This document shows, one piece after another, positions 1 through 64,000 of a stretch of DNA of 64,000 bases. This DNA is from Thermodesulfovibrionales bacterium (GTDB taxonomy: Bacteria > Nitrospirota > Thermodesulfovibrionia > Thermodesulfovibrionales > SM23-35). Numbering within the stretch: position 1 is the stretch's first letter; each line of letters begins with the position of its first letter. The notes below the pieces were generated by a model. That model was given only the letters and a program-made list of their open reading frames with translations. It did not search any database and was not told where the DNA came from. The position numbers were made by a program, and so were the translations under genes. The stretch covers positions 10,755-74,754 of the forward strand of contig CAVSHJ010000027.1 of NCBI GenBank assembly GCA_963727725.1, in the 5' to 3' direction.

Positions 1-115
1 TAAAGACGATCGACGTGTTACTCGGCAGAACGCTTTATGCACACTCGTATCTGGAAATGTGAGAAAGCGGAGAGCAAAGGGCATGATTGACTTTGCATAG
101 AATCTCGAATAGGTT

Positions 116-195
116 GTCATTCCGGCTTGTCCGGAATCCTTCTGCTTTTAAAGAGGGATTAAGACCTCGCCTCCGGCGGATCGCGGGAATGTCAT
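116..195. repeat. Composite palindromic intergenic repeat (GTCATTCC...GGAATG family, with internal CGCCTCCGGCGGA hairpin)
   Basis: The ends gtcattccgg / cgggaatgtcat are inverted. The same modular architecture occurs at 5217, 24342 and 60031. Confidence 0.7.
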
Positions 196-261
196 GCACG
201 ATTATTTATGGCGTTATGTATCGCAAAGAGCATCGCGACTTAAGGAGAAGGAGGGTTAATA

Positions 262-1203
262 ATGCCATTCGCTCCACCTAAAGAGACATATTCGGGCAAG
301 GTATATTCTGTTACTGTCGGTAGTGACCCCAAAGGAGTTACAGTCGGGGGTGAGAATGTTCTTCCCTTTCACACGTTTGAAGGCTCGTCTCCCAACAGAC
401 CTGTTATCGCATACGAAATACAGGATGTTCCTCCCGCCGACTGGCCTGAATATCTTCAAAAACCGTACAAGAATGTATCGAATGATCCCGCTTCGTGGGC
501 AAAATTCTGCCGGGATGACCTGGGTGCGAAAGCTGTCGCGCTCAGGCTCACGGGCACCCACCCGGACCGGGAAAACCGTTCCCCCGAAGACGCAGCAAAG
601 ACTGTAAAGGATGTCCTTGCCGCTATAGACATCCCCCTGATCATACTCGGAAGCAATCACGCCGAGAAGGACTCAACCGTACTGATCGCTGCGGCAGAGG
701 CCGCAAAGGACAGGAACTGCATCATCGGCAAGGCGCAGGAGGCGAATTACAAGACGATTGCGGCTGCCGCGATGGCCAATAACCATAAGCTGATTGCAAT
801 GTCCGAGCTTGATATAAATCTCTCAAAGCAGCTGAACATCCTTATTACACAAATGGGGTTCGACAAGGAGAGGATCATTACGGACCCGATGTGTTCAGCC
901 CTTGGCTACGGGCTTGAATATACCTATTCCGTGATGGAGCGGATAAGGCTGGCAGCGCTCACCCAGAACGATGCGACTATGCAGCAGCCGATGCTGGGTG
1001 ACGTGGGTCTCTATGTGTGGAAGGTGAAAGAGGCCCAGGCGAGCGAGGCAGATGTGCCCCAGTGGGGCTCTCTGGAAGAAAGAAGTATTGCATGGGAAGC
1101 TGTGACAGCCGTGTCTCTCCTCATAGCCGGGGCCGAGCTTCTTATTATGAGGCACCCGAAAGCTATTGAGTCAGTGGAGAAGGTGGTCGAAGAACTTATT
1201 TGA
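262..1203 (+). CDS. acsD: CO dehydrogenase/acetyl-CoA synthase delta subunit (corrinoid Fe-S protein small subunit)
   Basis: 313-aa ORF with an N-terminus (MPFAPPKETYSGKVYSVTVG...VTVGGENVLPFHTFEG) typical of CdhD/AcsD. An AGGAGAAGGAGG ribosome-binding site lies upstream and acsC-acsB-cooS follow. Confidence 0.88.
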   Translation: MPFAPPKETYSGKVYSVTVGSDPKGVTVGGENVLPFHTFEGSSPNRPVIAYEIQDVPPADWPEYLQKPYKNVSNDPASWAKFCRDDLGAKAVALRLTGTHPDRENRSPEDAAKTVKDVLAAIDIPLIILGSNHAEKDSTVLIAAAEAAKDRNCIIGKAQEANYKTIAAAAMANNHKLIAMSELDINLSKQLNILITQMGFDKERIITDPMCSALGYGLEYTYSVMERIRLAALTQNDATMQQPMLGDVGLYVWKVKEAQASEADVPQWGSLEERSIAWEAVTAVSLLIAGAELLIMRHPKAIESVEKVVEELI

Positions 1204-1207
1204 GGCA

Positions 1208-1276
1208 AAGGTAAAGGTACAGGCGCAGGTACAGAATACGGACAGATTTTCTTTACCTCTGCCTCTACCTTTACCT
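1208..1276. repeat. Imperfect inverted repeat (hairpin) between acsD and acsC
   Basis: aggtaaaggtacaggcgcaggta pairs with tacctctgcctctacctttacct. By my hand alignment about 20 of 23 positions are complementary, with a loop of about 22 nt. Confidence 0.6.
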
Positions 1277-1300
1277 AACTAATATTTTTTGGAGGTTCTT

Positions 1301-2656
1301 ATGGCGTTGACCGGTGTTGAAATATTTAAACTCCTGCCAAAGACAAATTGTAAAAAATGCGGTTTCCCCACTTGTCTTGCCTTCGCGATGAAACTCGCCC
1401 AGAGGCAGGCATCCCTGGATCTGTGCCCTGACGTCTCCGAAGAAGCAAAACAGAAACTGAGCGATGCGTCCGCTCCTCCGGTGAAGCCGGTTGTGCTTGG
1501 CACGGGCGACAAGGCGGTCAAAATGGGTGAAGAGACGGTTCTATTCAGACATGATAAAAGATTTGTGAACCCCGCTGTTTTTGCACTGGGGATAAAGGAC
1601 ACATTCACCGAGGCTGAGATAAAGGGAAAGGTTGACGAAGTCCTGAAGTCGGAAATAGACAGGGTAGGTCAGAAACTGAGAATTGATGCGATTGCGCTTA
1701 CTAACGATTCAGGAGATTCATCTGCGTTCGAATCCGCCGCAAAGGTCGTCGCGGCTGCAGCGCCGGGTGTCCCCGTCATCCTCTGTACCGGAAATCCCCA
1801 GGCCGCAGAGGCTGCGGTGAAACTGTTTGCGGACAGGAAACCTGTCCTCTATGGTGCAGGTTCGGACAACCTGGAGCCGATGGCGGGCCTCGCCAGGACG
1901 TACAAGGCAACTCTTGGCGTTGTCGCGTCCCCCGGCGGAGGACTTGATGAACTTTCAAGTCTTACCGAAAAAGTCAAAGCGCTCGGTGTTGATGACATGG
2001 TGATAGATTCGGGTGCGAGAAAGGCAAAGGACATTCTGGCACACAATACTTTGATCAGGAGAGCGGCCATAAAGAAGAATTTCAAACCTCTCGGTTATCC
2101 GGTCATAACTTTTGCCGGGCGTGAAGACAGCCTCACGGAGGCACTTATCGCATCGGTCGCGGTCGCAAAATATTCTTCCATCATTGTCCTGAGCAGTATC
2201 GAGAAATGGAAGGACCTTGCCCTTTTCACGCTGAGGCAGAATATTTACACCGACCCGCAGGTCCCGATGCAGGTTGAGCAGAAGGTTTACAAGATCGGAG
2301 AGCCGGCGCCCGCTTCGCCTTTTTTTATTACAACGAACTTTTCACTCACTTACTTTATAGTCTCCGGCGAGATCGAAAACAGCAAGGTTCCAAGTTATCT
2401 TGCTGTCATGGATTGCGAAGGGCTTTCTGTTCTTACCGCATGGGCGGCGGGGAAATTTACCGCGTCAAAGATCGCACAGTTCATCAAGGAAAGCGGAATG
2501 GAAGCTAATGTCGCACACAAGGAGCTTATCATACCGGGTTATGTTGCGATACTGAGCGGCGCAATCGAAGATAAACTTGAAGGCTGGAAGGTAACAGTCG
2601 GCCCTCGCGAAGCGAACGGCATACCCGCATTCCTGAAGTCAAGGGGAGCAGCATAA
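1301..2656 (+). CDS. acsC: Corrinoid iron-sulfur protein large subunit (CODH/ACS gamma)
   Basis: N-terminal 4Fe-4S motif CKKCGFPTCLAFAMKLA. ATG at 1301 lies 6 nt after GGAGG; the ORF track starts at an upstream TTG at 1289. Confidence 0.88.
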   Translation: MALTGVEIFKLLPKTNCKKCGFPTCLAFAMKLAQRQASLDLCPDVSEEAKQKLSDASAPPVKPVVLGTGDKAVKMGEETVLFRHDKRFVNPAVFALGIKDTFTEAEIKGKVDEVLKSEIDRVGQKLRIDAIALTNDSGDSSAFESAAKVVAAAAPGVPVILCTGNPQAAEAAVKLFADRKPVLYGAGSDNLEPMAGLARTYKATLGVVASPGGGLDELSSLTEKVKALGVDDMVIDSGARKAKDILAHNTLIRRAAIKKNFKPLGYPVITFAGREDSLTEALIASVAVAKYSSIIVLSSIEKWKDLALFTLRQNIYTDPQVPMQVEQKVYKIGEPAPASPFFITTNFSLTYFIVSGEIENSKVPSYLAVMDCEGLSVLTAWAAGKFTASKIAQFIKESGMEANVAHKELIIPGYVAILSGAIEDKLEGWKVTVGPREANGIPAFLKSRGAA

Positions 2657-2711
2657 GAAGAGTTAGGAGTTAATAAGAGAGGTATAAGTGAAGACATGAA
2701 AGACATTATTC

Positions 2712-2788
2712 GTCATGCCCGAAATTCTCAGTCGGGCATCCAAGTTTCACGTGACCTCAAATGGATTCCCGCCTTCGCGGGAATGACG
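2712..2788. repeat. Two-module palindromic repeat (GTCATGCCCGAAAT..TCGGGCATCCA + TGGATTCCCGCCTTCGCGGGAATGAC)
   Basis: The same two hairpin modules in the same order and orientation recur at 52347-52418. The second module also occurs inverted at 52144-52170. Confidence 0.8.
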
Positions 2789-2992
2789 GTGAGGCGATCT
2801 TGCTTATGAACGCCTTAGTGAGAGTTGAGAGTTAAAAAAAGTTTATAGTTCCGGGCAGGTAATGTTAAAATAGAAAAAATACATTAATAAGTACAAATAA
2901 TCGCAGTTGTCAGCAGGGAAGGTTTGACCATCGGGGTGCGATCACCGTAAACTGAAGATGAAGACTGACAACTCTTTTTTGAGGAGGTAGGG

Positions 2993-5191
2993 ATGTCTAA
3001 ACTCATAGCTTCGGCAGCCATAAGAGGCGCACATGTTCTTGTAAGACAAGCTGAAGAGATGCTTGAAAAGGCTATTGCCGAGAAGGGCGAAAGCTTTCTG
3101 TTTGAATTCCCTGACACCGCCTATTATCTCCCCATGATTTATGCGATGACAGGTTTTCCCGTTAAGACATTGTCGGATATGAAGGCCGCTCTCGGGATGG
3201 CAAAGGAACTGCTGCATCCGGAGCCCGATATGGCCCTCTGGAAGCCTTACCTCGGCGAAGCGCTTGATTCGGGTATGGCAACACTCTTCGCCGAGGAGAT
3301 AATAATGGCGATGAGGTATATTAACGGGCTCGAACCCATGGTGGACGCAGAGACAGGCTACGTTTACAACGGCTTTATAACAGATACCATTCAGAGGAAT
3401 TTAGGCATACAGTTAGTCGACGGGACCATGCCCGGTTTTGCAGCGGTTCTGGGCGCGGCTCCTGACGATGACACCGCAGTGAAAATTGTACGGGAACTCC
3501 AGGAAAAGAATATACTCACCTTCCTTTCGGGCCATGTGAACGGCAACAGTGTTACGAAACAGCTACTGAGAAAGGGAGTTGAACTCGGCTGGGAGACGAG
3601 GATTGTCCCTGTCGGTCCCGAGACAGAGCATACGATATACCCGCTCAACTGGTCGGTCAGGGCGTCGCTCATCTTCGGAGGAAAGAAACCGGGTGATTTC
3701 AAGGCGCATCTCAGATATACGAAAGACAGGGTTTTCGCCTTTGCACTGGTCCTGGGCGAGCTTGACGATATAAAGTGGACGACCGGTGCAGGAGCAATAA
3801 ATATGGGCTATCCGGCTCTCTGCGATACGGACGTGCCGGTGATACATCCGACCGGCGTATGCATATATGAAGAGGTGGATAAGGAGTTTGACCACAATAA
3901 GATCGTACAGAGAGCGATCGAGGTGAGGGGATTAAAGATTATCGTTGAGAAACCTCCCATCCCTGTTTCGTACGGTCCGGCCTTTGAGGGCGAACGGATC
4001 AGGAAAGAGGACATGTTCATCGAGTTCGGCGGGGCGCGTACGCCTTCATTTGAGTGGGTGCGGCAGAGAGAGATGGAGGAGATAGAAGACGGAAAGATCA
4101 CGGTTGTCGGCAACAACTGGCAGGAGAAATACGAGCAGGGCGGAAAGATGCCGCTCGGCATAGTGATAGATGTTGCGGGAAGGAAGATGCAGAAGGACTT
4201 CGAATCGGTGATCGAGAGAAAGGTGCACCATAATATAAACGAGGCGCAGGGTATCTGGCACATGGGCCAGCGGGATATCAACTGGATAAGGATAAACCAT
4301 AACGCCAAGAGGGAAGGATTCACGCTGGAGCATCTCGGGATAATCAATGCAACCATGACCCACACAAGGTTTAAATCGATCGTCGATAAAGTCCAGGTGA
4401 CGATATATACGGATGAAGAGGATGTTCTGAGAATCCAGGAAGAGGCGAGAAGCGCCTACAAGGAACGTGACCAAAGGCTCGGCGGACTTGTGGATGAGGC
4501 GGTGGATACATTCTATTCATGCCTTCTCTGTCAGTCGTTTGCGCCGAGTCATGTATGCGTCATCAGTCCCGAGCGGCTCGGTCTCTGCGGCGCTTACAAC
4601 TGGCTCGACTGCAAGGCCGCATTCGAGATAGACCCGACAGGTGGAAACCAGCCTATTTCCAAAGGTGATCTCATAGACACAAGGTTCGGGAGATATACCG
4701 GCATTGACGAATATCTCAAGAAGGCGTCGGGGGGTGCGGTAGAGACGCTGAACCTTTATACGATAATGGAAAATCCGATGACTTCCTGCGGGTGCTTTGA
4801 ATGCATCATCGCGATAGTCCCGGAGGCGAACGGCGTAATGATTGTGCAGCGGGGCCATACCGGAATGACGCCCGTCGGGATGAAGTTTTCGACGCTGGCG
4901 GGTACCGTCGGCGGCGGTACCCAGAACCCGGGGTTTATGGGCATCGGCAGGAATTTCATCGTGAGCAAGAAGTTTCTCGCCGGTGATGGCGGGATCAAGC
5001 GGATTGTATGGATGACGAAGAACCTTAAGGAAAGTCTCAAGGAGGCCTTTGAAAAGAGGGCGGCAGAGGAAGGCGCCCCCGGGCTCCTTGAAAAAATAGC
5101 CGATGAGACCATATGCGAGGATTCCGAAAAGTTGCTCGAATTTCTCGCAAGCGTAGGACATCCGGCATTAGAGATGGAGCCGATGCTATAA
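2993..5191 (+). CDS. acsB: Acetyl-CoA synthase catalytic subunit (CODH/ACS alpha, A-cluster)
   Basis: Intact 732-aa ORF of AcsB-like length and sequence (e.g. FYSCLLCQSFAPSHVCVISPERLGLCGA, TSCGCFECI). A GAGGAGG ribosome-binding site lies upstream. Confidence 0.9.
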   Translation: MSKLIASAAIRGAHVLVRQAEEMLEKAIAEKGESFLFEFPDTAYYLPMIYAMTGFPVKTLSDMKAALGMAKELLHPEPDMALWKPYLGEALDSGMATLFAEEIIMAMRYINGLEPMVDAETGYVYNGFITDTIQRNLGIQLVDGTMPGFAAVLGAAPDDDTAVKIVRELQEKNILTFLSGHVNGNSVTKQLLRKGVELGWETRIVPVGPETEHTIYPLNWSVRASLIFGGKKPGDFKAHLRYTKDRVFAFALVLGELDDIKWTTGAGAINMGYPALCDTDVPVIHPTGVCIYEEVDKEFDHNKIVQRAIEVRGLKIIVEKPPIPVSYGPAFEGERIRKEDMFIEFGGARTPSFEWVRQREMEEIEDGKITVVGNNWQEKYEQGGKMPLGIVIDVAGRKMQKDFESVIERKVHHNINEAQGIWHMGQRDINWIRINHNAKREGFTLEHLGIINATMTHTRFKSIVDKVQVTIYTDEEDVLRIQEEARSAYKERDQRLGGLVDEAVDTFYSCLLCQSFAPSHVCVISPERLGLCGAYNWLDCKAAFEIDPTGGNQPISKGDLIDTRFGRYTGIDEYLKKASGGAVETLNLYTIMENPMTSCGCFECIIAIVPEANGVMIVQRGHTGMTPVGMKFSTLAGTVGGGTQNPGFMGIGRNFIVSKKFLAGDGGIKRIVWMTKNLKESLKEAFEKRAAEEGAPGLLEKIADETICEDSEKLLEFLASVGHPALEMEPML

Positions 5192-5216
5192 AGTTCATTT
5201 ACAATGCAGTTAGTCT

Positions 5217-5306
5217 GTCATTCCCGCAAGTGAAGCGCGTCGGGAATCCTTTTGAAAAGGGATCGGAAGGATTCCGAGCATCCGCCTGAGGCGGACGGAA
5301 TGACAG
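5217..5306. repeat. Composite palindromic intergenic repeat (GTCATTCCCG...CGGGAATCC...TCCGCCTGAGGCGGACGGAATGACAG)
   Basis: Nested hairpins. It is collinear with the copies at 24342-24439 and 60031-60112. Confidence 0.8.
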
Positions 5307-5333
5307 GAATATGATGTTATTTTGGAGGTTTTT

Positions 5334-7320
5334 ATGGACAAGGTTGTGAAGAGTGCAAATGAGGCTGCTGAAAAGATAATAGAGTGGAGTGAGTCGCAGA
5401 AGATAGACACCTGCTTCGACAGGGCGCAGAAACTGAAACCATGTCCGATTGGTTCTACCGGGGCCTGCTGCAAGATTTGCCATGTGGGGCCGTGCCGGCT
5501 TGTCGGCCATAATGCGGAGGAGGAAGCCAGAGGAGTATGCGGAGCCACGCTTCCTACAATTGCATCGAGGAACTTCCTGAGAATGGCTGCCGCAGGTGCG
5601 GCTGCACATTCGGACCATGCAAGAGATATGGCGTTCATTCTGCTCGCGGTCGCAAACGGGGAGACAGCGGACTTCAGGATAACCGACGTGAAAAAACTGT
5701 ACAGGGTTGCCGGTATTCTTGAAATAGAGTTCGAAGGACGTCCGGTCAATGACGTTGCAAGAGATGTTGCCCGTAAACTGCTGGAAGACTTCGGCCGTCA
5801 GAAAGGCGTGGTGAATTACATCAAACGGGCGCCGCAAAAGACGCAGGAAAGGTGGAAGAAATGGGGCATTATTCCGAGGGGAATCGACAGAGAGATAACT
5901 GAGGCCCTGCACCGCACGCATATGGGTGTGGACCACGACCCGGACAACCTTCTTTTGAGTGCTCTTAAGGTCTCCCTTGCAGATGGCTGGGGAGGTTCCA
6001 TGATCTCGACGGATATTACGGATATCCTTTTCGGTACTCCCAAACCGGTGAAGGGTGAGGCGAGTTTCGGCATATTCAAAGAGGACGAAGTCAACCTTGT
6101 GGTCCACGGGCACGAGCCTTCGCTGGCGGAGATAATTGTGGACGTAGTCAATGAGCCTGAGATGATTGCATATGCCCAGACAAAAGGCGCAAAGGGGATC
6201 AATCTCGGCGGCATGTGCTGTACGGCAAACGAAGTGCTGATGAGGCACGGCATCCCGACGGCAGGCGGGTTTACGAATCAGGAACTTGCGATCATGACAG
6301 GACTGGTCGATGCGATAACGGTGGATGTGCAGTGCATTATGCCGGCATTGACCGAGCTTTCAAAGAAGTTCCATACAAAGGTCATCACCACATCGTACAA
6401 AGCAAAAATACCGGGTGCGCTCCATATCGAGTATGACGAACACAGGGCGAGGGAAATAGCGCGGCAGATCGTGAGGACCGCGATCGATAATTATTCGAAC
6501 AGGAAAAAAGAGGGGAGCCATATCACCGACAAATTCCCGGTGATCGCAGGCTTTTCCCACGAATATATCGAGTACATGCAGGGCGGAAGGTGGAGGGCGT
6601 CTTTCAGGCCTCTCAATGATGCCATTATCGCCGGAAGGATCCGGGGCGTGGTCGGTCTTGCAGGTTGTGACAATCCGAGGGTTCCTTCCCAGGGACTTCA
6701 CCGTTTTCTTGCGGTTGAATTAATCAAGAATGATGTGCTTATCGTCTCGACCGGCTGCGGCTGCGGCCGCGTGCGGAACTGCAGGGTATTTGACACCTGA
6801 GATGGCTCTGGAAAACGCGGGTCCGGGATTGCGGGAGGTCTGCGAGGCGATAGGTATTCCGCCGATCCTTCATCTCGGCTCGTGCGTGGATAATTCAAGG
6901 ATTCTGACGATAGCGACAGCGATGGCTGAAGAGGGAGGTCTCTCTGATGAGATAGGAGGCATGCCGGCAGTCGGTATTGCGCCGGAGTGGATGTCCGAGA
7001 AGGCAATTGCGATCGGCTGTTATTTTGCGGCTTCGGGTTTTCCTGTAATCTTCGGAGGGGAATCGCCTGTTGAGGCGAGCAAAGAAGTAACAAGGATAAT
7101 GACCGAGGTCTGGTTTGAGAGGTTCAAGGGAGCATTCCATTTTGAGCCGGATCCGGAGAAGATACTGAATCTTGCCCTTGACTATATCGATAAGGCCAGG
7201 GAAGCACTGAAACTGAGAAAATATGAACCCGGCAAGTTCGGCGCTGAGAGGGTTCTTATGGATATGGCTGCAAGACGTGAGATTGAAAGGGCGGCAAAAC
7301 CGCATATGGGAATATATTGA
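5334..7320 (+). CDS. cooS: Anaerobic carbon-monoxide dehydrogenase catalytic subunit (CooS/AcsA), reading frame interrupted once
   Basis: The N-terminus carries the CooS cluster motifs (CPIGSTGACCKICHVGPC). The protein continues in another frame from about 6750-6790 (…NDVLIVSTGC | AAAACGTAGYLTPEMA…GSCVDNSRI). The break lies in the GC-rich repeat ggctgcggctgcggccgcg (6753-6771). Confidence 0.85.
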
Positions 7321-7356
7321 TAAAGCTGCAATTATGAAGACATTAATTGTAAAATG

Positions 7357-7446
7357 CCTCCTCTCCCTTTACCAAAGGGAGGGAATATACCCCTCTTTGG
7401 TCCGCCTAAGTCCGCCTCAGGCGGAGAAGGGGTGTGGGGAGATTTT
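7357..7446. repeat. Intergenic hairpin repeat cluster (CTCCCTTTACCAAAGGGAG; TCCGCCTCAGGCGGA)
   Basis: The TCCGCCTCAGGCGGA module is shared with 29137-29174, and variants occur at 5281, 24414 and 60212. It generates the spurious ORF 7223-7450. Confidence 0.7.
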
Positions 7447-7493
7447 TTGATAATGCTGCATTAACTTACCTATAGTTTTTTGGAGGGGTAGTG

Positions 7494-7982
7494 ATGAAAG
7501 TCCAAGAAATCGACGTTGACGAACAGATAGGCGAGGTGGGCAGGATACTCAGTGAACAGGAGAAGAAAAGAGGCGTACTTGTTCATGCACTGCAGCAGAT
7601 TCAGGAAGATGTCGGCTTTTTGCCCGAAGACGTATTGAGGACACTCTCCCAGAACCTTGATATTCCGTTGTCCGAGATTTACGGCGTCGCAACTTTTTAT
7701 AAGATGTTCCACTTCAAGCCGAGGGGAAAGAAAGTGGTGAGGGTATGCCTCGGGACAGCCTGTTACGTGAGAGGTTCAAAGAAGGTGCTCGCAAGGCTCG
7801 AAAATGAGTTTGAAGTCAAGAGCGGAGAAACTACTGAAGATCTTGCCCTGACCCTTGAGACGGTCGGATGTGTCGGATGCTGCGGACTTGCGCCTGTTTC
7901 TACTATTAATGATGAAGTCATCGGTGAAATAATCGGGGAAAAGAAAATTGAGAGATTGATAAGTTCGATAAGGGAAGATTAA
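7494..7982 (+). CDS. NuoE/HydC-like [2Fe-2S] thioredoxin-like subunit
   Basis: Motifs VCLGTACYVRG and GCVGCCGLAPV. A GGAGGGG ribosome-binding site lies upstream. Confidence 0.85.
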   Translation: MKVQEIDVDEQIGEVGRILSEQEKKRGVLVHALQQIQEDVGFLPEDVLRTLSQNLDIPLSEIYGVATFYKMFHFKPRGKKVVRVCLGTACYVRGSKKVLARLENEFEVKSGETTEDLALTLETVGCVGCCGLAPVSTINDEVIGEIIGEKKIERLISSIRED

Positions 7983-8018
7983 AAGAACGGTTTGCGAGGA
8001 CGTTAAGGGAGACTGTTC

Positions 8019-9896
8019 ATGGAACGATTAAGAAATATAGAGGATTTGAAGAATCTCAGGACACTCCTGATTGAGGATGTCTTTAGGCCCGGGAGAAATA
8101 TCGTAAAGGTCTGTTGCGGACTCCCGTGCAGCACCCTTGGCTCTCATAAGATTGCCGATGAACTTGAGGTAGAGGCAGAAAGAAGCGGCATGGATATCAA
8201 TATTGTAAAGACAGGATGTCAGGGCCTCTGCCAGAAAGGTCCGCTCTTACAGGTTGAACCACACGGGTATCTATATCAGAGGGTGCAGCCCGGAAGAGCA
8301 AACGAGATTCTTTCAAACACATTTGCAGCGGACGAACCGGTGAGGGAATTTACTTTACAGGGATATCTTTTTTGATAAGCCGAAAGCATTGCTGTCGGAA
8401 GTCCCTTTTTATAAGAAACAGCATGAAAGTTGCGCTCAGAAATACGGGCAACATTGATCCGTTTGACATCCATCATTACATAGCTGCGGCGGCTACAGCG
8501 CAGCTGAAAAGATGTTTTCCTCCATGAGCCCCGACCAGGTGATTGAAGAGGTGAAAAAGGCCAACCTGAGAGGAAGGGGCGGCGCCGGGTTTCCTGCCGG
8601 CGTTAAATGGGCGCATACCAAGAAAGCACCGGGCGAGAACAAATTGTTATAGCAAACGGGGACGAGGGAGACCCGGGCGCGTTTATGGACAGGTCGATCA
8701 TGGAAGGAGACCCCCACAGCCTGCTCGAAGGGATGCTCATCTGCGCGTACGCAGTTGGATGCGCATTATGGTTTCATCTATGTGCGCCATGAATATCCAC
8801 TGGCAATCAAGAATCTGAAGATTGCTATCAAACAGGCGGAGGAAGTCGGACTGCTGGGGAAGAATATCCTCGGCACGGGATTTGATTTTACTGTGCAGAT
8901 CAGGGAAGGCGCAGGGGCATTTGTCTGCGGTGAGTCCACCGCACTTGTCGCCTCGATCGAAGGGCGAGAAGGGGTTTCCCACACGCAAGACCGCCAAGGG
9001 TGTCGGAGACCAGGCGGAGGAGCATGGGGATATCCTTCGAATCTGAACAATGTTGAGACCTATGCATGTGTCCCCCCGATTATCGAAAAAGGCGCGGACT
9101 GGTTCCTGGGCATAGGTACCGCAGGGTTCGCCCGGCACAAAGGTTTTTGCCCTTGACCGGCAAGGTTAAGAATACGGGACTTGTTGAAGTGCCTATGGGG
9201 ATAACCCTGAGGGAGATCGTGTTCGATATCGGCGGCGGAATCATGGGAACAAGAAATTCAAGGCTGTTCAGACAGGAGGTCCTTCCGGAGGATGCATCCC
9301 GGAGCAGTATCCTTGATCTGCCCGTGGATTTCGACTCCCTGACGAAGGTCGGTTCGATCATGGGTTCGGGCGGCATGGTGGTAATGGATGAAGACAACTG
9401 CATGGTGGATATTGCCAAGTTCTTCCTCTCCTTTACACAGGCTGAGTCATGCGGAAAGTGTCCGACATGCAGAATCGGAACTTACCAGATGCTGCAGTTA
9501 CTCGAAAAGATAACATCCGGCAACGGAGAGAAAGGTGACATAGAGAGGCTCGAGAATATAGGAAGACTTGTAAAAACCGGATCTCTCTGCGGCCTCGGCC
9601 AGAGCGCGCCGAATCCTGTCCTTACCACGATCAAATATTTCCGTGAAGAATACGAAGAACATATTCATGATAAATACTGCAGGGCAAAGGTATGCAACCT
9701 CGGTATTTTTGTAATAGATCACAATGAGTGTATCCTCTGCGGCCTGTGCAAGCAGGCATGCGCCTTTGACGCGGTGAAGGAGACGAAGGAGAAGTTTCTT
9801 TATCGACCGCGACTACTGCATGAAATGCAAGTCGTGCTATTATGCGTGTCCTGTGAATGCAGTGAAGGTCGTAAGGAAAATGTACGGGCGGCTTGA
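8019..9896 (+). pseudogene. NuoF/HydB-like NAD(P)H-binding flavoprotein subunit, fragmented by at least 10 frame disruptions
   Basis: NuoF blocks are found in order but spread over all three frames: N-terminal 2Fe-2S domain (8019-8375), [131 protein letters not shown], then two ferredoxin CxxCxxCxxxCP motifs. Confidence 0.8.
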
Positions 9897-9951
9897 AGAA
9901 GAATTGAAGATAGCGCCTGAAGGCATGGATTTCATCGAAAGGAGGATAAGT

Positions 9952-10359
9952 ATGACATTAGGAGATATCCTGAGTTCGAAGCCGTATGGGATAGTAAAGA
10001 TCAGCGGGAATTGCAGTATTGCGGATGCGGTGAAGATGATGAGTGATAAGAACGTGAGCGGAATATTCGTCGTAGATGAAAAGGACAAGCTCATAAGAAT
10101 CTTCACCGAGAGGGACATCGTCCGGTGTGTTTTTAACAATACTCCTACAGACGAGTATTTACAGAACCTCATGATGCGTGACATTACCATATTCGACCCG
10201 TCGACAGAGGTGAGTGCGGCAATAGCCATCGCCTCAAGGAAGAAGATAAGGCACCTGCCGGTTGTTGAAGGAGAGAAGATTATCGGCATGGTTACATTCA
10301 GAGACCTGGTCTCCTATCTCCTTCCGGAGATCTGCTATATGGCGGAGACGATGTACTAA
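9952..10359 (+). CDS. CBS-domain pair protein
   Basis: ATG at 9952 preceded by GGAGGA. The sequence is typical of tandem CBS domains (…ADAVKMMSDKNVSGIFVVDEKDKLIRIFTERDIV…IRHLPVVEGEKIIGMVTFRDLV). The ORF track fuses it to the nuoF-like 3' end, probably an artefact. Confidence 0.75.
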   Translation: MTLGDILSSKPYGIVKISGNCSIADAVKMMSDKNVSGIFVVDEKDKLIRIFTERDIVRCVFNNTPTDEYLQNLMMRDITIFDPSTEVSAAIAIASRKKIRHLPVVEGEKIIGMVTFRDLVSYLLPEICYMAETMY

Positions 10360-10428
10360 CGCCGTGCTATAAATATTCAGAGATATTAAGAGTGAGAGGC
10401 CAAACGGAAACAGATATCTGGAGGAACG

Positions 10429-11046
10429 ATGCGTGAAGAGCGTGAACCCGGTGAAAAGGGGAAAAGAGTCGAAGATATAAGGAAAGAAGCTGAAGAGAAG
10501 GCATGTTCTGTTCAAAGTGCCCTCTATTTTATCGGAGAGTTTATTGCAGGGCCGATGTGCGGCAAGTGTTATCCCTGCTCCCTGGGCACCGGGGAAGCGA
10601 AGATCAGATTAATGAGGATCAGCCGCCATTCAGAAAATGCAGCGGAGGCTGATATCCAGGCGTTAAGGAGAATAGGGGTGAATATGGCGGCGGGAGCATC
10701 CTGCAAGAAAGGCAGGGACGCGGGCCAGTTCATTACGGAAGTACTTTCCGGGTCGGACGAAGAAATCAGGCAGCATCTTGCCGGTATTTGTCCGAAAAGG
10801 GAATGCGCCGACCTTATCCGGTACATAATTCAACCTGAACTCTGCATCATGTGCGGTAAGTGTTCGGAGGTATGTGAGGGCGGCGCCATAATAGGCGAGA
10901 AGAAGCAGCCTTACCTTTCGGGTTTCCTTCCTTTCGAGATCAGGCAGAAAAGATGTACAAAGTGCGGTGTGTGCGTCAGTGTTTGTCCCACGGGGGCGAT
11001 CGTGGCCATAACGGTTCCGAGAGAAGAGTTGGTCGGCAAAGAGTAA
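10429..11046 (+). CDS. NuoF C-terminal (N3 4Fe-4S)-like domain fused to a 2x[4Fe-4S] ferredoxin
   Basis: PMCGKCYPCSLGTGEA resembles the NuoF ESCGKCxPCR motif. CIMCGKCSEVCE and CTKCGVCVSVCP are ferredoxin motifs. Confidence 0.7.
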   Translation: MREEREPGEKGKRVEDIRKEAEEKACSVQSALYFIGEFIAGPMCGKCYPCSLGTGEAKIRLMRISRHSENAAEADIQALRRIGVNMAAGASCKKGRDAGQFITEVLSGSDEEIRQHLAGICPKRECADLIRYIIQPELCIMCGKCSEVCEGGAIIGEKKQPYLSGFLPFEIRQKRCTKCGVCVSVCPTGAIVAITVPREELVGKE

Positions 11047-11072
11047 CTTCATAAATATAGAGGAGGCATTGA

Positions 11073-13094
11073 ATGGAGAAACTGGTGAAACTGAAAATAG
11101 ACGGGAAAGAGGTCGAAGCACCGGCGGGCATAAACCTCATAGATGCGGCGGAGCTCGCAGGGGTTCATATACCAAATCTCTGCTACCTCAAAGGCATGAA
11201 GGGGATAGGTGCGTGCAGGCTCTGCCTGGTTGAAGTTGAAGGACTGAAGGCGCCTGTGATCGCATGCAATACCAAAGTCAAGGAGGGCCTTGTTGTCACC
11301 ACAAAGACCGATAAGATACAGGAAGTGAGAAAATTTGTGATAGATCTTATCCTGTCCATGCATCCTCTTGACTGCATGACCTGTACAAAGGCCGGCGTAT
11401 GCAACCTCCAGAAATATGCGTACGATTTCGAACTCAAGGAATCCTCTTTTACAAGGAAGAAGTTCGGATATCCTACTGATCAAGCAAACCCGTTCATAAA
11501 GAGGGACCCTGAATACTGTATCCTGTGCGGGAGGTGTGTCAGAGTTTGTAAGGAACAGGGGACCGATGTCCTCGAATTCATGGGCAGGGGTATCGAATCC
11601 AAGGTCGTTACCGCAAACGACAAACCGCTTCAGGAGTCCGGGTGCACATTCTGCGGGAGTTGTGTCGATGCATGCCCTGTGAATGCCCTCCTTGAGTCCG
11701 ACAGGTGGCGCAAGGGAAGAGAATGGGAGTATGAAAAAGTCTATTCCGTATGCCTTTTATGCGGCAATGGATGTGATATCACTGTGAGCACGAAAGACGG
11801 CAGAATACAGAAAATAAGCGCAGGAGCGCCGGTTGGTTCTGCAGAGAAATATATCTGTGCCTACGGCAGGTTCGGCTTCGACTGCGTTGAGGCGGAGACA
11901 AGGCTCACCTCGCCTATGAAAAAGATCGACGGCGAACTCAGGGAGACGACGTGGGATGATGCGCTCGGTATTGTGGCCGGTAAGCTCAAGAAGGCCGGCA
12001 GTGAGGCAGGGTTTATAAGTGTGGCAGGCATAGAGAACGAAGACGCCCTGGCCATGAAGAAGCTTGCAAAAGACGTAGTGAAAACAAAGAACTTTGATAC
12101 GACCCTGAGCCTCTATGCGGACGCTGATTCTCTTAGAAAGTCTCAGACAGCCGACATCGACAAGGCGGACCTGATTCTGCTCGTCGGTCTGAACCCGTCC
12201 CAGTGGGAAAGGGTCCTGCCGGCACTGGATGCGGTAGTGAGGAGGAGAGTGAACAGGGGAGCAAAGCTGATCGTCATAAACTCCTCTGATACGAGGATTG
12301 CCGGGGCGGCAACGGCGAATCTCCGGGGAGACGAGATATCGATCCTCAAAGGAATCGCAAAGGCCTTGATAGAAAAGGGTGTGAAAGCAGACAAGAAGTT
12401 GGAGTCGGATGTAAGAGATGCCGAGGTTACGGAAGATATTGAAAAGGCTGCGGCCCTCATCTCCGGGGCCGGTGAACCTCTCATATTCTCCTCTCCGTCG
12501 CTGTTTGAGGCATCAGCTAATATCGCCCTGCTGAAGGGAAAAATCATTTCCGTTGGAATTGAGAGCAACGCACGGGGCATTGCTCTTATGGGTTTGACAA
12601 CAGAGGGGAAGGGCTATAAGGAGATGGTCTCCCGAGGAATGAAATTGCTCTATGCAGTGGGGGAGGTACCTTTAAAGAAAAGACCGGAAACTGATTTCCT
12701 TGTTGTGCAGAACTCTCATCTGACAGAGATTGCAAAGCAGGCCGATGTCGTACTGCCTTCCTCAACCTTCCTCGAGTCGGCCGGCACAATGATTGATTAT
12801 ATGGGAAGGCTGAAGTTTCTTCCTGAAGTACTGGAGCCGCAGGGAGAATCCAGGAGCCATAGGGATATTTTTATCAGCATTGCGAAGGTGATGGGCGCGA
12901 AGTTGAAAATGCCGGCTGAGGCTGATGTCAATAAGGCTGCAAAAATGAAGGCGAAGTTGTCATATAGCCCGTTTGCCAGGAAAGAAGAATTCGACATTTC
13001 TCCGGGCGAAATAATCGAATCCGTGAACGCATCCGTTATCAACGGTTCAAGACTCCTGTGGCTTAAGGAGACCGAAAAGGCGGTAGCCGTCTAA
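11073..13094 (+). CDS. NuoG-like / formate-dehydrogenase-alpha-like FeS subunit (2Fe-2S, 4Fe-4S, molybdopterin-oxidoreductase-type domain)
   Basis: N-terminus KIDGKEVEAPAGINLIDAA…GACRLCLVEV, then HPLDCMTCTKAGVCNLQ, CILCGRCVRVC, CTFCGSCVDACP and CLLCGNGCDI. I did not see an obvious catalytic Cys/Sec motif. Confidence 0.75.
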   Translation: MEKLVKLKIDGKEVEAPAGINLIDAAELAGVHIPNLCYLKGMKGIGACRLCLVEVEGLKAPVIACNTKVKEGLVVTTKTDKIQEVRKFVIDLILSMHPLDCMTCTKAGVCNLQKYAYDFELKESSFTRKKFGYPTDQANPFIKRDPEYCILCGRCVRVCKEQGTDVLEFMGRGIESKVVTANDKPLQESGCTFCGSCVDACPVNALLESDRWRKGREWEYEKVYSVCLLCGNGCDITVSTKDGRIQKISAGAPVGSAEKYICAYGRFGFDCVEAETRLTSPMKKIDGELRETTWDDALGIVAGKLKKAGSEAGFISVAGIENEDALAMKKLAKDVVKTKNFDTTLSLYADADSLRKSQTADIDKADLILLVGLNPSQWERVLPALDAVVRRRVNRGAKLIVINSSDTRIAGAATANLRGDEISILKGIAKALIEKGVKADKKLESDVRDAEVTEDIEKAAALISGAGEPLIFSSPSLFEASANIALLKGKIISVGIESNARGIALMGLTTEGKGYKEMVSRGMKLLYAVGEVPLKKRPETDFLVVQNSHLTEIAKQADVVLPSSTFLESAGTMIDYMGRLKFLPEVLEPQGESRSHRDIFISIAKVMGAKLKMPAEADVNKAAKMKAKLSYSPFARKEEFDISPGEIIESVNASVINGSRLLWLKETEKAVAV

Positions 13095-13372
13095 TATTTT
13101 CATGTAAGTCGCCAACGCTTCTTTGCCAACGTTCAGTTGTTTTTAGCCGTCATTGGCCGCGAAGATGGGCATTTTGTCGTATGCCCGAGGTTTTAGTAGA
13201 CATCCATGTGTTTTTAACGATTCCGCCTCGGGAATGACGACAAATGGATGTATTTTAGAGCTTTTATTAAAGGATTATGCCGCACACAGTAGGTTCTTCA
13301 GGAGCATTGTATGGATAGTCGATTCATGCCACAATTTGGTTCAAAAGGGATGTGGCCGCTTTGATCCAAAAT

Positions 13373-14110
13373 ATGGATGATATCATTAACATAAAGATTC
13401 CCGTCTTTGAAGGCCCCTTTGATCTGCTTCTCCACCTTATCAGGGAAAACAAGATCGATATCTATGATATCCCCATCGCCTTAATCACGGGACAGTACCT
13501 CCGGTATATTGAAATGATGGAGGAACTCAATCTCGAAATAGCAGGGGAGTTCCTTGTAATGGCCGCGACCCTTATCCATATCAAATCCCGGATGCTGCTT
13601 CCACCGGACGAAGAAGTCCCTTCCGAAGAACAGGAAGACCCAAGGCGGGACCTTGTTGAGAGGCTTCTCGAATATCAGAGGTTCAAGGAAGCGGCAGGCG
13701 ATCTCAGAGAGAAGGAAAACGAGTGGATGAAAGTGTTTCGCAGGGAGCCTCTGTCAGAAGATGAAGAGGAGGGGGAGCTATATCTTTTTGACCTCGGTCT
13801 CTTTGATCTTCTGGAAGCGTTCAAGAAGATCCTCGATAAGGCCCCGCCTGAAGTCGTTTCTATCACAAAAGAGACACTGACTGTGAAGGACAGGATGTCC
13901 AGGATAATGGAGATGATCGAGGGACTGGAGGCTGTCAGATTCGAGGACCTCTTCGAAGACAGCATAACAAGGATCCAGCTGATAGTGACCTTCGTCGCAC
14001 TCCTCGAGCTTATCAGACTCGGTCTTGCCAGGGTGTATCAGGAAAGGGAGTTCGGTAATATATGGGTAATAAACCCTGCAAGACAGTCAGCGGTAACGAC
14101 CCAGTCATAG
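13373..14110 (+). CDS. scpA: Segregation and condensation protein A
   Basis: FEGPFDLLLHLIRENKIDIYDIPIALIT…EIAGEFLVMAATLIHIKSRMLLP is the ScpA signature. Confidence 0.85.
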   Translation: MDDIINIKIPVFEGPFDLLLHLIRENKIDIYDIPIALITGQYLRYIEMMEELNLEIAGEFLVMAATLIHIKSRMLLPPDEEVPSEEQEDPRRDLVERLLEYQRFKEAAGDLREKENEWMKVFRREPLSEDEEEGELYLFDLGLFDLLEAFKKILDKAPPEVVSITKETLTVKDRMSRIMEMIEGLEAVRFEDLFEDSITRIQLIVTFVALLELIRLGLARVYQEREFGNIWVINPARQSAVTTQS

Positions 14111-14175
14111 AAAAAAGATAAAGCCTGCCGTATCCGTGCCCCTCTCAGATTTTTTAAGCATTAAAGAAAGTGAGA

Positions 14176-14205
14176 TTGACTTAACCCCGCCGGTATTGAT
14201 AAATT
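14176..14205 (+). promoter_or_regulatory. Candidate sigma-70 promoter upstream of the first OmcS-like gene
   Basis: TTGACT (14176-14181), then TG-n-TAAATT (14197-14205, extended -10), followed immediately by the perfect palindrome AAGCTATAGCTT (14206-14217). Confidence 0.35.
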
Positions 14206-14372
14206 AAGCTATAGCTTCAATAAGGAAAGAAGAAATGCGCAGCAAAATCGCCGGATACAAGAAAAGAGCTATATATTAAATAGTTTGCGACTGTGCATCT
14301 CCTCTGAGGAATAAAATGTATTTTTCTCCGAATATTAAAATCTGGCGTAATTTATGCTTTTGCTATCAGAAT

Positions 14373-15371
14373 ATGCGGAAAAGTACGATCTGTCTTGCAG
14401 CGGTTCTTTCTATCGCAGTTCTATTTACTTTCGAAATGACAGAAGACGGCCTGGCAGTTGTCGCCGGAGACTGTAATGCCTGTCACACGGTTTATCCGGG
14501 GATGACAGAGAAGACTTTTCGTGCGAAGCCGTTCGAATATGTCTCCAGAGAGGTATTCTGTGTGAAATGCCACTCGAGCAATACGAGCGACACAATTATG
14601 ACGCTCGGCGGGAACCGGGTCCCTGTTGTTTTCAATAACTCAAAGCCTGTCAAACCCTTGGGGGGTGGAAATTTTTACTATGTGGCCTTCAGTGGAGACA
14701 GGAAAGGACACAATGTTAACGGGGTCTCATCCCGGGACACGGAATTCTCCGGTTTGCCCCCGGCCTACAGAAGGTCATCTGATCCTTCGTCCATAGGATA
14801 CAACCCTCAGAAGCCTCTGACGTGTGCCGGTTCAAACGGCTGTCACGGAAACAGGAATATTGAAGACCCGTTTGAGGCCGTCTTGGGCTCTCATCATGCG
14901 ATCAACATACCTGCTGACGGCAGCACAACGGCCAGGAGTTACAGGTTCTTGAGGAATTCCGACGCGCTGAAGGGCGTTATCGGCCTTGAGGACGACGAAT
15001 GGAATCAGAACGCCACTCCGAGAAAACATAACGAATATACTTCTTCTATAGACGTACTCTGCAGAAGCTGCCATGGCGGCCTTCAGAGCGGACATGCGGG
15101 CAGGCAGTTTAATCATCTTGCCGGAGTTCCCCTGCCGGCGAACGGGGAGTATATGAAATACGAGATTTACGATCTCGACGCGCCGGTTGCCAGAGAAACG
15201 GTTCCCCTGGTCTCAAGCGATGTTGTCACACCGGGTAAAGACCTGGTAACATGCCTCTCCTGCCACGTTGCCCACGCAAGTCCCTACGACTCTGAGTTAA
15301 GATGGGACTATGACAGCATCTTTACGGAAGGAGAGAGAAGCGGTTGTCTGATATGTCATACAGGCAAATGA
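14373..15371 (+). CDS. OmcS-like six-haem c-type cytochrome, paralog 1
   Basis: Signal peptide MRKSTICLAAVLSIAVLF. Haem motifs CNACH, CVKCH, CAGSNGCH, CRSCH, CLSCH, CLICH. Family blocks GGGNFYYVA, GHNV, SYRFL, HNEY, CLSCHVAHASPY, LRWDY. Confidence 0.75.
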   Translation: MRKSTICLAAVLSIAVLFTFEMTEDGLAVVAGDCNACHTVYPGMTEKTFRAKPFEYVSREVFCVKCHSSNTSDTIMTLGGNRVPVVFNNSKPVKPLGGGNFYYVAFSGDRKGHNVNGVSSRDTEFSGLPPAYRRSSDPSSIGYNPQKPLTCAGSNGCHGNRNIEDPFEAVLGSHHAINIPADGSTTARSYRFLRNSDALKGVIGLEDDEWNQNATPRKHNEYTSSIDVLCRSCHGGLQSGHAGRQFNHLAGVPLPANGEYMKYEIYDLDAPVARETVPLVSSDVVTPGKDLVTCLSCHVAHASPYDSELRWDYDSIFTEGERSGCLICHTGK

Positions 15372-16445
15372 CTACGCAGCTTCTTTTTTCTCTTTGCGCA
15401 CTGCTCTGCGCTCTCTGCTTGTTTTTTGCCCGAGCCTGACGCCAGGGTCAGGGGCAGATGCAAGGACTGCCACTACGTGCGCGGCGGTCAGGGTGTAGCG
15501 GAAACCATCTGTTTTATCGACTCGAAAATAAGTGCCTGGCATGTCACGGCCGGGATCCGGGCAGGGAGTGAGAATATCACCACCATAGGGAAAACGAGAT
15601 TCCCCCAGGTGCTTCACCATATGCAAAACAACGACCTGGCGGGCGGAAACTTCTATTACGTCGCGGACACTTTTAATCCCGATTATTCCCGGGGACATAA
15701 CATAGCGGGAATTTCACGTCCAGCAAAATCCTCCGATGAACGTGCCGCCCGGCTTCATGAAAAACGTTTTGATTCCCGGAAGCACAGGTCCCGCCTATTG
15801 GCCCGAATCAGACGTCAGCTGAATTGTTCGGGGACATGGGGCTGCCATGGAAACAGGACCATAGAAGACCCTTATAAGGCAATCGCGGGGGCTCATCATG
15901 AGGAAGACAGCACAATTGATGGATCAACAGTCGGCAAGAGTTATCGCTTCCTTTACGGAATAAAAGGTAAAGAACACCCTGAGTGGGAGTACCTGGCTAC
16001 CCCTGTTAACCATAACGGCTATGAAGGCGCAATTGACGCCAACAGCATGGACACTATCAGCTATCTCTGTGGTGAATGCCATGCAAAATTTCATCCCAAT
16101 CCGAATCTCGGCGGAAGGGAGGAGGTCGGTCAGGCGTATGACACCGCTGTCTGGCGAAGGCATCCGGTTGATATTGCATTCAATTCCGTGCGGGGAGGTT
16201 TCGCGAATTCCGAGTACGAAGGTTACGTGCAATACAGCCTTGAAGCTCCCGTAGCCTATGACAAACCTACCGGAAGAGAGGATGCCGTTAATTCCGGCAG
16301 CGTGATCATGTGTTTGTCATGTCACAGGGCACACGCGAGTCCATACCCCAGTATATTGAGATGGGATTATTCCAAGATGACCGCAGGCACAGGTAAATCA
16401 GGCACAGGATGTTTTGCATGTCACACAAAGAAAGGGCATGAATAA
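15368..16445 (+). pseudogene. OmcS-like six-haem cytochrome, paralog 2, with multiple frame disruptions in the 5' half
   Basis: ATG at 15368 overlaps the paralog 1 stop (ATGA) and encodes the signal peptide MTTQLLFSLCALLCALCLFFARA. CKDCH, CLACH and AGGNFYYVAD..GHNIAGIS then lie in alternating frames. From CSGTWGCHGNRT onward the ORF is intact to CFACHTKK. Confidence 0.7.
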
Positions 16446-16670
16446 GAAAAGATTTACCTGAGAAGGTCTCTGAAATAAATTCTGTTCTAATAGATCGCCA
16501 CAGAATCTGAGTCCGCAAGAACACTGTATCCCGCCATGATTGAAACCTATTTGTATTCTTCAGCGGTTAATAAACTCTGTTCGATCCTGTCTCAGGCCGG
16601 TCTGCTTAAAGAAAAAGAAGGATATTCCAAGGGCCGCTCCATATATGTTTAGCAAAAGATAAAAAAGGAC

Positions 16671-16698
16671 TTGACATATTTTGCACGCAGCATTTAAT
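16671..16698 (+). promoter_or_regulatory. Strong sigma-70-type promoter candidate for OmcS-like paralog 3
   Basis: TTGACA (16671-16676), 16-nt spacer, TTTAAT (16693-16698). It sits in a 489-bp AT-rich intergenic region and would give a leader of about 230 nt. Confidence 0.5.
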
Positions 16699-16934
16699 TT
16701 AGAAGCATATGATAAACTTGAACAGTGTAATGTTTAACTCTTTAATATTATATTGTGGCATCAAACTTGCTACTATAATTAAATAATTAAACACTAAATT
16801 CGATAAATCGACCCAAACGATCTTTTTCGATTATTCAGGATGGGTACTTATAATTAGCAATAAATAATTAGCAGATAATATAATCGATACTTGCAGTTGT
16901 CAATCAAAACTAGAAGGAAAGGAGGTGAGAGGAG

Positions 16935-18044
16935 ATGAGAAAGTTATCGAATGTCATGTTTTTGACTCTGATCGGTCTGGCGCTGATTGCCGGAAGAGCT
17001 TATGCGATTACGGGCGTATGTTCAAATTGCCATACCATGCACAACAGTCAGAACGGGCAACCGATGGCAGACCGGGCGGACCCGTACGCATATCTGCTGA
17101 GGGCAAGCTGTGTGGGCTGCCATACAGGCACTACGGGTGAGACGAACAGTTTTGGCGCTCCCATTGTCTACCATACGACCAACCCTATCGATCAGGGAGG
17201 AGGCAAGACCCTTGCGGGCGGCGATTTCTATTGGGTTGCTACGGGTGGAGGCCATACAGACAGCATGGGTCACAATGTCAGCGGAATTGCAGCGGAGGAC
17301 CAACTGATCGGTGGAAGTGCGGCTGGTTTTACGCCACCTGGCTGGGATCCTGCTGCTACCCCCGGAGCCAATAGCGATGGTCAGGTTAACGATGGAGGGG
17401 CAACGTGGACGACGCAGCTGACTTGTGCCGGAACGAACGGTTGTCACGGGACTCACAGTGCTGCCGCTGACGCCGGCATCACGGGCGCCCATCACGGCAA
17501 CGTGAATGGGACATCCAATCAGGCAAATAGTTCAACTACGGTAGACAGTAGTTACAGGTTCCTGAGCGGTATCTATGGATTGGAGAATGTCGACTGGAAC
17601 TATAATGAGGATAGCTCAACCCACAATGAATACTCTGGTGTGGATTCCCCGGGCGGCAGAGACGCGGGAACGGCTTATGCGAATAAACATACCATAAGCT
17701 ATTCATGTGCCGAATGTCACGGTTTCTTCCACAGCAAGATAGCCAGCACTTCAGGCGGAGGCACTCCCTGGCTGAGGCATCCGACGGACATCGCTCTTCC
17801 GAATAAGACCGAGTATGCGGCTTACACTACCTACAGTGTTGAGGCTCCTGTCGGAAGGTCTACGGTTCCTGCAACCAGCGGCAGTACGGTAACTCCCGGA
17901 ACGGATACCGTCACCTGCATTTCATGCCACAGGGCTCACGGCTCGCCACAGGCTGACCTGTTGAGATGGGACTATTCACAAATGGTAGCGGGCGACAGTT
18001 CTAAAACAGGAGGCTGTTTCGTCTGCCACACAACTAAAAACTGA
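16935..18044 (+). CDS. OmcS-like six-haem c-type cytochrome, paralog 3 (intact)
   Basis: AGGAGGTG ribosome-binding site and signal peptide ending AYA|ITG. Haem motifs CSNCHTMHNS, CVGCH, CAGTNGCH, CAECHGFFH, CISCHRAHGSP, CFVCHTTKN. Also AGGDFYWVA, GHNV, SYRFL, WLRHPTDIALP, LRWDY. Confidence 0.8.
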   Translation: MRKLSNVMFLTLIGLALIAGRAYAITGVCSNCHTMHNSQNGQPMADRADPYAYLLRASCVGCHTGTTGETNSFGAPIVYHTTNPIDQGGGKTLAGGDFYWVATGGGHTDSMGHNVSGIAAEDQLIGGSAAGFTPPGWDPAATPGANSDGQVNDGGATWTTQLTCAGTNGCHGTHSAAADAGITGAHHGNVNGTSNQANSSTTVDSSYRFLSGIYGLENVDWNYNEDSSTHNEYSGVDSPGGRDAGTAYANKHTISYSCAECHGFFHSKIASTSGGGTPWLRHPTDIALPNKTEYAAYTTYSVEAPVGRSTVPATSGSTVTPGTDTVTCISCHRAHGSPQADLLRWDYSQMVAGDSSKTGGCFVCHTTKN

Positions 18045-18055
18045 TGTTCAATGCA

Positions 18056-18100
18056 AGAGGGCAAAGGGAATCCGATAAACCCGCTGCCCTCTTCTTTTAT
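18056..18100 (+). terminator. Rho-independent terminator candidate after paralog 3
   Basis: Stem AGAGGGCA (18056-18063) / TGCCCTCT (18085-18092) followed by TCTTTTAT. The loop of about 21 nt is rather large. Confidence 0.45.
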
Positions 18101-18161
18101 GTTTCGTTCATTTATTTGATTTTGAAGAGCAGCAAATAAGGGCATTGAATGCGAGAAGAGA

Positions 18162-19103
18162 ATGAAATCGCTGAGAGTAATTATTCTTTATATAATCGTC
18201 GGTCTGTTTCTTGCGGGACCCGGGAAAGCAAGTCCCCAGACCCGGGATCTTTCGGTAGCCTATATTGACAGCATTACTCAGGACGAGGAAGAAGGAAAGA
18301 TATATTTCCCTTCCGAAGTCTTCGCAGAAGCGGTCAGAAAAGAAATCTACATTATAGACAGCAGGTCCAGAATTATCATATACACATCCGACTTCTTCCC
18401 GGTTTTTACCCTGGATAAAGGTTATGGCGTTGAAAACCCTCAGGGGCTGACCGTGGATACGGAAGGCAACCTTTATGTGGCCCAGAGCGCAACAAAGGAT
18501 AACCCGAGACACAGGATATCTGTGTTCAACGCATGCCTTAAGTGGCTGCGTGACATCTACCTGGAAGGATTTGAAGGGGCTGAAACTTTTGTCCCTTATC
18601 GTATGGCCCTCGACAAGAAAGGGAATCTCTATGTAGCTTCTTCGTATTTCCCGGGCATCCTCGTGCTTAACAGCCAGGGCCGGCTTTTAGAGGTCTTTTC
18701 TGTTGAAGACGAAGGGAAGAAGGTGAAAGTCAATAATGTGACAGTGGACGAAGCCGGCAGGATTTTCATCGTAAGCGAAGAAGAAGGTCATATCTATGTA
18801 TACGATGAAAACAGGAGATTTCTTTTCAGATTCGGCGAGAAGGGAGGCAGCTCCGGCAAATTGAGTCGTCCAATGGCGGTGGCAACCGACAATCGCAGTG
18901 GCAGGATTTTTGCAGTGGATTATATGCGTCATACGGTTTCGATTTATGATCAGGACGGCAAATACCTTTCTGAGTTCGGTGGGCTCGGCTGGGGTGAGGG
19001 CTGGTTCCAGCACCCAAAGGACATAGCAGTTGATTCGTCCGGCAGGATACTCGTCGCAGATACATTTAATGACAGGATAGAGGTGTTTAAAGTAGATGAA
19101 TAA
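18162..19103 (+). CDS. Secreted NHL-repeat beta-propeller protein
   Basis: Signal peptide plus repeated NHL-like blades (GLTVDTEGNLYVA, MALDKKGNLYVAS, VTVDEAGRIFIVS, MAVATDNRSGRIFAVD, PKDIAVDSSGRILVADTFNDRIEVF). Confidence 0.8.
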   Translation: MKSLRVIILYIIVGLFLAGPGKASPQTRDLSVAYIDSITQDEEEGKIYFPSEVFAEAVRKEIYIIDSRSRIIIYTSDFFPVFTLDKGYGVENPQGLTVDTEGNLYVAQSATKDNPRHRISVFNACLKWLRDIYLEGFEGAETFVPYRMALDKKGNLYVASSYFPGILVLNSQGRLLEVFSVEDEGKKVKVNNVTVDEAGRIFIVSEEEGHIYVYDENRRFLFRFGEKGGSSGKLSRPMAVATDNRSGRIFAVDYMRHTVSIYDQDGKYLSEFGGLGWGEGWFQHPKDIAVDSSGRILVADTFNDRIEVFKVDE

Positions 19104-20670
19104 GGATTACAGCAGAGTAATTATTTCACTTTCAGCTCTATGCTCTTTGCTTATATTCGTAGCCGGTTGTGCTTCTGTGGAGGAGAATATAGCCCCGCAG
19201 GGGCCGTCCGACGGACAGATCACAGTATTTCTGAAAGGGCCTGACAAGACGGCAACGGATATTACATTCGACCTCACTGCTGTCAATATTTTGGCGGAAG
19301 ACGGGACACCCGGGGAGACTTCGAGAACTCCCATAGCTATAAACTCCCTTGCACTCACAGGCCACCAGGTCTGTCTGGGCGAGAGATACATCCCCGAAGG
19401 CAGATATAAAAAGCTTCAACTAATAGTAAAACAGGCCCTGATCAACAAGAAAGGCAAAACGGCTAACCTGGCACTGCCGCCCCAGGGAATCGAAATTGAT
19501 ATAGACGTAACAGTAAAGAGGAATGAGAACACATCTCTTTTTTTAAGCTGGGACCCGGATGCTTCTGTTAAAGAGGGATACCTGTTCAGCCCGGTGTTCA
19601 CAGTTAGAGGCCAGGTACCTGAATTAAGTAACTTGCTGGTCTATGTGACGAATGAAGCCTCAAATAACGTCTCGGTCATCAACAGGCAATCAGAGGAAAT
19701 AGTAGCAACGGTACTGGTGGGGAAAGGGCCGAGAGGTGTCACATCGAGTCAGGGGAAGGAACATCCAAGGGTCTTCGTGGCGAATTCGGGCTCCAACAGT
19801 CTATCGGTGATAGACCCTACTATTAATAAGGTCGAGGTCGAAATACCCCTGAGGTTCGGCAGGCAACCGGAAGGCATAGCGGCATTCGATGTGGCACCGG
19901 GGAAAGAACTTATCTTCGTGGCAAACTACGGTTCTAACAACGTGTCCGTTATCGACAGGGCCACCCATCAGGAGGTGGACAAGATAAGTGTGGGAGAGGG
20001 CCCGATAGCGGTCGCAGTTGACCCGCCTGCAGAAAGTCTTTCACCGACAAGGTTTCTGAGTTTCGAAGATCTGAACACTCTGAAGGCTTACCGCGCAAAA
20101 TTCTTCAATGTATATGTTGCAAACAAGAATTCAAAGGATGTCTCTATCATCAGAATGGATGCAATGAACGGCACGCCCGATGCGGTTGTCCGCGTCAATG
20201 CCGAATGGGGTCCCATCTCGCTCACGGTGGACCCTCAGAGAGCCAGGGTATATGTGGCGAACTACTATTACGACAACCTTTCAGTCATAGACATCCTGCA
20301 GGTTATCAGGGGGAACATCCCCGGATCTGTCAGTGAGATCATGGGTGCCGGTACATCTTTAGTGGGCATTATTCCGGAACCGGAACTTGACAGGATGTAT
20401 CTTCTAAAGGAGTCTACAGATGAGATATTGATCATCAGACCTTTTTCAGAGGCGTTCAGTTCGCAGAGGACCACTACGTCACCGGTGGTCGGTACGATAC
20501 CCGTGGGCAATTCTCCGAGGTCTTTTATCATGGACCCCGAAGGCAGAAAATTGTATGTAGTCAACAGGGGTTCGGACAATGTCTCGGTAGTGGATAAGAC
20601 CACCCGGGCAGAGGTACAGGTGATACCGGTGGGTAAGAAACCTTATGGCGTAGCGATGTTCCCTTTTTAG
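19096..20670 (+). CDS. Lipoprotein with a DUF4382-like N-terminal domain and a YVTN-type beta-propeller
   Basis: Lipobox LIFVAGC. At least six repeats of the form xVYVxNxxSNxVSVID…VGxxPxGxA. Confidence 0.75.
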   Translation: MNKDYSRVIISLSALCSLLIFVAGCASVEENIAPQGPSDGQITVFLKGPDKTATDITFDLTAVNILAEDGTPGETSRTPIAINSLALTGHQVCLGERYIPEGRYKKLQLIVKQALINKKGKTANLALPPQGIEIDIDVTVKRNENTSLFLSWDPDASVKEGYLFSPVFTVRGQVPELSNLLVYVTNEASNNVSVINRQSEEIVATVLVGKGPRGVTSSQGKEHPRVFVANSGSNSLSVIDPTINKVEVEIPLRFGRQPEGIAAFDVAPGKELIFVANYGSNNVSVIDRATHQEVDKISVGEGPIAVAVDPPAESLSPTRFLSFEDLNTLKAYRAKFFNVYVANKNSKDVSIIRMDAMNGTPDAVVRVNAEWGPISLTVDPQRARVYVANYYYDNLSVIDILQVIRGNIPGSVSEIMGAGTSLVGIIPEPELDRMYLLKESTDEILIIRPFSEAFSSQRTTTSPVVGTIPVGNSPRSFIMDPEGRKLYVVNRGSDNVSVVDKTTRAEVQVIPVGKKPYGVAMFPF

Positions 20671-20759
20671 CGAATGAAAAAGCAGGAAATATATGTGCGA
20701 CAACAAAGAATTATAGACAAAGGCGAAGTGGAAAATGCAGGGGGCGGGGTTTAGAGGAT

Positions 20760-23058
20760 GTGAAAATCCATACTCTCTGCCCTCTGCTCTGTGCTCTCTG
20801 CGCTACGCTTTTTTATTTTTCTCTGGCATACGCCGAAGGACCGAGTGGCTTGCTTAATTTAAATTATACAGATACAAAGCAATTCGAAGACGGGAAGAAA
20901 ACCGGGTCATCTGACAACTTTTTCCAGAATTATTACTTCCGTCTGGACAAATCAATTACCCCGATAATTTCTTATCAACTGAATATCCGTTCAACATTCT
21001 TGAACTCCAGTATGACGGATGCTCAGGGTGACACTACGAAGAGTTACCAGAGAGCGATAGAGCCTGATCTCGAAATCTTCTTAAGGAATCCCGTATACAC
21101 ACTGGATGCAGGGTATCGCCGCCTTGAGCAGTGGTCAACCGCGAACCTGTCTGATGAGGGCAGAAGAACAACCGACTACTACTATTCCCGTTTCACTGTA
21201 ACCCCGGGTGCGTTGCCGTCCGTATCACTGCAATTTGACAGGCAGAAGGACTACGACCATCTGTCAGTGAGCAAACTCGACACAACAGACACAAAATATT
21301 CTGTAAACAGCTGGTATGACCTGCTGTATAGGGATGTGAAGTTCTCATATAATGCCACTTACACAAGGGATGAGACAGAGACGCCGTTAGCTGTCGTATC
21401 TAAAACTACGAGTGACAACTTTAACGGCTCGTATAACTTCAATTACAACAAGTCCCTCATGGGCGGAATGATTAATATGCTGGCCGGCTACCAGGGAAAT
21501 TACTTCCGAAACAAGACTGTTGAATTTGCTGCCCAGTCAGGCAGTGTGTCATTAGAACGCACACCGTCACTGGGCATGTACGGTCCGGGTACGCAACTTC
21601 AGCCGGACGTCGATACGCTTACTTCAACGGCTACCCTGAGCGATAACATCTATAATGTGCCGGCCACTACCGCTGCGGGAACCATCAATATCGGCCAGAA
21701 CGGAAAGAAATTCAATAATATAGGAATCCAGTTATTTTCATCTGCCAGGCCTGTCGACACGATATTCATCTATGTGAATAAGGATGCCACATCGGATACA
21801 AATCTCACAAGCGTAGGCAACTGGAAGGCTTTTCGGAGCGATTTCAATCTCCCTTCCACATGGACGGAGATAACTATACAGAGCGTAACACTCTCGGTAT
21901 ATGATCCCCTGAATAACGTATTTCGCTACGAGATAAAGTTGTCCGCTCCCCTGAACAATCTTTATTTTAAGGTGGTGAATATGGAGATTGCATCAGTCAG
22001 CGATGTCTTTGTCACGGAAATAGAGGCATTTGGCACAGATGTCGTGCCGGGTTCAGGGAAGACTACCGATATATCAACCTTCTTTGCCCAGGGCATTAAC
22101 CTCACCGCGAGCATAAGACCTATGCCAAGGCTGACTTTTGCACTGAACTACTTTCTGAACAGATCCGATCAGGATCCGGCGTCGATCTTCCGTTCCATCG
22201 CAGGGGCTTTTTCGAATATATTCACTAAATCCATAAAGGGGAACGGTGACATATTGAGCAGCAATGTAACAAGGACTTTCGGATTGAGTTCAACATGGCT
22301 CACTCACCGGTTGCTCACGACAACGGTGCGGTTTGACAGGAACCAGGCCTTCGACAATAAGAATGAGACTGACATCAGGTCGGACACCTATCAGTTAGCC
22401 TTCCATTCATCACCGCTGCCGACTCTCGATACGAACCTGTCATTCATCAGGACTTATACATATAACTTTGACAGAAAAAATTCCCTCAACAGTCTGTACC
22501 TGTTGACCGTGGGGTCGAGACTTTACCGTGGTGTGAACATGATTACCGATATCGGATATACGGCAATAAAACAATACGCGGATCAATCCTCGCAGCAGCC
22601 GACCACCGGTAAGCACCGAATCTTCAACCCGTTACATCAGGGGGACTCTCGATGCACAGCTTACCGCGAAAGTGTCCGCAAACCTCACCTACGGCTTGAG
22701 CAGAACGTCAGGAGATACGTCTTCGAGTTCGGACGACGCTTCTTTGATAATAACTTACCGTCCGGGTAAATTTTTCAGTGTATCGGGCAATTTCGGCGTC
22801 TCCGGTACCGACAGTGAAACGACCAGCCTGGAAGGGGTGCTTATTGACTGGCTTTTCCTGCCTGCTGTAAGAATGAATATGAATTACCAGCATACAAACA
22901 AGGAACAGGAGAGAATGGATTCATTCAGCGGCTATGTTATCTGGTACATAACGAAGTTTTTGGATTTGCAGTTCACGTACGGATATTTGCGGGATGTGAA
23001 AGAGACGAAGAACGAAATATATTCCATTGGTGGAAATGTCATATGCAGACTCTGGTAA
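20760..23058 (+). CDS. Large outer-membrane beta-barrel protein (about 765 aa), one frame disruption near 22590-22620
   Basis: GTG start and signal peptide ending AYA|EG. The sequence has alternating-polarity, Y/N/T/S-rich strand patterns and ends in …VICRLW (aromatic terminus). ORFs 20760-22769 and 22672-23058 join through the frame reading …TRYIRGTLDAQLTAKVSANLTYGLS. Confidence 0.65.
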
Positions 23059-23648
23059 CGGAAGAGCGAAGAGCAAAGAGTAAACTGAAAAGAGCTCTAT
23101 GCTTTCTGCTCTTAGCTCTATGCCTTTTGCTGATTTTTTTGGATGGCTGCGGTCCGAAACTTTACATGCGGCCGCAAACGGATGTGAGTAAGATCAGACG
23201 GATAGCTGTTTTACCGTTCGAGAACTTCACGTCCGACGAGTATGCCTCCGAAAAAATCAGGAGGATCGTGATCACCGAATTACTATCACGCAACAGGGAT
23301 GTTATAGAGCCCGGAGAGGTAACAAGGCTTTTAAGGGAATCGAAAATCAAGTCTCTCGGTTCCATAAAAACTTCGGAGGTTCAGGACATTGGGAAAGCAC
23401 TCGGAGTTTACGCGGTAATGATGGGATCGGTAGAAGCATTTGGCATCGGAAAAGGGGTTTCCGTAACTTATCCCGAGGTAACGATCAATTTGAGATTGAT
23501 TGAGACGTCTTCGGGGAATACTATCTGGACGATGCGGAATACCTCGGGCGGCGCCGATTTCTGGACCAGACATCTGGGTTCAGAAGGGATGTCGCTCAGC
23601 GAAGCGGCGGGAAAGGCCGTGAGGGAGTCTATCAGGACACTGTTCTGA
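23043..23648 (+). CDS. LpoB/PelC/DUF799 (GNA1162)-like lipoprotein 1
   Basis: Probable lipobox FLDGC. Contains the hallmark IAVLPFENFT motif. It is a paralog of the next two genes. Confidence 0.65.
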   Translation: MQTLVTEERRAKSKLKRALCFLLLALCLLLIFLDGCGPKLYMRPQTDVSKIRRIAVLPFENFTSDEYASEKIRRIVITELLSRNRDVIEPGEVTRLLRESKIKSLGSIKTSEVQDIGKALGVYAVMMGSVEAFGIGKGVSVTYPEVTINLRLIETSSGNTIWTMRNTSGGADFWTRHLGSEGMSLSEAAGKAVRESIRTLF

Positions 23649-23710
23649 TTTGGGCAATGAATTGTTGCAATAATGAATCAACTAAAAGAGTTATAGACAG
23701 GTAAGAAAGA

Positions 23711-24292
23711 ATGAGACTATTAATGAGATTTTTGGCGATCTGCTTTTCTTGCCCATTATTCCTTCCTGCCTGCGGCGGGAAAAGCACACCTTCTTACTAT
23801 ATCAACCAGGACATAGACTTCAGTTTCATCAAGACGGTGGCGGTACTGCCCCTGGACAATCTCACAAACGACAGGTTTGCCGGTGAATCCGTGAGACAGG
23901 TTGTAATCAGCGAGCTTTTGGCTTCGGGACTCGTTGACGTTGTCTGTCCCGGCGATGTGGCCGGTGCCTGCGAGACTGCCAAAATGAAAACGGGCCAGTC
24001 TCCGAACGCTGAACAAATCAAGGCCATAGGAAAGACACTCAAGGTTCAGGCTGTTATTTTCGGCACGGTAAACAAGTATGGAGAGATCAGGGAAGGAAAT
24101 GTTTCCGCCCCTGAGATTGCGATCACCCTGATGATGGCAGATACAAACTCCGGCAGCATCATATGGTCTGTTACAAAGACACACGGGGGCGCCGATTTCT
24201 GGGCAAAACATTTCGGTGCGAAGGCAGACACAATGAGTGAGGCTGTTTTAAGAGTTGTCAGAGCTTCCATCCGGACGCTCTATAAACGTTAG
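23711..24292 (+). CDS. LpoB/PelC/DUF799-like lipoprotein 2
   Basis: Probable lipobox FLPAC and VAVLPLDNLT motif. The C-terminal GGADFWxxHxG…SIRTL block is shared with lipoprotein 1. Confidence 0.65.
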   Translation: MRLLMRFLAICFSCPLFLPACGGKSTPSYYINQDIDFSFIKTVAVLPLDNLTNDRFAGESVRQVVISELLASGLVDVVCPGDVAGACETAKMKTGQSPNAEQIKAIGKTLKVQAVIFGTVNKYGEIREGNVSAPEIAITLMMADTNSGSIIWSVTKTHGGADFWAKHFGAKADTMSEAVLRVVRASIRTLYKR

Positions 24293-25463
24293 GAAAAGAG
24301 ACAAAGTGCAAAAAGCTGTATACAACGACATTAATTTTATTTCATTCCCGCAATCCCGAATGCTTTCGGGAGCGTCGGGAATCCTTCTTCGAAAGAAAGA
24401 AAGATTCCGGACATCCGCCGGAGGCGGACGGAATGACAGAATACGGCTGACTTATGTCGCCATTCTGTTGACGCTGTGTTCTCTGCTATCCGTGGTCTGC
24501 ACGGTTCATGCTGCGCAGACAGACGTGAAAGAGATAATCGCGTTGTTCCCTTTTGAAAACCTCAGCGAGGATAAAAATGCTCTTGCAGCCGTTATGCCGG
24601 CAGTGAAACTCAGACTGGAGGCGAAGGGATTTGAAGTGCTGGATGAAGAGAAACTGAATAATTTTTTACTCAGGGAAAGGATCAGGAGCACCGGTTATGT
24701 TTCAAGGGATGTTGCCAGGAGACTTGGGGAACAACTGAATGTGAAGGCAGTTCTGGTGGGGTCTGTTAATTCATTCTTTACCGGAGATGATCCGAGAATC
24801 GGCCTTTCGGCGCGTCTTATCAATTCTTCGGATGGCGGTATTTTGTGGGCGAACCATTCTTCTGCTTCCGGAGATGATTTTACGACTATCCTGGGGTTAG
24901 GCAGAGTAACTGCAATCGACAAATTGTCTTCCAGGGTGGCAGATAAGTTGCTCGATTCCTTTCGAACCGCTCCTGCGGATAAGGAGATGGAGTCGACGTA
25001 CAGGATAGCGGTAATGCCTTTTCAGAACAGCAGCAAGGTGAAGGACGCGGGGTCGATAGCTACCTATATATTTATCGTAGAACTCTTTAAGGATAAGAAA
25101 TTCATACCCGTAGAATACGGCGAGGTGAGACGGTTAGTGGTTGATCTGCGGGTAAGGGAAAGAGGGGAACTGGACTTTAAGAAAACAGAAAGGATATCTG
25201 AATCTTCCGGGGTGGACGGAATCCTTGTGGGCACAGTTGATATTTACAGGGAAAAGGATGGTACCGCTCCTCCCGAGGCCGAGATAAGCGCGAGATTAAT
25301 AGATGCGAGGAGAGATAAGATTCTGTGGTGTGACAGCTTCAGGTTAAAAGGTGACGACGATATAATCGTACTCGACTGGGGAAGGATAAATACCGCAGAA
25401 AATGTGGTCTATAAAGCGGCATCAAAACTGCTAAAGGGAATGGGTAAAGCAAAATGGAATTAG
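24255..25463 (+). CDS. Secreted protein with two LpoB/DUF799-like domains (true start uncertain, probably after about 24440)
   Basis: Two ALFPFENLS / IAVMPFQNSS modules. The first 60 codons or so of the ORF translate the intergenic repeat. The signal-like segment LTYVAILLTLCSLLSVVCTVHA follows the repeat, and I found no in-frame ATG there. Confidence 0.6.
   Translation: MSELPSGRSINVRKRDKVQKAVYNDINFISFPQSRMLSGASGILLRKKERFRTSAGGGRNDRIRLTYVAILLTLCSLLSVVCTVHAAQTDVKEIIALFPFENLSEDKNALAAVMPAVKLRLEAKGFEVLDEEKLNNFLLRERIRSTGYVSRDVARRLGEQLNVKAVLVGSVNSFFTGDDPRIGLSARLINSSDGGILWANHSSASGDDFTTILGLGRVTAIDKLSSRVADKLLDSFRTAPADKEMESTYRIAVMPFQNSSKVKDAGSIATYIFIVELFKDKKFIPVEYGEVRRLVVDLRVRERGELDFKKTERISESSGVDGILVGTVDIYREKDGTAPPEAEISARLIDARRDKILWCDSFRLKGDDDIIVLDWGRINTAENVVYKAASKLLKGMGKAKWN
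24342..24460. repeat. Composite palindromic repeat lying inside the annotated 5' end of ORF 24255-25463
   Basis: tcattcccg…cgggaatcc…tccgccggaggcggacggaatgacag plus the tail aatacggctgacttatgtcgcc. The tail is also found at 42640-42668. Confidence 0.8.
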
Positions 25464-27109
25464 AGTCGCTAATAGTAAGGATCGGACGAGGAACAGGTAA
25501 GAGGATCTTACTGCTTACGATTTACTGTTTACTGTTTACGGTCTTTAATGGTTGTGCTTCGGTGTCGCAAAAGGAGGCGGTCCTCGCAGTTGTAGACAAT
25601 GAACCTGTAACAGAGGGAGACCTCAGGTATTCTCTTAGTATAGCTCACCGCAGAGAGGACCTGTCTTCAGCAGGTACCCTGAATCTGTCGGAGTATGTCC
25701 GGAAGCTTGTCGATGACAGATTAATTATCAACGAAGCCCGCAGTGCGGGCATGGATAAATATCCCGAGGTGCAGCAGGCGGTGGAGGCATACGTCCTGAG
25801 AGAATCCGTTGTCCGCCTCCATGACGAGGAGGTCGTGCGGAAGGTATCTGTGACCGAAGAGGAAATAAGAAATTATTACAAGAAGAATTATGAGAAGTTC
25901 AGACTTGGTTTAATAGAACTGAAATCGCAGGAAGAAGCGGAGGAAGTCTCCCGCCTGCTTCATGAGGGCGGGAATTTTAAAGAGCTTGCACGGAAATACA
26001 GTTTGCAATCTTCGCAAAAAGATAACGGGGAGATTGTTCTCACAAGAAGAGCGGTGCTGCCTGAATTCGAAAAGGTCATTTCAGCCCTGCGTCCTGAGGA
26101 AGTGAGCGACGTTGTAAAAGTGGGGGACAGGTGGTACATCGTGAAACTGATGGGAAGGGAGGAGGCGCCTGAAAAGGAATTCCAACATGCAAAAGGTAAC
26201 ATGGAGAGAGCTGTCAGGAAGCAGAAGGAACAGGAGAGAGGCGATGAGTATCTGAAATACCTCAGGGGAAAAGCCGCCATAAAGACAGACAGAGAGCTTC
26301 TCTCACAGATCAAACTTGACGGTGAAACCAAAGAATTAGAAAAATGGAAAAGAAATGCAACGACATTGGCGGCTGTAGACGGGTCGGTCCTTGCCGTCGG
26401 AGATCTTGTTGAAATAGCCGGGTCTTCTTTCAGTAAATCACCGGAAAACATTGTAAATAACTGGATTGATTGTAAGGTGATAGACCATGAGGCCCTCAGA
26501 AGGCATTATGAAACAGGAGCCGACCTGAAGGAAATGGTCCGCCGGTATGAAGACCAGCTTCTGAAGAGTACTTTTATCAAAAGGATTATCATGCCCCGGA
26601 TTGTTGTCACCGACGAAAAGCTCAAAGAATACTATTCGAAAAATCAGAGTAGTTTTCTCAAACCGGTGCGGTACAAAATCCGGCAGATAATCGTCAAGTC
26701 CATGGATGAGGCCCAGGAAATACTGGTTAACCTTCAGAGTGGCGCGGATTTTGCGTGGGTGGCAGGAAAGAAATCGACCGATGCCGCAGCTTCAAAAGGC
26801 GGAGAAGCCGTATGGGTCAGAAAGGAAGAATTGCCAAAATCTTTCAGCGAGATTGTAGATACCATGAATACAGGGAATCTGAGTCCGATAGTGAAGCTTG
26901 ATTCTTCTTATGGCATATTCAGAATAGAGGAGAAAACGGCGAAAGAACCTGAAGCAGTTGATAAAGTAAAAGAGGCTGTCTTCAGAGCGTGTGTGGGCGA
27001 GCAGGTGGACAACCTGCTGGGCAGGTATGTAAATCAACTGAGGGCAGGCGCGAATATAAGAGTATATAATGACGAAATACGGAAGATGGAGGAGAAATTT
27101 AAGCGCTAA
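25454..27109 (+). CDS. SurA/PrsA-like peptidyl-prolyl isomerase lipoprotein with two parvulin (PpiC) domains
   Basis: Probable lipobox VFNGC and two parvulin-like segments (…GNFKELARKYS…VVKVGDRWYIVKL; …GADFAWVAGKKS…SSYGIFRIEE). Confidence 0.7.
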   Translation: MELESLIVRIGRGTGKRILLLTIYCLLFTVFNGCASVSQKEAVLAVVDNEPVTEGDLRYSLSIAHRREDLSSAGTLNLSEYVRKLVDDRLIINEARSAGMDKYPEVQQAVEAYVLRESVVRLHDEEVVRKVSVTEEEIRNYYKKNYEKFRLGLIELKSQEEAEEVSRLLHEGGNFKELARKYSLQSSQKDNGEIVLTRRAVLPEFEKVISALRPEEVSDVVKVGDRWYIVKLMGREEAPEKEFQHAKGNMERAVRKQKEQERGDEYLKYLRGKAAIKTDRELLSQIKLDGETKELEKWKRNATTLAAVDGSVLAVGDLVEIAGSSFSKSPENIVNNWIDCKVIDHEALRRHYETGADLKEMVRRYEDQLLKSTFIKRIIMPRIVVTDEKLKEYYSKNQSSFLKPVRYKIRQIIVKSMDEAQEILVNLQSGADFAWVAGKKSTDAAASKGGEAVWVRKEELPKSFSEIVDTMNTGNLSPIVKLDSSYGIFRIEEKTAKEPEAVDKVKEAVFRACVGEQVDNLLGRYVNQLRAGANIRVYNDEIRKMEEKFKR

Positions 27110-27173
27110 TGTTATTTCTGTTGATATGAAGCATATGCTAATTGACTAATAAAAAATAAAGAACCATATAACT

Positions 27174-29120
27174 ATGAAAAATGTATTAAAGATTCTTTCC
27201 GTGGTATTCATAACAGCTGTTTTTTCGACCTGCGCATCTGAGCCGTCGGTTAAGAGAGGGTTTGAGGCCAAACCTTGCCTTGACTGCCACAAAGCTACTT
27301 TGAGCGAGTTCCGGAAGAAATATGTCCATTCACCGATGGCCGAAAGGGACTGTGAAGCCTGCCATCTGCGTCATGGAAAGATTGCCGTGCTGACGCTCAG
27401 GGAAAAGGAAGAAAGAAAACTCTGTTATACCTGCCACAAGCAGATGTCTCTTAATATGGAAAAGACTGCCAACGTGCATAGCGCCTTGAAACAGGGGAAG
27501 TGTCTCCCCTGCCATAATCCCCATTCATCGGACAACAAAGCGCTTCAGAAAAAGACCGGAAGTGAGCAGTGCTTCACCTGTCACGCCCAGACCCAGTTCA
27601 CTCGCGCCAGGCGCCATAAGCCGCTGTCGGATGGCTGTCTAACCTGTCACAGTGCGCACGGGTCGCAATACAAGGACAACCTTATAGAGGATGAAACCGA
27701 ACTCTGTCAGTCATGCCACAGTTTCACATCCGACAAATTCAGAAAAGCGCATAAAGACTATCCTGTTCAGAAGGGGAAATGCACCGGATGTCACACGCCC
27801 CATAGTTCAACTAATGAGAGACTCCTCAGGGAGTCGGTGCACGCCCCTCTGAAACTCGGCCAATGCTCCGCGTGCCATAACGCATTGAGTGATCCGAATC
27901 CTCTCGGTGTTATTGCGCGCGACGGAAAGCTCTGCTTCACCTGCCACAAGAAAGAGGAAAAGGAATTTCAGGAAAAACACAGACATCGTCCCGCCGAAGA
28001 AGGGAAATGTCAGAGCTGTCATAATCCCCATGCAAGCGATTATCCGGGGGTAACGCTTATGGATAAGAATCAACTTTGCCTGAACTGCCACAAGAAAAAA
28101 GCGGATTTATTAAAGGTAAACGTCTTGCATGCGCCGATCAAGGATAAAGGCTGCGTTTCCTGCCACAATCCTCATGCATCTCAAAATCCCTTTTTCCTCA
28201 AGGCACCGGAGAAACAGCTATGTTTTACCTGCCACGCGAAGACGGAAAAGGAACTGAAGGAAACGTCTCTGCATATGCCTTTTTCAAAGATTGAATGCGA
28301 CAAATGTCACGATTCTCACGGCAGTAATAATCCGTTCATGATGAAGGTTTCCCTCTCTGATTTATGCTATTCATGCCACAAGAAGGAAGAAAAGGATTTC
28401 TTTAAGACCTACATTCATACTCCGGTGAATGAGAGAAAGTGCCTTTCCTGTCATAAAGCGCACTCCTCTTCGTACAAAAACCTGCTGAATAATCAGCCGG
28501 ATCAACTCTGTATGAGCTGCCACGGCAACATGGCGGCTGAAATGAAGGACGAGGCCCTCCATGGCCCTTTTAAAGACAAGAAATGCGGAAGCTGTCACAG
28601 CCCTCATGCGAGTGAATACGCCGGACATTCGCTTGCGCCGATGCCCGGACTGTGTTACCGGTGCCATAAGAAGATGGAGAGGGATATAAAAGAGAGCAAA
28701 AGGAGACATCTCCCCGTGGAAGAAGGCAAATGCACAGGCTGTCACAGCCCCCACGGAACAAAGATCGGCAAGCTGCTTTTGAACAGGCCTAAAGAACTCT
28801 GTCTGTCGTGTCATGAAAAAATAGTTACTACCACCGCGAGAAAAGGGCATGTCGATATGGAGAAAGGTGACTGCCTGAGTTGCCATTTCTCCCATTTCTC
28901 GCAATCTCAATATTTACTGAGAGCTTCAGACCCTGCAGTATGCGTGAAGTGTCATTCTGTTGACACCCGGGAACTGCTGAAGGCCCATATAATGCCGCTG
29001 GCCAGAATCAACCGCTGTCTCAGTTGTCACGAGCCGCATGTTACCGAAAAGCCCGGCCTGATAAAGAGAATAAAACATGCCCCGTTTTCGAGGGGAGACT
29101 GCAGGGCTTGCCATGAATAA
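27174..29120 (+). CDS. 26-haem c-type cytochrome, probable lipoprotein
   Basis: I count 26 CxxCH motifs in 648 aa, arranged as a dihaem unit of about 48 aa repeated about 13 times (KGKCxxCHNPHxS…LCxxCHKK). Signal peptide with Cys (VFSTC). Confidence 0.85.
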   Translation: MKNVLKILSVVFITAVFSTCASEPSVKRGFEAKPCLDCHKATLSEFRKKYVHSPMAERDCEACHLRHGKIAVLTLREKEERKLCYTCHKQMSLNMEKTANVHSALKQGKCLPCHNPHSSDNKALQKKTGSEQCFTCHAQTQFTRARRHKPLSDGCLTCHSAHGSQYKDNLIEDETELCQSCHSFTSDKFRKAHKDYPVQKGKCTGCHTPHSSTNERLLRESVHAPLKLGQCSACHNALSDPNPLGVIARDGKLCFTCHKKEEKEFQEKHRHRPAEEGKCQSCHNPHASDYPGVTLMDKNQLCLNCHKKKADLLKVNVLHAPIKDKGCVSCHNPHASQNPFFLKAPEKQLCFTCHAKTEKELKETSLHMPFSKIECDKCHDSHGSNNPFMMKVSLSDLCYSCHKKEEKDFFKTYIHTPVNERKCLSCHKAHSSSYKNLLNNQPDQLCMSCHGNMAAEMKDEALHGPFKDKKCGSCHSPHASEYAGHSLAPMPGLCYRCHKKMERDIKESKRRHLPVEEGKCTGCHSPHGTKIGKLLLNRPKELCLSCHEKIVTTTARKGHVDMEKGDCLSCHFSHFSQSQYLLRASDPAVCVKCHSVDTRELLKAHIMPLARINRCLSCHEPHVTEKPGLIKRIKHAPFSRGDCRACHE

Positions 29121-30477
29121 GCAAAGGGCAGAGCGTAATCCGCCTCAGGCGGAGCAATCCGCCTCAGGCGGAGCGAACAGCCAACAGCCACGGGCTAATC
29201 CCCCCAGCCCCCCTTTAATAAAAGGGGGCAGTAAGGGGGGATTATTGCTCTATACTCTCTGCGCCGTGCTTATTTTTATCTATTGTAGTTCTGCTCATGC
29301 GCAGGGAGAGCTCAGGGAAAAGATTCCCGACCTCTGTTATCGATGCCATGTCAAACTCAAAGAAAGCCTTAAACGAAGCCAGGTACATTTTCCTTTCAAG
29401 GAGGGCAAATGTCTCTCCTGCCATGATTCTCATGCGAGCAACATGAAGAAGATGATAAGAGAGGAGATTAACCCTTTATGTCTCGGCTGCCATGACGGGA
29501 TTAAGAGACTCCTCGCGAAGAACGTAGTTCATCCCGCACTGAAGAGAGGAGTTTGCACAGATTGTCACAATGCACACAGCGGAGAGAACAAGCATTTGCT
29601 GGTAAAGGCCGAGAAGGACCTCTGCTGGGATTGCCACGGTCCTTTGAAAGAGCAGTTAAAGAAAACTTATGTTCATACGCCTTTCAGAAACGGCGAATGC
29701 TCGTCCTGTCACGACCCTCATGCATCCCCGGAAGAATACCAGATACGTGCGGGCGCCAATAAATTGTGTAAGAACTGCCATGCGGCAAAGTGTAAAGTGG
29801 GCGGTGTTTCGATAAGCTCGACAACGGAAAAAATGGACTGCGACACATGCCATGGCGGACATGCTTCAGACAGCAAGGGTCTTCTGGGACCATACGGACA
29901 CTCCGCCTTTCTGGAGGAGAAGTGCGATCAATGTCATAATCCGATTGTGGCAGACAAGAAAATAACCACGCGGATATCCGGCAAGGATCTTTGTTTCAGC
30001 TGCCACAAGAAGGAGTCCGTGAAACTCAGGGAAAACGATGTTCATTTGAATGATTCAAAGGGCGCGTGCGGCATGTGCCACAGTTATCATGCATCAAAGA
30101 AAAAAAGTCTGACCGTGAAAGAATCGCAGGTCTGTTTTTCCTGTCACGAAAATACGGAGAAGAGGACAGCCTTGATGGAGAAGGCCTTGAAATCTATCCG
30201 GTGTGTGCCTGTGAAAGACAGGAAGTGTTTCGAATGCCATATACCGCCCCACTCAGACAAGCCGCTCTATTTCAAGGCTGACAGCATACAGACTTGTGCA
30301 AACTGCCATACGCAGCAGCATAAGGTCGCGCACCCGGTCGGACAGAATGTGAAAGATCCCCGCAATGGCCAGCCGCTCACCTGCATTACCTGCCACAGCA
30401 TGCATAATTCAAAGGACGAATTCATGCTCTATTTTGACAGAAAGAGGCAACTCTGTATCCAGTGTCATAAGAAGTGA
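29077..30477 (+). CDS. 16-haem c-type cytochrome (true start probably near 29240-29250)
   Basis: I count 16 CxxCH motifs. The N-terminal 55 codons or so translate repeats. The signal-like segment LLLYTLCAVLIFIYCSSAHA|QG follows, with a possible TTG start. Confidence 0.8.
   Translation: MPRFRGETAGLAMNKQRAERNPPQAEQSASGGANSQQPRANPPSPPLIKGGSKGGLLLYTLCAVLIFIYCSSAHAQGELREKIPDLCYRCHVKLKESLKRSQVHFPFKEGKCLSCHDSHASNMKKMIREEINPLCLGCHDGIKRLLAKNVVHPALKRGVCTDCHNAHSGENKHLLVKAEKDLCWDCHGPLKEQLKKTYVHTPFRNGECSSCHDPHASPEEYQIRAGANKLCKNCHAAKCKVGGVSISSTTEKMDCDTCHGGHASDSKGLLGPYGHSAFLEEKCDQCHNPIVADKKITTRISGKDLCFSCHKKESVKLRENDVHLNDSKGACGMCHSYHASKKKSLTVKESQVCFSCHENTEKRTALMEKALKSIRCVPVKDRKCFECHIPPHSDKPLYFKADSIQTCANCHTQQHKVAHPVGQNVKDPRNGQPLTCITCHSMHNSKDEFMLYFDRKRQLCIQCHKK
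29137..29244. repeat. Tandem 19-nt AATCCGCCTCAGGCGGAGC x2 plus G/C-run palindrome (TAATCCCCCC…GGGGGGATTA)
   Basis: Direct duplication at 29137-29155 and 29156-29174, and a nested palindrome at 29196-29244. It lies inside the annotated N-terminus of ORF 29077-30477. Confidence 0.8.
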
Positions 30478-30517
30478 CACCATGACACCGGCGGGTGAAT
30501 CATAAAGATGAACGGGG

Positions 30518-31675
30518 ATGTATGGCTCTTGCTCTAGGACAGGGAGGGATATTCTGACATTACGCGGGCAGAAAAGGTCGAAATGGATAACCGTAAAATC
30601 TGTTACCGGGGGGGGCCTTTTACCCTTCTTTCTTTTCACAATAGGAATGGTTTTATACACTACAATTTTACCGTCAGAAGCAAATGTCACAGGCAATTGC
30701 AGCGACTGTCACACTATGCATAACAGCCAGAACGCTGTGAATATGCAAATTTTGGCCCCGGGAGAAACTGATACCGGACCAAAGGGGTTTCTCTTGCGTT
30801 CTACTTGCCTGGGATGCCACGGGCAGGGCACCGGCAATAATCTTGGCGCTCGCAACATACCTCAGGTACTGCATAGCAACGCTACCGATCTCGCCGGCGG
30901 AAATTTCGCTTATATTACGGGAATGAAGACACGGACGAGCGGAGATTCCAATACCGCCGGGCATAATGTTGTTGATCTTGGTTTTAATGAGACTGTATTG
31001 ACTTCTCCCCCGGGAGATGAACATTCAACAAATATCACCAGTTCGAATTTTACCTGTGCCGGGGCTAAGGGTTGTCACGGAGACCGCAGCATCGAGGATA
31101 AATTGATTGCGATGAAAGGAGCGCATCATACAGATGATCATATCCTCAAGTTCGGGACCATAAACGAAAACGATCAGGGCGGCAGCGCAGGCTTGAGCTA
31201 CAGGTTCCTGAGAGGAGTTAAGGGCGGAGAGGACTCACTCTGGGAGGCGGCTCCAGGGCCAGCCGCTCATAACGAATACAAAGGTTCAACATCAATGGGA
31301 ACAAGTTCTGCCACTTCGCCGGCCAATAATACTATCAGCGGGTTATGTGCCGAATGCCACGGATATTTTCATGGGACTTCATCAAACGAGGTTGGAAGTC
31401 AGGACCCATGGCTGAGACATCCGACTGACATTGCTTTGCCTTCGAGCGGTGAATATATGCCCTATACGACATATAACCTCACGGCTCCCGTTGCGAGGAC
31501 ATCTATACCTGACAGCCCGGGTAATACAGTCTCATCATCTGACGTTGTGATGTGTCTCTCATGCCACAGGGCGCATGCTTCGCCGTATTACAAGTCAATG
31601 CGATGGGATTATAAGAATTGGCCCGGAAACGGTCAGATAAATGGATGCAATGTATGCCATACCGGTAAGAATTAA
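30518..31675 (+). CDS. OmcS-like six-haem c-type cytochrome, paralog 4
   Basis: Haem motifs CSDCHTMHNS, CLGCH, CAGAKGCH, CAECHGYFH, CLSCHRAHASPY, CNVCHTGKN, plus AGGNFAYI, GHNV, SYRFL, HNEY, WLRHPTDIALP, MRWDY. The 5' end contains a G8 tract (30608-30615), so the start is ambiguous. Confidence 0.8.
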   Translation: MYGSCSRTGRDILTLRGQKRSKWITVKSVTGGGLLPFFLFTIGMVLYTTILPSEANVTGNCSDCHTMHNSQNAVNMQILAPGETDTGPKGFLLRSTCLGCHGQGTGNNLGARNIPQVLHSNATDLAGGNFAYITGMKTRTSGDSNTAGHNVVDLGFNETVLTSPPGDEHSTNITSSNFTCAGAKGCHGDRSIEDKLIAMKGAHHTDDHILKFGTINENDQGGSAGLSYRFLRGVKGGEDSLWEAAPGPAAHNEYKGSTSMGTSSATSPANNTISGLCAECHGYFHGTSSNEVGSQDPWLRHPTDIALPSSGEYMPYTTYNLTAPVARTSIPDSPGNTVSSSDVVMCLSCHRAHASPYYKSMRWDYKNWPGNGQINGCNVCHTGKN

Positions 31676-31720
31676 CAACAAGAAAAGAGCATGGGGCACA
31701 GAGTCTAACAGAGAATTACA

Positions 31721-33025
31721 ATGTTCAGATTTGAAATTTTGATAATTTTGGGAAAACAGCGATTAGTTTGTCGTCTGTTTTTCGTGCTTTGCACTTTGCT
31801 CTTTGCGCTTTGCTCTATATTCTATCCTGACGCCGTGAACTCCGGCCCGTATCTCGACTCTGCCCATGGAAACACGTCATACGGAGTCATGCGTAATGCC
31901 CTGGGGTTTCCTTCAGATTATTCAAAGGGCAATTGTGCCCATTGCCATGAGCAGCATGCGTCAGTTGGCGGCAACGAACCTTCTCCGCAAGGGGGCAGCG
32001 TATCCGGATATGCTCTTTTTGCGGATAATTTTACAAGTCAATCTGAAGATTTTTGCTACTATTGTCATAAGGGAACGGGTTCGTTGCAATTGTCTTTCAG
32101 TCACATAAATTATGATTACAGTTACTGGTTTGGCGGAGACACTTTCAATCATACCCAACCGAATAGCGTCTTCGATGCTTTTAATCCGACTTTCGGTGAA
32201 AATCCTTCTTACCACAACCTGCAGGACGTATTGGACTTCGTCAAAATGAAATGGCCCGAGACCTTCAGGAATGAATCAAACCCCTGCAGTGCCTGTCATA
32301 ATCCACACCTTTCCACGCGCAGTTATCCGATAGTGAAGCCGAGTGATCGCAACAATATCTGGGGAAATGAAGCGGGCGAAAGAATGAGTGATTTTGCAGC
32401 GGCTCATGGCGGCAAATACCATGCGCCGTACCGCTATAATTCGACTTCAGCATATGAACCTGACGGTTCGTTTGCCACGGACGGTTCCAATATGCCCGAT
32501 TATGTGACATTCTGTTCCGACTGTCATAATGATACGAACGTTATCTATAGTACGACGCTCGGCAGAAACCTCGAGAAGATAGGCTGGGCGCAAGAGTCGC
32601 GCACATATGGCGCAGTTGCCGATTATCACGGGTCAGTGGCACGCTGTTTCGGCGTAGACGGGAATGTTGATCAGGGTTGCGGATGCAGCGAAGCGAATTG
32701 CTCAAACTGGGGCAGTTTAAAAGAGCCTTACCATTCCGCAAATTATATGAATTATATTCTGTCCTGCACCGATTGCCATGAACCACACGGGAGCCGTCGT
32801 CAATATCTCTTGCGTACAACGGTCAATGGCAGCTGGAATAATCAGGTGCCGCCCGGACCACCCACACCTTCATGGGAGCGACAATTCTGTCTGAGCTGCC
32901 ATACTCACAACGCTCACTGCGGCAATCTGTGGAACTGTCTGAACTGCCACTATCACAATTCCTATGCCCGATGCTTTGCATGCACGTGGTGTGCATTCGG
33001 AGGTGTTCACGGACACGCTTTTTAG
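31721..33025 (+). CDS. Seven-CxxCH c-type cytochrome
   Basis: Motifs CAHCH, CYYCH, CSACH, CSDCH, CTDCH, CLSCH, CLNCH. Hydrophobic N-terminal signal or anchor. Confidence 0.75.
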   Translation: MFRFEILIILGKQRLVCRLFFVLCTLLFALCSIFYPDAVNSGPYLDSAHGNTSYGVMRNALGFPSDYSKGNCAHCHEQHASVGGNEPSPQGGSVSGYALFADNFTSQSEDFCYYCHKGTGSLQLSFSHINYDYSYWFGGDTFNHTQPNSVFDAFNPTFGENPSYHNLQDVLDFVKMKWPETFRNESNPCSACHNPHLSTRSYPIVKPSDRNNIWGNEAGERMSDFAAAHGGKYHAPYRYNSTSAYEPDGSFATDGSNMPDYVTFCSDCHNDTNVIYSTTLGRNLEKIGWAQESRTYGAVADYHGSVARCFGVDGNVDQGCGCSEANCSNWGSLKEPYHSANYMNYILSCTDCHEPHGSRRQYLLRTTVNGSWNNQVPPGPPTPSWERQFCLSCHTHNAHCGNLWNCLNCHYHNSYARCFACTWCAFGGVHGHAF

Positions 33026-33128
33026 GTGCGTATCTTTCAACTTCAGGGAGCGGGTTCCGGCAGATCAAACAGCTCCAGAGGAGATCTATTGACCTCAAAG
33101 TCCGATATTCTGTTGAGGGCCATAGCTT

Positions 33129-33842
33129 TCATTCGTCTTCATCCTCACGGTGGAGCATAAGAATAAACTCCCTCAGTTTTTCTTCTCCCTCTCCTGACAT
33201 GTCCATAAACTCAATCCCCATGTCGAAGTGTCCGTGTTCTATGTCTTTTATTAAGCGACAGGAAGCTACCCTTCCCATAAACCCTACTGCGCCATATTCA
33301 GGGAGTGTTATCTCCATGGGTAATATGCTTTCGATATTCAGTGGATGATCGCTTTCTATCAGCATCCCGCTTAAACTGAGAATTTTCGCCCTGTAACTTT
33401 CGGAAAAATTCAGGCTGGACTTTTCCGGGTCATTGATATGCACCCGTACGTTGTGTCTGAGACCACTCCTTCCGGACAGGTCTACACTTTCGTAAACTTT
33501 TTGTTTATTGGTTTCTATGAAATTAATAATCTCACTGGACTTCTCGCCTGAGACGTCTGTGAATTTCATGCCCGCAGTATAAACCGGAACGATATCGCCG
33601 CCCGGAACCTCTCTGGTTTCGCTTAATACGGACCACACGATAGTTCCCGTCACGGTTAAAACGTTTTCTTCGTCTTCCAGTTTAAGCGTATATTTATTGC
33701 CTATGTTCAGTCTCCTGTCTGCTTTCAGCGAAACACCGCCGGCGCTTATGTCAAGAATTGTCACATTGTCGGCAAATACCATCCTGCCGTTAATTTCCAT
33801 GACATCAACTCTGAATCTCCTGTATCGCCTTTTTTCTTCCAC
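33129..33842 (-). CDS. Tandem PilZ-domain protein (c-di-GMP receptor candidate)
   Basis: The N-terminal domain has RRYRRFR and DISAGG, the canonical RxxxR / DxSxxG motifs. The second domain is degenerate. Confidence 0.75.
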   Translation of the reverse strand: MEEKRRYRRFRVDVMEINGRMVFADNVTILDISAGGVSLKADRRLNIGNKYTLKLEDEENVLTVTGTIVWSVLSETREVPGGDIVPVYTAGMKFTDVSGEKSSEIINFIETNKQKVYESVDLSGRSGLRHNVRVHINDPEKSSLNFSESYRAKILSLSGMLIESDHPLNIESILPMEITLPEYGAVGFMGRVASCRLIKDIEHGHFDMGIEFMDMSGEGEEKLREFILMLHREDEDE

Positions 33843-34076
33843 ACTGTCCTTTCAAATTATGAGAACCAAAAAGGTTCTTCAGATACTTCCGTGTTACCCG
33901 TTACTTCCTCTCACCTCAAGGGAGAGAGGACTATTTTAAGCACACAATCCCGAGAAGAGGCCCCGAAACAACATGAAGGCAGCACAATAGCACAATAATA
34001 CATTTACCTGTTTTTCATTATACTATGAAGACGCTGCGTCCGCAATTGACCGATAATTGATGTGACGGATAGAGGG

Positions 34077-35183
34077 TTACAACTTTTTTTCATAAATCCT
34101 GTATTTCTTGTATAGCCTGCCTCCTATCATCTCAACGAGCCTCTGGACGGGGATATTGTCCTCAAGTATCCACGAAAATTCGACCCTTTTATAACCGCCC
34201 TTTCTGACTCCTTTGAATCCTTCGCGAAAGAGGAGGGCGTCGACACCTTTATTCCTGAATTCCGCCTTAATACCGAGCAGGAGAAGCCTCAGGTCCTCTA
34301 TTTTCTTTGAATAATAGAGGGCTTTCATTATACTTACCGGGCCCATTTTTCCCTTCATATGTTTGAGTACGAAATTGAAATCCGGCAGTAAACCCATGAA
34401 TCCGACAGGTTCGTTTTCTCTCTCCGCAATGATCGTCAACTCAGGCACGATGACAGGTTTTAGATTGTTTCCGAGGTGGACAAGTTCCTCGTCGGTCAGG
34501 GGTATAAAACCCCAGTTGTTTTCCCATGCGGAATTATAAACTACCTTGAAGATATTCATCTCCTGTTTGAAATATTTTTTGTTCAAAGGTCTCACCCGTA
34601 TGCCGCTCTTTGCTGCAATATCGGCGACTCTGATGATCTTTCTCGGAAGTTCTTCAGGTATATCGAGTATATATGCGTAAAGGTCCTTCGATTTCTTCAA
34701 TCCGCATTTCTCCATAAGGTCATGGTAATAGGGAGGGTTGTAAGGCGTCATGAGCATGGGGGGACTGTCAAACCCTTCCATAAGAAAACCGCACTCTTCG
34801 TTCGTAGAGAAGTTCATCGGGCCGCGCAGTATCTGCATCCCCTCTTCTCTGAGTAAACCGGCCACTTTGTCAAGCAGGGCCGAAGCGACTTCCTTATCAT
34901 GCAAAGATTCGAAGAATCCGAAAAAGCCGGCCTGTTCTTTATGGAACTCGATATGTCTCCGGTTGATGATTGCGACTATCCTGCCTGCGGCTCTCCCCTC
35001 CCTTCTTGCGATAAAGGACCTTGCGGTCGCGTGGAGAAAAAAAGGGTTCTTCCCGGAAAAATGCGTCCGCATCTCCTTTATCAGAGGGGGGACATAATTG
35101 GGGTCTTTTGAATAAAGGGTAAAGGGGAATTTTATGAAGTCATCGAGGTCTTTTTTGGATTCAACCTCAATGACTTCAATCAT
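34077..35183 (-). CDS. GNAT-like N-acyltransferase family protein (possible bacterial ceramide-synthase-like)
   Basis: 368 aa. Its start overlaps the stop of the upstream alpha-oxoamine synthase gene (ATGA). The family assignment comes from general sequence appearance only. Confidence 0.45.
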
Positions 35184-36409
35184 TGTATAAGGCCTAACTT
35201 TCTGCCTGTCTTCTCAAATGCTTTCAGCACCAGGTCGAGATGCTCGTCCGTGTGTGTTGCCATGTAGCTGGTTCTTATGAGGGCCATGCCGCTAGGCACC
35301 GCCGGTGTCACTGCAACATTTGCGAACACCCCTTCTTCCTGCAGCATCATTCCCATAATGAATGCCTTTTCGTCTTCCCCGACCATGACTGGAATGACCG
35401 GTGTCTGGCTGCGCCCTACCTGAAAGCCCAGGCTCTTGAACCCGTTCAGCATTTTTGCGGTATTTTTCCATAACTGCTCTCTTCTTTCCGGTTCATTTTC
35501 GATAATATCGATTGCGGCGCTCACGGAAGCAACTGATGCGGGAGGAGGACTTGCACTGAAGATCAAAGGTCTTGCAACGTGCTTTATGTAATGGATCACG
35601 TCTGCTGATCCTGAAATAAAGCCCCCGATAGATGCGAGGGATTTGCTGTATGTTCCCATAACAAGGTCAACCTCGTCTTCGAGGCCGAAATGCTCTGCTG
35701 TGCCTCTCCCTGTCTTTCCCAGGACTCCGATGCCGTGAGCATCGTCAACCATGAGGCGCGCACCGTATTTCTTCGACAGGGTAACGATCTTCGGAAGATT
35801 TGCGATATCTCCCTCCATACTGAAAACCCCGTCCACAACGATCAGCTTGTCCGTGTCTTCGTATTCTTTCAGTACCCGTTCAAGTTCCGACATGTCGTTA
35901 TGCCTGAACTTCCTTATCCCACCGAAGGAGAGCCTGCATCCGTCGATAATGCTCGCATGGTCCATCTTGTCGATTATGACAACGTCGTCCTTGCCCACGA
36001 GGGCCGAGATTACGCCAAGGTTTACCTGGAATCCCGTAGAGAAGATGAGCGCGGCCTCTTTCCTCATGAAACGGGCGAGCTTTTCTTCCAGCTGGACATG
36101 TATATCCAGTGTACCGTTGAGAAAGCGGGAACCGGCGCATCCCGTGCCGTATTTTCTTATGGCATCGATCGCAGCTTCTTTGACCTTTGGGTGATTCGTG
36201 AGTCCGAGATAGTTGTTTGATCCCACCATGATCATCTTTCTGCCGTTCATGATGACCTCGGGGTCCTGCGCACTCTCAATCGTCCTGAAATAAGGATAAA
36301 GCCCCTGCGAGATGAGGGACTTAGCCTTGTCAAAACTAAAACACTTGTTGAATATGTCTGTTGATTTCTTTACAGCCATCTGTGAATCGTGTACCAATCC
36401 GCTGTCCAT
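35180..36409 (-). CDS. PLP-dependent alpha-oxoamine synthase, serine-palmitoyltransferase-like
   Basis: [34 protein letters not shown] and the GTYSKS (PLP lysine) motif. The GSRxLNGT block resembles SPT more than BioF or Kbl. An alternative start is at 36379. Confidence 0.65.
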
Positions 36410-37332
36410 TTTATCCCTTCCTTCAATCCGACCTTCGGTAGAAACCCTATCTCTTCCCTTGCCTTCGTCGCATCACAGATCCAGTGGGAATACCGGAGTT
36501 CCCTCATTTTGTCCCTGTTAATGATACCACGTTGACTTATCTTTTCCCCTAAAAAGGCAAAAAAAGGCATAACAAATTTAGGTACCTTCAGACGCGTTAC
36601 TTTTACGTCCAGTACGGAAGAGATCGCCGTCGCTATCTCTTCGTCCGTGTAAACCTTACTGTCGGATAAAAAATAAATTTTCCCTTCAGCCCTTTTGTTC
36701 TCCGCAGATGCTATTATACCCTGAATCAGGTCATCGACATAGAGCAATGAATAATAACATTTTCCCCAGTTCGGGAAAATACCTTTTTTTATCATTTTGA
36801 AAAAGACGAGGAAGTCTTTGTCCCTCGGTCCGTACACCGCGGGCGGTCTGAGAATCGTAACGGGCATCGAATCCGCGTATCTCAAAACTGCGGTTTCACC
36901 TTCGAGTTTGCTCCTGCCGTAATTCGATACGGGTGAAGGCGGTGAATCTTCCCGAAGGGGGTTACCATCCTTACTCGGACCCACTGCCGCAAGACTGCTC
37001 AAGTAAATGAACCTCTTCACCTTCGGGTTTCTCTCGGCGATGGTCTTTATAAGGTTTTCCGTACCCCTGGCATTCAGGCAGAAGAATTCATCGTCGCACT
37101 TGGCCTTTGTGAGTCCGGCAAGGTGGAATACATAATCGAAACCCCCGACAGCGTCCAGAAGGGATTCCGCAAGTGTGCAGTCACCTTTGACGAGCCTGAT
37201 GTCGAGGTTCTCTATCCAGTTCGGGTCAGAGGTGTTTCTTGAAAGACAGGTAACCTCGTAACCTCTCCTGATGAGTTCTTCACATAAGTGGCTTCCTATA
37301 AAGCCGGTAGCCCCTGTTACCAAAGCCTTCAT
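36370..37332 (-). CDS. NAD(P)-dependent epimerase/dehydratase-family reductase (CerR-like candidate)
   Basis: Rossmann motif [12 protein letters not shown] and an SDR-extended layout. Its 3' end overlaps the SPT-like gene. Confidence 0.7.
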
Positions 37333-37398
37333 AAGGTAGGAATATTTTGGGGAATGAGGATGTGAAGAGTCAAGCCCAAATTAATCAGCCCCGTCCGG

Positions 37399-38241
37399 TT
37401 AGAGACTCATCGACTCCAGTCGTGAGATGCGCTCCTCAATCGGCGGGTGCGTGCTGAAAAGTTTCAATATGCCTCCACCTGACAGCGGATTAACGATGAA
37501 CATATGGGACGTCGACGGGTTTGCGTCCATGGGGATCTTCTGGGACGCCAAGGAAAGTTTCCTGAGCGCATTTGCAAGATATCGCGGATTTCCCGTAATT
37601 CTCGCGCCGCCTTCGTCTGCGGCATATTCACGGGACCTTGAAATGGCCAGCTGTATGATCATGGCAGCAATCGGGCCGACGATCATCATTACAAGGGCAG
37701 CTATGGGACTTCCGCCTTCGTCGTCATCTCCCCTGCCGCCGCCAAATATCATCGCCCACTGCGCCATCTGGGCGAGAAAACTGACGGCGCCTGCGATTGT
37801 CGCCGCGATAGTGCTGATAAGTATGTCCCTGTGTTTCACGTGGGCAAGCTCATGACCGATGACACCGGCGAGTTCGTCCTGGCTCAGGATGCGCATGATT
37901 CCGTTCGTGACCGCAACCGCGGCATGTTCGGGGTTCCTCCCGGTCGCGAATGCGTTCGGCTGTTCCCCGTTAATTATATATACCTTCGGCATGGGTATTT
38001 CCGCTTTTTGTGCGAGTCTCCGCACAATGTTGTAAAGTTCCGGTGCTTCCGACTCCGTGACTTCCCGGGCGCCGTACATCCTGAGGACTATCTTATCGCT
38101 GAACCAGTAAGCGAAGAGGTTCATGCCGAGTGCAAAAATAAAGGCTATGATCATGCCTTGTTTGCCGCCCATGGCCGCTCCCGCCCAGACAAGGATGAGC
38201 GTGAGCGCCACAAGCAGAACCATCGTCTTTATGTTATTCAT
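37399..38241 (-). CDS. htpX: Zinc metalloprotease HtpX (M48)
   Basis: [10 protein letters not shown] motif and a four-transmembrane layout. Confidence 0.88.
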
Positions 38242-38315
38242 TTATTCGCAACCTCCGTAAGATCTTACTTCTCCCGTACCTGATAATAGTTTGAAAAAAG
38301 AATGCTTTCAAGGCG

Positions 38316-39399
38316 TTATTGCGATCCGTACGCATGAAGTCCGGAAAGCAGCAGGTTTACGCCGAGGTAGGTGAATATCACAGCCATGAATCCTACTACC
38401 GCAACAATTGCGACCTTTTTCCCTCGCCATCCCCTTATCATCCGGCTGTGGAGATAAAAGGCGTAAATAAACCAGGTAATCAATGACCATGTCTCTTTCG
38501 GGTCCCAGCTCCAGTAAACACCCCATGCCTGATCCGCCCAGACGGCACCGAATATGAGGCCGCCCAATGTGAATATCGGGAAGCCGATAGCGATACTCTT
38601 ATAAGTGATTTCATCCAGCATGTCGGCAGTTACGCTGAACTTGGTGATAACGGTCTTCAGCACGGAGCCGTAGCTCCAGGACAGATAGAGGACCCCCGCT
38701 GACAACGCCCAGCTCAGGAGCTTCACGGCGCCGGAGGGATTCAGAAAGGTTGACTTGAACAGATAACTTCGCACAAACACTTCCGGTCTCACTCTGACTT
38801 TGAAAGTGAAGAAATCAATCCCCATTGCTACCATGACGACTGACAAAGATCCCCAACGTCAGCGTCCAGAACAGGTACGCGATCTCGTTTCTTTTCTCTG
38901 TCGTCACTATGAGATACATGATGCCGGTGCTGAAAGATACGGCAAACGCCGCATAAGAGATAAAACTCATCGTCACATGCGCGAGGAGCCAGTTGCTTTT
39001 CAGTGCGGGGACGAGCGGCTGAATTTCCTTTGATACACCGGACAAATCGATGAATGCCAGTACGAGGGCCGCGACCGGCGTAATGAATGCACCGAACGAG
39101 CGGTTCTTGAATTTAAATTCGATGATCAGATAGCCAAGTATCAGGCACCATACGAAAAAAATCAGCGATTCGTAGAGGTTTGTAAGGGGAACGGACCTCA
39201 AAAAACCCATACCGCTCAAATCCGCGGTCTCTTTCCATCTCAGAATGAGCGCGAGCGTCTGCGAAGCAAACCCTATAATAGTAACTGTTGTCGCCAGTAT
39301 CCCGACCTGTTTCTTCTTGAAAGCGAGATAGGTTATATAAACTATCATGGCAATGACGTAAGCCATGGTCGATAATCCGAATAAAAAAGAACTGTCCAT
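38316..39399 (-). CDS. ccsA: Cytochrome c biogenesis system II haem-handling protein CcsA/ResC, one frame disruption near 38815-38846
   Basis: [18 protein letters not shown] is the WWD motif. The N-terminal ORF (38815-39399) and C-terminal ORF (38316-38846) overlap in different frames. Confidence 0.8.
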
Positions 39400-40836
39400 C
39401 TATTTTTGTCCCTCCTGTTTTTTGCTGAGGACCGATATCACCCTGTCAATCTTCCTTTCGAAAGATGCCCTGTTCTTGTTACAGGTCGCGCCGATGATGA
39501 CCTTTGAATTGTTTTTTTCTTCTGCAACCTTAACCCATATTTTACGATGGTTCATGAAAAAGGCCATAAAAAGCCCTATGCTGATCGCGATACATCCGAA
39601 GTAAACGACCCAGACACCCGGGTCTTTTCTTACCTGCAGGCCGGTATATTGAACGCCCCAGTAATCGAGAAATTCAACCCTGTTGCCGTCCGGCAACTGC
39701 CACGTCTGGGGATACCTTTTCATTATCCAGCCCGAGTACTTCTGCTTTCCGGATTCCGAAAAAGCTATGAAGACCGCTGGATTATTCATCTGGTCAGCAT
39801 AAGTGAATGCCTCTCCGTTGTCACCTATTTTCAGTGCCGGGCTGAAGTTTACGATCTTTCCTGTGATATCACTGCCGGGTATTTGAAACGCGTCCCCCCA
39901 TCTCAGGTTAAGGTTCGCGGTCTTGCCGTCCCTGGATATCACCCTGAAGATAAAAACGCCTTTATCCATATTTTCATTTATGAGCCCGTAGCTCGCCTGA
40001 TAGAATGTTATGCCTTCGTATGTCAGGGGATCATTCACCACTATCGATTTTGTGAGTACCTCCCTGCCGTCCTTTATTACAGTGAGCCAGCTTCTGTATT
40101 CTTTCGGCATGTCCGAATTGTCATAAAATTCAACATCAAACCTGTCGCACCGTATCCCGAAGCCGAGGGGGATCTCCTTGCCTGTGCGGCTGAAGGCAAC
40201 AGTCGATACAGCGCCTTCCGGCAGATTGAGATATCCGCCAAACCCGAGGCGAATCCCTATTATTGCTCCGACGAGTATTATAAGTATGCTGAAATGAGTT
40301 ACGTATACTCCGAATCTGGTGTAATTTCCTTTCTGGGCATAGAATTGATATCCCTTCTCCTCCTGCACTTCGGTATAGCGAAATCTCGCGTTCTTTATCG
40401 CTTTTTTCACGGTATCCCTGACTCTATCAGGTTTTTCCTTCAATACCACCTCTCTGCTGATGGTGAACTTCCTGAGTCTTTCTTCAGTCATCGGTCCGAT
40501 AGGCTCTCTGACTAATTTCCATATCCTCGGCAATCTGTCAAGAGAGCAGATGATAAGGTTAACCGAGAAAAGAACGAGTAAGGCAGTGAACCACCATGAG
40601 TGATACATGTCTATGAAACCAAGCTTATTGAACACGTTATACAAACCGGGGGCAAGAGATTCGCCGAATAATCTGCTCAATATCTGAATGTTCGTGGCGG
40701 GTTCTGCCCTCTGTTCCAATACTGTTCCGATGATAGAGGTGAGGGAAATAAGGGCGAAGATAACAATCGCAAGCTTTACTGAAGAGAGAAAGTCCCAAAC
40801 TCTGTCGGCGGCCGACTTGTTCTTTGTCTGTTCCAA
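39400..40836 (-). CDS. ccsB: Cytochrome c biogenesis protein CcsB/ResB
   Basis: 478 aa with ResB-like N-terminal transmembrane segments. It lies immediately upstream of ccsA, and its stop abuts the ccsA start. Confidence 0.8.
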   Translation of the reverse strand: MEQTKNKSAADRVWDFLSSVKLAIVIFALISLTSIIGTVLEQRAEPATNIQILSRLFGESLAPGLYNVFNKLGFIDMYHSWWFTALLVLFSVNLIICSLDRLPRIWKLVREPIGPMTEERLRKFTISREVVLKEKPDRVRDTVKKAIKNARFRYTEVQEEKGYQFYAQKGNYTRFGVYVTHFSILIILVGAIIGIRLGFGGYLNLPEGAVSTVAFSRTGKEIPLGFGIRCDRFDVEFYDNSDMPKEYRSWLTVIKDGREVLTKSIVVNDPLTYEGITFYQASYGLINENMDKGVFIFRVISRDGKTANLNLRWGDAFQIPGSDITGKIVNFSPALKIGDNGEAFTYADQMNNPAVFIAFSESGKQKYSGWIMKRYPQTWQLPDGNRVEFLDYWGVQYTGLQVRKDPGVWVVYFGCIAISIGLFMAFFMNHRKIWVKVAEEKNNSKVIIGATCNKNRASFERKIDRVISVLSKKQEGQK

Positions 40837-40914
40837 ATTAAGATCTTTCCTTCTGAATTCTTATTCTAATATTTTTAATGCGCATAAGACAAGGACTTTA
40901 ACTCATTGTTATTG

Positions 40915-42489
40915 CTAAGCGGTCTTTGTGAGGTCTTTGAAGAACTGCTTGTTTTCAGAGTACAGAAGACCGTCTTTAAACCCGATTAAATCGGCCCGGT
41001 AGAGGTTTGCAAGAGATGTCTCCAGGGATGAATATTCCTCCGTGCCGCTCATCATCTGTGACTTTATCTGATGGGTCTTGCCCTCCCTGATGAGATTCTT
41101 CACCCCAAAGCTGTTTATTATTTTTTCGCAGGCCAGTACCCTGCCGTCACCTTTCTTCAAAGGAACCAGCCTCTGTGACAGGACGAATAAAAGGTTGTCT
41201 GCTATCCTGGTCCTTATAATGCCCTGCTGATAAGGAGGGAAGATATTGATCGCCCTTTCTATCGTCGAAGCAGCAGTGCTGGCATGAACGGTCGTAATGA
41301 CAAGGTGACCTGTGTCCGCTGCCTGTAAGGCAATAGCAAAACTGTCGGGGTCCCTCATCTCTCCGATCACGATGACATCCGGGTCCTGCCTGAATACATA
41401 TTTTAATCCTTCATAGAAGGACTTCGTATCAAGGCCGATTTCCCTCTGATTCACGTTGCTTTTTTTGTGCTTGTGGAGGTATTCAATCGGGTCTTCGAGG
41501 GTCACGATGTTGCATTTCCTGTTGGAGTTTATTGCATCGATCATTGCGGCAAGGGTCGTAGTCTTTCCATGACCGGCGGGACCCGAGACAAGGATGAGCC
41601 CCTGGGGTGTCAGTACAAAATCCTTTATCCAGGCCGGCACATTGAGCTCTTCGAGAGAAGGCAAGATGTCTATGATGTGACGAAGCGTAATCGAAATGGA
41701 ATTCCGCTGCCTGTATAAATTTACCCTGAAGCGTCCGAATTCGGGGTACGTTACAGCGAGGTCATAGTCACCTCTCTGCTCAAATGCCTCCCACTCCTTT
41801 TCGGACATAAGTTCTCTTGCGTATCTCTCGCAATCCGTGGGCGTCAGGGCGCCCATGGATGCCCTCTCTATATCGTTGCTAAGCTTTATCGAGGGAGCCA
41901 CCCCGGCGGTGAGCAGCATGTCCGTTGCGCCTGAATCCAGCAGATATCTGAGAAGCGAGAGCAAGGAAGGAGCTTTTTTTGTCTCGGCCCTTATTGTTCC
42001 CTTCTCGATACTCTTACCCGCGAGACCGCTTTCAGGATGCTGCATGAGACTTTCTATTGCAATATCCATTTGTGAAGAGGGTACAACAACGGGATTTACC
42101 TTTTTCCCGAGTGAAAACTCGATATCCCTGATCGAGAGCATATCACGGGGGTTCACCATTGCAAGAGTCACCGTGTTCTCATCAATGCTGATCGGAAGCA
42201 CCTTCATGGATTTGATCTTTTCCAGAGGCATGAGTTTCAGCATACTGGGTGCAATATCGATCTTGAAAAGATTTGCGGAAGGGATGCCGAGCTGCCTGCT
42301 GAGGAAATTTAGCAGGTCGTCGGTCGTTATAAAACCCATCTCGACCAGTGCAGAACCTATCTGCCCGCCTACCTGAGCCTGCCTTTTCAGTGCGTCTTTC
42401 AGCTGGTTGGTGGTAATCAGGCCGTGTTCGACAAGGAGTTCGCCGAGGCGTTGTTTCTTATGTATGAGCGGCATCATATTTTGTACCAT
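40915..42489 (-). CDS. PilT-like hexameric ATPase with an N-terminal MshEN/T2SSE_N domain
   Basis: Walker A GPAGHGKTTTLAAMI and PilT-like GHLVITTVHA…NLIREGKTHQI. The N-terminus holds RLGELLVEHGLITTNQLKDALKRQ and QIGSALVEMGFITTDDLLNFLSRQ. Confidence 0.75.
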   Translation of the reverse strand: MVQNMMPLIHKKQRLGELLVEHGLITTNQLKDALKRQAQVGGQIGSALVEMGFITTDDLLNFLSRQLGIPSANLFKIDIAPSMLKLMPLEKIKSMKVLPISIDENTVTLAMVNPRDMLSIRDIEFSLGKKVNPVVVPSSQMDIAIESLMQHPESGLAGKSIEKGTIRAETKKAPSLLSLLRYLLDSGATDMLLTAGVAPSIKLSNDIERASMGALTPTDCERYARELMSEKEWEAFEQRGDYDLAVTYPEFGRFRVNLYRQRNSISITLRHIIDILPSLEELNVPAWIKDFVLTPQGLILVSGPAGHGKTTTLAAMIDAINSNRKCNIVTLEDPIEYLHKHKKSNVNQREIGLDTKSFYEGLKYVFRQDPDVIVIGEMRDPDSFAIALQAADTGHLVITTVHASTAASTIERAINIFPPYQQGIIRTRIADNLLFVLSQRLVPLKKGDGRVLACEKIINSFGVKNLIREGKTHQIKSQMMSGTEEYSSLETSLANLYRADLIGFKDGLLYSENKQFFKDLTKTA

Positions 42490-42612
42490 GTACGCCTGTT
42501 TTTGTCAATTTTTTGTATAAGTTACAACCTCTTTTAACTCAGGCGACGCGGCCAGGCACAAACGAACTGTGAAGTAAATGCTATAATTTTATTATAAGAC
42601 TTTGTAAATCAT

Positions 42613-42668
42613 GTCATTCCGCAATGAACTGGTGAAGGAATGACCATAATACGGCTGACTATGTCGCC
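42613..42668. repeat. Short GTCATTCC…GGAATGAC hairpin plus AATACGGCTGACTATGTCGCC tail
   Basis: Shares both modules with the 3' part of the 24342-24460 copy. Confidence 0.7.
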
Positions 42669-42748
42669 CGGTATATTTTTGGAGGCTTTTTGCGGAAGAC
42701 ATTAAACTCGGAACAGATTTACTGCTTGCGGCTCGGGAGAAAGGAAAA

Positions 42749-44338
42749 ATGAGGGTAGTCACTTCGGCTGCGATGCGGGAGATCGACAGAAGGACTATTG
42801 AAGAGTACGGCGTCCCGGGTATGGTGCTCATGGAAAGAGCGGGGCTTGCAGTCGTCTCCAGATTGAAGGAAGTCTTTGGAAGAAAGAGAGTCGTTGTCAT
42901 AGGGGGACCCGGAAACAACGGCGGTGACGGAATGGTGGTCGCAAGGGAGCTTCATAACGAAGGGTGGGATGTAGAGGTTTTCCTCATTTCCGGACCTGAA
43001 AATTTAAAAGGTGATGCACTGTCACAGTATACTTCCGCAATAAAACTCGGGGTGCGCGTGCAGCCGGTAGAAAATCTTCTTGCTCAGCATTCTTCAATTT
43101 TCAGGAGGCATTCCGTTATTGTTGACGCAATTTTTGGTACGGGGTTGAGCAAAAATATCACGGGGAATATCTCGGAAGTCGTAAAGGTCATTAACGGATC
43201 GGGCCTGCCCGTCGTTTCGGTGGATATCCCGTCAGGCATTTCGTCTGATAACGGGCAGGTGATGGGAGATGCCGTTAAGGCTGACTGTACGGTAACTTTC
43301 GGCCTGCCGAAAAGGGGACATCTCCTGTACCCCGGGGCGGGATATGCCGGAAACCTTATTGTTGAAGATATCGGGTTTCCTCAGGAATTTCTCGCCTCCG
43401 AAAAGATCGGGACTGAACTGCTCGAAAAAGATGATGTCTCACGGCTGATCCCTGAAAGGAAGAAATATTCCCATAAGGGAGATTACGGGCATGTGCTGAT
43501 CGTGGCCGGTTCAAAAGGGAAGACCGGTGCTGCTTTTATGGCGGCAAAGGCATGCCTGAGGACTGGAGCGGGGCTTGTTACCATTGGTGTCCCTGAATCC
43601 CTTGCGGATGTGTTTCAGTCTCGTGCTGTCGAAGAGATGGTACTGGTTCTGCCTGACAGGGGCGATGGCAGCCTTTCCGCAAAGGCATCAAACCGGATAC
43701 TCGATTTCCTCCATGGACGTGCCGACGTTCTTGCGATCGGGCCCGGCATAGGGGTGAGCGCCGAGACCGAAAAAGTGATGAAGACCCTGATAAAGAATGC
43801 GCCGTCTCCGATGGTTATCGATGCAGACGGCATAAATTCTCTAGCCGGAGACAAGAAGATTTTGACGGATGCGAAGTCCCCCGTGATCCTTACTCCCCAT
43901 CCCGGAGAGATGGCAAGACTGATGAAGAAAGCTCAAAAAGCGGGGAATAAGGGATTTGCTGCGGGAGCAAGTCTGATCCGGGAAATAGAAAAGGACCGTA
44001 TTGATACCGCAATGCGCTACGCGAAAGAGACAGGGACCTTTCTCGTACTCAAGGGAGTCCCGACTGTTATTGCTACACCTGAAGGAAATGCTTTCATAAA
44101 TCCGACCGGGAATGCAGGGATGGCTAAAGGAGGTTCGGGGGATGTCCTCACAGGAATGATTTCCGGATTACTGAGTCAGACCGGGAATCCCATTAATTCA
44201 TGCATTCTCGGCGTATACATGCACGGTCTGGCCGGGGATATCGGAGCATCTGAAAAGGGTCAGCACTCGCTGATTGCAACGGATATAATAGACAGGATAC
44301 CGGCTGCTTTTTTTTCGCTTAAACAAGGGAACCAATAG
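42749..44338 (+). CDS. nnr: Bifunctional NAD(P)H-hydrate repair enzyme (epimerase/dehydratase, YjeF)
   Basis: An N-terminal YjeF_N domain (GPGNNGGDG) and a C-terminal carbohydrate-kinase-like domain (GSGDVLTG). Confidence 0.85.
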   Translation: MRVVTSAAMREIDRRTIEEYGVPGMVLMERAGLAVVSRLKEVFGRKRVVVIGGPGNNGGDGMVVARELHNEGWDVEVFLISGPENLKGDALSQYTSAIKLGVRVQPVENLLAQHSSIFRRHSVIVDAIFGTGLSKNITGNISEVVKVINGSGLPVVSVDIPSGISSDNGQVMGDAVKADCTVTFGLPKRGHLLYPGAGYAGNLIVEDIGFPQEFLASEKIGTELLEKDDVSRLIPERKKYSHKGDYGHVLIVAGSKGKTGAAFMAAKACLRTGAGLVTIGVPESLADVFQSRAVEEMVLVLPDRGDGSLSAKASNRILDFLHGRADVLAIGPGIGVSAETEKVMKTLIKNAPSPMVIDADGINSLAGDKKILTDAKSPVILTPHPGEMARLMKKAQKAGNKGFAAGASLIREIEKDRIDTAMRYAKETGTFLVLKGVPTVIATPEGNAFINPTGNAGMAKGGSGDVLTGMISGLLSQTGNPINSCILGVYMHGLAGDIGASEKGQHSLIATDIIDRIPAAFFSLKQGNQ

Positions 44339-44347
44339 TTCGATGTC

Positions 44348-45025
44348 ATGGATCAATTGATTAAACCGGATATCTTCAATGGAGAAGTGAAGGCATTTTT
44401 TACAGGGAAATCACTGGGTGCGAATATCGGGAAGATCGGTAATCTTCTTTCTATTCCAGAGCAGGATATATATCTCCCTGTCCAGAAGCACACGGATCAG
44501 GTATTGGTACTGGGGTCAGACCTCGCCCCTGTGACGGCTGATGCTGTCGTCACTCAAAGGAAGGGGATACTGCTTGGTGTCAGGGTTGCCGATTGTGTTC
44601 CGATTCTCCTGTATGACAGGAAAAACTCGATTGTGGGGGCTGTCCATGCCGGCTGGCGGGGTACAGCCGCGCAGATAATGAAAAAGACTGTTCAGACAAT
44701 GGTTGAACTTTTTGGTTCCACTCCAAAGGACATTATAGCTGCGATCGGTCCCAGCATCAGGTGGCAGTGCTATGATGTAGGGAGCGAGGTGAAAGAAGCC
44801 GTCTGCGAAGCTACGGGAAAAGGGAAGTATTGCATATCAAAAAAGGACAAGTATTTCGTCGACCTTTCTTCTGCCAACAGAATTCAGGCGTTATCTTCGG
44901 GCATTCCCGGAGAAAACATATGGAGTTCTGCAGAGTGTACCCGTTGTAACCCGGACGCATTTTACTCGTACAGATACGGCAAAACATATGCCGGGTGTCA
45001 GGGAGGATTTATCGGGGTATTTTAA
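44348..45025 (+). CDS. pgeF: Peptidoglycan editing factor PgeF / YfiH (DUF152) family
   Basis: Motifs VRVADCVPILLYD and AVHAGWRGT. Confidence 0.8.
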   Translation: MDQLIKPDIFNGEVKAFFTGKSLGANIGKIGNLLSIPEQDIYLPVQKHTDQVLVLGSDLAPVTADAVVTQRKGILLGVRVADCVPILLYDRKNSIVGAVHAGWRGTAAQIMKKTVQTMVELFGSTPKDIIAAIGPSIRWQCYDVGSEVKEAVCEATGKGKYCISKKDKYFVDLSSANRIQALSSGIPGENIWSSAECTRCNPDAFYSYRYGKTYAGCQGGFIGVF

Positions 45026-45039
45026 AAAGTGCCCAAATT

Positions 45040-45483
45040 ATGAAAAAATATATAAGTGAGAGTCCTGATGAGACGCGGTCGGTCGGTTTCCTGGTAGGAG
45101 GCTTTCTGCAACCGGGAGATGTTGTCGGGCTGTATGGCGAGTTGGGCGCGGGCAAGACAGTGCTGGCGCAGGGAATTGCGACGGCCTTTGGCATTAACGA
45201 GAGAGAAATCGTGAGCGCCAGTTTTACGGTAATTTCTGAATATGATACAACCCCGCCTTTTATACATGTAGATTTGTACAGGATCAACAGCAGGGCCGAA
45301 CTGACCGAACTTGGCCTCTGGGAATACATCGGAGGCGAAGGCATTTCTGTTATCGAATGGGCGGAAAAGGCCGAAGGGGACCTTCCGGAAGATCTGATAA
45401 AGATCTGTTTGCATCCCACAGGTGAAAGTGTGAGGGAAATAACGGTTGAGGGAATGAATGGAGAAAATAGGGATAATCTGTAA
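45040..45483 (+). CDS. tsaE: tRNA threonylcarbamoyladenosine biosynthesis ATPase TsaE
   Basis: P-loop motif GELGAGKT and a length of about 147 aa. Confidence 0.8.
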   Translation: MKKYISESPDETRSVGFLVGGFLQPGDVVGLYGELGAGKTVLAQGIATAFGINEREIVSASFTVISEYDTTPPFIHVDLYRINSRAELTELGLWEYIGGEGISVIEWAEKAEGDLPEDLIKICLHPTGESVREITVEGMNGENRDNL

Positions 45484-46309
45484 AACAGGGGTATCCGAGC
45501 CTGCCGAGATATTGAAAGAACTCCTGCCATGGCTGAGGCAGAAAGGCTGTGAGACCTATGTGGACAATGAGACCGCATCTGTTCTGAATATGGGAGGCAC
45601 TCCGCGTTCTCAGATACCCTCATTGGCTGAAGTCATTATTGTGCTCGGTGGTGACGGGACGATGCTCAGTGTGGCCAGACTTGTGGGGGATAAAGGTGTT
45701 CCGATACTGGGGGTAAACATAGGCGGACTTGGATTTCTCACAGCGGTCCAGAAAGGCGAGCTCCATGAGGTGATCAATAAGGTGCTCTCGGAAGAGTGCT
45801 CTGTGGAAGAGCGGATTATGCTTACCGCATGTGTCTTCAGGCATAGCGAATGTATTGCCGAATACATTGTGATGAATGACGTTGTGGTAAACAAAGGAGC
45901 CCTTGCGAGGATTATCGACCTCGAGACCTATATTGACCATAATTATGTTGCTACCTTCAAGGCTGACGGTTTGATAGTTTCGACTCCAACCGGCTCTACC
46001 GGATATGCTCTTTCGGCAGGAGGTCCCATCCTTTATCCGACGCTGAACAGCATAATCCTTGCTCCGATATGTCCCCATACCCTTACAAACAGGCCGATAG
46101 TCCTGCCTGACAACGTACTGGTGGAGATAGTGCTCAGGTCGCAGAACGAAGATGTTTTCCTTACACTTGACGGACAGGTGGGTTTTTCTTTACGGCAAAA
46201 TGATACGGTTGATGTCAAGAAAACTCCGTTCAAGACAAAACTCTACATCCCCTGTGAAAGAGATTATTTCCAGATTCTCAGGACGAAATTGAAATGGGGA
46301 GAAAGGTAA
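45458..46309 (+). CDS. nadK: NAD kinase
   Basis: GGDGTML motif, 283 aa. Confidence 0.88.
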   Translation: MEKIGIICKTGVSEPAEILKELLPWLRQKGCETYVDNETASVLNMGGTPRSQIPSLAEVIIVLGGDGTMLSVARLVGDKGVPILGVNIGGLGFLTAVQKGELHEVINKVLSEECSVEERIMLTACVFRHSECIAEYIVMNDVVVNKGALARIIDLETYIDHNYVATFKADGLIVSTPTGSTGYALSAGGPILYPTLNSIILAPICPHTLTNRPIVLPDNVLVEIVLRSQNEDVFLTLDGQVGFSLRQNDTVDVKKTPFKTKLYIPCERDYFQILRTKLKWGER

Positions 46310-46369
46310 CAAGAGAGTTAAAAGTTAAGAGTTAAAAGTTAAATTAAGAGTGAAAATGAAAGTGAAGAG

Positions 46370-47098
46370 TTGAAGACGGAAGAATTCATAAACAGAGACG
46401 TCCTGGACAAGATAAAGGACGGCCTTCAATTTTATCAGGTCCTGGGATTCAAAAGTCTGCCGATAAAATTGGCGGAAAGCGGTAGGGGTCTGGCAGCCGG
46501 GAAAAAATTGAAAGGTCAAATCACACCGGACAAAGAGATTCTCTTGAAGAGATTGAGGGAGGAGATCGGAGATTGCGGGAAGTGCAAACTTTCAGATAAA
46601 CGGACAAATATCGTTTTCGGTGAGGGCAATCCTGACGCGAGGCTGATGTTCATTGGCGAGGCCCCCGGCAGGGAAGAAGACCGGCAGGCGAGACCCTTTG
46701 TCGGGGATGCCGGCAAGCTCCTTACGAGGCTTATAGAAAAAATGGGATTTAAGAGAGAGGATGTATATATCGCAAATATCGTCAAATGCAGGCCCCCGAT
46801 GAACCGTGACCCGGAGAATGACGAGATAGAGAAATGCAGGGGTTTTCTGGAGAGGCAGATAGAAATTATAAGCCCGGATGTGATCATTTCTCTTGGCCGG
46901 ATTTCTGCTCTGACACTCATAGGCAATGACAAGCTGAAGATATCTGCCATACGCGGAAAATTCTTTGATTATCACGGTATCCCTTTGATGCCGACTTTTC
47001 ACCCGGCCTATCTCATGAGGAATCCCAAGGACAAGTGGCTCACATGGAATGACGCTCAAAAGGTTCTTGAGCGACTGGAAGAGGTTAACCTGTCATGA
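46370..47098 (+). CDS. Uracil-DNA glycosylase, family 4
   Basis: GEGNPDARLMFIGEAPGREEDRQARPFVGDAGKLL and HPAYLMRNP. The TTG start is uncertain. Confidence 0.8.
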   Translation: MKTEEFINRDVLDKIKDGLQFYQVLGFKSLPIKLAESGRGLAAGKKLKGQITPDKEILLKRLREEIGDCGKCKLSDKRTNIVFGEGNPDARLMFIGEAPGREEDRQARPFVGDAGKLLTRLIEKMGFKREDVYIANIVKCRPPMNRDPENDEIEKCRGFLERQIEIISPDVIISLGRISALTLIGNDKLKISAIRGKFFDYHGIPLMPTFHPAYLMRNPKDKWLTWNDAQKVLERLEEVNLS

Positions 47099-47129
47099 TG
47101 CGATATATCTGTTTTCTTAAGGAGGAGCG

Positions 47130-47609
47130 ATGAAAGCGTTGTGGGCGCCATGGAGAATGGATTATATATTGTCGGACAAGACGGGAGGATGCATCTTTTG
47201 TGAACTGCCGAAGCAGGACAGGGACAGAGAGAATCTTATCCTCTACAGAAGTTCTCATAATTTTGTCATCATGAACCGCTACCCTTACAACAACGGGCAT
47301 ATCATGGTCGTGCCGTATCTTCACGCCCCTTCGCTGGATGGTATGACTGATGAGGTAATGCTTGATTTCATGAAGGTTACGCAGCATGCAGTCAGGTCTG
47401 TCAAAAGAGCTTTTATGCCGGAGGGGTTTAATATCGGGATAAATATCGGGAAGATCGCGGGCGCCGGGATGGAGGAACATGTTCATCTTCACATGGTGCC
47501 GAGGTGGGCGGGTGATACAAGCTTTATGACGGTCTTTGACGAGGTAAGGGTAATTCCCGAGCATGTCATGAGCACTTACGACAAGCTTTTTGCGGCATTT
47601 AACTCATGA
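47130..47609 (+). CDS. HIT-family nucleotide hydrolase/phosphorylase
   Basis: Histidine triad HVHLHMVPR. Confidence 0.8.
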   Translation: MKALWAPWRMDYILSDKTGGCIFCELPKQDRDRENLILYRSSHNFVIMNRYPYNNGHIMVVPYLHAPSLDGMTDEVMLDFMKVTQHAVRSVKRAFMPEGFNIGINIGKIAGAGMEEHVHLHMVPRWAGDTSFMTVFDEVRVIPEHVMSTYDKLFAAFNS

Positions 47610-47816
47610 AAACAACCCATCCTGATGACCCCGGAGATGTATACATTGCACAAAAAATTACTTATGTCGGAAGTTTCACTGAGAATCTTCTTGTTTGCTG
47701 TATCTGACAGGATATTTCCAAAACCGTTAGTCGGAGCTACACTAAGATATCGGTCCCGATGTGTGCCGGGATTTCCAAAATCCCGGTCTCTTCGTTCTTT
47801 CATCAACTATATAGCT

Positions 47817-48746
47817 ATGTTTTCTCTCGGAGCTATCTTCTTTTTGTTATCGGCGGACTTTTCTTACGGTGTTACGGTGGACAGGGTACTTGCAACTGTT
47901 GGCTCCGAAGTGATTACGTTCGGTGATTACAGGCAGTTCGTGAAAGGTATCAGCGATGCAGATAACGGAGATACAGTTGATCAGAAATTGCTGAGGAAAT
48001 TTATAGAGGAAAAGATCATTAGGCAAGAGGCCAGGAGGAAAGGCATTGAGGCAAGTGATGCGGAAGTCGAAAAGGCGATCGAAGAGTTCAAGGCACAAAA
48101 CGGAATGTCTCAGCAGGACCTGGAACAGTCTCTCAATAACGAAGGTCTTAACATGGGCAGTTATAAGAAACTTATGAGGGATCAGATAATATCATCCAGA
48201 CTCATAAGCGATGAGGTGGATGCAAAGATTTTTGTAACTGACGAGGAGATCAAACGTTATTATGATGCGAACAAGAAGGATTTCGTGAGCAGTCCGGAGA
48301 AAGTCGAGATAAAGGCGATCTTTATTCCGCTTAGGGAAGAGGCGTCTGTCACAGAGATTACAGATCTCAAACTGAGGAGCCTGAAAATAGTGTCAAGACT
48401 GAGACAAGGCGACAATTTTGACGTGCTCATAGATGATTATTGTGACGAACCTCTGAAAAGTCAGGGAGGCATGCTGGGCAAATTCGCGAGTGGGGCACTG
48501 ATACCTCCCCTGAACAACAGGGCTTTTTCGCTGAAAGTGGGCGAGATAAGCGACCCGGTATGGGTTAGCGATGGTGTCTATATTCTCGAGCTTACGGGCA
48601 GGAGTCCCGAGACTTTTAAGAAGATTGAAGAAGTCAAGCCCGGAATACGGGATTATTTGTATAAGCAGAAGAGAGAAAAATTATACAACGAATGGATCAA
48701 GACGTTATGGGAAAGATCAACTGTCACAATAAAACAAAGTTCATAG
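47817..48746 (+). CDS. SurA-N / parvulin-type periplasmic chaperone-PPIase
   Basis: A signal anchor, then a SurA_N-like segment (VDRVLATVGSEVITFGDY) and a C-terminal parvulin-like segment. The start is taken at the internal ATG at 47817. Confidence 0.65.
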   Translation: MFSLGAIFFLLSADFSYGVTVDRVLATVGSEVITFGDYRQFVKGISDADNGDTVDQKLLRKFIEEKIIRQEARRKGIEASDAEVEKAIEEFKAQNGMSQQDLEQSLNNEGLNMGSYKKLMRDQIISSRLISDEVDAKIFVTDEEIKRYYDANKKDFVSSPEKVEIKAIFIPLREEASVTEITDLKLRSLKIVSRLRQGDNFDVLIDDYCDEPLKSQGGMLGKFASGALIPPLNNRAFSLKVGEISDPVWVSDGVYILELTGRSPETFKKIEEVKPGIRDYLYKQKREKLYNEWIKTLWERSTVTIKQSS

Positions 48747-49558
48747 CGGCAGCGACTCTTTGCGTTCTGTTGCTGGTTTCTGCTGCGTATGCTGCCGACC
48801 CCCGGAGAGAATTCGAACTATTTGACCAGGGATATAAGGATTATCTTTCATATCAGCCCGAAAAGGCTGTGGGAGAATTCAGGACGTTTCTGAAGGAGTT
48901 TCCCCGCAGTTCTGCAAGTGATGCGGTCATGTTCTGGCTGGGGAAGTCCCTGACTCAGTTAAAGTCTTTTGAAGAAGCAAAGCAAATCTTTGCCGACATA
49001 AAACAACAATTCCCCGAAAGCCCGTTCGTACGGTACGCAGATAAAGAAATAGAAACGATGAGAGGGGTGTCCGGTTTTGCCGGGACTGTGCCGGACAAAG
49101 TGAGCGAAACTGGAATAGCAGATAACGTTGTTGTGAAAACAGCCGAGACGGACGATCAAGCCAAAATTCAGGAAAAGGAAATCCAAAAGGCGCTGGAACA
49201 AAAAAAAGAATCAAAATCAGTACCTCCACAAGAAGAGATATCGAAAAAGGCTGAAACTCCGGTCGAACCCGCCGTCGCTGTAGAAAGTGGGAAACCATTA
49301 CCTGCAGCAGCGGCATTGGAACAAAAGGTAATTTATTCGGCACAGATAGGAGTGTTTAAGAAACAGAAAAAGGCGGATGTTCTGAGGTCCGAATTCAAGA
49401 AAGAAGGATACACCGTTAAGGTGAGGAAAGGAACCCTGTATGGTGCAGATGTCTTTAAGGTACTGGTTGGGGAGTTTGCTGACAAAAATGAGGCAGAGGC
49501 AATTGCCGGCAAGCTCAAGAGGATATATCGGATTAAATACAATGGTGACCGCTTCTGA
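48707..49558 (+). CDS. TPR (YbgF-like) plus SPOR-domain protein
   Basis: A signal peptide, then a TPR-like segment, then the SPOR domain IYSAQIGVFKKQKKADVLRSEFKKEGY…FKVLVGEFADKNEAEAIA. Confidence 0.65.
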   Translation: MGKINCHNKTKFIAAATLCVLLLVSAAYAADPRREFELFDQGYKDYLSYQPEKAVGEFRTFLKEFPRSSASDAVMFWLGKSLTQLKSFEEAKQIFADIKQQFPESPFVRYADKEIETMRGVSGFAGTVPDKVSETGIADNVVVKTAETDDQAKIQEKEIQKALEQKKESKSVPPQEEISKKAETPVEPAVAVESGKPLPAAAALEQKVIYSAQIGVFKKQKKADVLRSEFKKEGYTVKVRKGTLYGADVFKVLVGEFADKNEAEAIAGKLKRIYRIKYNGDRF

Positions 49559-49661
49559 GGCTGGAGAAGAAATTCAGATTGCGCAGGCAGAAACAATTAA
49601 AAGAAGCCGGAGACGGCGATAGACTGAGATCATTGCCCGGGCAGGAAAAAAGAAGACAGAC

Positions 49662-50201
49662 GTGCCGGGTGCAGAGTGCGGAAAAATAAGGGCAGAGGGG
49701 GAGGGTTCGAAGCCGTTACCTGAGAACGTGGGAAAGGAGAAACCGGAAAAGAACGAAACCGCTGGCCACCTCCTCGGAGGCAGTGCAGACATAGGAGAAA
49801 CATCACAGTCTCCCACGTTATCGAAAAAAGGTGTTGTATATTCCGTACAGATAGGGGTATTCAGTAAACAGAAGACGACGGATAAGCTGAGGTCTGAATT
49901 CGAAAAAGATGGTTATCCCGTAAAGATAATAAAAGGAACTTCAAAAGGCAGAGACGTCTTTAAGGTCCTGGTTGGGCAGTTTGCGGACAAGAATGATGCG
50001 AAGTCGGCCGCCCGTGCGTTCGAGAAAAAATATGGCGGGAATACTATAGTGAGCATGTCTGAAGCGAGAGACGAAATCCCGGCTGCGCGGGTGGAATTCG
50101 TAAAGGCGGCGGAAGACACGAAGAAACCGGGATCGTCATCTGCGACCGGCAGAAAAAGAGACGGTGAAAATAGCTGCAACTGCGACCCAGACCGGGAGTA
50201 A
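49662..50201 (+). CDS. SPOR-domain protein (paralogous SPOR module)
   Basis: VYSVQIGVFSKQKTTDKLRSEFEKDGY…FKVLVGQFADKNDAKSAA. Its boundaries are uncertain, and it may be joined to its neighbours through frame disruptions. Confidence 0.5.
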   Translation: MPGAECGKIRAEGEGSKPLPENVGKEKPEKNETAGHLLGGSADIGETSQSPTLSKKGVVYSVQIGVFSKQKTTDKLRSEFEKDGYPVKIIKGTSKGRDVFKVLVGQFADKNDAKSAARAFEKKYGGNTIVSMSEARDEIPAARVEFVKAAEDTKKPGSSSATGRKRDGENSCNCDPDRE

Positions 50202-50682
50202 AGATTCCGAACCGAAAGATCTCCAGGCCAAAACTCAAGCACAGCAGAACAAGGAAGAAATTAATAAACATGTCGTCGCATCTAAAGATGAGAAAGAGCA
50301 TGTAAATGCGAGTGCGGAATCTTTAAAAGGTGAGAAGAAGCAGACAGAGGCCGTGCCGACGGAAAAGAAGAAAGATGATGTGACTGCAATGGCGGCGCAG
50401 ACCGTGAATAAAGATTCTGAACTGAAGGTGGCCGGGCCTAAGTCTCCGGAACAGGCGAAGAGTCAGGATAAAGCGGGGAAAAATCCGGAGGTCTTGAAGA
50501 CCGAAAATAAACTGTTAAGTGCGCCTGTACAACCCGCCGGTGCTGAGAAGCCAAAGGCGGTAGAAGCTACGGAGAAGCTGCCATCGTCACATCCGCCGGC
50601 GACAGAAAAAGAGACACGGGCGAAATTCGTAAAGACGAAGAATGAAAAGAAGAATATAAAGAGCGATGCCGAGCGGGTCTGA
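50164..50682 (+). CDS. Lys/Glu-rich low-complexity protein, possibly the C-terminal continuation of the SPOR protein
   Basis: GTG-start ORF overlapping the end of the previous ORF just after an A-run. Contains the repeated motif AAT(A/V)TQTxxKDSExK. Confidence 0.35.
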   Translation: MKIAATATQTGSKDSEPKDLQAKTQAQQNKEEINKHVVASKDEKEHVNASAESLKGEKKQTEAVPTEKKKDDVTAMAAQTVNKDSELKVAGPKSPEQAKSQDKAGKNPEVLKTENKLLSAPVQPAGAEKPKAVEATEKLPSSHPPATEKETRAKFVKTKNEKKNIKSDAERV

Positions 50683-50693
50683 TCTGCCTGCAG

Positions 50694-51395
50694 ATGGAAA
50701 TCAAGGATATCAAGTACACGCCACGGGATGTACCGGAGTATACTGCTGCCTCTCAGTCCTTATGTGACAAGTTGCAGATAAAAGAAGTCCTGTGGAGAAC
50801 CGGAAATGAGAATGAGGATTTCTTGAATGAGCAGGTCTTGTACGACGAGGCAAAAAATCTGCATATAACCACTGATAAAAATAAGCTTACTGAAATGATC
50901 GAGAATTATCAGCTGGATGACAGGGAGGCGGATTATCTGCGGAGGTATCTCGCTATCAGCGATCTCGTTGAGAGGAAGATCAGGGATATGCCGGAAGAAA
51001 AGGTGGTTGAGTCGATTATCGTACGGTACGGGGAAAGTGACAGGTATATGAAGATTGTGCTGGGTGCCGAGCTCCAGAATCTGGCAAAAAAGGGGACGCC
51101 TTTTGAAGAGATTTACAGACTGTATCCTGACATCGTGAGCTTCTCGGTGACAGGATTTCCGGAATTAGAAGAACGGATGAAGGAAAAAGTCCAGTCACTG
51201 CAGGATAACGAGATAGTTGTCACCTGGTCGGAGGACGGATATATGATTCTTAAACCGGTGTTCAAGGGACCTGTATTCAGGCCATTTGGAGATATATCAC
51301 CGGGGTTGAGAGACAGAATAAGGTCATACGTTCTTGCATGGGTAAAAAGACTAAGGGAAAAATATTCAGTTGAGCCGGTGAAAGAAAAAAAATAA
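50694..51395 (+). CDS. Hypothetical protein
   Basis: 233-aa ORF in which I recognise no motif. Confidence 0.5.
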   Translation: MEIKDIKYTPRDVPEYTAASQSLCDKLQIKEVLWRTGNENEDFLNEQVLYDEAKNLHITTDKNKLTEMIENYQLDDREADYLRRYLAISDLVERKIRDMPEEKVVESIIVRYGESDRYMKIVLGAELQNLAKKGTPFEEIYRLYPDIVSFSVTGFPELEERMKEKVQSLQDNEIVVTWSEDGYMILKPVFKGPVFRPFGDISPGLRDRIRSYVLAWVKRLREKYSVEPVKEKK

Positions 51396-51420
51396 TAATC
51401 AGAAACAGATTTGAACTTAT

Positions 51421-51735
51421 TCAACCTCTTTTTTGACTACTTCCGCCCGCGATCGCAGCAAAGTGATGACCAAACAATATCCATCGATTTGTCGGATGGT
51501 AATCAATTCCATCGTAGAATTTTTTGGCGGGTGTCGGACGCTTTTCGTCAATGGAGAGGACTTTTGCAGCAAGGAAGGAAGCATAGAACCGGTACACGAC
51601 AATAAAGAAACATGCAGCAGCCACGACAAGCCAGAGGGCGTTCACTTTTTCAGACGGATTAACTGCCCTCACTACCACCGAGAGAGCCGCCGCCGCGATG
51701 ATCGAGAGCGTTATCCAGAGGGCCTTTTTAAACAT
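51421..51735 (-). pseudogene. cstA: Truncated carbon starvation protein CstA (N-terminal roughly 100 aa only)
   Basis: …DYHPTNRWILFGHHFAAIAG matches the conserved CstA N-terminal region. The ORF stops right after this block, although CstA proteins are several hundred aa long. Confidence 0.6.
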
Positions 51736-51747
51736 TGTGCAAGATCG

Positions 51748-52035
51748 TCAGGACCGATAAAAATTTTTTTCCGGCATGTCGTAAACAAAATAGTCGGAGT
51801 CAAAGTCATAGATAGGGCTCATCAGGAAATTGACTTCGCCTCTGAACCTTTCCGCCGCAGAGAGGAGTCTTTCATGAATCACGTTCCAGTCGCTTTGTGA
51901 ATCGATATCCAGTATATAAAAGGAAGAGAGGAGACGCAGCCATGAATAGCCGTTGAGACCCTCCAGCATGGATTTGTTGATTTCCAGCCTTCGATTTCCC
52001 TGACATTTCAGCTCCCAGGACACTACAAAATGCAA
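51748..52035 (-). CDS. Hypothetical small protein
   Basis: 95-aa ORF with no recognisable motif. Confidence 0.35.
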   Translation of the reverse strand: MHFVVSWELKCQGNRRLEINKSMLEGLNGYSWLRLLSSFYILDIDSQSDWNVIHERLLSAAERFRGEVNFLMSPIYDFDSDYFVYDMPEKNFYRS

Positions 52036-52143
52036 TTTACGTGATCCCTTTCATGCGCACTTCATTTTTAACTATACAATTAAAATAATCAAATCCACAA
52101 TCGCCGTTGCTCTCTGGAGTTCCCCCATCTCTGGTTCTTTGTA

Positions 52144-52170
52144 CGTCATTCCCGCGAAGGCGGGAATCCA
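52144..52170. repeat. CGTCATTCCCGCGAAGGCGGGAATCCA hairpin repeat
   Basis: It is the reverse complement of the module at 2762-2788 and 52392-52418. It generates the spurious peptide VIPAKAGIH in ORF 52139-52366. Confidence 0.8.
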
Positions 52171-52346
52171 TTTTACTCACATCCTCAAGTTGATATCCAA
52201 GCCTCGACTCCGATTGGGGGCCCTGCTATTCGGTTTCTGCTCCTCAATAAGCCTCAGTTTCCATTTTATTAGCTCTGTTTCGGTGAACCCCATGTTGCTT
52301 TGTGAAACCTTCTACCATCTCATTTTTATGTTCATAAATCTGTTCG

Positions 52347-52418
52347 GTCATGCCCGAAATTTTTAGTCGGGCATCCATTTGCGGTTAAACTTGGATTCCC
52401 GCCTTCGCGGGAATGACG
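52347..52418. repeat. Two-module palindromic repeat, second copy of 2712-2788
   Basis: gtcatgcccgaaatttttagtcgggcatcca …tggattcccgccttcgcgggaatgacg. Confidence 0.8.
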
Positions 52419-52609
52419 CTTTCCATTATTAGCTCTTCGCCCGCAAGAAAAGTTTTCTCGAAGTATTTAAGAAAGAAATCGACTACTTCTCAAAAACAAA
52501 TGATTCTCTCTTTGGGAAGTTCTGCTTCCCGTGGGGCACTTATTGGGAAACTACTGTTTTAGGGGATACCGATGCAAAAAATTCGTCTTTTGATGTAAAA
52601 TCATTTCAA

Positions 52610-53213
52610 ATGAAGACATTCGAAGATGCCGTTGAATTCCATGGGCACGCGTGCCCCGGTCTGGCCTTGGGTTACAGGGCGGCTCTCTTTGCTTTGGAAA
52701 CGCTTGGCAAGAGGGCTGCCGATGAAGAACTTGTTGCTATAGTCGAAAACAATTCCTGTGCGGTGGATGCAGTTCAGCTTCTTACAGGCTGCACATTCGG
52801 GAAAGGTAATCTGATTTTCAGGGATTATGGAAAACAGGTTTATACGTTTGTGAAGAGATCGTCCCAAAATGAAGCCGCAGCGACAGGAGAGGGGTTACGG
52901 ATATCCGTTAACTGGACATCTCCCGAAGAAACGGCTGAAGAGAAACAGATGTGGGACAGATATATGAAGGGAGATCATTCAGCAGAAGTCTTGAGGGCTG
53001 GTCCATAACAGAAAAGCGAAGAAGATTAATACCGTACTCAGCGCGAAAGACAAGGACCTTTTCAAAGTTACGAGGGGTAAATTTGACCTGCCTGAAGAGG
53101 CAAAAATATATCCGAGCCTGAGATGTGCGGTGTGCGATGAAAAGGTGATGGAACCGAGGGCAAGGGTAAAAGATGGAAAGATTGTGTGTATCCCTTGTTT
53201 CACTCACTCATAA
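52610..53213 (+). CDS. FmdE-family protein with C-terminal zinc ribbon, one frame disruption near 53000
   Basis: N-terminus [15 protein letters not shown]. The C-terminal part (…[31 protein letters not shown]) lies in another frame. Confidence 0.7.
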
Positions 53214-53234
53214 TCTTGGATGGAGATCATACCC

Positions 53235-54113
53235 ATGAAAGATCTTATTACGAAGGCTGAGGTATTGATAGAGGCCTTGCCTTATATAAGGAAGTTTTTC
53301 GGCAAGACTTTTGTCATAAAGTATGGGGGGGCAGCCCAGGTAAAGGAAGAGTTGAAGGAGTCCTTTGCCAAGGACATCGTTATGCTGAATTTTATCGGTA
53401 TTAAGACCACTATTGTTCACGGGGGAGGCCCCAGGATTTCCGCAACAATGGAGAAGATGGGTAAGAAACCGAAATTTATCCAGGGGCAGCGTGTTACCGA
53501 CGAAGAGACGATGGATATCGTGGAGATGGTGCTCGGGGGCCTCGTCAATAAGGAGATTGTCTCTTTGATCAATAATCACGGCGGAAAAGCGGTCGGTCTC
53601 AGCGGTAAGGACGGAGGACTTATAAAAGCGAAAAAGAAACTGATGAAGAAACCTTCTAAAAGAGGAATTGATGAAGTCATAGATATCGGTCTCGTCGGGG
53701 AGGTTGACCATGTCGACCCGCGTATAATAATCAGCCTTGAAAAAGACGGTTTCATTCCTGTCATATCACCTGTGGGAGTCGGACCGAAAGGTGAGACGCT
53801 GAATATTAATGCGGACTACGTGGCCGCGTCAGTCGCCTCTGCTCTTCGGGCTGAGAAGCTTATTCTCCTCACCGACGTGCCGGGGATCATCGATAAGAAT
53901 AATAAGATAATCTCTACGCTGAAAAAACAACAGATAAGGAGACTCATCGGAGACGGAACGATTGCAGGCGGAATGCTTCCGAAAGTCCAGGCTTCCCTTA
54001 AATCTTTGGAAGGCGGTGTGACGAAAACACATATCATCGACGGAAGGGTTTCCCACTGCCTGCTTCTTGAGATATTCACAGAAAAAGGAATTGGTACGGA
54101 GATTCAGGCATAA
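53235..54113 (+). CDS. argB: Acetylglutamate kinase
   Basis: FVIKYGGAA, IVHGGGP and NINADYVA motifs. Confidence 0.88.
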   Translation: MKDLITKAEVLIEALPYIRKFFGKTFVIKYGGAAQVKEELKESFAKDIVMLNFIGIKTTIVHGGGPRISATMEKMGKKPKFIQGQRVTDEETMDIVEMVLGGLVNKEIVSLINNHGGKAVGLSGKDGGLIKAKKKLMKKPSKRGIDEVIDIGLVGEVDHVDPRIIISLEKDGFIPVISPVGVGPKGETLNINADYVAASVASALRAEKLILLTDVPGIIDKNNKIISTLKKQQIRRLIGDGTIAGGMLPKVQASLKSLEGGVTKTHIIDGRVSHCLLLEIFTEKGIGTEIQA

Positions 54114-54909
54114 GGGTCTTTTCCTCTCTCTGTTTCTCATCGCTGCCGGCCTGACGCTCTATCTTTTCTTTGTCCCGGACGTTTCGCGGCTGAAAAGGGA
54201 AAACCCTAAAAAGACCTCCTTCATGGAATACCGCGAAAAGGAGTGGCGGCGCGAGGGAAAGAAATATAGGATTCAACAGAAATGGGTCTCCCTCTCCCGG
54301 ATATCTCCTTATCTGATAAAAGCAGTGCTTATCGGAGAAGATGATAAATTCTGGAAACATGAAGGGTTTGATTACGAAGCCATGGAGAAGGCGCTTGAGA
54401 AAGACATAAAAGCAAAGAAGTTTAAACTGGGTGGAAGCACGATCAGCCAGCAGCTGGCAAAAAACCTCTATCTTTCCCCTGTTAAGAATCCCCTGAGGAA
54501 GATCAGGGAGGCGATTATCACGTGGAGGATAGAGAAGGCGTTAACCAAGAAGAGGATCCTGGAACTTTATCTGAATGTTGCCGAATGGGGCGAGGGCGGC
54601 ATATTCGGGATAGAGGCGGCATCGAGACACTATTACGGAAAGTCTGCTTCTGATCTCGATCCTGAAGAAGCGGCGAGACTTGCGGCGGTGCTTCCCAATC
54701 CGAGAAAATATAGTCCGCTCGGCAACGGAAGATACGTTACGCGCAGGTCTCACCTTATTTACAGTATTATGGTTAGACGGGGAATTGTTATCCCTGAATA
54801 CGATGAGGTCTTGGAACAAGAAAATAAAGACGAGGCTCCTCCTGCAAAAAATCCTCTTCCCGAATCACCGATAGAGACACCGTTAGAGCCGCAGATACCG
54901 CAAAAGTAG
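54067..54909 (+). CDS. mtgA: Monofunctional biosynthetic peptidoglycan transglycosylase
   Basis: GT51 motifs GEDDKFWKHEGFD, GGSTISQQLAKN and RKIRE. Confidence 0.85.
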   Translation: MRYSQKKELVRRFRHKGLFLSLFLIAAGLTLYLFFVPDVSRLKRENPKKTSFMEYREKEWRREGKKYRIQQKWVSLSRISPYLIKAVLIGEDDKFWKHEGFDYEAMEKALEKDIKAKKFKLGGSTISQQLAKNLYLSPVKNPLRKIREAIITWRIEKALTKKRILELYLNVAEWGEGGIFGIEAASRHYYGKSASDLDPEEAARLAAVLPNPRKYSPLGNGRYVTRRSHLIYSIMVRRGIVIPEYDEVLEQENKDEAPPAKNPLPESPIETPLEPQIPQK

Positions 54910-54911
54910 GA

Positions 54912-55283
54912 TTATCTTTCTAATACTACACATGCAATGCCGTAGTCATGCTCATGACTGAGACTCAGATGGGCTGTTCTTATCCCGTTTGAATCAAGGA
55001 AATCTCCGACCTTGCCTCCCAATTTCAGAAAAGGCTTACCTGTATCCTCATTTAAGACTTCTATATCGGTGAACGACACAGGAACCTGGGAGCCTATAGC
55101 TTTTATCAGTGCCTCTTTTGCGGCAAAGCGGACAGCGAGGGAAAGATATGGATTTTTTTTCCCGTAGCAATAGGCAATCTCCCGATTCGTGAATACCTTT
55201 TCGAGAAACTTCTGCCCCCATTTTTCCACGACCGTTTTTATTCTTTCGATCTTCACTATGTCTATGCCGATTCCGTATATCAT
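54912..55283 (-). CDS. acpS: Holo-[acyl-carrier-protein] synthase
   Basis: MIYGIGIDIVKIERI at the N-terminus. The start is taken at the internal ATG (55283). Confidence 0.85.
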   Translation of the reverse strand: MIYGIGIDIVKIERIKTVVEKWGQKFLEKVFTNREIAYCYGKKNPYLSLAVRFAAKEALIKAIGSQVPVSFTDIEVLNEDTGKPFLKLGGKVGDFLDSNGIRTAHLSLSHEHDYGIACVVLER

Positions 55284-55441
55284 GTAATCAGGAAATCGCG
55301 CGGACTTAGTCTGTGCAGCCCCGCATTTGGACCCTGATTGTCCCACATGCAATAATCATAATTTTTGTCTTTGACCGAATGCAAGGCTATTTGTTATAAA
55401 TAAATAATAAAGTTAAGATATTATATTAAACTAATTTCTTC

Positions 55442-55470
55442 TTGACAAGTATGTATCTCCTTAATATAAT
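55442..55470 (+). promoter_or_regulatory. Consensus sigma-70 promoter upstream of ihfA
   Basis: TTGACA (55442-55447), 17-nt spacer, TATAAT (55465-55470). A GAGGTGG ribosome-binding site precedes the ATG at 55494. Confidence 0.65.
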
Positions 55471-55493
55471 TAAAAAATTGAGGTGGTAACTTT

Positions 55494-55778
55494 ATGACTA
55501 AGGCAGACTTGGTAGAGAGAATTTTTGAGAAGATAGGTCTTTCAAAAAAAGAGGCCCAGGAGATCATCGAGATACTATTCGATACGATGAAGCAGACATT
55601 TGTGGAAGGAGAGTCCGTTAAGATATCGGGGTTCGGAACATTTAATGTCCGGCAGAAATTGTCAAGGAGAGGCAGAAATCCCAAGACCGGCGAAGACCTC
55701 GAAATAACTCCGAGAAGGGTTATAACGTTCAGGGCCAGTAACCAGTTGAAGGCGACAATGGAAAAAGAAAATGTATAA
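55494..55778 (+). CDS. ihfA: Integration host factor alpha / HU-family DNA-binding protein
   Basis: [37 protein letters not shown]. Confidence 0.85.
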
Positions 55779-56160
55779 ATCTGCTCCGGAGAGTCTCAAA
55801 TCGTATATCCCTTTTCCGGATAAACTTTTCTATAAGATTGGAGAAGTGAGCAAGATCGTCGGCGTGGAACCTTACGTCCTCAGGTACTGGGAAACTGAAT
55901 TTCCTTTTCTGAAACCGAGGAAGAACAAATCGGGACAGAGGGTCTATATAAAGAAGGACGTAGAGCTTCTCCTGATGATCAAAAGGCTTTTGTATCAGGA
56001 GAGGTATACGATCGAAGGTGTCAGAAAAAGACTCGGACTCGTTTCAGTTCAGGCCGAACCGAAGCCTGAGCCGGAACAGAGAAAAGAAGTTCGTCAACCT
56101 GCCCGGGCAATCGAGCATATCAAGAAAAGGCTCAGAGAGATACTGAGTCAACTCCAGTAA
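55771..56160 (+). CDS. MerR-family transcriptional regulator
   Basis: Helix-turn-helix segment [24 protein letters not shown]. Confidence 0.8.
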
Positions 56161-56171
56161 AATCTGAAAAT

Positions 56172-56248
56172 CGGGGCGTAGCGCAGCCTGGTAGCGCACT
56201 CGCTTGGGGTGTGAGTGGTCGGCAGTTCAAATCTGCTCGCCCCGACCA
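56172..56248 (+). tRNA. tRNA-Pro (anticodon GGG), CCA encoded
   Basis: Hand-folded cloverleaf. Acceptor stem CGGGGCG/CGCCCCG, D arm GCGC-AGCCTGGTA-GCGC, anticodon stem CTCGC/GTGAG with loop TTGGGGT, T arm GGCAG-TTCAAAT-CTGCT, then A-CCA. Confidence 0.85.
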
Positions 56249-56257
56249 TTTAAAATC

Positions 56258-56296
56258 AAGGACTTGCAGGTTTTCTGTTAGTCCTTTTTTTATTTT
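56258..56296 (+). terminator. Rho-independent terminator after tRNA-Pro
   Basis: Stem AAGGACT/AGTCCTT followed by TTTTTTATTTT. Confidence 0.6.
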
Positions 56297-56362
56297 GATG
56301 TCGCGGATTTCTCTTCAAAAATTAAACTTCCTCCTGATGTCCTCATTCTTCTATAATATTCA

Positions 56363-56977
56363 ATGCACGAATTCCTGAACTGGCTCGTCAATACGGTAGG
56401 CTCTCTGGGATATACCGGTATCATGATTTTGATGTTCATCGAGAGTACGTTCATACCCCTCCCGTCCGAACTTGTGATACCGCCGGCGGGGTATCTGATT
56501 GCTCAGGAGCAGATGAGCTGGGCGGGCGTGATAGCAGCGGGCACATTTGGCAGTGTGCTGGGCGCACTTTTTAATTATGGTGTTGCAGTCTATCTGGGCA
56601 GGCCCTTCATCCTCAGATATGGAAAATATTTCGGTATTTCTCAAAAACACTTTGTGAAAGGTGAGGAGTTTTTTCTCAAGCATGGACATATCAGTACATT
56701 TATCGGCAGGCTTATACTGGGAGTGAGACATTATATATCCTTTCCTGCCGGGCTTTGCAGAATGAATCTCGCAGAGTTTTCTTTCTATACCGCTTTTGGC
56801 GCAGGTGTCTGGATAGCGGTCCTGGCCTACATTGGTTATTTTGTGGGCAACAACGGGGAGAGGATCATGGAAGTGAGCAGGCAATGGAGCATATATGTCA
56901 TAGCCGGTTGCACGCTGCTGATTGTCGTGTATGTACTATGGCACAAAAGAAAGCAGAAGCACTGCATCCGGGAATGA
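56363..56977 (+). CDS. DedA-family inner-membrane protein
   Basis: Typical DedA N-terminus ([30 protein letters not shown]). Confidence 0.8.
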
Positions 56978-56998
56978 CTGATACTGTGAAGATCGTCT

Positions 56999-58282
56999 AT
57001 GCGTTTTATTGCTGACCTGCATATCCATTCGAGATTCTCGCGTGCCACAAGTCGTGAGATGTCTTTAGAGAGCATCTGGAAGTGGTCACAATTCAAAGGG
57101 ATAACCGTTGTTGGTACAGGTGATTTTACCCATCCTCAATGGCAAAAAGAACTTAAAGCAAAACTAGATCATATTGGCACTAACTTGTTTAAATTAAAAG
57201 ATAAATACCAGGAAAATACGGTTCCTGCTTCATGCAGAGGAGAAGTCTTTTTTATGCTCACCGCAGAAGTGAGCTGCATATACACAAAAAAGGGAAAGGT
57301 CAGGAAAATACACAGCCTCATCTTTGCGCCGGATTTTGCGGCTGCATCGCGAGTCAGCAAAGCTTTGGCAAAAATAGGGAACCTGGAGTCAGACGGAAGG
57401 CCGATACTCGGACTTGACGCAAAGGTGTTGCTCAAGATCGTCCTTGACTCATCCGACAAATCGATGCTCGTGCCGGCGCATGCATGGACACCCCACTTCT
57501 CGGTTTTTGGCGCAAGTTCGGGTTTTGATTCGCTTGAAGAATGCTTTGACGAATTGACCCCCAATATCTGCGCTATCGAAACGGGCCTGTCTTCGGACCC
57601 CGCTATGAACTGGAGGCTCTCCGCACTGGATGGTGTAACACTTATATCTAATTCAGATGCCCACTCACCGGCAAAGCTCGGGCGCGAGGCTAACATATTC
57701 GATACAGGTAATTCAGCCCGACGTTACGCTCTTAAGAAAGGGAAGGGCGGGGCTGACCGCCCTGAAATCTCCTATCAATTTATCATGGATGCGATTAAGA
57801 CCGGAAAGGGTTTTCTCGGAACAATCGAATTTTTCCCTGAAGAAGGCAAGTATCATTATGACGGCCACAGGGCCTGTGGTGTAAGTCTTTCTCCGCGGGA
57901 TACGATAAAACGCAACTATCTCTGCCCGGTCTGCGGAAAGAAAGTTACCGTAGGAGTTCTGCATAGAGTTGAGAAACTCGCCGACAGGAAAGACGGTTTC
58001 AGGCCGAAGGGCGCCACATCTTTCTATTCTATAATCCCGTTGCCTGAAATTATTGCTGAGATAAAGAAGGTCGGCGTCAACAGTAAAACGGTCAGGAAAG
58101 AGTATTTCCGTCTCCTTGAGAAACTCGGGAACGAGTTTCGAATCCTTCTGGACACCCCGTCCGGCCATATAGAAAGAGCTGACTCTCCCCTCTTGATGGA
58201 AGCCATAGAGAGGATGCGTTCAGGGAAGGTGCATATCGTGCCGGGTTTTGACGGCGAGTACGGGAAGGTCAGGATTTTTTGA
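56999..58282 (+). CDS. Endonuclease Q-like PHP-domain protein
   Basis: N-terminal PHP motif ADLHIHSRFSRATS, zinc-finger-like CPVCGKKVTVGVLHRVE, and a length of 427 aa similar to archaeal EndoQ (from memory). Confidence 0.6.
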   Translation: MRFIADLHIHSRFSRATSREMSLESIWKWSQFKGITVVGTGDFTHPQWQKELKAKLDHIGTNLFKLKDKYQENTVPASCRGEVFFMLTAEVSCIYTKKGKVRKIHSLIFAPDFAAASRVSKALAKIGNLESDGRPILGLDAKVLLKIVLDSSDKSMLVPAHAWTPHFSVFGASSGFDSLEECFDELTPNICAIETGLSSDPAMNWRLSALDGVTLISNSDAHSPAKLGREANIFDTGNSARRYALKKGKGGADRPEISYQFIMDAIKTGKGFLGTIEFFPEEGKYHYDGHRACGVSLSPRDTIKRNYLCPVCGKKVTVGVLHRVEKLADRKDGFRPKGATSFYSIIPLPEIIAEIKKVGVNSKTVRKEYFRLLEKLGNEFRILLDTPSGHIERADSPLLMEAIERMRSGKVHIVPGFDGEYGKVRIF

Positions 58283-58297
58283 AGAATAGCATTCTTG

Positions 58298-59248
58298 CTA
58301 GTCCAGTTGAGTGCCGTCCTTGAGCTCCTCGTAGAATTTCCTGAGGTCCGGCAATGTCTTTGAAGCCATGATCTTCATGGCGCTCCTCGGATGTTCGTTT
58401 AAAACGCCGGTTATCAGATAAGGTATGTGATATCCCCACTCCACCTCACATTTCATCGGAATGAAGATTTTCTGTATCACCTCGATGAGCGGCCTGATGT
58501 CGAATTTCGGGTTCTTGAGAAAAGAGAGCAGAAGTTCCAGGGGGCAGTTGCCTGCACCCCTGCCCATCCCGTAAAGCGTCGCATCCAGCCGGTTCACACC
58601 TGCAATTATGGCTTCGATAGTATTCGCAAAAGCCAGTTGCTGGTTATTGTGGGTGTGGATGCCAAGCTCCTTGCCGGGGAGAGCGCTGAAATACTTCTCT
58701 GCCAGGAAATGGATCTGTTCGGAATAGAGAGCGCCGAAACTGTCCACAAGATAAATCACGGGAACGTGGCTCTTGGAAAGGTCGTCGAGTGCCTCATCGA
58801 GTTCTTTTTCGAGGACTTTGGACACCGCCATCAGGTTTATCGTCGCCTCGTAGCCTTTATCCAGACATTCATGCGCAAGGGCTATCGCCTTGTCTATTTC
58901 CTTCGCATAACAGGCTACCCTGATCATGTCGAGGATACTGTCTTTCTTCAGAGGGATGTCTTCAGAATCGATGCGGCCTATGTCAGCCATGGCTGAAAGC
59001 TTCATTTTGGTATCAAACTCTCCGACGATTCTCTTTATGTCCTCGTCAGTACAGAACTTCCAGTCGCCATGCTCATCTCTGGAGAAGTATTTCTCAGAGG
59101 ATCTATATCCTATCTCCATATAATCGACGCCGGCTTCCGAGAGTGCATGAAAGACCTTCCTCACAACCTCATCGCTGAACTGCCACTTGTTGATCAGGCC
59201 ACCGTCGCGGATGGTGCAGTCGAGTACCTTAATCTGTGAACGGAACAT
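58298..59248 (-). CDS. HMGL-like (pyruvate carboxyltransferase fold) aldolase-family protein
   Basis: The VLDCTIRDGG N-terminal motif is typical of the DRE-TIM metallolyase family. Confidence 0.6.
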   Translation of the reverse strand: MFRSQIKVLDCTIRDGGLINKWQFSDEVVRKVFHALSEAGVDYMEIGYRSSEKYFSRDEHGDWKFCTDEDIKRIVGEFDTKMKLSAMADIGRIDSEDIPLKKDSILDMIRVACYAKEIDKAIALAHECLDKGYEATINLMAVSKVLEKELDEALDDLSKSHVPVIYLVDSFGALYSEQIHFLAEKYFSALPGKELGIHTHNNQQLAFANTIEAIIAGVNRLDATLYGMGRGAGNCPLELLLSFLKNPKFDIRPLIEVIQKIFIPMKCEVEWGYHIPYLITGVLNEHPRSAMKIMASKTLPDLRKFYEELKDGTQLD

Positions 59249-59295
59249 GTATAATTACCTCCAGGTCAAAGTGCAATTTTTTATTATACAAAAAG

Positions 59296-59946
59296 TCATC
59301 CTCTTTGTGCGGAGTCTTTTTCAAGTCCCTTTATCACACGGACAAAATTATTTGCAAGCTCCGTAACAGAATTCCAGTCTTCCGCCATCACAAGCTCTCT
59401 CCTCAGAATAGAAGAACCTATAAGAATACATGAGGCGTTAACTGAGAGATATTCAGCAAAATTATTGATGTTGACACCTCCGCTCAACATGAATTTCACA
59501 AAAGGCATCGGACCGCGTATAGCCCTGAGGAAATCAAGCCCGCCCATTTCGACAAAGGGAAAAAGTTTGATGATATCCCCGCCTGCAACGTAAGCCTTAT
59601 ATATCTCCGTAGGGGTGGAGGCGCCGGGGATTGACACCGCACCCTCCTTTTTTGTGTTCTTTACGATCTCCTCATCAAAATGCGGACTCACGATATAGGA
59701 GGCCCCGGCCTTCAGCGCTTTTTTTAGATCCTTGACAGTGAGGACAGTGCCCGCGCCGATCAAACCGTTTGATTCTTTGCTCAGCTTCCTGATTACGTCC
59801 TCCGCGCCGGGTACGGAAAAGGTGATCTCGACCAGACGAATGCCGCCCTTTATGCACGCGCTGGCTGCCTCATAAGCCCGTTCGGGCGTATCCGTACGCA
59901 CTGCGACCATCAGCTTATGTTGCTCAATCGTTTCGACGAGATTCAT
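59296..59946 (-). CDS. eda: KDPG / 4-hydroxy-2-oxoglutarate aldolase family protein
   Basis: Eda-like layout (…GGIRLVEITF…GAGTVL…GASYIVSP…KLFP). Confidence 0.7.
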   Translation of the reverse strand: MNLVETIEQHKLMVAVRTDTPERAYEAASACIKGGIRLVEITFSVPGAEDVIRKLSKESNGLIGAGTVLTVKDLKKALKAGASYIVSPHFDEEIVKNTKKEGAVSIPGASTPTEIYKAYVAGGDIIKLFPFVEMGGLDFLRAIRGPMPFVKFMLSGGVNINNFAEYLSVNASCILIGSSILRRELVMAEDWNSVTELANNFVRVIKGLEKDSAQRG

Positions 59947-60030
59947 TGTGACCTCCGCGAATACTATTATATTTTAATCCATATTACAGTATGAAAAACT
60001 GGATCTTCGCGGTCATGCCGAGGATGTAAT

Positions 60031-60112
60031 CTTCATTTCCCTATCCAAGCTTTCGGGAGGTCGGGAATCTTTCTGTCAAGCGAAGAAAGATTCCGGCGAG
60101 TCCGGAATGACA
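60031..60112. repeat. Composite palindromic intergenic repeat (degenerate copy)
   Basis: tcatttccc…tcgggaatct…gaaagattccgg…tccggaatgacag. A separate GTCCGTCTGAGGCGGAC hairpin lies at 60212-60228. Confidence 0.7.
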
Positions 60113-60320
60113 GACAAAGAACCTATTCAGAATGAATTCTCTTTGATGGCAATTTATTGCGAACACAAGGATATATACCAGCTCTTTGCCTGCTGACAGA
60201 CCTGTTATCCGGTCCGTCTGAGGCGGACGGATAGACGGCAGTGGAGAAAATAATCGATATCCGTCGAATGAAAAGCGGAAGTTATTTCTCCGGAAATGGA
60301 ATCTCAAAAAGCGGAATAAT

Positions 60321-60503
60321 TTACCCCAGGCAGTCTTTTCTCCAGAGGCAATTCATCTGGTCGCATACCCCTGCCTGCGCGGTCCCGAAACAGTCGAAGT
60401 TCCCTTCCGCCCTCTGGATAGACCGGATGATGTTTTCCTTTTTCATGTTACCGACTCTTATGCCCTTCTCTTTTGCAATCTCTTTTATTTTTTTCAGTGT
60501 CAT
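60321..60503 (-). CDS. Small SAP/Rho_N-like protein with a Cys-rich tail
   Basis: 60 aa: MTLKKIKEIAKEKGIRVGNMKKENIIRSIQRAEGNFDCFGTA…CDQMNCLWRKDC. Confidence 0.5.
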   Translation of the reverse strand: MTLKKIKEIAKEKGIRVGNMKKENIIRSIQRAEGNFDCFGTAQAGVCDQMNCLWRKDCLG

Positions 60504-60554
60504 AATTATTCTCCTCGAAATCAGTTATTACTCCCCCAAGAAAAATATATCAGA

Positions 60555-61442
60555 TCATTTGACTATTTTCAAGGAGATGTCAACGGCAGGCGCCGAATGG
60601 GTGAGAGCGCCAACCGAGATGAAATCGACTCCTGTTTCCGCGATCTCTCTCACGTTTTCGAGCTTGACTCCGCCTGACGCCTCAAGCAGTACTCTGCCGT
60701 TTGATATCTCTACAGCCTTTCTCATATCAGTCACGGCCATATTGTCCAGCATTACGACGTCTGCGCCGGCATCAATTGCCTTCCCGAGGTCCTTCACACT
60801 GCCCACCTCTACCTCAATTTTTGAGAGATGAAAACCCTTCCTTGCCCGGCTCACAGCTTTTCTGATACCGCCCGCAGCCTCTATGTGGTTGTCCTTTATC
60901 AGGATGCCGTCAAAAAGGCCGAATCTGTGGTTGCATCCTCCGCCCATCCTCACCGCATATTTTTCCATGGACCTCATGCAAGGGGTCGTCTTTCTTGTAT
61001 CGACTATCTTTGCCTTGAGCCCTTTAACCCTTGTAACATAAGCGTCCGCCAGAGTTGCGATACCCGAGAGCCTCTGAAGTATGTTAAGACTGACCCGTTC
61101 TCCGGCAAGAATGTCCCTGGAGTTGCCGTAAACCTCCGCAAGGATATCTCCCTTATTGATCCTGGCCCCGTCATGGAAAAACATTTTGAATTTTATGGAA
61201 GGATCGAGTAAATGAAATACCTCTCTTGCAAAGGGAAGGCCGGCGAGAACGAAATCCTCTTTCGCAAGATAACGTGCCCTTGATTTTCTGTCCCCGGATA
61301 TAGCGAGGGATGTAGTGATGTCCCCCGGGCCCATATCTTCTTCAAGTGCACGGCGCAGCAAATCAATAACACCTGAAGGAATCTCCACGGAACTATTTCC
61401 TTTTGAGAAGAAGAGAGAAAAAGCCCCACAATCCGCCGACAA
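60555..61442 (-). CDS. nadC: Nicotinate-nucleotide pyrophosphorylase (quinolinate phosphoribosyltransferase)
   Basis: Motifs …ALEEDMGPGDITT… and DNH / LDNM. A GTG at 61388 would remove the overlap with the upstream gene. Confidence 0.85.
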   Translation of the reverse strand: MSADCGAFSLFFSKGNSSVEIPSGVIDLLRRALEEDMGPGDITTSLAISGDRKSRARYLAKEDFVLAGLPFAREVFHLLDPSIKFKMFFHDGARINKGDILAEVYGNSRDILAGERVSLNILQRLSGIATLADAYVTRVKGLKAKIVDTRKTTPCMRSMEKYAVRMGGGCNHRFGLFDGILIKDNHIEAAGGIRKAVSRARKGFHLSKIEVEVGSVKDLGKAIDAGADVVMLDNMAVTDMRKAVEISNGRVLLEASGGVKLENVREIAETGVDFISVGALTHSAPAVDISLKIVK

Positions 61443-61878
61443 CGGCGCCCAATGCTACGGCTGAACGCACATCAAGGAGAGTAGTGATATTCCCTTCGAT
61501 CTTGTTCGAAACAACAAGGAACGCGGATGTATTTTGCGACTTAATCTCTTTTGCCGCCATTATGCCGACTGCTGATCTGCTCGCAGTCGTCTGCTCCCGG
61601 GAGATGGTCAAAGGAGAAAGAGAAAAGTTTATTGCCACGTTGTCGGCGGCGGTGACACCGCTTATGCTCTGATTGAGGCTTATGTCATGTCCTCTGAGAA
61701 TGCCGGCGGCCCCCTGTGTAACCTCAATTTTTTCGCCGTCGATGCTGAGAGCCCCGACCTGCTGGAGTTCCAGATGACCTCCTTCCACTGAGCGGATGGT
61801 GCTCTGCTTTATATTTATAAACTCTCCTTCGATGAATTCCAGATCACTTTTTTCCAGCTCCCTTTCTTTACGCTTCAT
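61393..61878 (-). CDS. Hypothetical protein with a C-terminal transmembrane anchor
   Basis: 161-aa ORF with the hydrophobic tail AVALGAVVGGLWGFFSLLL. Confidence 0.45.
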   Translation of the reverse strand: MKRKERELEKSDLEFIEGEFINIKQSTIRSVEGGHLELQQVGALSIDGEKIEVTQGAAGILRGHDISLNQSISGVTAADNVAINFSLSPLTISREQTTASRSAVGIMAAKEIKSQNTSAFLVVSNKIEGNITTLLDVRSAVALGAVVGGLWGFFSLLLKRK

Positions 61879-64000
61879 TTTTCACCTCCGCTTCTTTAAG
61901 CATCTTAATACTCTCCCTTATCCTTTCCTTCATGCCCACCAGTTCTTCGTATTTTGCCTTCTCTTTCCCGATTACCTCTTTCGGTGCTTTCTGAAGGAAG
62001 TCGTCATTAAAGAGTTTTCTGCTCAGAGATACTATAGCTGTGTCAACCTTTCCTATTTCCTTCTTAAGTCTATCGAGTTCAGCTGCGATATTCAAGACCC
62101 CCTTCAGGGGAACGTAGATTTCCATAGAACTCTTGATAGAGGTCGCCGATCCTTCCGGTTTCCTGATATCTAATCCTGTCTCTATCTGATCGGCCCTCGC
62201 AAGGCTCCTGACATACCCTGTGTTTTCTCTCAAAATGTTCTCCGCAATTTGTGAATATGTCTTTATCAGCACATTCAATTTCAGGGATGGCGAAATATTC
62301 AGTTCGCCCCTTATGGTTCTTATCCCCATTACCGCATCCATGATATGCGACATATCCTTCTCTGCCGTCGGGTCTTCCCGCAGGGAACGGGGATAATCGG
62401 CGATCATAATACTCTCGCAGTCATCAGCGTCCTGACTCTTCAGACAGGCTCTTGCCGACCTTGTCTTCTGCCATATCTCCTCTGTGACAAAAGGCATGAA
62501 AGGGTGGAGCAGCCTTAACGATACGTCGAGCGCGGAGAGGAGGCACCATCGTGGCCCCGGCTTCCAATTGAGGGTTCTGAAGTTCAATTTTCGCCATCTC
62601 TATATACCAGTCGCAGAGCTCATGCCATACAAACTGATATATGCTGCTGGCTGCGTCATTAAACCTGTATTCTTCGAGGGCCCTGTTCATATCGGCGGCG
62701 ACAACTGAAAGCCTGTTCAATATCCATCTGTCCGGGAGTGAGAGTTCTTCTCCCGGGTTCCGTGCGATGAGATTGCTCGGGTGTTCGTAATAATAAATCT
62801 GGCTGCATTCCAGAGTTTGTTCACAAAATGCCTGTAGCCTTCGACCCTTTCTTCCGAAAACCTGACATCCCGCCCCTGTGCGGCGAAGGCGGCGAGGGTA
62901 AACCGGAAGGCATCCGTACCATATCTGTCCAGCATGATCAGGGGATCAACGACATTCCCCTTGGACTTTGACATCTTTTGCCCTTTCATGTCCCTCACAA
63001 GGGCATGTATATAAACATCCCTGAAAGGAACGTCCTTCATGAACTTGCGACCCATCATGATCATCCGTGCCACCCAGAAGAATATTATGTCGAAGCCTGT
63101 GACAAGCACACTTGTCGGATAGAAAGTTTTCAGGTCTTTTGTTTCATCGGGCCACCCGAGTGTAGAAAAAGGCCAGAGGGCTGAGGAAAACCATGTATCA
63201 AGTACGTCTTCATCCCGGACCAGGTTCTTCGAGCCGCAGTGCGCACATTCTGCGGGTGTTTCACGGAATACGTTGATGCCGCTCTTCTTCCTGCATGCAT
63301 CATTCTTCATTTCCCTGCAGTACCAGACGGGTATCCTGTGTCCCCACCATATCTGACGGGATATGCACCAGTCCTTTATGTCCTCCATCCATGCAAAATA
63401 CGTATTTTCCCATGTCTTCGGAATGATCCTGATCTTCTCTTCCCTGACCACGCGGATGGCGTCTTTTGCGAGAGACTGCACATTCACATACCACTGGAGT
63501 GTCGGCAGGGGCTCCGTAATCGTTTTGCACCTGTAACAGTGTCCGATAGCATATTCATGCCGCTCTTCCTTTTCGATGAGGTCCAGTTCTTTCAGGTCTT
63601 TGAGGACCAGCTTCCTGCATTCATATCTGTCGAGTCCTTCGTACCTTTTTCCGGCAGCTGCCGTCATGCGGCCGTCGTCTCCGATGACCGTGATGAATTC
63701 CAGCGGCGGATTCTGTCTCTTTGCCATTGCTTCGTCATTGAAGTCGTGGGCGGGCGTGACCTTTACCGCACCCGTACCGAAAGAGGGGTCCACTGCGCTG
63801 TCGGAAATAATGGGGATTTTCCTGTCCGTCAGGGGCAGGTCTACAGTTTTGCCGACAAGTTTTTCATATCTCTCGTCTTCAGTATTGACGGCAACAGCGG
63901 TATCACCGAGCATCGTCTCCGGTCTGGTGGTCGCTACAATGACGTACCCGCCATTTCGATCAGAGAACGGATATCTTATATATGTGAGCTTTCCTTCCAG
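61868..64000 (-). CDS. valS: Valyl-tRNA synthetase (5' end outside the window), at least 2 frame disruptions in the 3' third
   Basis: TTRPETMLGDTAVAV and KMSKSKGN lie in one frame. LSLPDRWILNRL…YRFNDAA…CDWYIEMAK is in a second frame, and LRLLHPFMPFVTEEIW plus the coiled-coil tail are in a third. Confidence 0.85.

Follow-up and report, generated by a model that had tools for sequence, protein, structure and literature searches.

The osc ('omcS companion') cluster was reportedly described by Shen et al. in 2025 (Cell Chem Biol 32:239) as a widespread gene cluster. We take His16 of mature OmcS, which lies in the CHTMH motif, to ligate haem 5 of the neighbouring subunit, following Wang et al. 2019 (Cell 177:361). 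In polysaccharide export, PelC is said, after Marmont et al. 2017 (PNAS), to assemble as a ring of 12 subunits beneath the PelB barrel. The name osc is a published term (PMC13194489; bioRxiv 10.1101/2025.11.06.686851), in agreement with the original prediction for the DNA studied here, which had named an 'omcS companion' cluster. PMC13194489, citing earlier work, assigns folding to OscH, secretion to OscE, OscF and OscG, and morphology to OscD, and lists OscC, OscI and OscJ as periplasmic. In Geobacter, an eight-gene block (GSU2500-2493) is linked to OmcS maturation and secretion, and OmcS, OmcT and OscC lie in the cluster with OmcJ elsewhere; of these four, OmcS alone is known to form polymers, and nanowire function is reportedly prone to mis-prediction by sequence methods (bioRxiv 10.1101/2025.11.06.686851). 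The interfacial haem of OmcS receives His ligands from two subunits (PMC12954529), and a porin-like mounting model has been put forward (bioRxiv 10.1101/2025.10.22.684050).

Comparison with described systems

We analysed a 64-kb window, by which we mean the whole stretch of DNA, in which 15 + strand ORFs fill positions 14316-33025, a stretch of 18.7 kb. Nine companion genes have counterparts among the Geobacter osc proteins (E 1e-18 to 1e-154) and keep almost the Geobacter order, confirming one by one the predicted resemblance to the omcS neighbourhood. As in Geobacter sulfurreducens (GSU2505-GSU2493; L003), hexahaem genes are followed by a propeller lipoprotein, a barrel, PelC-like lipoproteins, a PPIase, and 26- and 16-haem cytochromes; both clusters also include an NHL protein and several cytochrome paralogues, and in both a sigma-54-type motif precedes the gene in the OscC position. 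The window subunits are, however, only 22–28% identical to OmcS, OmcT and OscC (colinear in pairwise BLASTP, E 1e-15 to 1e-5) and about 60 aa shorter because a long haem 5-6 insert is missing. Their haem 3 motif is CX5CH (C-x5-CH) instead of the Geobacter CxxCH, and their distal-His set partly differs (AHH and HNEY versus DPH). The window further departs from Geobacter in carrying two OscF copies rather than one, a single NHL gene placed before OscD, an OscD homologue that lacks the one CxxCH of Geobacter OscD, and an extra pair, P4 and a 7-haem cytochrome, at the 3' end. OscB (GSU2502, 1017 aa, spermine-synthase-like) had no tblastn match anywhere in the 64-kb window; since OscB lies outside the conserved block GSU2500-2493, it is probably not defining for osc. 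Judged by gene content and order, the locus is another copy of the published osc cluster, in an uncultured anaerobe.

The OmcE clusters of Geobacter and Desulfuromonas soudanensis likewise combine a filament cytochrome with two multihaem cytochromes, propeller lipoproteins and a large beta-barrel (bioRxiv 10.1101/2025.10.22.684050), but the OmcE subunit is an unrelated tetrahaem protein, which a profile of the window's paralogue family reached only at E 0.038 (7tfs), in a match to the region of the first haem motif. Mtr/Pcc systems also pair a large barrel with periplasmic and outer multihaem cytochromes; they have no detectable sequence relationship to the window barrel system, and Mtr lacks counterparts of the lipoprotein ring, PPIase and propellers. 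The OscF-like lipoproteins match PelC chains of the PelB-PelC export apparatus (5t11, 5t10, 9h80_C), in PDB entries that list 12 chains, although the system here would be moving a haem protein rather than a polysaccharide and the window barrel is not PelB-like by sequence.

Gene content and layout of the locus

The genes are co-directional and tightly spaced, as had been predicted, with intergenic gaps of -44 to +117 bp and the sole exception of an AT-rich, 489-bp gap between P2 and P3 (16446-16934). They encode 68 CxxCH motifs, four of them in the P2 ORF; the window's remaining open frames of 50 codons or more hold only 2. Genes for AcsD, AcsC, AcsB and CooS, together with NuoE/F- and FdhA-like genes, lie upstream, so the predicted Wood-Ljungdahl neighbourhood exists; a ScpA gene intervenes, however, and the Nuo/Fdh-like adjacency is common only to the close relative L085 and was not seen at the Nitrospirota loci compared. 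A PpcA-size cytochrome is absent from the 64-kb window, as stated originally, which describes the window and not the genome.

Table 1. Features of the cytochrome locus and its upstream neighbour (window coordinates)
Feature	Position	Strand	Details
ScpA gene	13352-14110		between Acs/CooS/Nuo/Fdh-like genes and cytochrome locus
P1, OmcS-family hexahaem cytochrome	14316..15371 (likely start 14373)	+	5 CxxCH + CAGSNGCH
P2, OmcS-family paralogue	15368..16445	+	5' third broken; intact from about 15820 on
Sigma-54-type -24/-12 element (candidate)	16756..16771	+	TGGCATCAAACTTGCT; 164 nt upstream of P3 ATG
P3, OmcS-family hexahaem cytochrome	16935..18044	+	5 CxxCH + CAGTNGCH; Sec signal peptide; CHTMHNS
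NHL-repeat beta-propeller	18162..19103	+	GSU2505 E 3.5e-18; OscK (GSU2493) E 1.6e-12; one copy
DUF4382 + YVTN beta-propeller lipoprotein, OscD homologue	19096..20670	+	lipobox VAGC; OscD E 1e-30, full length
Large outer-membrane beta-barrel, OscE homologue	20760..23058	+	OscE E 1e-21; frame-split
OscF-like lipoprotein 1, PelC-like	23043..23648	+	lipobox LDGC; OscF E 2e-25; PelC 9h80_C E 1e-4
OscF-like lipoprotein 2, PelC-like	23711..24292	+	lipobox LPAC; OscF E 4e-29
OscG homologue lipoprotein	24255..25463	+	two tandem GNA1162/FlgO/CsgG-like domains; OscG E 4e-36
Lipoprotein, two PpiC-type prolyl isomerase domains, OscH homologue	25454..27109	+	E 3.5e-30, full length
26-haem cytochrome, OscI (GSU2495) homologue	27174..29120	+	26 CxxCH; 39% identity, E 5.5e-154
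16-haem cytochrome, OscJ (GSU2494) homologue	29077..30477	+	35% identity, E 3e-71; 16 CxxCH in both
P4, OmcS-family hexahaem cytochrome	30518..31675	+	5 CxxCH + CAGAKGCH; CHTMHNS; OmcT E 1e-15
7-haem cytochrome	31721..33025	+	7 CxxCH; divergent OmcS-like relative, haem 4-6 module in common

Domain searches identified three lipoproteins of the CsgG/LpoB/GNA1162 type in the locus, and the true start of the OscG homologue is probably downstream of 24255. The second OscF-like lipoprotein matches 5t11 (E 2e-6) and PelC 9h80_C (E 2e-3), while the OscD homologue matches 1L0Q (E 5e-34). What had been described as a further multihaem cytochrome is indeed one, the OscJ homologue. For the barrel gene no Pfam family was found; an AF2 model of the OscE family (pLDDT 91.8) predicts a barrel of ~28 strands with an inserted domain. 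The sigma-54-type motif TGGCATCAAACTTGCT, the only match in the window, is also present ahead of hexahaem genes at related loci and is a candidate promoter of P3.

The hexahaem paralogues and their relatives

To place the paralogues, we compared their family profile with that of the OmcS family, and hhalign returned a probability of 99.8% (E 5e-29, 316 columns). Searched against the PDB, the same profile gave OmcS (6ef8) as the sole significant match (E 5.7e-18), and single-sequence phmmer against the PDB did not find OmcS. The predicted kinship is significant. In the alignment, the six haem sites of P1, P3 and P4 are colinear with those of OmcS, as are the GGDF, GHN, RHP and SCHRAH blocks, and the landmarks attributed originally to OmcS (CHTMHNS, GGDFGWV, GHNI, CLSCHRAHAS and a C-terminal CNKCH) are present in the deposited 6EF8 sequence. 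By these sequence comparisons, P1, P3 and P4 are hexahaem cytochromes of the OmcS family. P1-P4 are about equally far from OmcS, OmcT and OscC; P1 matches OscC at E 2e-9. The positional counterpart of P3 is OscC, not OmcS: P3 adjoins the companion genes directly on their 5' side, as oscC (GSU2501) directly precedes oscD in Geobacter. Modelled by AF2 without haem, P3 reached a pLDDT of only 61, which is poor, and a Foldseek search of the PDB with this model gave no match.

The claim of four proteins with six haem sites each holds for P1, P3 and P4 and is not confirmed for P2, whose frame from 15368 stops after 23 codons. Similarly, the proposed set of shared blocks describes P3 and P4, and P2 where its frame is intact; P1 departs from several of the blocks, with CHTVYPG for CHTMHNS, CRSCHGGLQ for CxECHGxFH and QFNHLAG for WLRHPTD. 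In P1 and all its orthologues (L004, L005, L007, L013 and L085), CHxxYPGM stands in place of the CHTMH histidine, which is kept in P3, P4 and the P2 orthologues. The non-canonical third haem motif is real: P1, P3 and P4 carry CX5CH there, a putative haem attachment site and a sub-family hallmark found in 120 of the 120 closest homologues. A profile search of the PDB found no solved structure for this sub-family.

Across several phyla, GTDB species genomes contain at least 524 matches to the CX5CH sub-family, and relatives of the window carry 2-4 hexahaem copies. Most loci with enough flank keep companion genes beside the cytochrome genes (among Nitrospirota, Thermodesulfobacteriota, Aquificales and Thermosulfidibacter, with L005-L082 among those compared), which agrees with the co-conservation expected originally. 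The hexahaem cytochromes of the locus are members of a widespread, uncharacterised OmcS sub-family, whose cultured carriers include Thermodesulfatator autotrophicus S606 and Thermodesulfobacterium hydrogeniphilum DSM 14290 (L056, L063). The 7-haem protein, listed originally among what looked new, is a recurrent partner of P3-like genes in other loci and aligns with the OmcS-like family (hhalign probability 97.3%, E 2e-11). Nor is four-fold paralogy new, given OmcS, OmcT, OscC and OmcJ in Geobacter, and OmcS-like genes have already been reported in Thermodesulfovibrionia MAGs (PMC8478452), which, with the GTDB matches, removes the novelty claimed for the host context. With osc published as widespread, most of the novelty claims fail, while the underlying interpretation was right in the main.

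Broken frames and the proposed mode of action

The P2 gene is broken at haem sites 1-2 in the assembly: its longest ORF (15426-16445) lacks the signal peptide and haem 2, and bringing it into line with the intact orthologues of L004 and L085 takes about 7 frame-changing indels within 15426-15815. A 1-bp insertion near position 22610 leaves the barrel gene as two ORFs, 20760-22769 and 22672-23058. If these frameshifts are real, export would be lost, and the locus could be decaying, with P2 and the barrel gene as true pseudogenes of a system that is non-functional in this genome. The number of P2 indels and the intact state of both genes in L083 and L085 would fit such decay, as would the membership of the heavily broken genes (P2 and a NuoF-like copy) in sets of tandem paralogues, whose redundancy could have relaxed selection. 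We nevertheless regard decay as very improbable. Essential or needed single-copy genes of the window are split as well (valS into 61868-62587 and 62717-64000; ccsA into 38316-38846 and 38815-39399, with ccsA intact in the relative L087), which makes assembly errors plausible for P2 and the barrel. P2 also shows no substitution excess, its nucleotide identity to L085 (81.7%) being like that of its neighbours (79-85%). The split single-copy genes and this unremarkable identity suggest indel errors in the assembly. Intact P2 orthologues of 345-393 aa are found in L004, L005, L007 and L085.

We favour, at a probability of about 0.7, an osc member that most likely builds a haem-stacked polymer outside the cell. 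The cytochromes and companions are homologous to those of the osc system, and from this homology we infer their roles and a filament; the term 'nanowire' in the original prediction was too strong, given that in Geobacter polymerisation is known for OmcS alone. In this model, three or four Sec-exported hexahaem cytochromes (P1-P4) would receive their haems in the periplasm, and the OscH-like lipoprotein with two PpiC domains would help them fold. The OscE-like barrel (~770 aa) and the PelC-like lipoproteins (two OscF-like, one OscG-like) would export the subunits or mount them on the outer membrane, while the OscD-like YVTN and GSU2505/OscK-like NHL propellers may act on assembly or shape. The OscI/J-like 26-haem and 16-haem cytochromes would conduct electrons across the periplasm to the base of a polymer in which P3 is the main subunit, possibly joined by P4. 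P3 is preferred in this role for its own sigma-54-type motif and its CHTMH histidine, presumably the ligand to the next subunit's haem in OmcS. The polymer could serve electron flow in either direction, out to minerals or partner cells or into the cell.

The same genes could instead form a porin-cytochrome conduit, with the 16- or 26-haem cytochrome enclosed by the barrel in the way that MtrA is by MtrB, and the hexahaem proteins acting as non-polymerising periplasmic or surface electron carriers. By TM-score, the OscE-family model does come closest to MtrB from the Mtr complex (6r2q_B; TMq 0.33, 8% identity), but all values are low, between 0.2 and 0.35, and similar ones were obtained for TonB-dependent receptors and ushers, which amounts to a generic barrel similarity. 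Two very large multihaem cytochromes always accompany the barrel in the loci compared, and the periplasmic listing of OscC, OscI and OscJ in PMC13194489 also fits a conduit; PelC-like lipoproteins and a dedicated PPIase, however, fit polymer export better than a static conduit, and the subunit-bridging His of OmcS is kept in P3 and P4. A conduit alone is thus unlikely, and the two models are not exclusive, as the conduit could itself carry a filament. If the product is the extracellular polymer, it may still differ from OmcS in structure and assembly, with a haem at the C-x5-CH site, P1 as an end subunit, the 31721-33025 product as a 7/8-haem adaptor and a sigma-54 switch. We hold this to be distinctly unlikely. 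A haem at the C-x5-CH site would then be unprecedented, and P1, lacking the CHTMH donor histidine, could accept but not pass on an inter-subunit ligand, as suits a cap or base; such an arrangement would answer how cytochrome filaments start and stop.

An osc-type cluster carrying OmcS-family cytochromes

Fifteen open reading frames span 14316-33025, all on the + strand, in agreement with the co-directional, tightly spaced arrangement of the original prediction, with intergenic gaps of -44 to +117 bp and a lone larger, AT-rich gap of 489 bp 5' of the third cytochrome gene (P3). Seven of the 15 encode c-type cytochromes, and the locus holds 68 CxxCH motifs, whereas just 2 occur across all remaining open frames of 50 codons or more in the 64-kb window. 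The other genes encode an NHL propeller, a lipoprotein combining a DUF4382 domain with a YVTN propeller, a ~770-aa protein without a Pfam family (the barrel), three lipoproteins with weak matches to CsgG/LpoB/GNA1162/FlgO, and a PPIase that is itself a lipoprotein bearing two PpiC domains. Base composition was checked for traces of recent transfer and shows none, GC content being 47-50% within the locus and outside.

We compared every protein of the locus with the Geobacter sulfurreducens locus (L003) that contains the "omcS companion" (osc) cluster. Counterparts were identified one by one (E 1.6e-12 to 5.5e-154), and the gene order is the same as in Geobacter with the exception of the NHL position. 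No counterpart of OscB (GSU2502) was found within the window. The position of P3 is that of oscC/GSU2501, directly 5' of oscD in Geobacter, and not that of omcS. In Geobacter OscD (L003 8532-9980) a single CxxCH (CSGCH) overlaps the lipobox, whereas the window homologue has no CxxCH.

The companion cluster named in the original prediction is published as the osc operon in PMC13194489, which equates oscC with GSU2501, oscI with GSU2495 and oscJ with GSU2494 and takes the protein roles from Shen et al. 2025: OscH in folding, OscE/F/G in secretion and OscD in morphology. The study bioRxiv 10.1101/2025.11.06.686851 describes GSU2501 together with an eight-gene block, GSU2500-2493, in which GSU2495 is the 26-haem protein. 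The Osc roles used here are those given in papers citing Shen et al. 2025. The locus is an osc-type cluster carrying OmcS-family cytochromes; from the observed homologies we infer that its proteins may have Osc-like roles and that its cytochromes may form a filament.

Features of the locus and its surroundings, with Geobacter counterparts
Feature	Coordinates	Strand	Haem motifs	Counterpart (E value)
CooS	5322-6800
NuoF-like gene	8285-10389
P1	14316/14373-15371	+	5 CxxCH + 1 C-x5-CH, CAG(S/T/A)(N/K)GCH
P2, long open frame	15426-16445	+
Sigma-54-type element	16756-16771	+
P3	16935-18044	+	5 CxxCH + 1 C-x5-CH, CAG(S/T/A)(N/K)GCH (CAGTNGCH in P3)
NHL gene		+		GSU2505 / OscK (3.5e-18 / 1.6e-12)
YVTN lipoprotein	19096-20670	+		OscD (1e-30)
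Barrel		+		OscE (1e-21)
Small lipoprotein	23043-23648	+		OscF (2e-25)
Small lipoprotein	23711-24292	+		OscF (4e-29)
402-aa lipoprotein		+		OscG (4e-36)
PPIase		+		OscH (3.5e-30)
26-haem protein	27174-29120	+	26 CxxCH	OscI (5.5e-154, 39% identity)
16-haem protein	29077-30477	+	16 CxxCH	OscJ (3e-71)
P4	30518-31675	+	5 CxxCH + 1 C-x5-CH, CAG(S/T/A)(N/K)GCH
7-haem protein	31721-33025	+	7 CxxCH
Two-domain PilZ protein	33129-33842	-
BioF/Kbl-family enzyme	35180-36409	-
ResB/CcsA pair	38316-40836	-
PilT-family ATPase	40915-42489	-
tRNA gene	56172-56245	+

Homology to OmcS and the CX5CH branch

Because a single-sequence phmmer search of the PDB with P3 did not match OmcS even at E 10, linking P3 to OmcS, whose reference sequence was checked against PDB entry 6ef8, required profile methods. 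Pairwise BLASTP of the paralogues against OmcS, OmcT and OscC gave colinear alignments over haems 1-5 at 22-28% identity (E 1e-15 to 1e-5), and a 55-member family profile found OmcS as its sole significant PDB match (E 5.7e-18). Profile-profile comparison with 30 OmcS-family sequences returned a probability of 99.8% (E 5e-29, 316 columns), and in a multiple alignment all six haem sites fall in register, as do the GGDF, GHN, RHP and SCHRAH blocks. Together, these results establish at the sequence level the homology to OmcS that had been proposed. The AF2 model of P3, built without haem, is of low confidence (pLDDT 61) and gave 0 Foldseek matches, and is usable neither for nor against the fold.

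Polymerisation of these particular cytochromes is unproven, and the literature cautions against presuming it from sequence (bioRxiv 10.1101/2025.11.06.686851). Adjacent subunits of OmcS filaments have a haem ligand in common (PMC12954529). The CHTMH histidine is kept in P3, P4 and the P2 orthologues and is missing from P1 and all P1 orthologues, in which CxACHxxYPGM consistently replaces CHTMHNS (window 14373-15371; related loci L004 121-1350, L005 7034-8113, L007 7332-8426 and L013 1947-3002). The donor of the inter-subunit ligand in OmcS is His16, within CHTMH. Since P1 lacks the histidine that bridges OmcS subunits, the P1 type could possibly serve as the end subunit of a filament, or else not polymerise.

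A metagenome protein collection contains at least 2996 significant homologues of P3, and the species genomes of GTDB yielded at least 524 matches. The best of the latter are Nitrospirota/Thermodesulfovibrionia MAGs (58-61% identity), as are the best matches of the NHL protein (up to 72%), which gives a loose placement of the host; others lie in Thermodesulfobacteriota, Deferribacteres, Aquificales and Thermosulfidibacter, and in Thermodesulfatator autotrophicus and Thermodesulfobacterium hydrogeniphilum, which are cultured. Among loci with sufficient flanking sequence, most have the cytochrome genes next to the NHL, YVTN, barrel, lipoprotein, PPIase, 26-haem and 16-haem genes, so that the companions are co-conserved with the paralogues, and the order P1-P2-P3 is kept in the Nitrospirota loci L005, L007 and L013. 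C.G..GCH with five CxxCH occurs in all 120 of the closest P3 homologues and in none of the 120 closest OmcS homologues, which indicates by motif content that the relatives of P3 and those of OmcS form separate branches, both of them linked to osc genes.

The C-x5-CH site, claimed as a new third haem motif, is indeed conserved, as a feature of the whole sub-family rather than of the window; our literature searches found no reports of a CX5CH (CXXXXXCH) haem site. The nearby resB/ccsA pair was considered as a dedicated CX5CH lyase and rejected, as no such pair was found near the cluster in other loci. The 7-haem protein, also listed as new, has its haem 4-6 module in common with the OmcS-like family (hhalign probability 97.3%) and belongs to a 7/8-haem family, a distant relative of that family and a recurrent neighbour of P3-like genes (L042 10947-12392 and 9 other loci, especially Desulfuromonadales MAGs).

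The original prediction was largely accurate in observation and correct in kind in its interpretation, but the locus does not represent a novel type of system, and the majority of the features listed as new are usual in the family. The CX5CH site, the His-less P1 type, sigma-54 control and the 7-haem relative are of interest at the level of the sub-family rather than the window, from which the gain is annotation. The locus is a clean instance of the osc machinery, close to complete, from outside Desulfuromonadia. That machinery also accompanies a second branch of the OmcS family, which is very large and uncharacterised. Some members of this CX5CH branch come from cultured thermophiles, and the branch offers testable handles on which paralogues polymerise, on filament initiation or capping (P1 type), on whether C-x5-CH binds haem and on expression control (sigma-54).

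Possible regulation and export

A sigma-54-type -24/-12 element, TGGCATCAAACTTGCT, lies 164 nt upstream of P3 and is the lone match in the window. Across 1.3 Mb (window plus related loci), the pattern TGGCAYN5TTGCW occurs at 27 sites, against ~3 expected from the window's chance rate scaled to that length; the gene strand bears 24 of the 27, and 18 are followed within 400 nt by a hexahaem gene. The + strand sites comprise that of the window, L003 6828-6843 (upstream of Geobacter oscC) and 22 more in related loci. None of the genes annotated in the window encodes an evident sigma-54 activator. Because Geobacter omcS has a cGAMP riboswitch, we searched upstream of P1 and P3 and obtained no Rfam match, even at E 1; generic scans for sigma-70 promoters and terminators gave counts equal to those of shuffled sequence.

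The AF2 model of the OscE family is of high confidence (pLDDT 91.8) and shows a ~28-strand barrel with an inserted beta domain. Foldseek returned only generic large-barrel matches, with MtrB highest in TM-score and chaperone-usher ushers and TonB-dependent receptors also listed. PelC forms a ring beneath the PelB export barrel. The two OscF-like lipoproteins each have matches among the solved structures of PelC (5t11, E 2e-6; 9h80_C, E 1e-4), which suggests, by analogy with Pel polysaccharide export, that they may form a ring beneath the barrel.

Broken reading frames and flanking genes

Six-haem paralogues were predicted at four sites; P1, P3 and P4 bear this out, while P2 is not intact. The frame that begins at 15368 meets a stop codon after 23 codons, its long open frame lacks a signal peptide and haem 2, and relative to intact orthologues (L004, L085) there are ~7 frame-changing indels at 15426-15815. 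Such breaks could reflect real decay or assembly indel errors. Other genes, housekeeping genes among them, are similarly affected: one extra base at ~22610 splits the barrel gene (intact at 770 aa in L083 and L085), ccsA is split (38316-38846 and 38815-39399; the L087 copy is intact, 360 aa), as is valS (61868-62587 and 62717-64000), the NuoF-like gene is in several pieces (region 8019-10400), and CooS has just 492 aa. Since these genes are split or shortened alike and P2 has diverged from L085 no more than its neighbours, assembly indel errors appear likelier than real decay, although sequence alone is not decisive.

L085 (~83% nucleotide identity) has the left flank in common with the window (NuoF-like, FdhA-like, ScpA, then P1), and L087/L088 (83-88%) the right flank, over all of the stretch between 52862 and the PilZ gene, itself included. 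Past that gene, L087/L088 carry unrelated genes, with osc genes absent for 8 kb; an outer-membrane protein, STAS proteins and a 1711-aa kinase stand in place of the locus (L087 19308-21575, L088 13180-21230), and its right edge (33025-33130) is therefore, as judged from these alignments, a synteny breakpoint. Because the left flank recurs in L085 and the Nitrospirota loci have neither flank in common with the window, the Wood-Ljungdahl neighbourhood, put forward as a novelty, is lineage-specific and probably incidental.

The PilZ protein lies just 3' of the locus, and downstream are the ResB/CcsA pair, of system II cytochrome c biogenesis, and the PilT-family ATPase, which has an MshE-type c-di-GMP-binding N-terminal domain. 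The BioF/Kbl-family enzyme scores highest against serine palmitoyltransferase models (E 2e-174, under the curated cut-off) and sits between an SDR and a GNAT-like protein; on this score and these neighbours, the three may constitute a sphingolipid synthesis module. The tRNA gene is the sole Rfam match in the window.

Follow-up and report, generated by a model that had tools for sequence, protein, structure and literature searches.

A conserved CX5CH motif as the probable third haem site of OmcS-like cytochromes in a Thermodesulfovibrionales bacterium

OmcS of Geobacter sulfurreducens (GSU2504; PDB codes: 6EF8 and 6NEF) is a hexahaem nanowire subunit in which the order of the haems follows the order of the haem motifs along the chain, neighbouring haems touch each other at 4.1 Å or less, and all 12 ligands are histidines (PMC6584659). 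The haem motifs described as departures from CxxCH were listed in 2024 as CXCK, CX2CK, CX3CH, CX4CH, CX11CH, CX15CH and CX17CH, and CX5CH is not among them (PMC11492766). Deng et al. (2018) searched the D. ferrophilus genome for CXnCH with n of 2–5. In a 2025 Nature paper, the CAGAKGCH of DA_402 (WP_013162640.1), a Desulfurivibrio alkaliphilus protein of the OmcS sister clade, is aligned with the 'CS---SCH' of OmcS and counted as haem site 3 under the notation "CX2-5CH" (PMC12545173). DA_402 is the most transcribed extracellular cytochrome in iron-oxide respiration coupled to sulfide oxidation, and its haem occupancy has been modelled with AlphaFold2 and docking (PMC12545173). A full-text literature search for CX5CH and equivalent spellings returned no haem paper, and only range notations (CX2-5CH, CX3-5CH and CXnCH) led anywhere; biochemical or structural proof of a haem at CX5CH was not found in the literature. 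An initial annotation of the DNA studied here had described the CX5CH spacing as uncharacterised. This holds insofar as the spacing is missing from the 2024 list, but the motif had already been printed and counted for DA_402 and fell within the 2018 search range. The motif is not new as a sequence feature, and the clade that carries it is already published.

The window, which is the whole stretch of 64,000 nucleotides analysed here, contains four paralogous OmcS-like cytochrome genes, their companion genes and, outside the cytochrome cluster, genes for a System II cytochrome c synthase.

14316..15371, plus strand: OmcS-like paralogue 1, with CAGSNGCH at 14823-14846
15372..16445, plus strand: OmcS-like paralogue 2, with CSGTWGCH at 15825-15848
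16935..18044, plus strand: OmcS-like paralogue 3, 369 residues, with the CX5CH motif at 17424-17447; covered by the family profile and the AlphaFold2 model
18162..20670, plus strand: two beta-propeller proteins, one NHL six-blade and one of YNCE/lactonase type with DUF4382 (Pfam)
20760..23058, plus strand: conserved protein with no Pfam match, read as two overlapping open reading frames of 669 and 128 residues
23043..25463, plus strand: three CsgG/GNA1162/LpoB-like lipoproteins (Pfam), present in 35 of 79 related loci
25454..27109, plus strand: periplasmic PpiC-type peptidyl-prolyl isomerase with two rotamase domains (Pfam), present in 32 of 79 loci
27174..30477, plus strand: two large multihaem cytochromes with 26 and 16 CxxCH motifs, present in about 41 of 79 loci
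30518..31675, plus strand: OmcS-like paralogue 4, with CAGAKGCH at 31055-31078, identical to the motif of D. alkaliphilus DA_402
38316..40836, minus strand: System II cytochrome c synthase genes ResB/CcsB and CcsA, outside the cytochrome cluster
39400-40836, minus strand: ResB/CcsB of System II
38815-39399 and 38316-38846, minus strand: CcsA, split into two overlapping open reading frames, with a WWD motif near 38525

In paralogue 3, the codons TGT GCC GGA ACG AAC GGT TGT CAC encode C-A-G-T-N-G-C-H. A regular-expression scan of the six-frame translation of the window for C.G..GCH gives exactly four matches, all in the same aligned column of the four paralogous cytochromes of about 350–385 residues each, whereas a rough estimate from typical residue frequencies predicts about 0.005 chance matches per 128,000 translated residues. 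The scan agrees with the initial annotation, which had placed CAGSNGCH, CSGTWGCH, CAGTNGCH and CAGAKGCH at one aligned position in paralogues 1–4, and the G(N/T/D)(R/H) followed by GSHH or GAHH that it had reported after each motif is seen in all four copies. The DA_402-type signature, C-[AS]-G-x-x-G-C-H and then the G-[AS]-H-H, S-Y-R-F-L and H-N-E-Y blocks, is present in all four paralogues and in 368 of 405 pooled relatives. Paralogues 1, 3 and 4 contain five CxxCH motifs and one CX5CH motif, and paralogue 2 as read contains four and one. None of them has the six CxxCH motifs of OmcS, but six sites are still collinear with those of OmcS. Paralogue 3 has a Sec signal peptide, keeps the N-terminal CHTMH block and carries its final CxxCH 4 residues from the C-terminus. 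CHTMHNSQN is found in paralogues 3 and 4, and its CHTMH histidine, the counterpart of His-16 of OmcS, is 97% conserved in the clade; this histidine is absent from paralogue 1, the first haem motif of which is CNACHTVY, and from the damaged paralogue 2. The 5' third of paralogue 2 has several frameshifts relative to its L002 orthologue, as indicated by frame switches in a tblastn search with that orthologue, and the sequences for the signal peptide and for haem motif 2, CLACH, sit in another frame. The nearest genome relatives are Thermodesulfovibrionia/Nitrospirota MAGs with 58–61% identity.

A 45-member family profile searched against the PDB sequences with hmmsearch matches OmcS alone (6EF8 chain A, E=1.3e-18), and the match is nearly full length, with query positions 28-354 aligned to OmcS positions 8-350, bearing out the earlier description of the genes as OmcS-like. 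A single-sequence phmmer search of the PDB sequences with paralogue 3 missed OmcS and returned nothing above noise (BIR domains at E about 0.5), and so a profile was needed to establish the homology. NCBIfam and Pfam gave generic multihaem matches (Paired_CXXCH_1 and Cytochrome_C7) and no family-level model. The profile alignment sets 'qltCaGtyGCHG' on 'QLHCSSCHDPHG' of OmcS, which is its third haem site, CSSCH. In agreement with this, the published alignment also has CSSCH at this position, which bears out the initial annotation in giving OmcS an ordinary CxxCH there. The other five CxxCH sites are collinear with OmcS, as are the CHTMHNS block, which contains His-16 of OmcS, and the GGDFxWV, YRxL, RHP and CLSCHRAH segments.

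An AlphaFold2 model of paralogue 3 built from 122 sequences without haems has a pLDDT of 84.9 and a pTM of 0.84. The motif in this model is a beta-hairpin with strands T-C-A and G-C-H-G (E139-141 and E145-148 in mature numbering, pLDDT 92-95), and the two motif cysteines are predicted to lie opposite each other across the hairpin. An earlier run with 45 sequences and the signal peptide included was poor (pLDDT 59), and Foldseek searches of the PDB with the two models recovered nothing useful and did not find OmcS. Taken together, the alignments and the model make it quite probable that CX5CH is a normal two-thioether, His-ligated site for haem 3 on an expanded loop and that the six-haem chain is kept. 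The products of the four genes would be exported cytochromes with six haems each, members of the OmcS family from a large 'OmcS-like' sister clade in which C-x-G-x-x-G-C-H would be the attachment site for haem 3. The stretch between the cysteines, three residues longer than in CxxCH, would form the tip of a tight glycine-hinged beta-hairpin; each cysteine at the hairpin base would form a thioether with one haem vinyl, and the histidine after the second cysteine would be the proximal iron ligand. The haem stack from haem 1 to haem 6 would thereby remain unbroken. Since the haems of OmcS are each in contact with their neighbours, a subunit without haem 3 would interrupt the wire. The distal ligand of this haem is not transferable by homology because the middle of the protein, with its GAHH and HNEY blocks, differs from that of OmcS. 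The occupancy of the site by covalent haem, its two thioethers, the assembly of filaments and the identity of the lyase are inferences.

C164, G166, G169, C170 and H171 are invariant in the 45-sequence alignment, and all of the 368 non-identical clade members have C164, C170 and H171. In the same members, the other five proximal histidines are conserved at 97% or more each and eight further histidines at 96% or more each. The total of 14 conserved histidines is enough for 12 axial ligands. All 120 of the closest homologues carry the motif, as do 138 of the 150 representatives at 50% identity and 368 of the 405 sequences in the pool. The question raised at the outset, whether CxGxxGCH marks a clade among aligned homologues, is thus answered in the affirmative. 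Internal branches of the neighbour-joining tree are very short, and a single CX5CH sequence on a long branch lies apart from the main group. Neither strict monophyly nor a direction of change is claimed. A sister set of adjacent paralogues, which forms a separate clade, has the canonical x-x-G-C-x-G-C-H or C-A-G-C-H at site 3. Among the 405 pooled sequences, the first cysteine is at the distal position only in 368, at the proximal position only in 15 and at both in none. The two positions are mutually exclusive, and therefore every lineage keeps exactly two cysteines and the histidine. In rare relatives, the stems C-[AS]-G and G-C-H are retained around an inter-cysteine loop of 10 residues (CAGSTGAIITGCH), 11 residues (CAGEPNNQGRWGCH) or 12 residues (CSGGSGSGAGSLGCH), as expected if the two cysteines are anchored in place and only the loop can vary. 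Representative P0147 has C-AGTNG-C-Q, with glutamine in place of the histidine, and representative P0242 lacks the whole site, indicating that site 3 is not absolutely indispensable. The family comprises 1,493 clusters at 50% identity with E≤1e-3, of which 535 have E≤1e-30, and ranges over Nitrospirota, Desulfobacterota, Thermodesulfobacteria, Aquificales and other phyla. Homologues occur in Thermodesulfatator autotrophicus S606 and Thermodesulfobacterium hydrogeniphilum DSM 14290. It is more likely than not that CX5CH is a genuine c-type haem motif that is yet to be characterised, present in about a thousand protein clusters, with its thioethers formed across a hairpin instead of within one helical turn and its maturation carried out by a general synthase. 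It may be among the commonest departures from the CxxCH spacing, on a scaffold that would also tolerate loops of 10–12 residues.

The propellers, the three lipoproteins and the isomerase lie after paralogue 3 and are conserved in 27–48 of 79 related loci; the NHL protein (48 of 79) and the YNCE protein (27 of 79) are thus conserved neighbours of the family. The counterpart of 20760..23058 in the closest contig is a single gene of 770 residues. The three lipoproteins may be the equivalents of OscEFG, the components for secretion encoded by the Geobacter osc operon, and the PpiC-type isomerase is a candidate OscH-like folding factor, a likeness drawn from Pfam and from the Osc folding and secretion roles as cited in PMC13194489.

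The site would most likely be matured by the general cytochrome c synthase of the organism, in this case ResB/CcsA, and not by a dedicated one. An alternative that concerns maturation only, and is otherwise compatible with a normal haem 3, is that haem attachment at the site depends on a specialised synthase, which seems unlikely. Dedicated lyases are known for other non-CXXCH sites: CX15CH of MccA needs CcsA1, and CXXCK of NrfA needs NrfI or NrfEFG. In addition, a ResB/CcsA pair is located within the window, 6–9 kb downstream of the cluster. However, CX3CH and CX4CH sites are matured by general systems, and the window pair is encoded on the other strand, separated from the cluster by five unrelated genes. 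Of the 79 related loci, none has ResB and 2 have CcsA within 10 kb on either side of the family gene, compared with 27–48 that have the companion genes, and so a specialised synthase gene next to its substrate gene, as in the MccA and NrfA cases, was not found. The gene neighbourhood therefore gives no support to the dedicated haem lyase hinted at in the initial annotation; the window ResB/CcsA is rejected for this role on synteny and is probably the general haem lyase.

A slightly less likely alternative concerns the chemistry of the site, namely that haem 3 is held by a single thioether at C170 together with H171, leaving C164 for another role, such as that of a free thiol, metal ligand or subunit contact. 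Single-cysteine xxxCH cytochromes exist in euglenozoans. C164 is three residues further from CH than normal and, in the hairpin model, may point differently from a cysteine on a helical turn. The first cysteine of the sister paralogues is at the canonical distance, and so the position of C164 would not be the ancestral one. Against a spare C164 stand its complete conservation and the retention of both cysteines in the CX10-12CH variants. Moreover, C164 and a cysteine at the canonical position never occur together, suggesting that one thioether donor has been swapped for another.

It is improbable that the site holds no haem at all and that the proteins are true pentahaem cytochromes, with the cysteines either binding a metal or stapling the hairpin as a structural disulfide. 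A cross-strand cysteine pair in a hairpin has good disulfide geometry too, and disulfides form readily from such pairs; moreover, the relative with glutamine for histidine and the relative without the site show that a family member can lack it. A 2024 survey also lists pentahaem sequences among OmcS homologues (PMC11492766), but this count probably arises because CX5CH was not among the motifs searched. H171 is invariant and directly follows the second cysteine, the site is homologous to a haem site of OmcS and to the canonical site of the sister paralogues, and with five haems per subunit, a chain in which each haem touches the next would be interrupted. Most likely, the window proteins are six-haem cytochromes that come out as five-haem when motifs are counted. 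There is a negligible chance that an artefact of sequencing or assembly explains the motif: several genes in the window look frameshifted, among them paralogue 2, CcsA, CooS and the counterpart of the 770-residue gene, but the difference is in frame, amounts to 3 codons and is common to four paralogues and hundreds of independent assemblies, and the conservation of the motif, both glycines included, across a huge clade rules out an artefact and upholds the earlier argument against a sequencing error.

Pipelines that search for CxxCH alone or for the listed motifs score these proteins as pentahaem, implying a broken haem chain and distorting models of extracellular electron transfer as well as haem counts. 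If the site does bind haem, CX5CH would join the accepted motif list and would offer a natural substrate for examining the spacing tolerance of CcsBA or Ccm, and the biology of the protein would be unchanged, that of an OmcS-type wire subunit.

The CX3CH and CX4CH sites of Desulfovibrio c3-type cytochromes and the CX11CH, CX15CH and CX17CH sites of MccA type keep two cysteines and the histidine and lengthen the loop, and the window family does the same. The c3 and MccA sites are formed by a helical turn with a bulge, whereas the window motif is predicted to be a beta-hairpin. The loop of the window family drifts among 5, 10, 11 and 12 residues on fixed stems, and the published list has no entry for a spacing of 5. 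Proteins with MccA-type sites are encoded beside a dedicated CcsA, a linkage that the window family lacks. Six collinear haem sites are common to OmcS and the window proteins, as are the C-x-x-C-H-T-M-H-N-S block, the histidine of which ligates haem 5 of the next subunit in OmcS, a last haem motif at the extreme C-terminus and, nearby, companion genes that are of candidate osc type in the window. The window proteins differ from OmcS in having C-x-G-x-x-G-C-H instead of CSSCH at site 3, about 345 mature residues instead of 407, and GAHH and HNEY blocks in the middle of the protein, which OmcS lacks.

DA_402 is closer, sharing LTCAGAKGCHG, SGAHH, SSYRFL, SHNEYYG and CHTMHNS with the window family. 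Unlike the window paralogues, it has a seventh motif, discounted by its authors, and the organism and the arrangement of paralogues differ. Among the sulfate-reducing partners of ANME, the Ca. Desulfofervidaceae loci L030 and L039 carry genes with CAGTYGCH, and the pair of 26-haem and 16-haem cytochromes described in SEEP-SRB1 by Skennerton (2017) is also present in the window. Deletion of the OmcS-like extracellular cytochromes DFE_0450/0464 left Fe(III) oxide reduction by D. ferrophilus in place. The neighbourhood of DFE_0450 has the same order as the window, with a cytochrome, a 6-blade propeller, a 7-blade propeller, lipoproteins and a peptidyl-prolyl isomerase, and the propeller order of the window matches DFE_0450-0452. 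Judging from this synteny, DFE_0450/0464 may carry a site-3 motif like that of the window family.

The sequence C-A-G-T-N-G-C-H is encoded at 17424-17447, within the open reading frame (ORF) at 16935-18044. A six-frame scan of the window finds exactly four matches to C.G..GCH, whereas roughly 0.005 would be expected by chance across the whole translated window.

14823-14846, plus strand: CAGSNGCH, paralogue 1
15825-15848, plus strand: CSGTWGCH, paralogue 2
17424-17447, plus strand: CAGTNGCH, paralogue 3
31055-31078, plus strand: CAGAKGCH, paralogue 4

After each of the four motifs come G(N/T/D)(R/H) and, further on, a GSHH or GAHH block. Each host ORF carries five CxxCH motifs, except that paralogue 2 has four in its present reading, and none contains a further odd-spaced haem motif. 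Therefore, the initial annotation is correct as written for the motif, its sites and its flanking blocks.

Pfam and NCBIfam return generic multihaem matches only and no family-level assignment, and a PDB search with a single sequence gives no match. A profile of 45 members searched against the PDB matches OmcS (6EF8/6NEF) as the sole protein (E=1.3e-18; query 28-354 on OmcS 8-350). All six haem sites are collinear in this alignment, as are the CHTMHNS, GGDFxWV, YRxL, RHP and CLSCHRAH blocks, the first of which includes OmcS His16, the ligand given to the neighbouring subunit. The third haem site (site 3) reads 'qltCaGtyGCHG' on OmcS 'QLHCSSCHDPHG', and hence the label 'OmcS-like' is justified and OmcS is canonical here, as the initial annotation has it. 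Paralogue 3 begins with a typical Sec signal peptide and, like OmcS, ends four residues after its final CxxCH. Paralogue 1 (14316-15371) has CNACHTVY in place of CHTMH and therefore lacks the counterpart of His16, which is 97% conserved in the clade, so that it may polymerise differently.

A homologue search yields about 3,000 relatives, the best 120 of which each contain exactly one C-x-G-x-x-G-C-H (CX5CH), nearly always beside five CxxCH motifs. Searched exhaustively with the profile, 1.84 billion representatives yield 1,493 matching clusters at E<=1e-3, of which 535 reach E<=1e-30, and C.G..GCH is present in 138 of the best 150 representatives. The motif is thus conserved and marks a clade, which supports part of the initial interpretation. 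A GTDB scan with one genome per species finds 524 relatives. Among the best 79 of these loci, the closest to the window belong to Nitrospirota/Thermodesulfovibrionia (58-61% identity); many are from Desulfobacterota, including Ca. Desulfofervidaceae, Desulfurivibrionaceae and Desulfuromonadales, and others are from Thermodesulfobacteria, Aquificales, Deferribacteres, Chloroflexota and Spirochaetota. The 79 include two cultured strains, Thermodesulfatator autotrophicus S606 and Thermodesulfobacterium hydrogeniphilum DSM 14290.

C164, C170 and H171, the two cysteines and the histidine of site 3, are 100% conserved in the clade, and the other five proximal histidines and eight further histidines are each at least 96% conserved. 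In related loci a paralogue with six or seven CxxCH motifs often comes after the CX5CH gene, and at the aligned site it reads x-x-G-C-x-G-C-H (e.g. PGCQGCH) or C-A-G-C-H. In a neighbour-joining tree rooted on OmcS, with short internal branches, these canonical paralogues form one clade and the CX5CH sequences the remainder. Among 405 pooled non-identical sequences, 368 have only the distal first cysteine, 15 only that at the canonical distance and none both. Relatives with an odd site 3 include the representatives P0123 (locus L038, 1879-3033), P0254, P0212, P0147 and P0242. The loop between the cysteines is lengthened to 10, 11 or 12 residues in a few relatives (CAGSTGAIITGCH, CAGEPNNQGRWGCH, CSGGSGSGAGSLGCH), all of which retain the C-[AS]-G and G-C-H stems. 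The first glycine is missing from one relative (CASTTGCH), P0147 has glutamine in place of the proximal histidine (C-AGTNG-C-Q), and P0242 has lost the whole of site 3 and the HH block. P0210, P0256 and P0265, of the seven-motif paralogue clade, carry an extra motif of non-canonical spacing shortly upstream of the canonical CxGCH/CxKCH (CGDPNTSCH, CX6CH; CTLSTCH, CX4CH; CSNNDSCH, CX5CH), and odd spacings are therefore recurrent in this region of the superfamily.

A first AF2 run was poor (pLDDT 59), whereas a second, on the mature protein with 122 sequences, was confident (pLDDT 84.9, pTM 0.84); Foldseek against the PDB returned no OmcS match for either model. The second model predicts a beta-hairpin at site 3, with strands T-C-A and G-C-H-G and turn G-T-N (pLDDT 92-95). 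The two cysteines are cross-strand neighbours in this predicted hairpin, which would explain the room for growth at its tip. Because C...CH is invariant, the first cysteine occupies either one position or the other, the loop tolerates changes in length and conserved histidines are in surplus, haem 3 is probably kept, held by two thioethers and ligated by histidine on an expanded hairpin loop. Attachment through a single thioether with the other cysteine spare is unlikely, given the same invariant cysteine pair. A haem-free site 3, forming a disulfide or binding a metal, is very improbable beside the invariant CH. In OmcS, haem order follows motif order, adjacent haems touch at <=4.1 Å and all 12 axial ligands are histidines, one supplied by the next subunit (PMC6584659). 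A subunit lacking haem 3 would interrupt the wire.

A cytochrome c synthase pair is encoded on the strand opposite to the cytochrome cluster, beyond genes for a PilZ protein, a GNAT acetyltransferase, an aminotransferase, an epimerase and an M48 peptidase.

39400-40836, minus strand: ResB
38316-39399, minus strand: CcsA, split into two ORFs, WWD motif near 38525

In flanks of up to +/-10 kb at the 79 related loci, ResB homologues are found near the family gene at none and CcsA at two, whereas an NHL propeller recurs at 48, a second propeller at 27, a peptidyl-prolyl isomerase (PPIase) at 32, three lipoproteins at 35 and the 26- and 16-haem cytochromes at about 41. Synteny therefore lends no support to the suggestion of a haem lyase dedicated to the motif.

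The 5' third of paralogue 2 (15372-15830) has several frameshifts relative to the L002 orthologue. One frame contains the haem-2 motif CLACH and the signal peptide (MTTQLLFSLCALLCALCLFFARA), another contains CKDCH and the rest, and an additional shift occurs near 15718, so that paralogue 2 is either a pseudogene or affected by assembly indel errors. Three further genes are each read as two overlapping ORFs.

5322-7320: CooS/prismane, Pfam profile positions 2-402 and 394-513
20760-23058: conserved gene without a Pfam match, one 770-aa gene in contig L080
38316-39399, minus strand: CcsA, profile positions 2-104 and 86-212

These split genes and paralogue 2 point to recurrent single-base indels in the window sequence.

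In the literature searched, no paper was found that applies 'CX5CH' or 'CXXXXXCH' to haem or that measures the chemistry of site 3, and the PDB contains no structure of a clade member. A 2024 survey lists CXCK, CX2CK, CX3CH, CX4CH, CX11CH, CX15CH and CX17CH as the motifs described and reports pentahaem sequences among OmcS homologues, which are probably the CX5CH clade, under-counted. In D. ferrophilus, Deng et al. (2018) looked for CXnCH motifs (n=2-5), and a Nature 2025 study of Desulfurivibrio alkaliphilus counted 'CX2-5CH' motifs; its source data place OmcS 'LHCS---SCHDPHGKY' above 'MLTCAGAKGCHGTRS' of the OmcS-like DA_402, with SGAHH, SSYRFL and SHNEYYG blocks downstream. The window proteins are therefore new members of an already published clade. 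The motif remains without formal characterisation, as the initial annotation held, but it is not unseen, having been handled tacitly. For haem counting this is a useful correction, and synthase specificity gains a clean case that can be tested.

The upstream block at 262-13094 encodes a Wood-Ljungdahl CO dehydrogenase/acetyl-CoA synthase (CdhD-type subunits, ACS beta, CooS) and a NuoE/F/G-like iron-sulfur and molybdopterin oxidoreductase, a gene content that points to a strict anaerobe with the acetyl-CoA pathway. Downstream of paralogue 3 come two beta-propellers, a conserved protein without a Pfam match, three CsgG/GNA1162/LpoB-like lipoproteins, a double-rotamase PPIase, the 26- and 16-haem cytochromes, paralogue 4 and a 7-CxxCH cytochrome.

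27174-30477: adjacent cytochromes with 26 and 16 CxxCH
31721-33025: 434-aa cytochrome with 7 CxxCH

The 434-aa protein has a very Cys/His-rich C-terminal tail (…CLSCHTHNAHCGNLWNCLNCHYHNSYARCFACTWCAFGGVHGHAF), is not picked up by the OmcS-like profile and has homologues in 14 of the 79 related loci. The CX5CH cytochromes are no new kind of system. Their neighbourhood fits the Geobacter osc (omcS-companion) operon as PMC13194489 cites it, in which OscH serves folding, OscEFG secretion and OscD morphology, and agrees with the D. ferrophilus island DFE_0450-0457. The 26- and 16-haem pair shows the same two numbers as the pair in SEEP-SRB1 partners of methane-oxidising ANME archaea (Skennerton et al. 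2017), and Murali et al. (2023) count such OmcS-like genes among the most highly expressed in the syntrophic partners.
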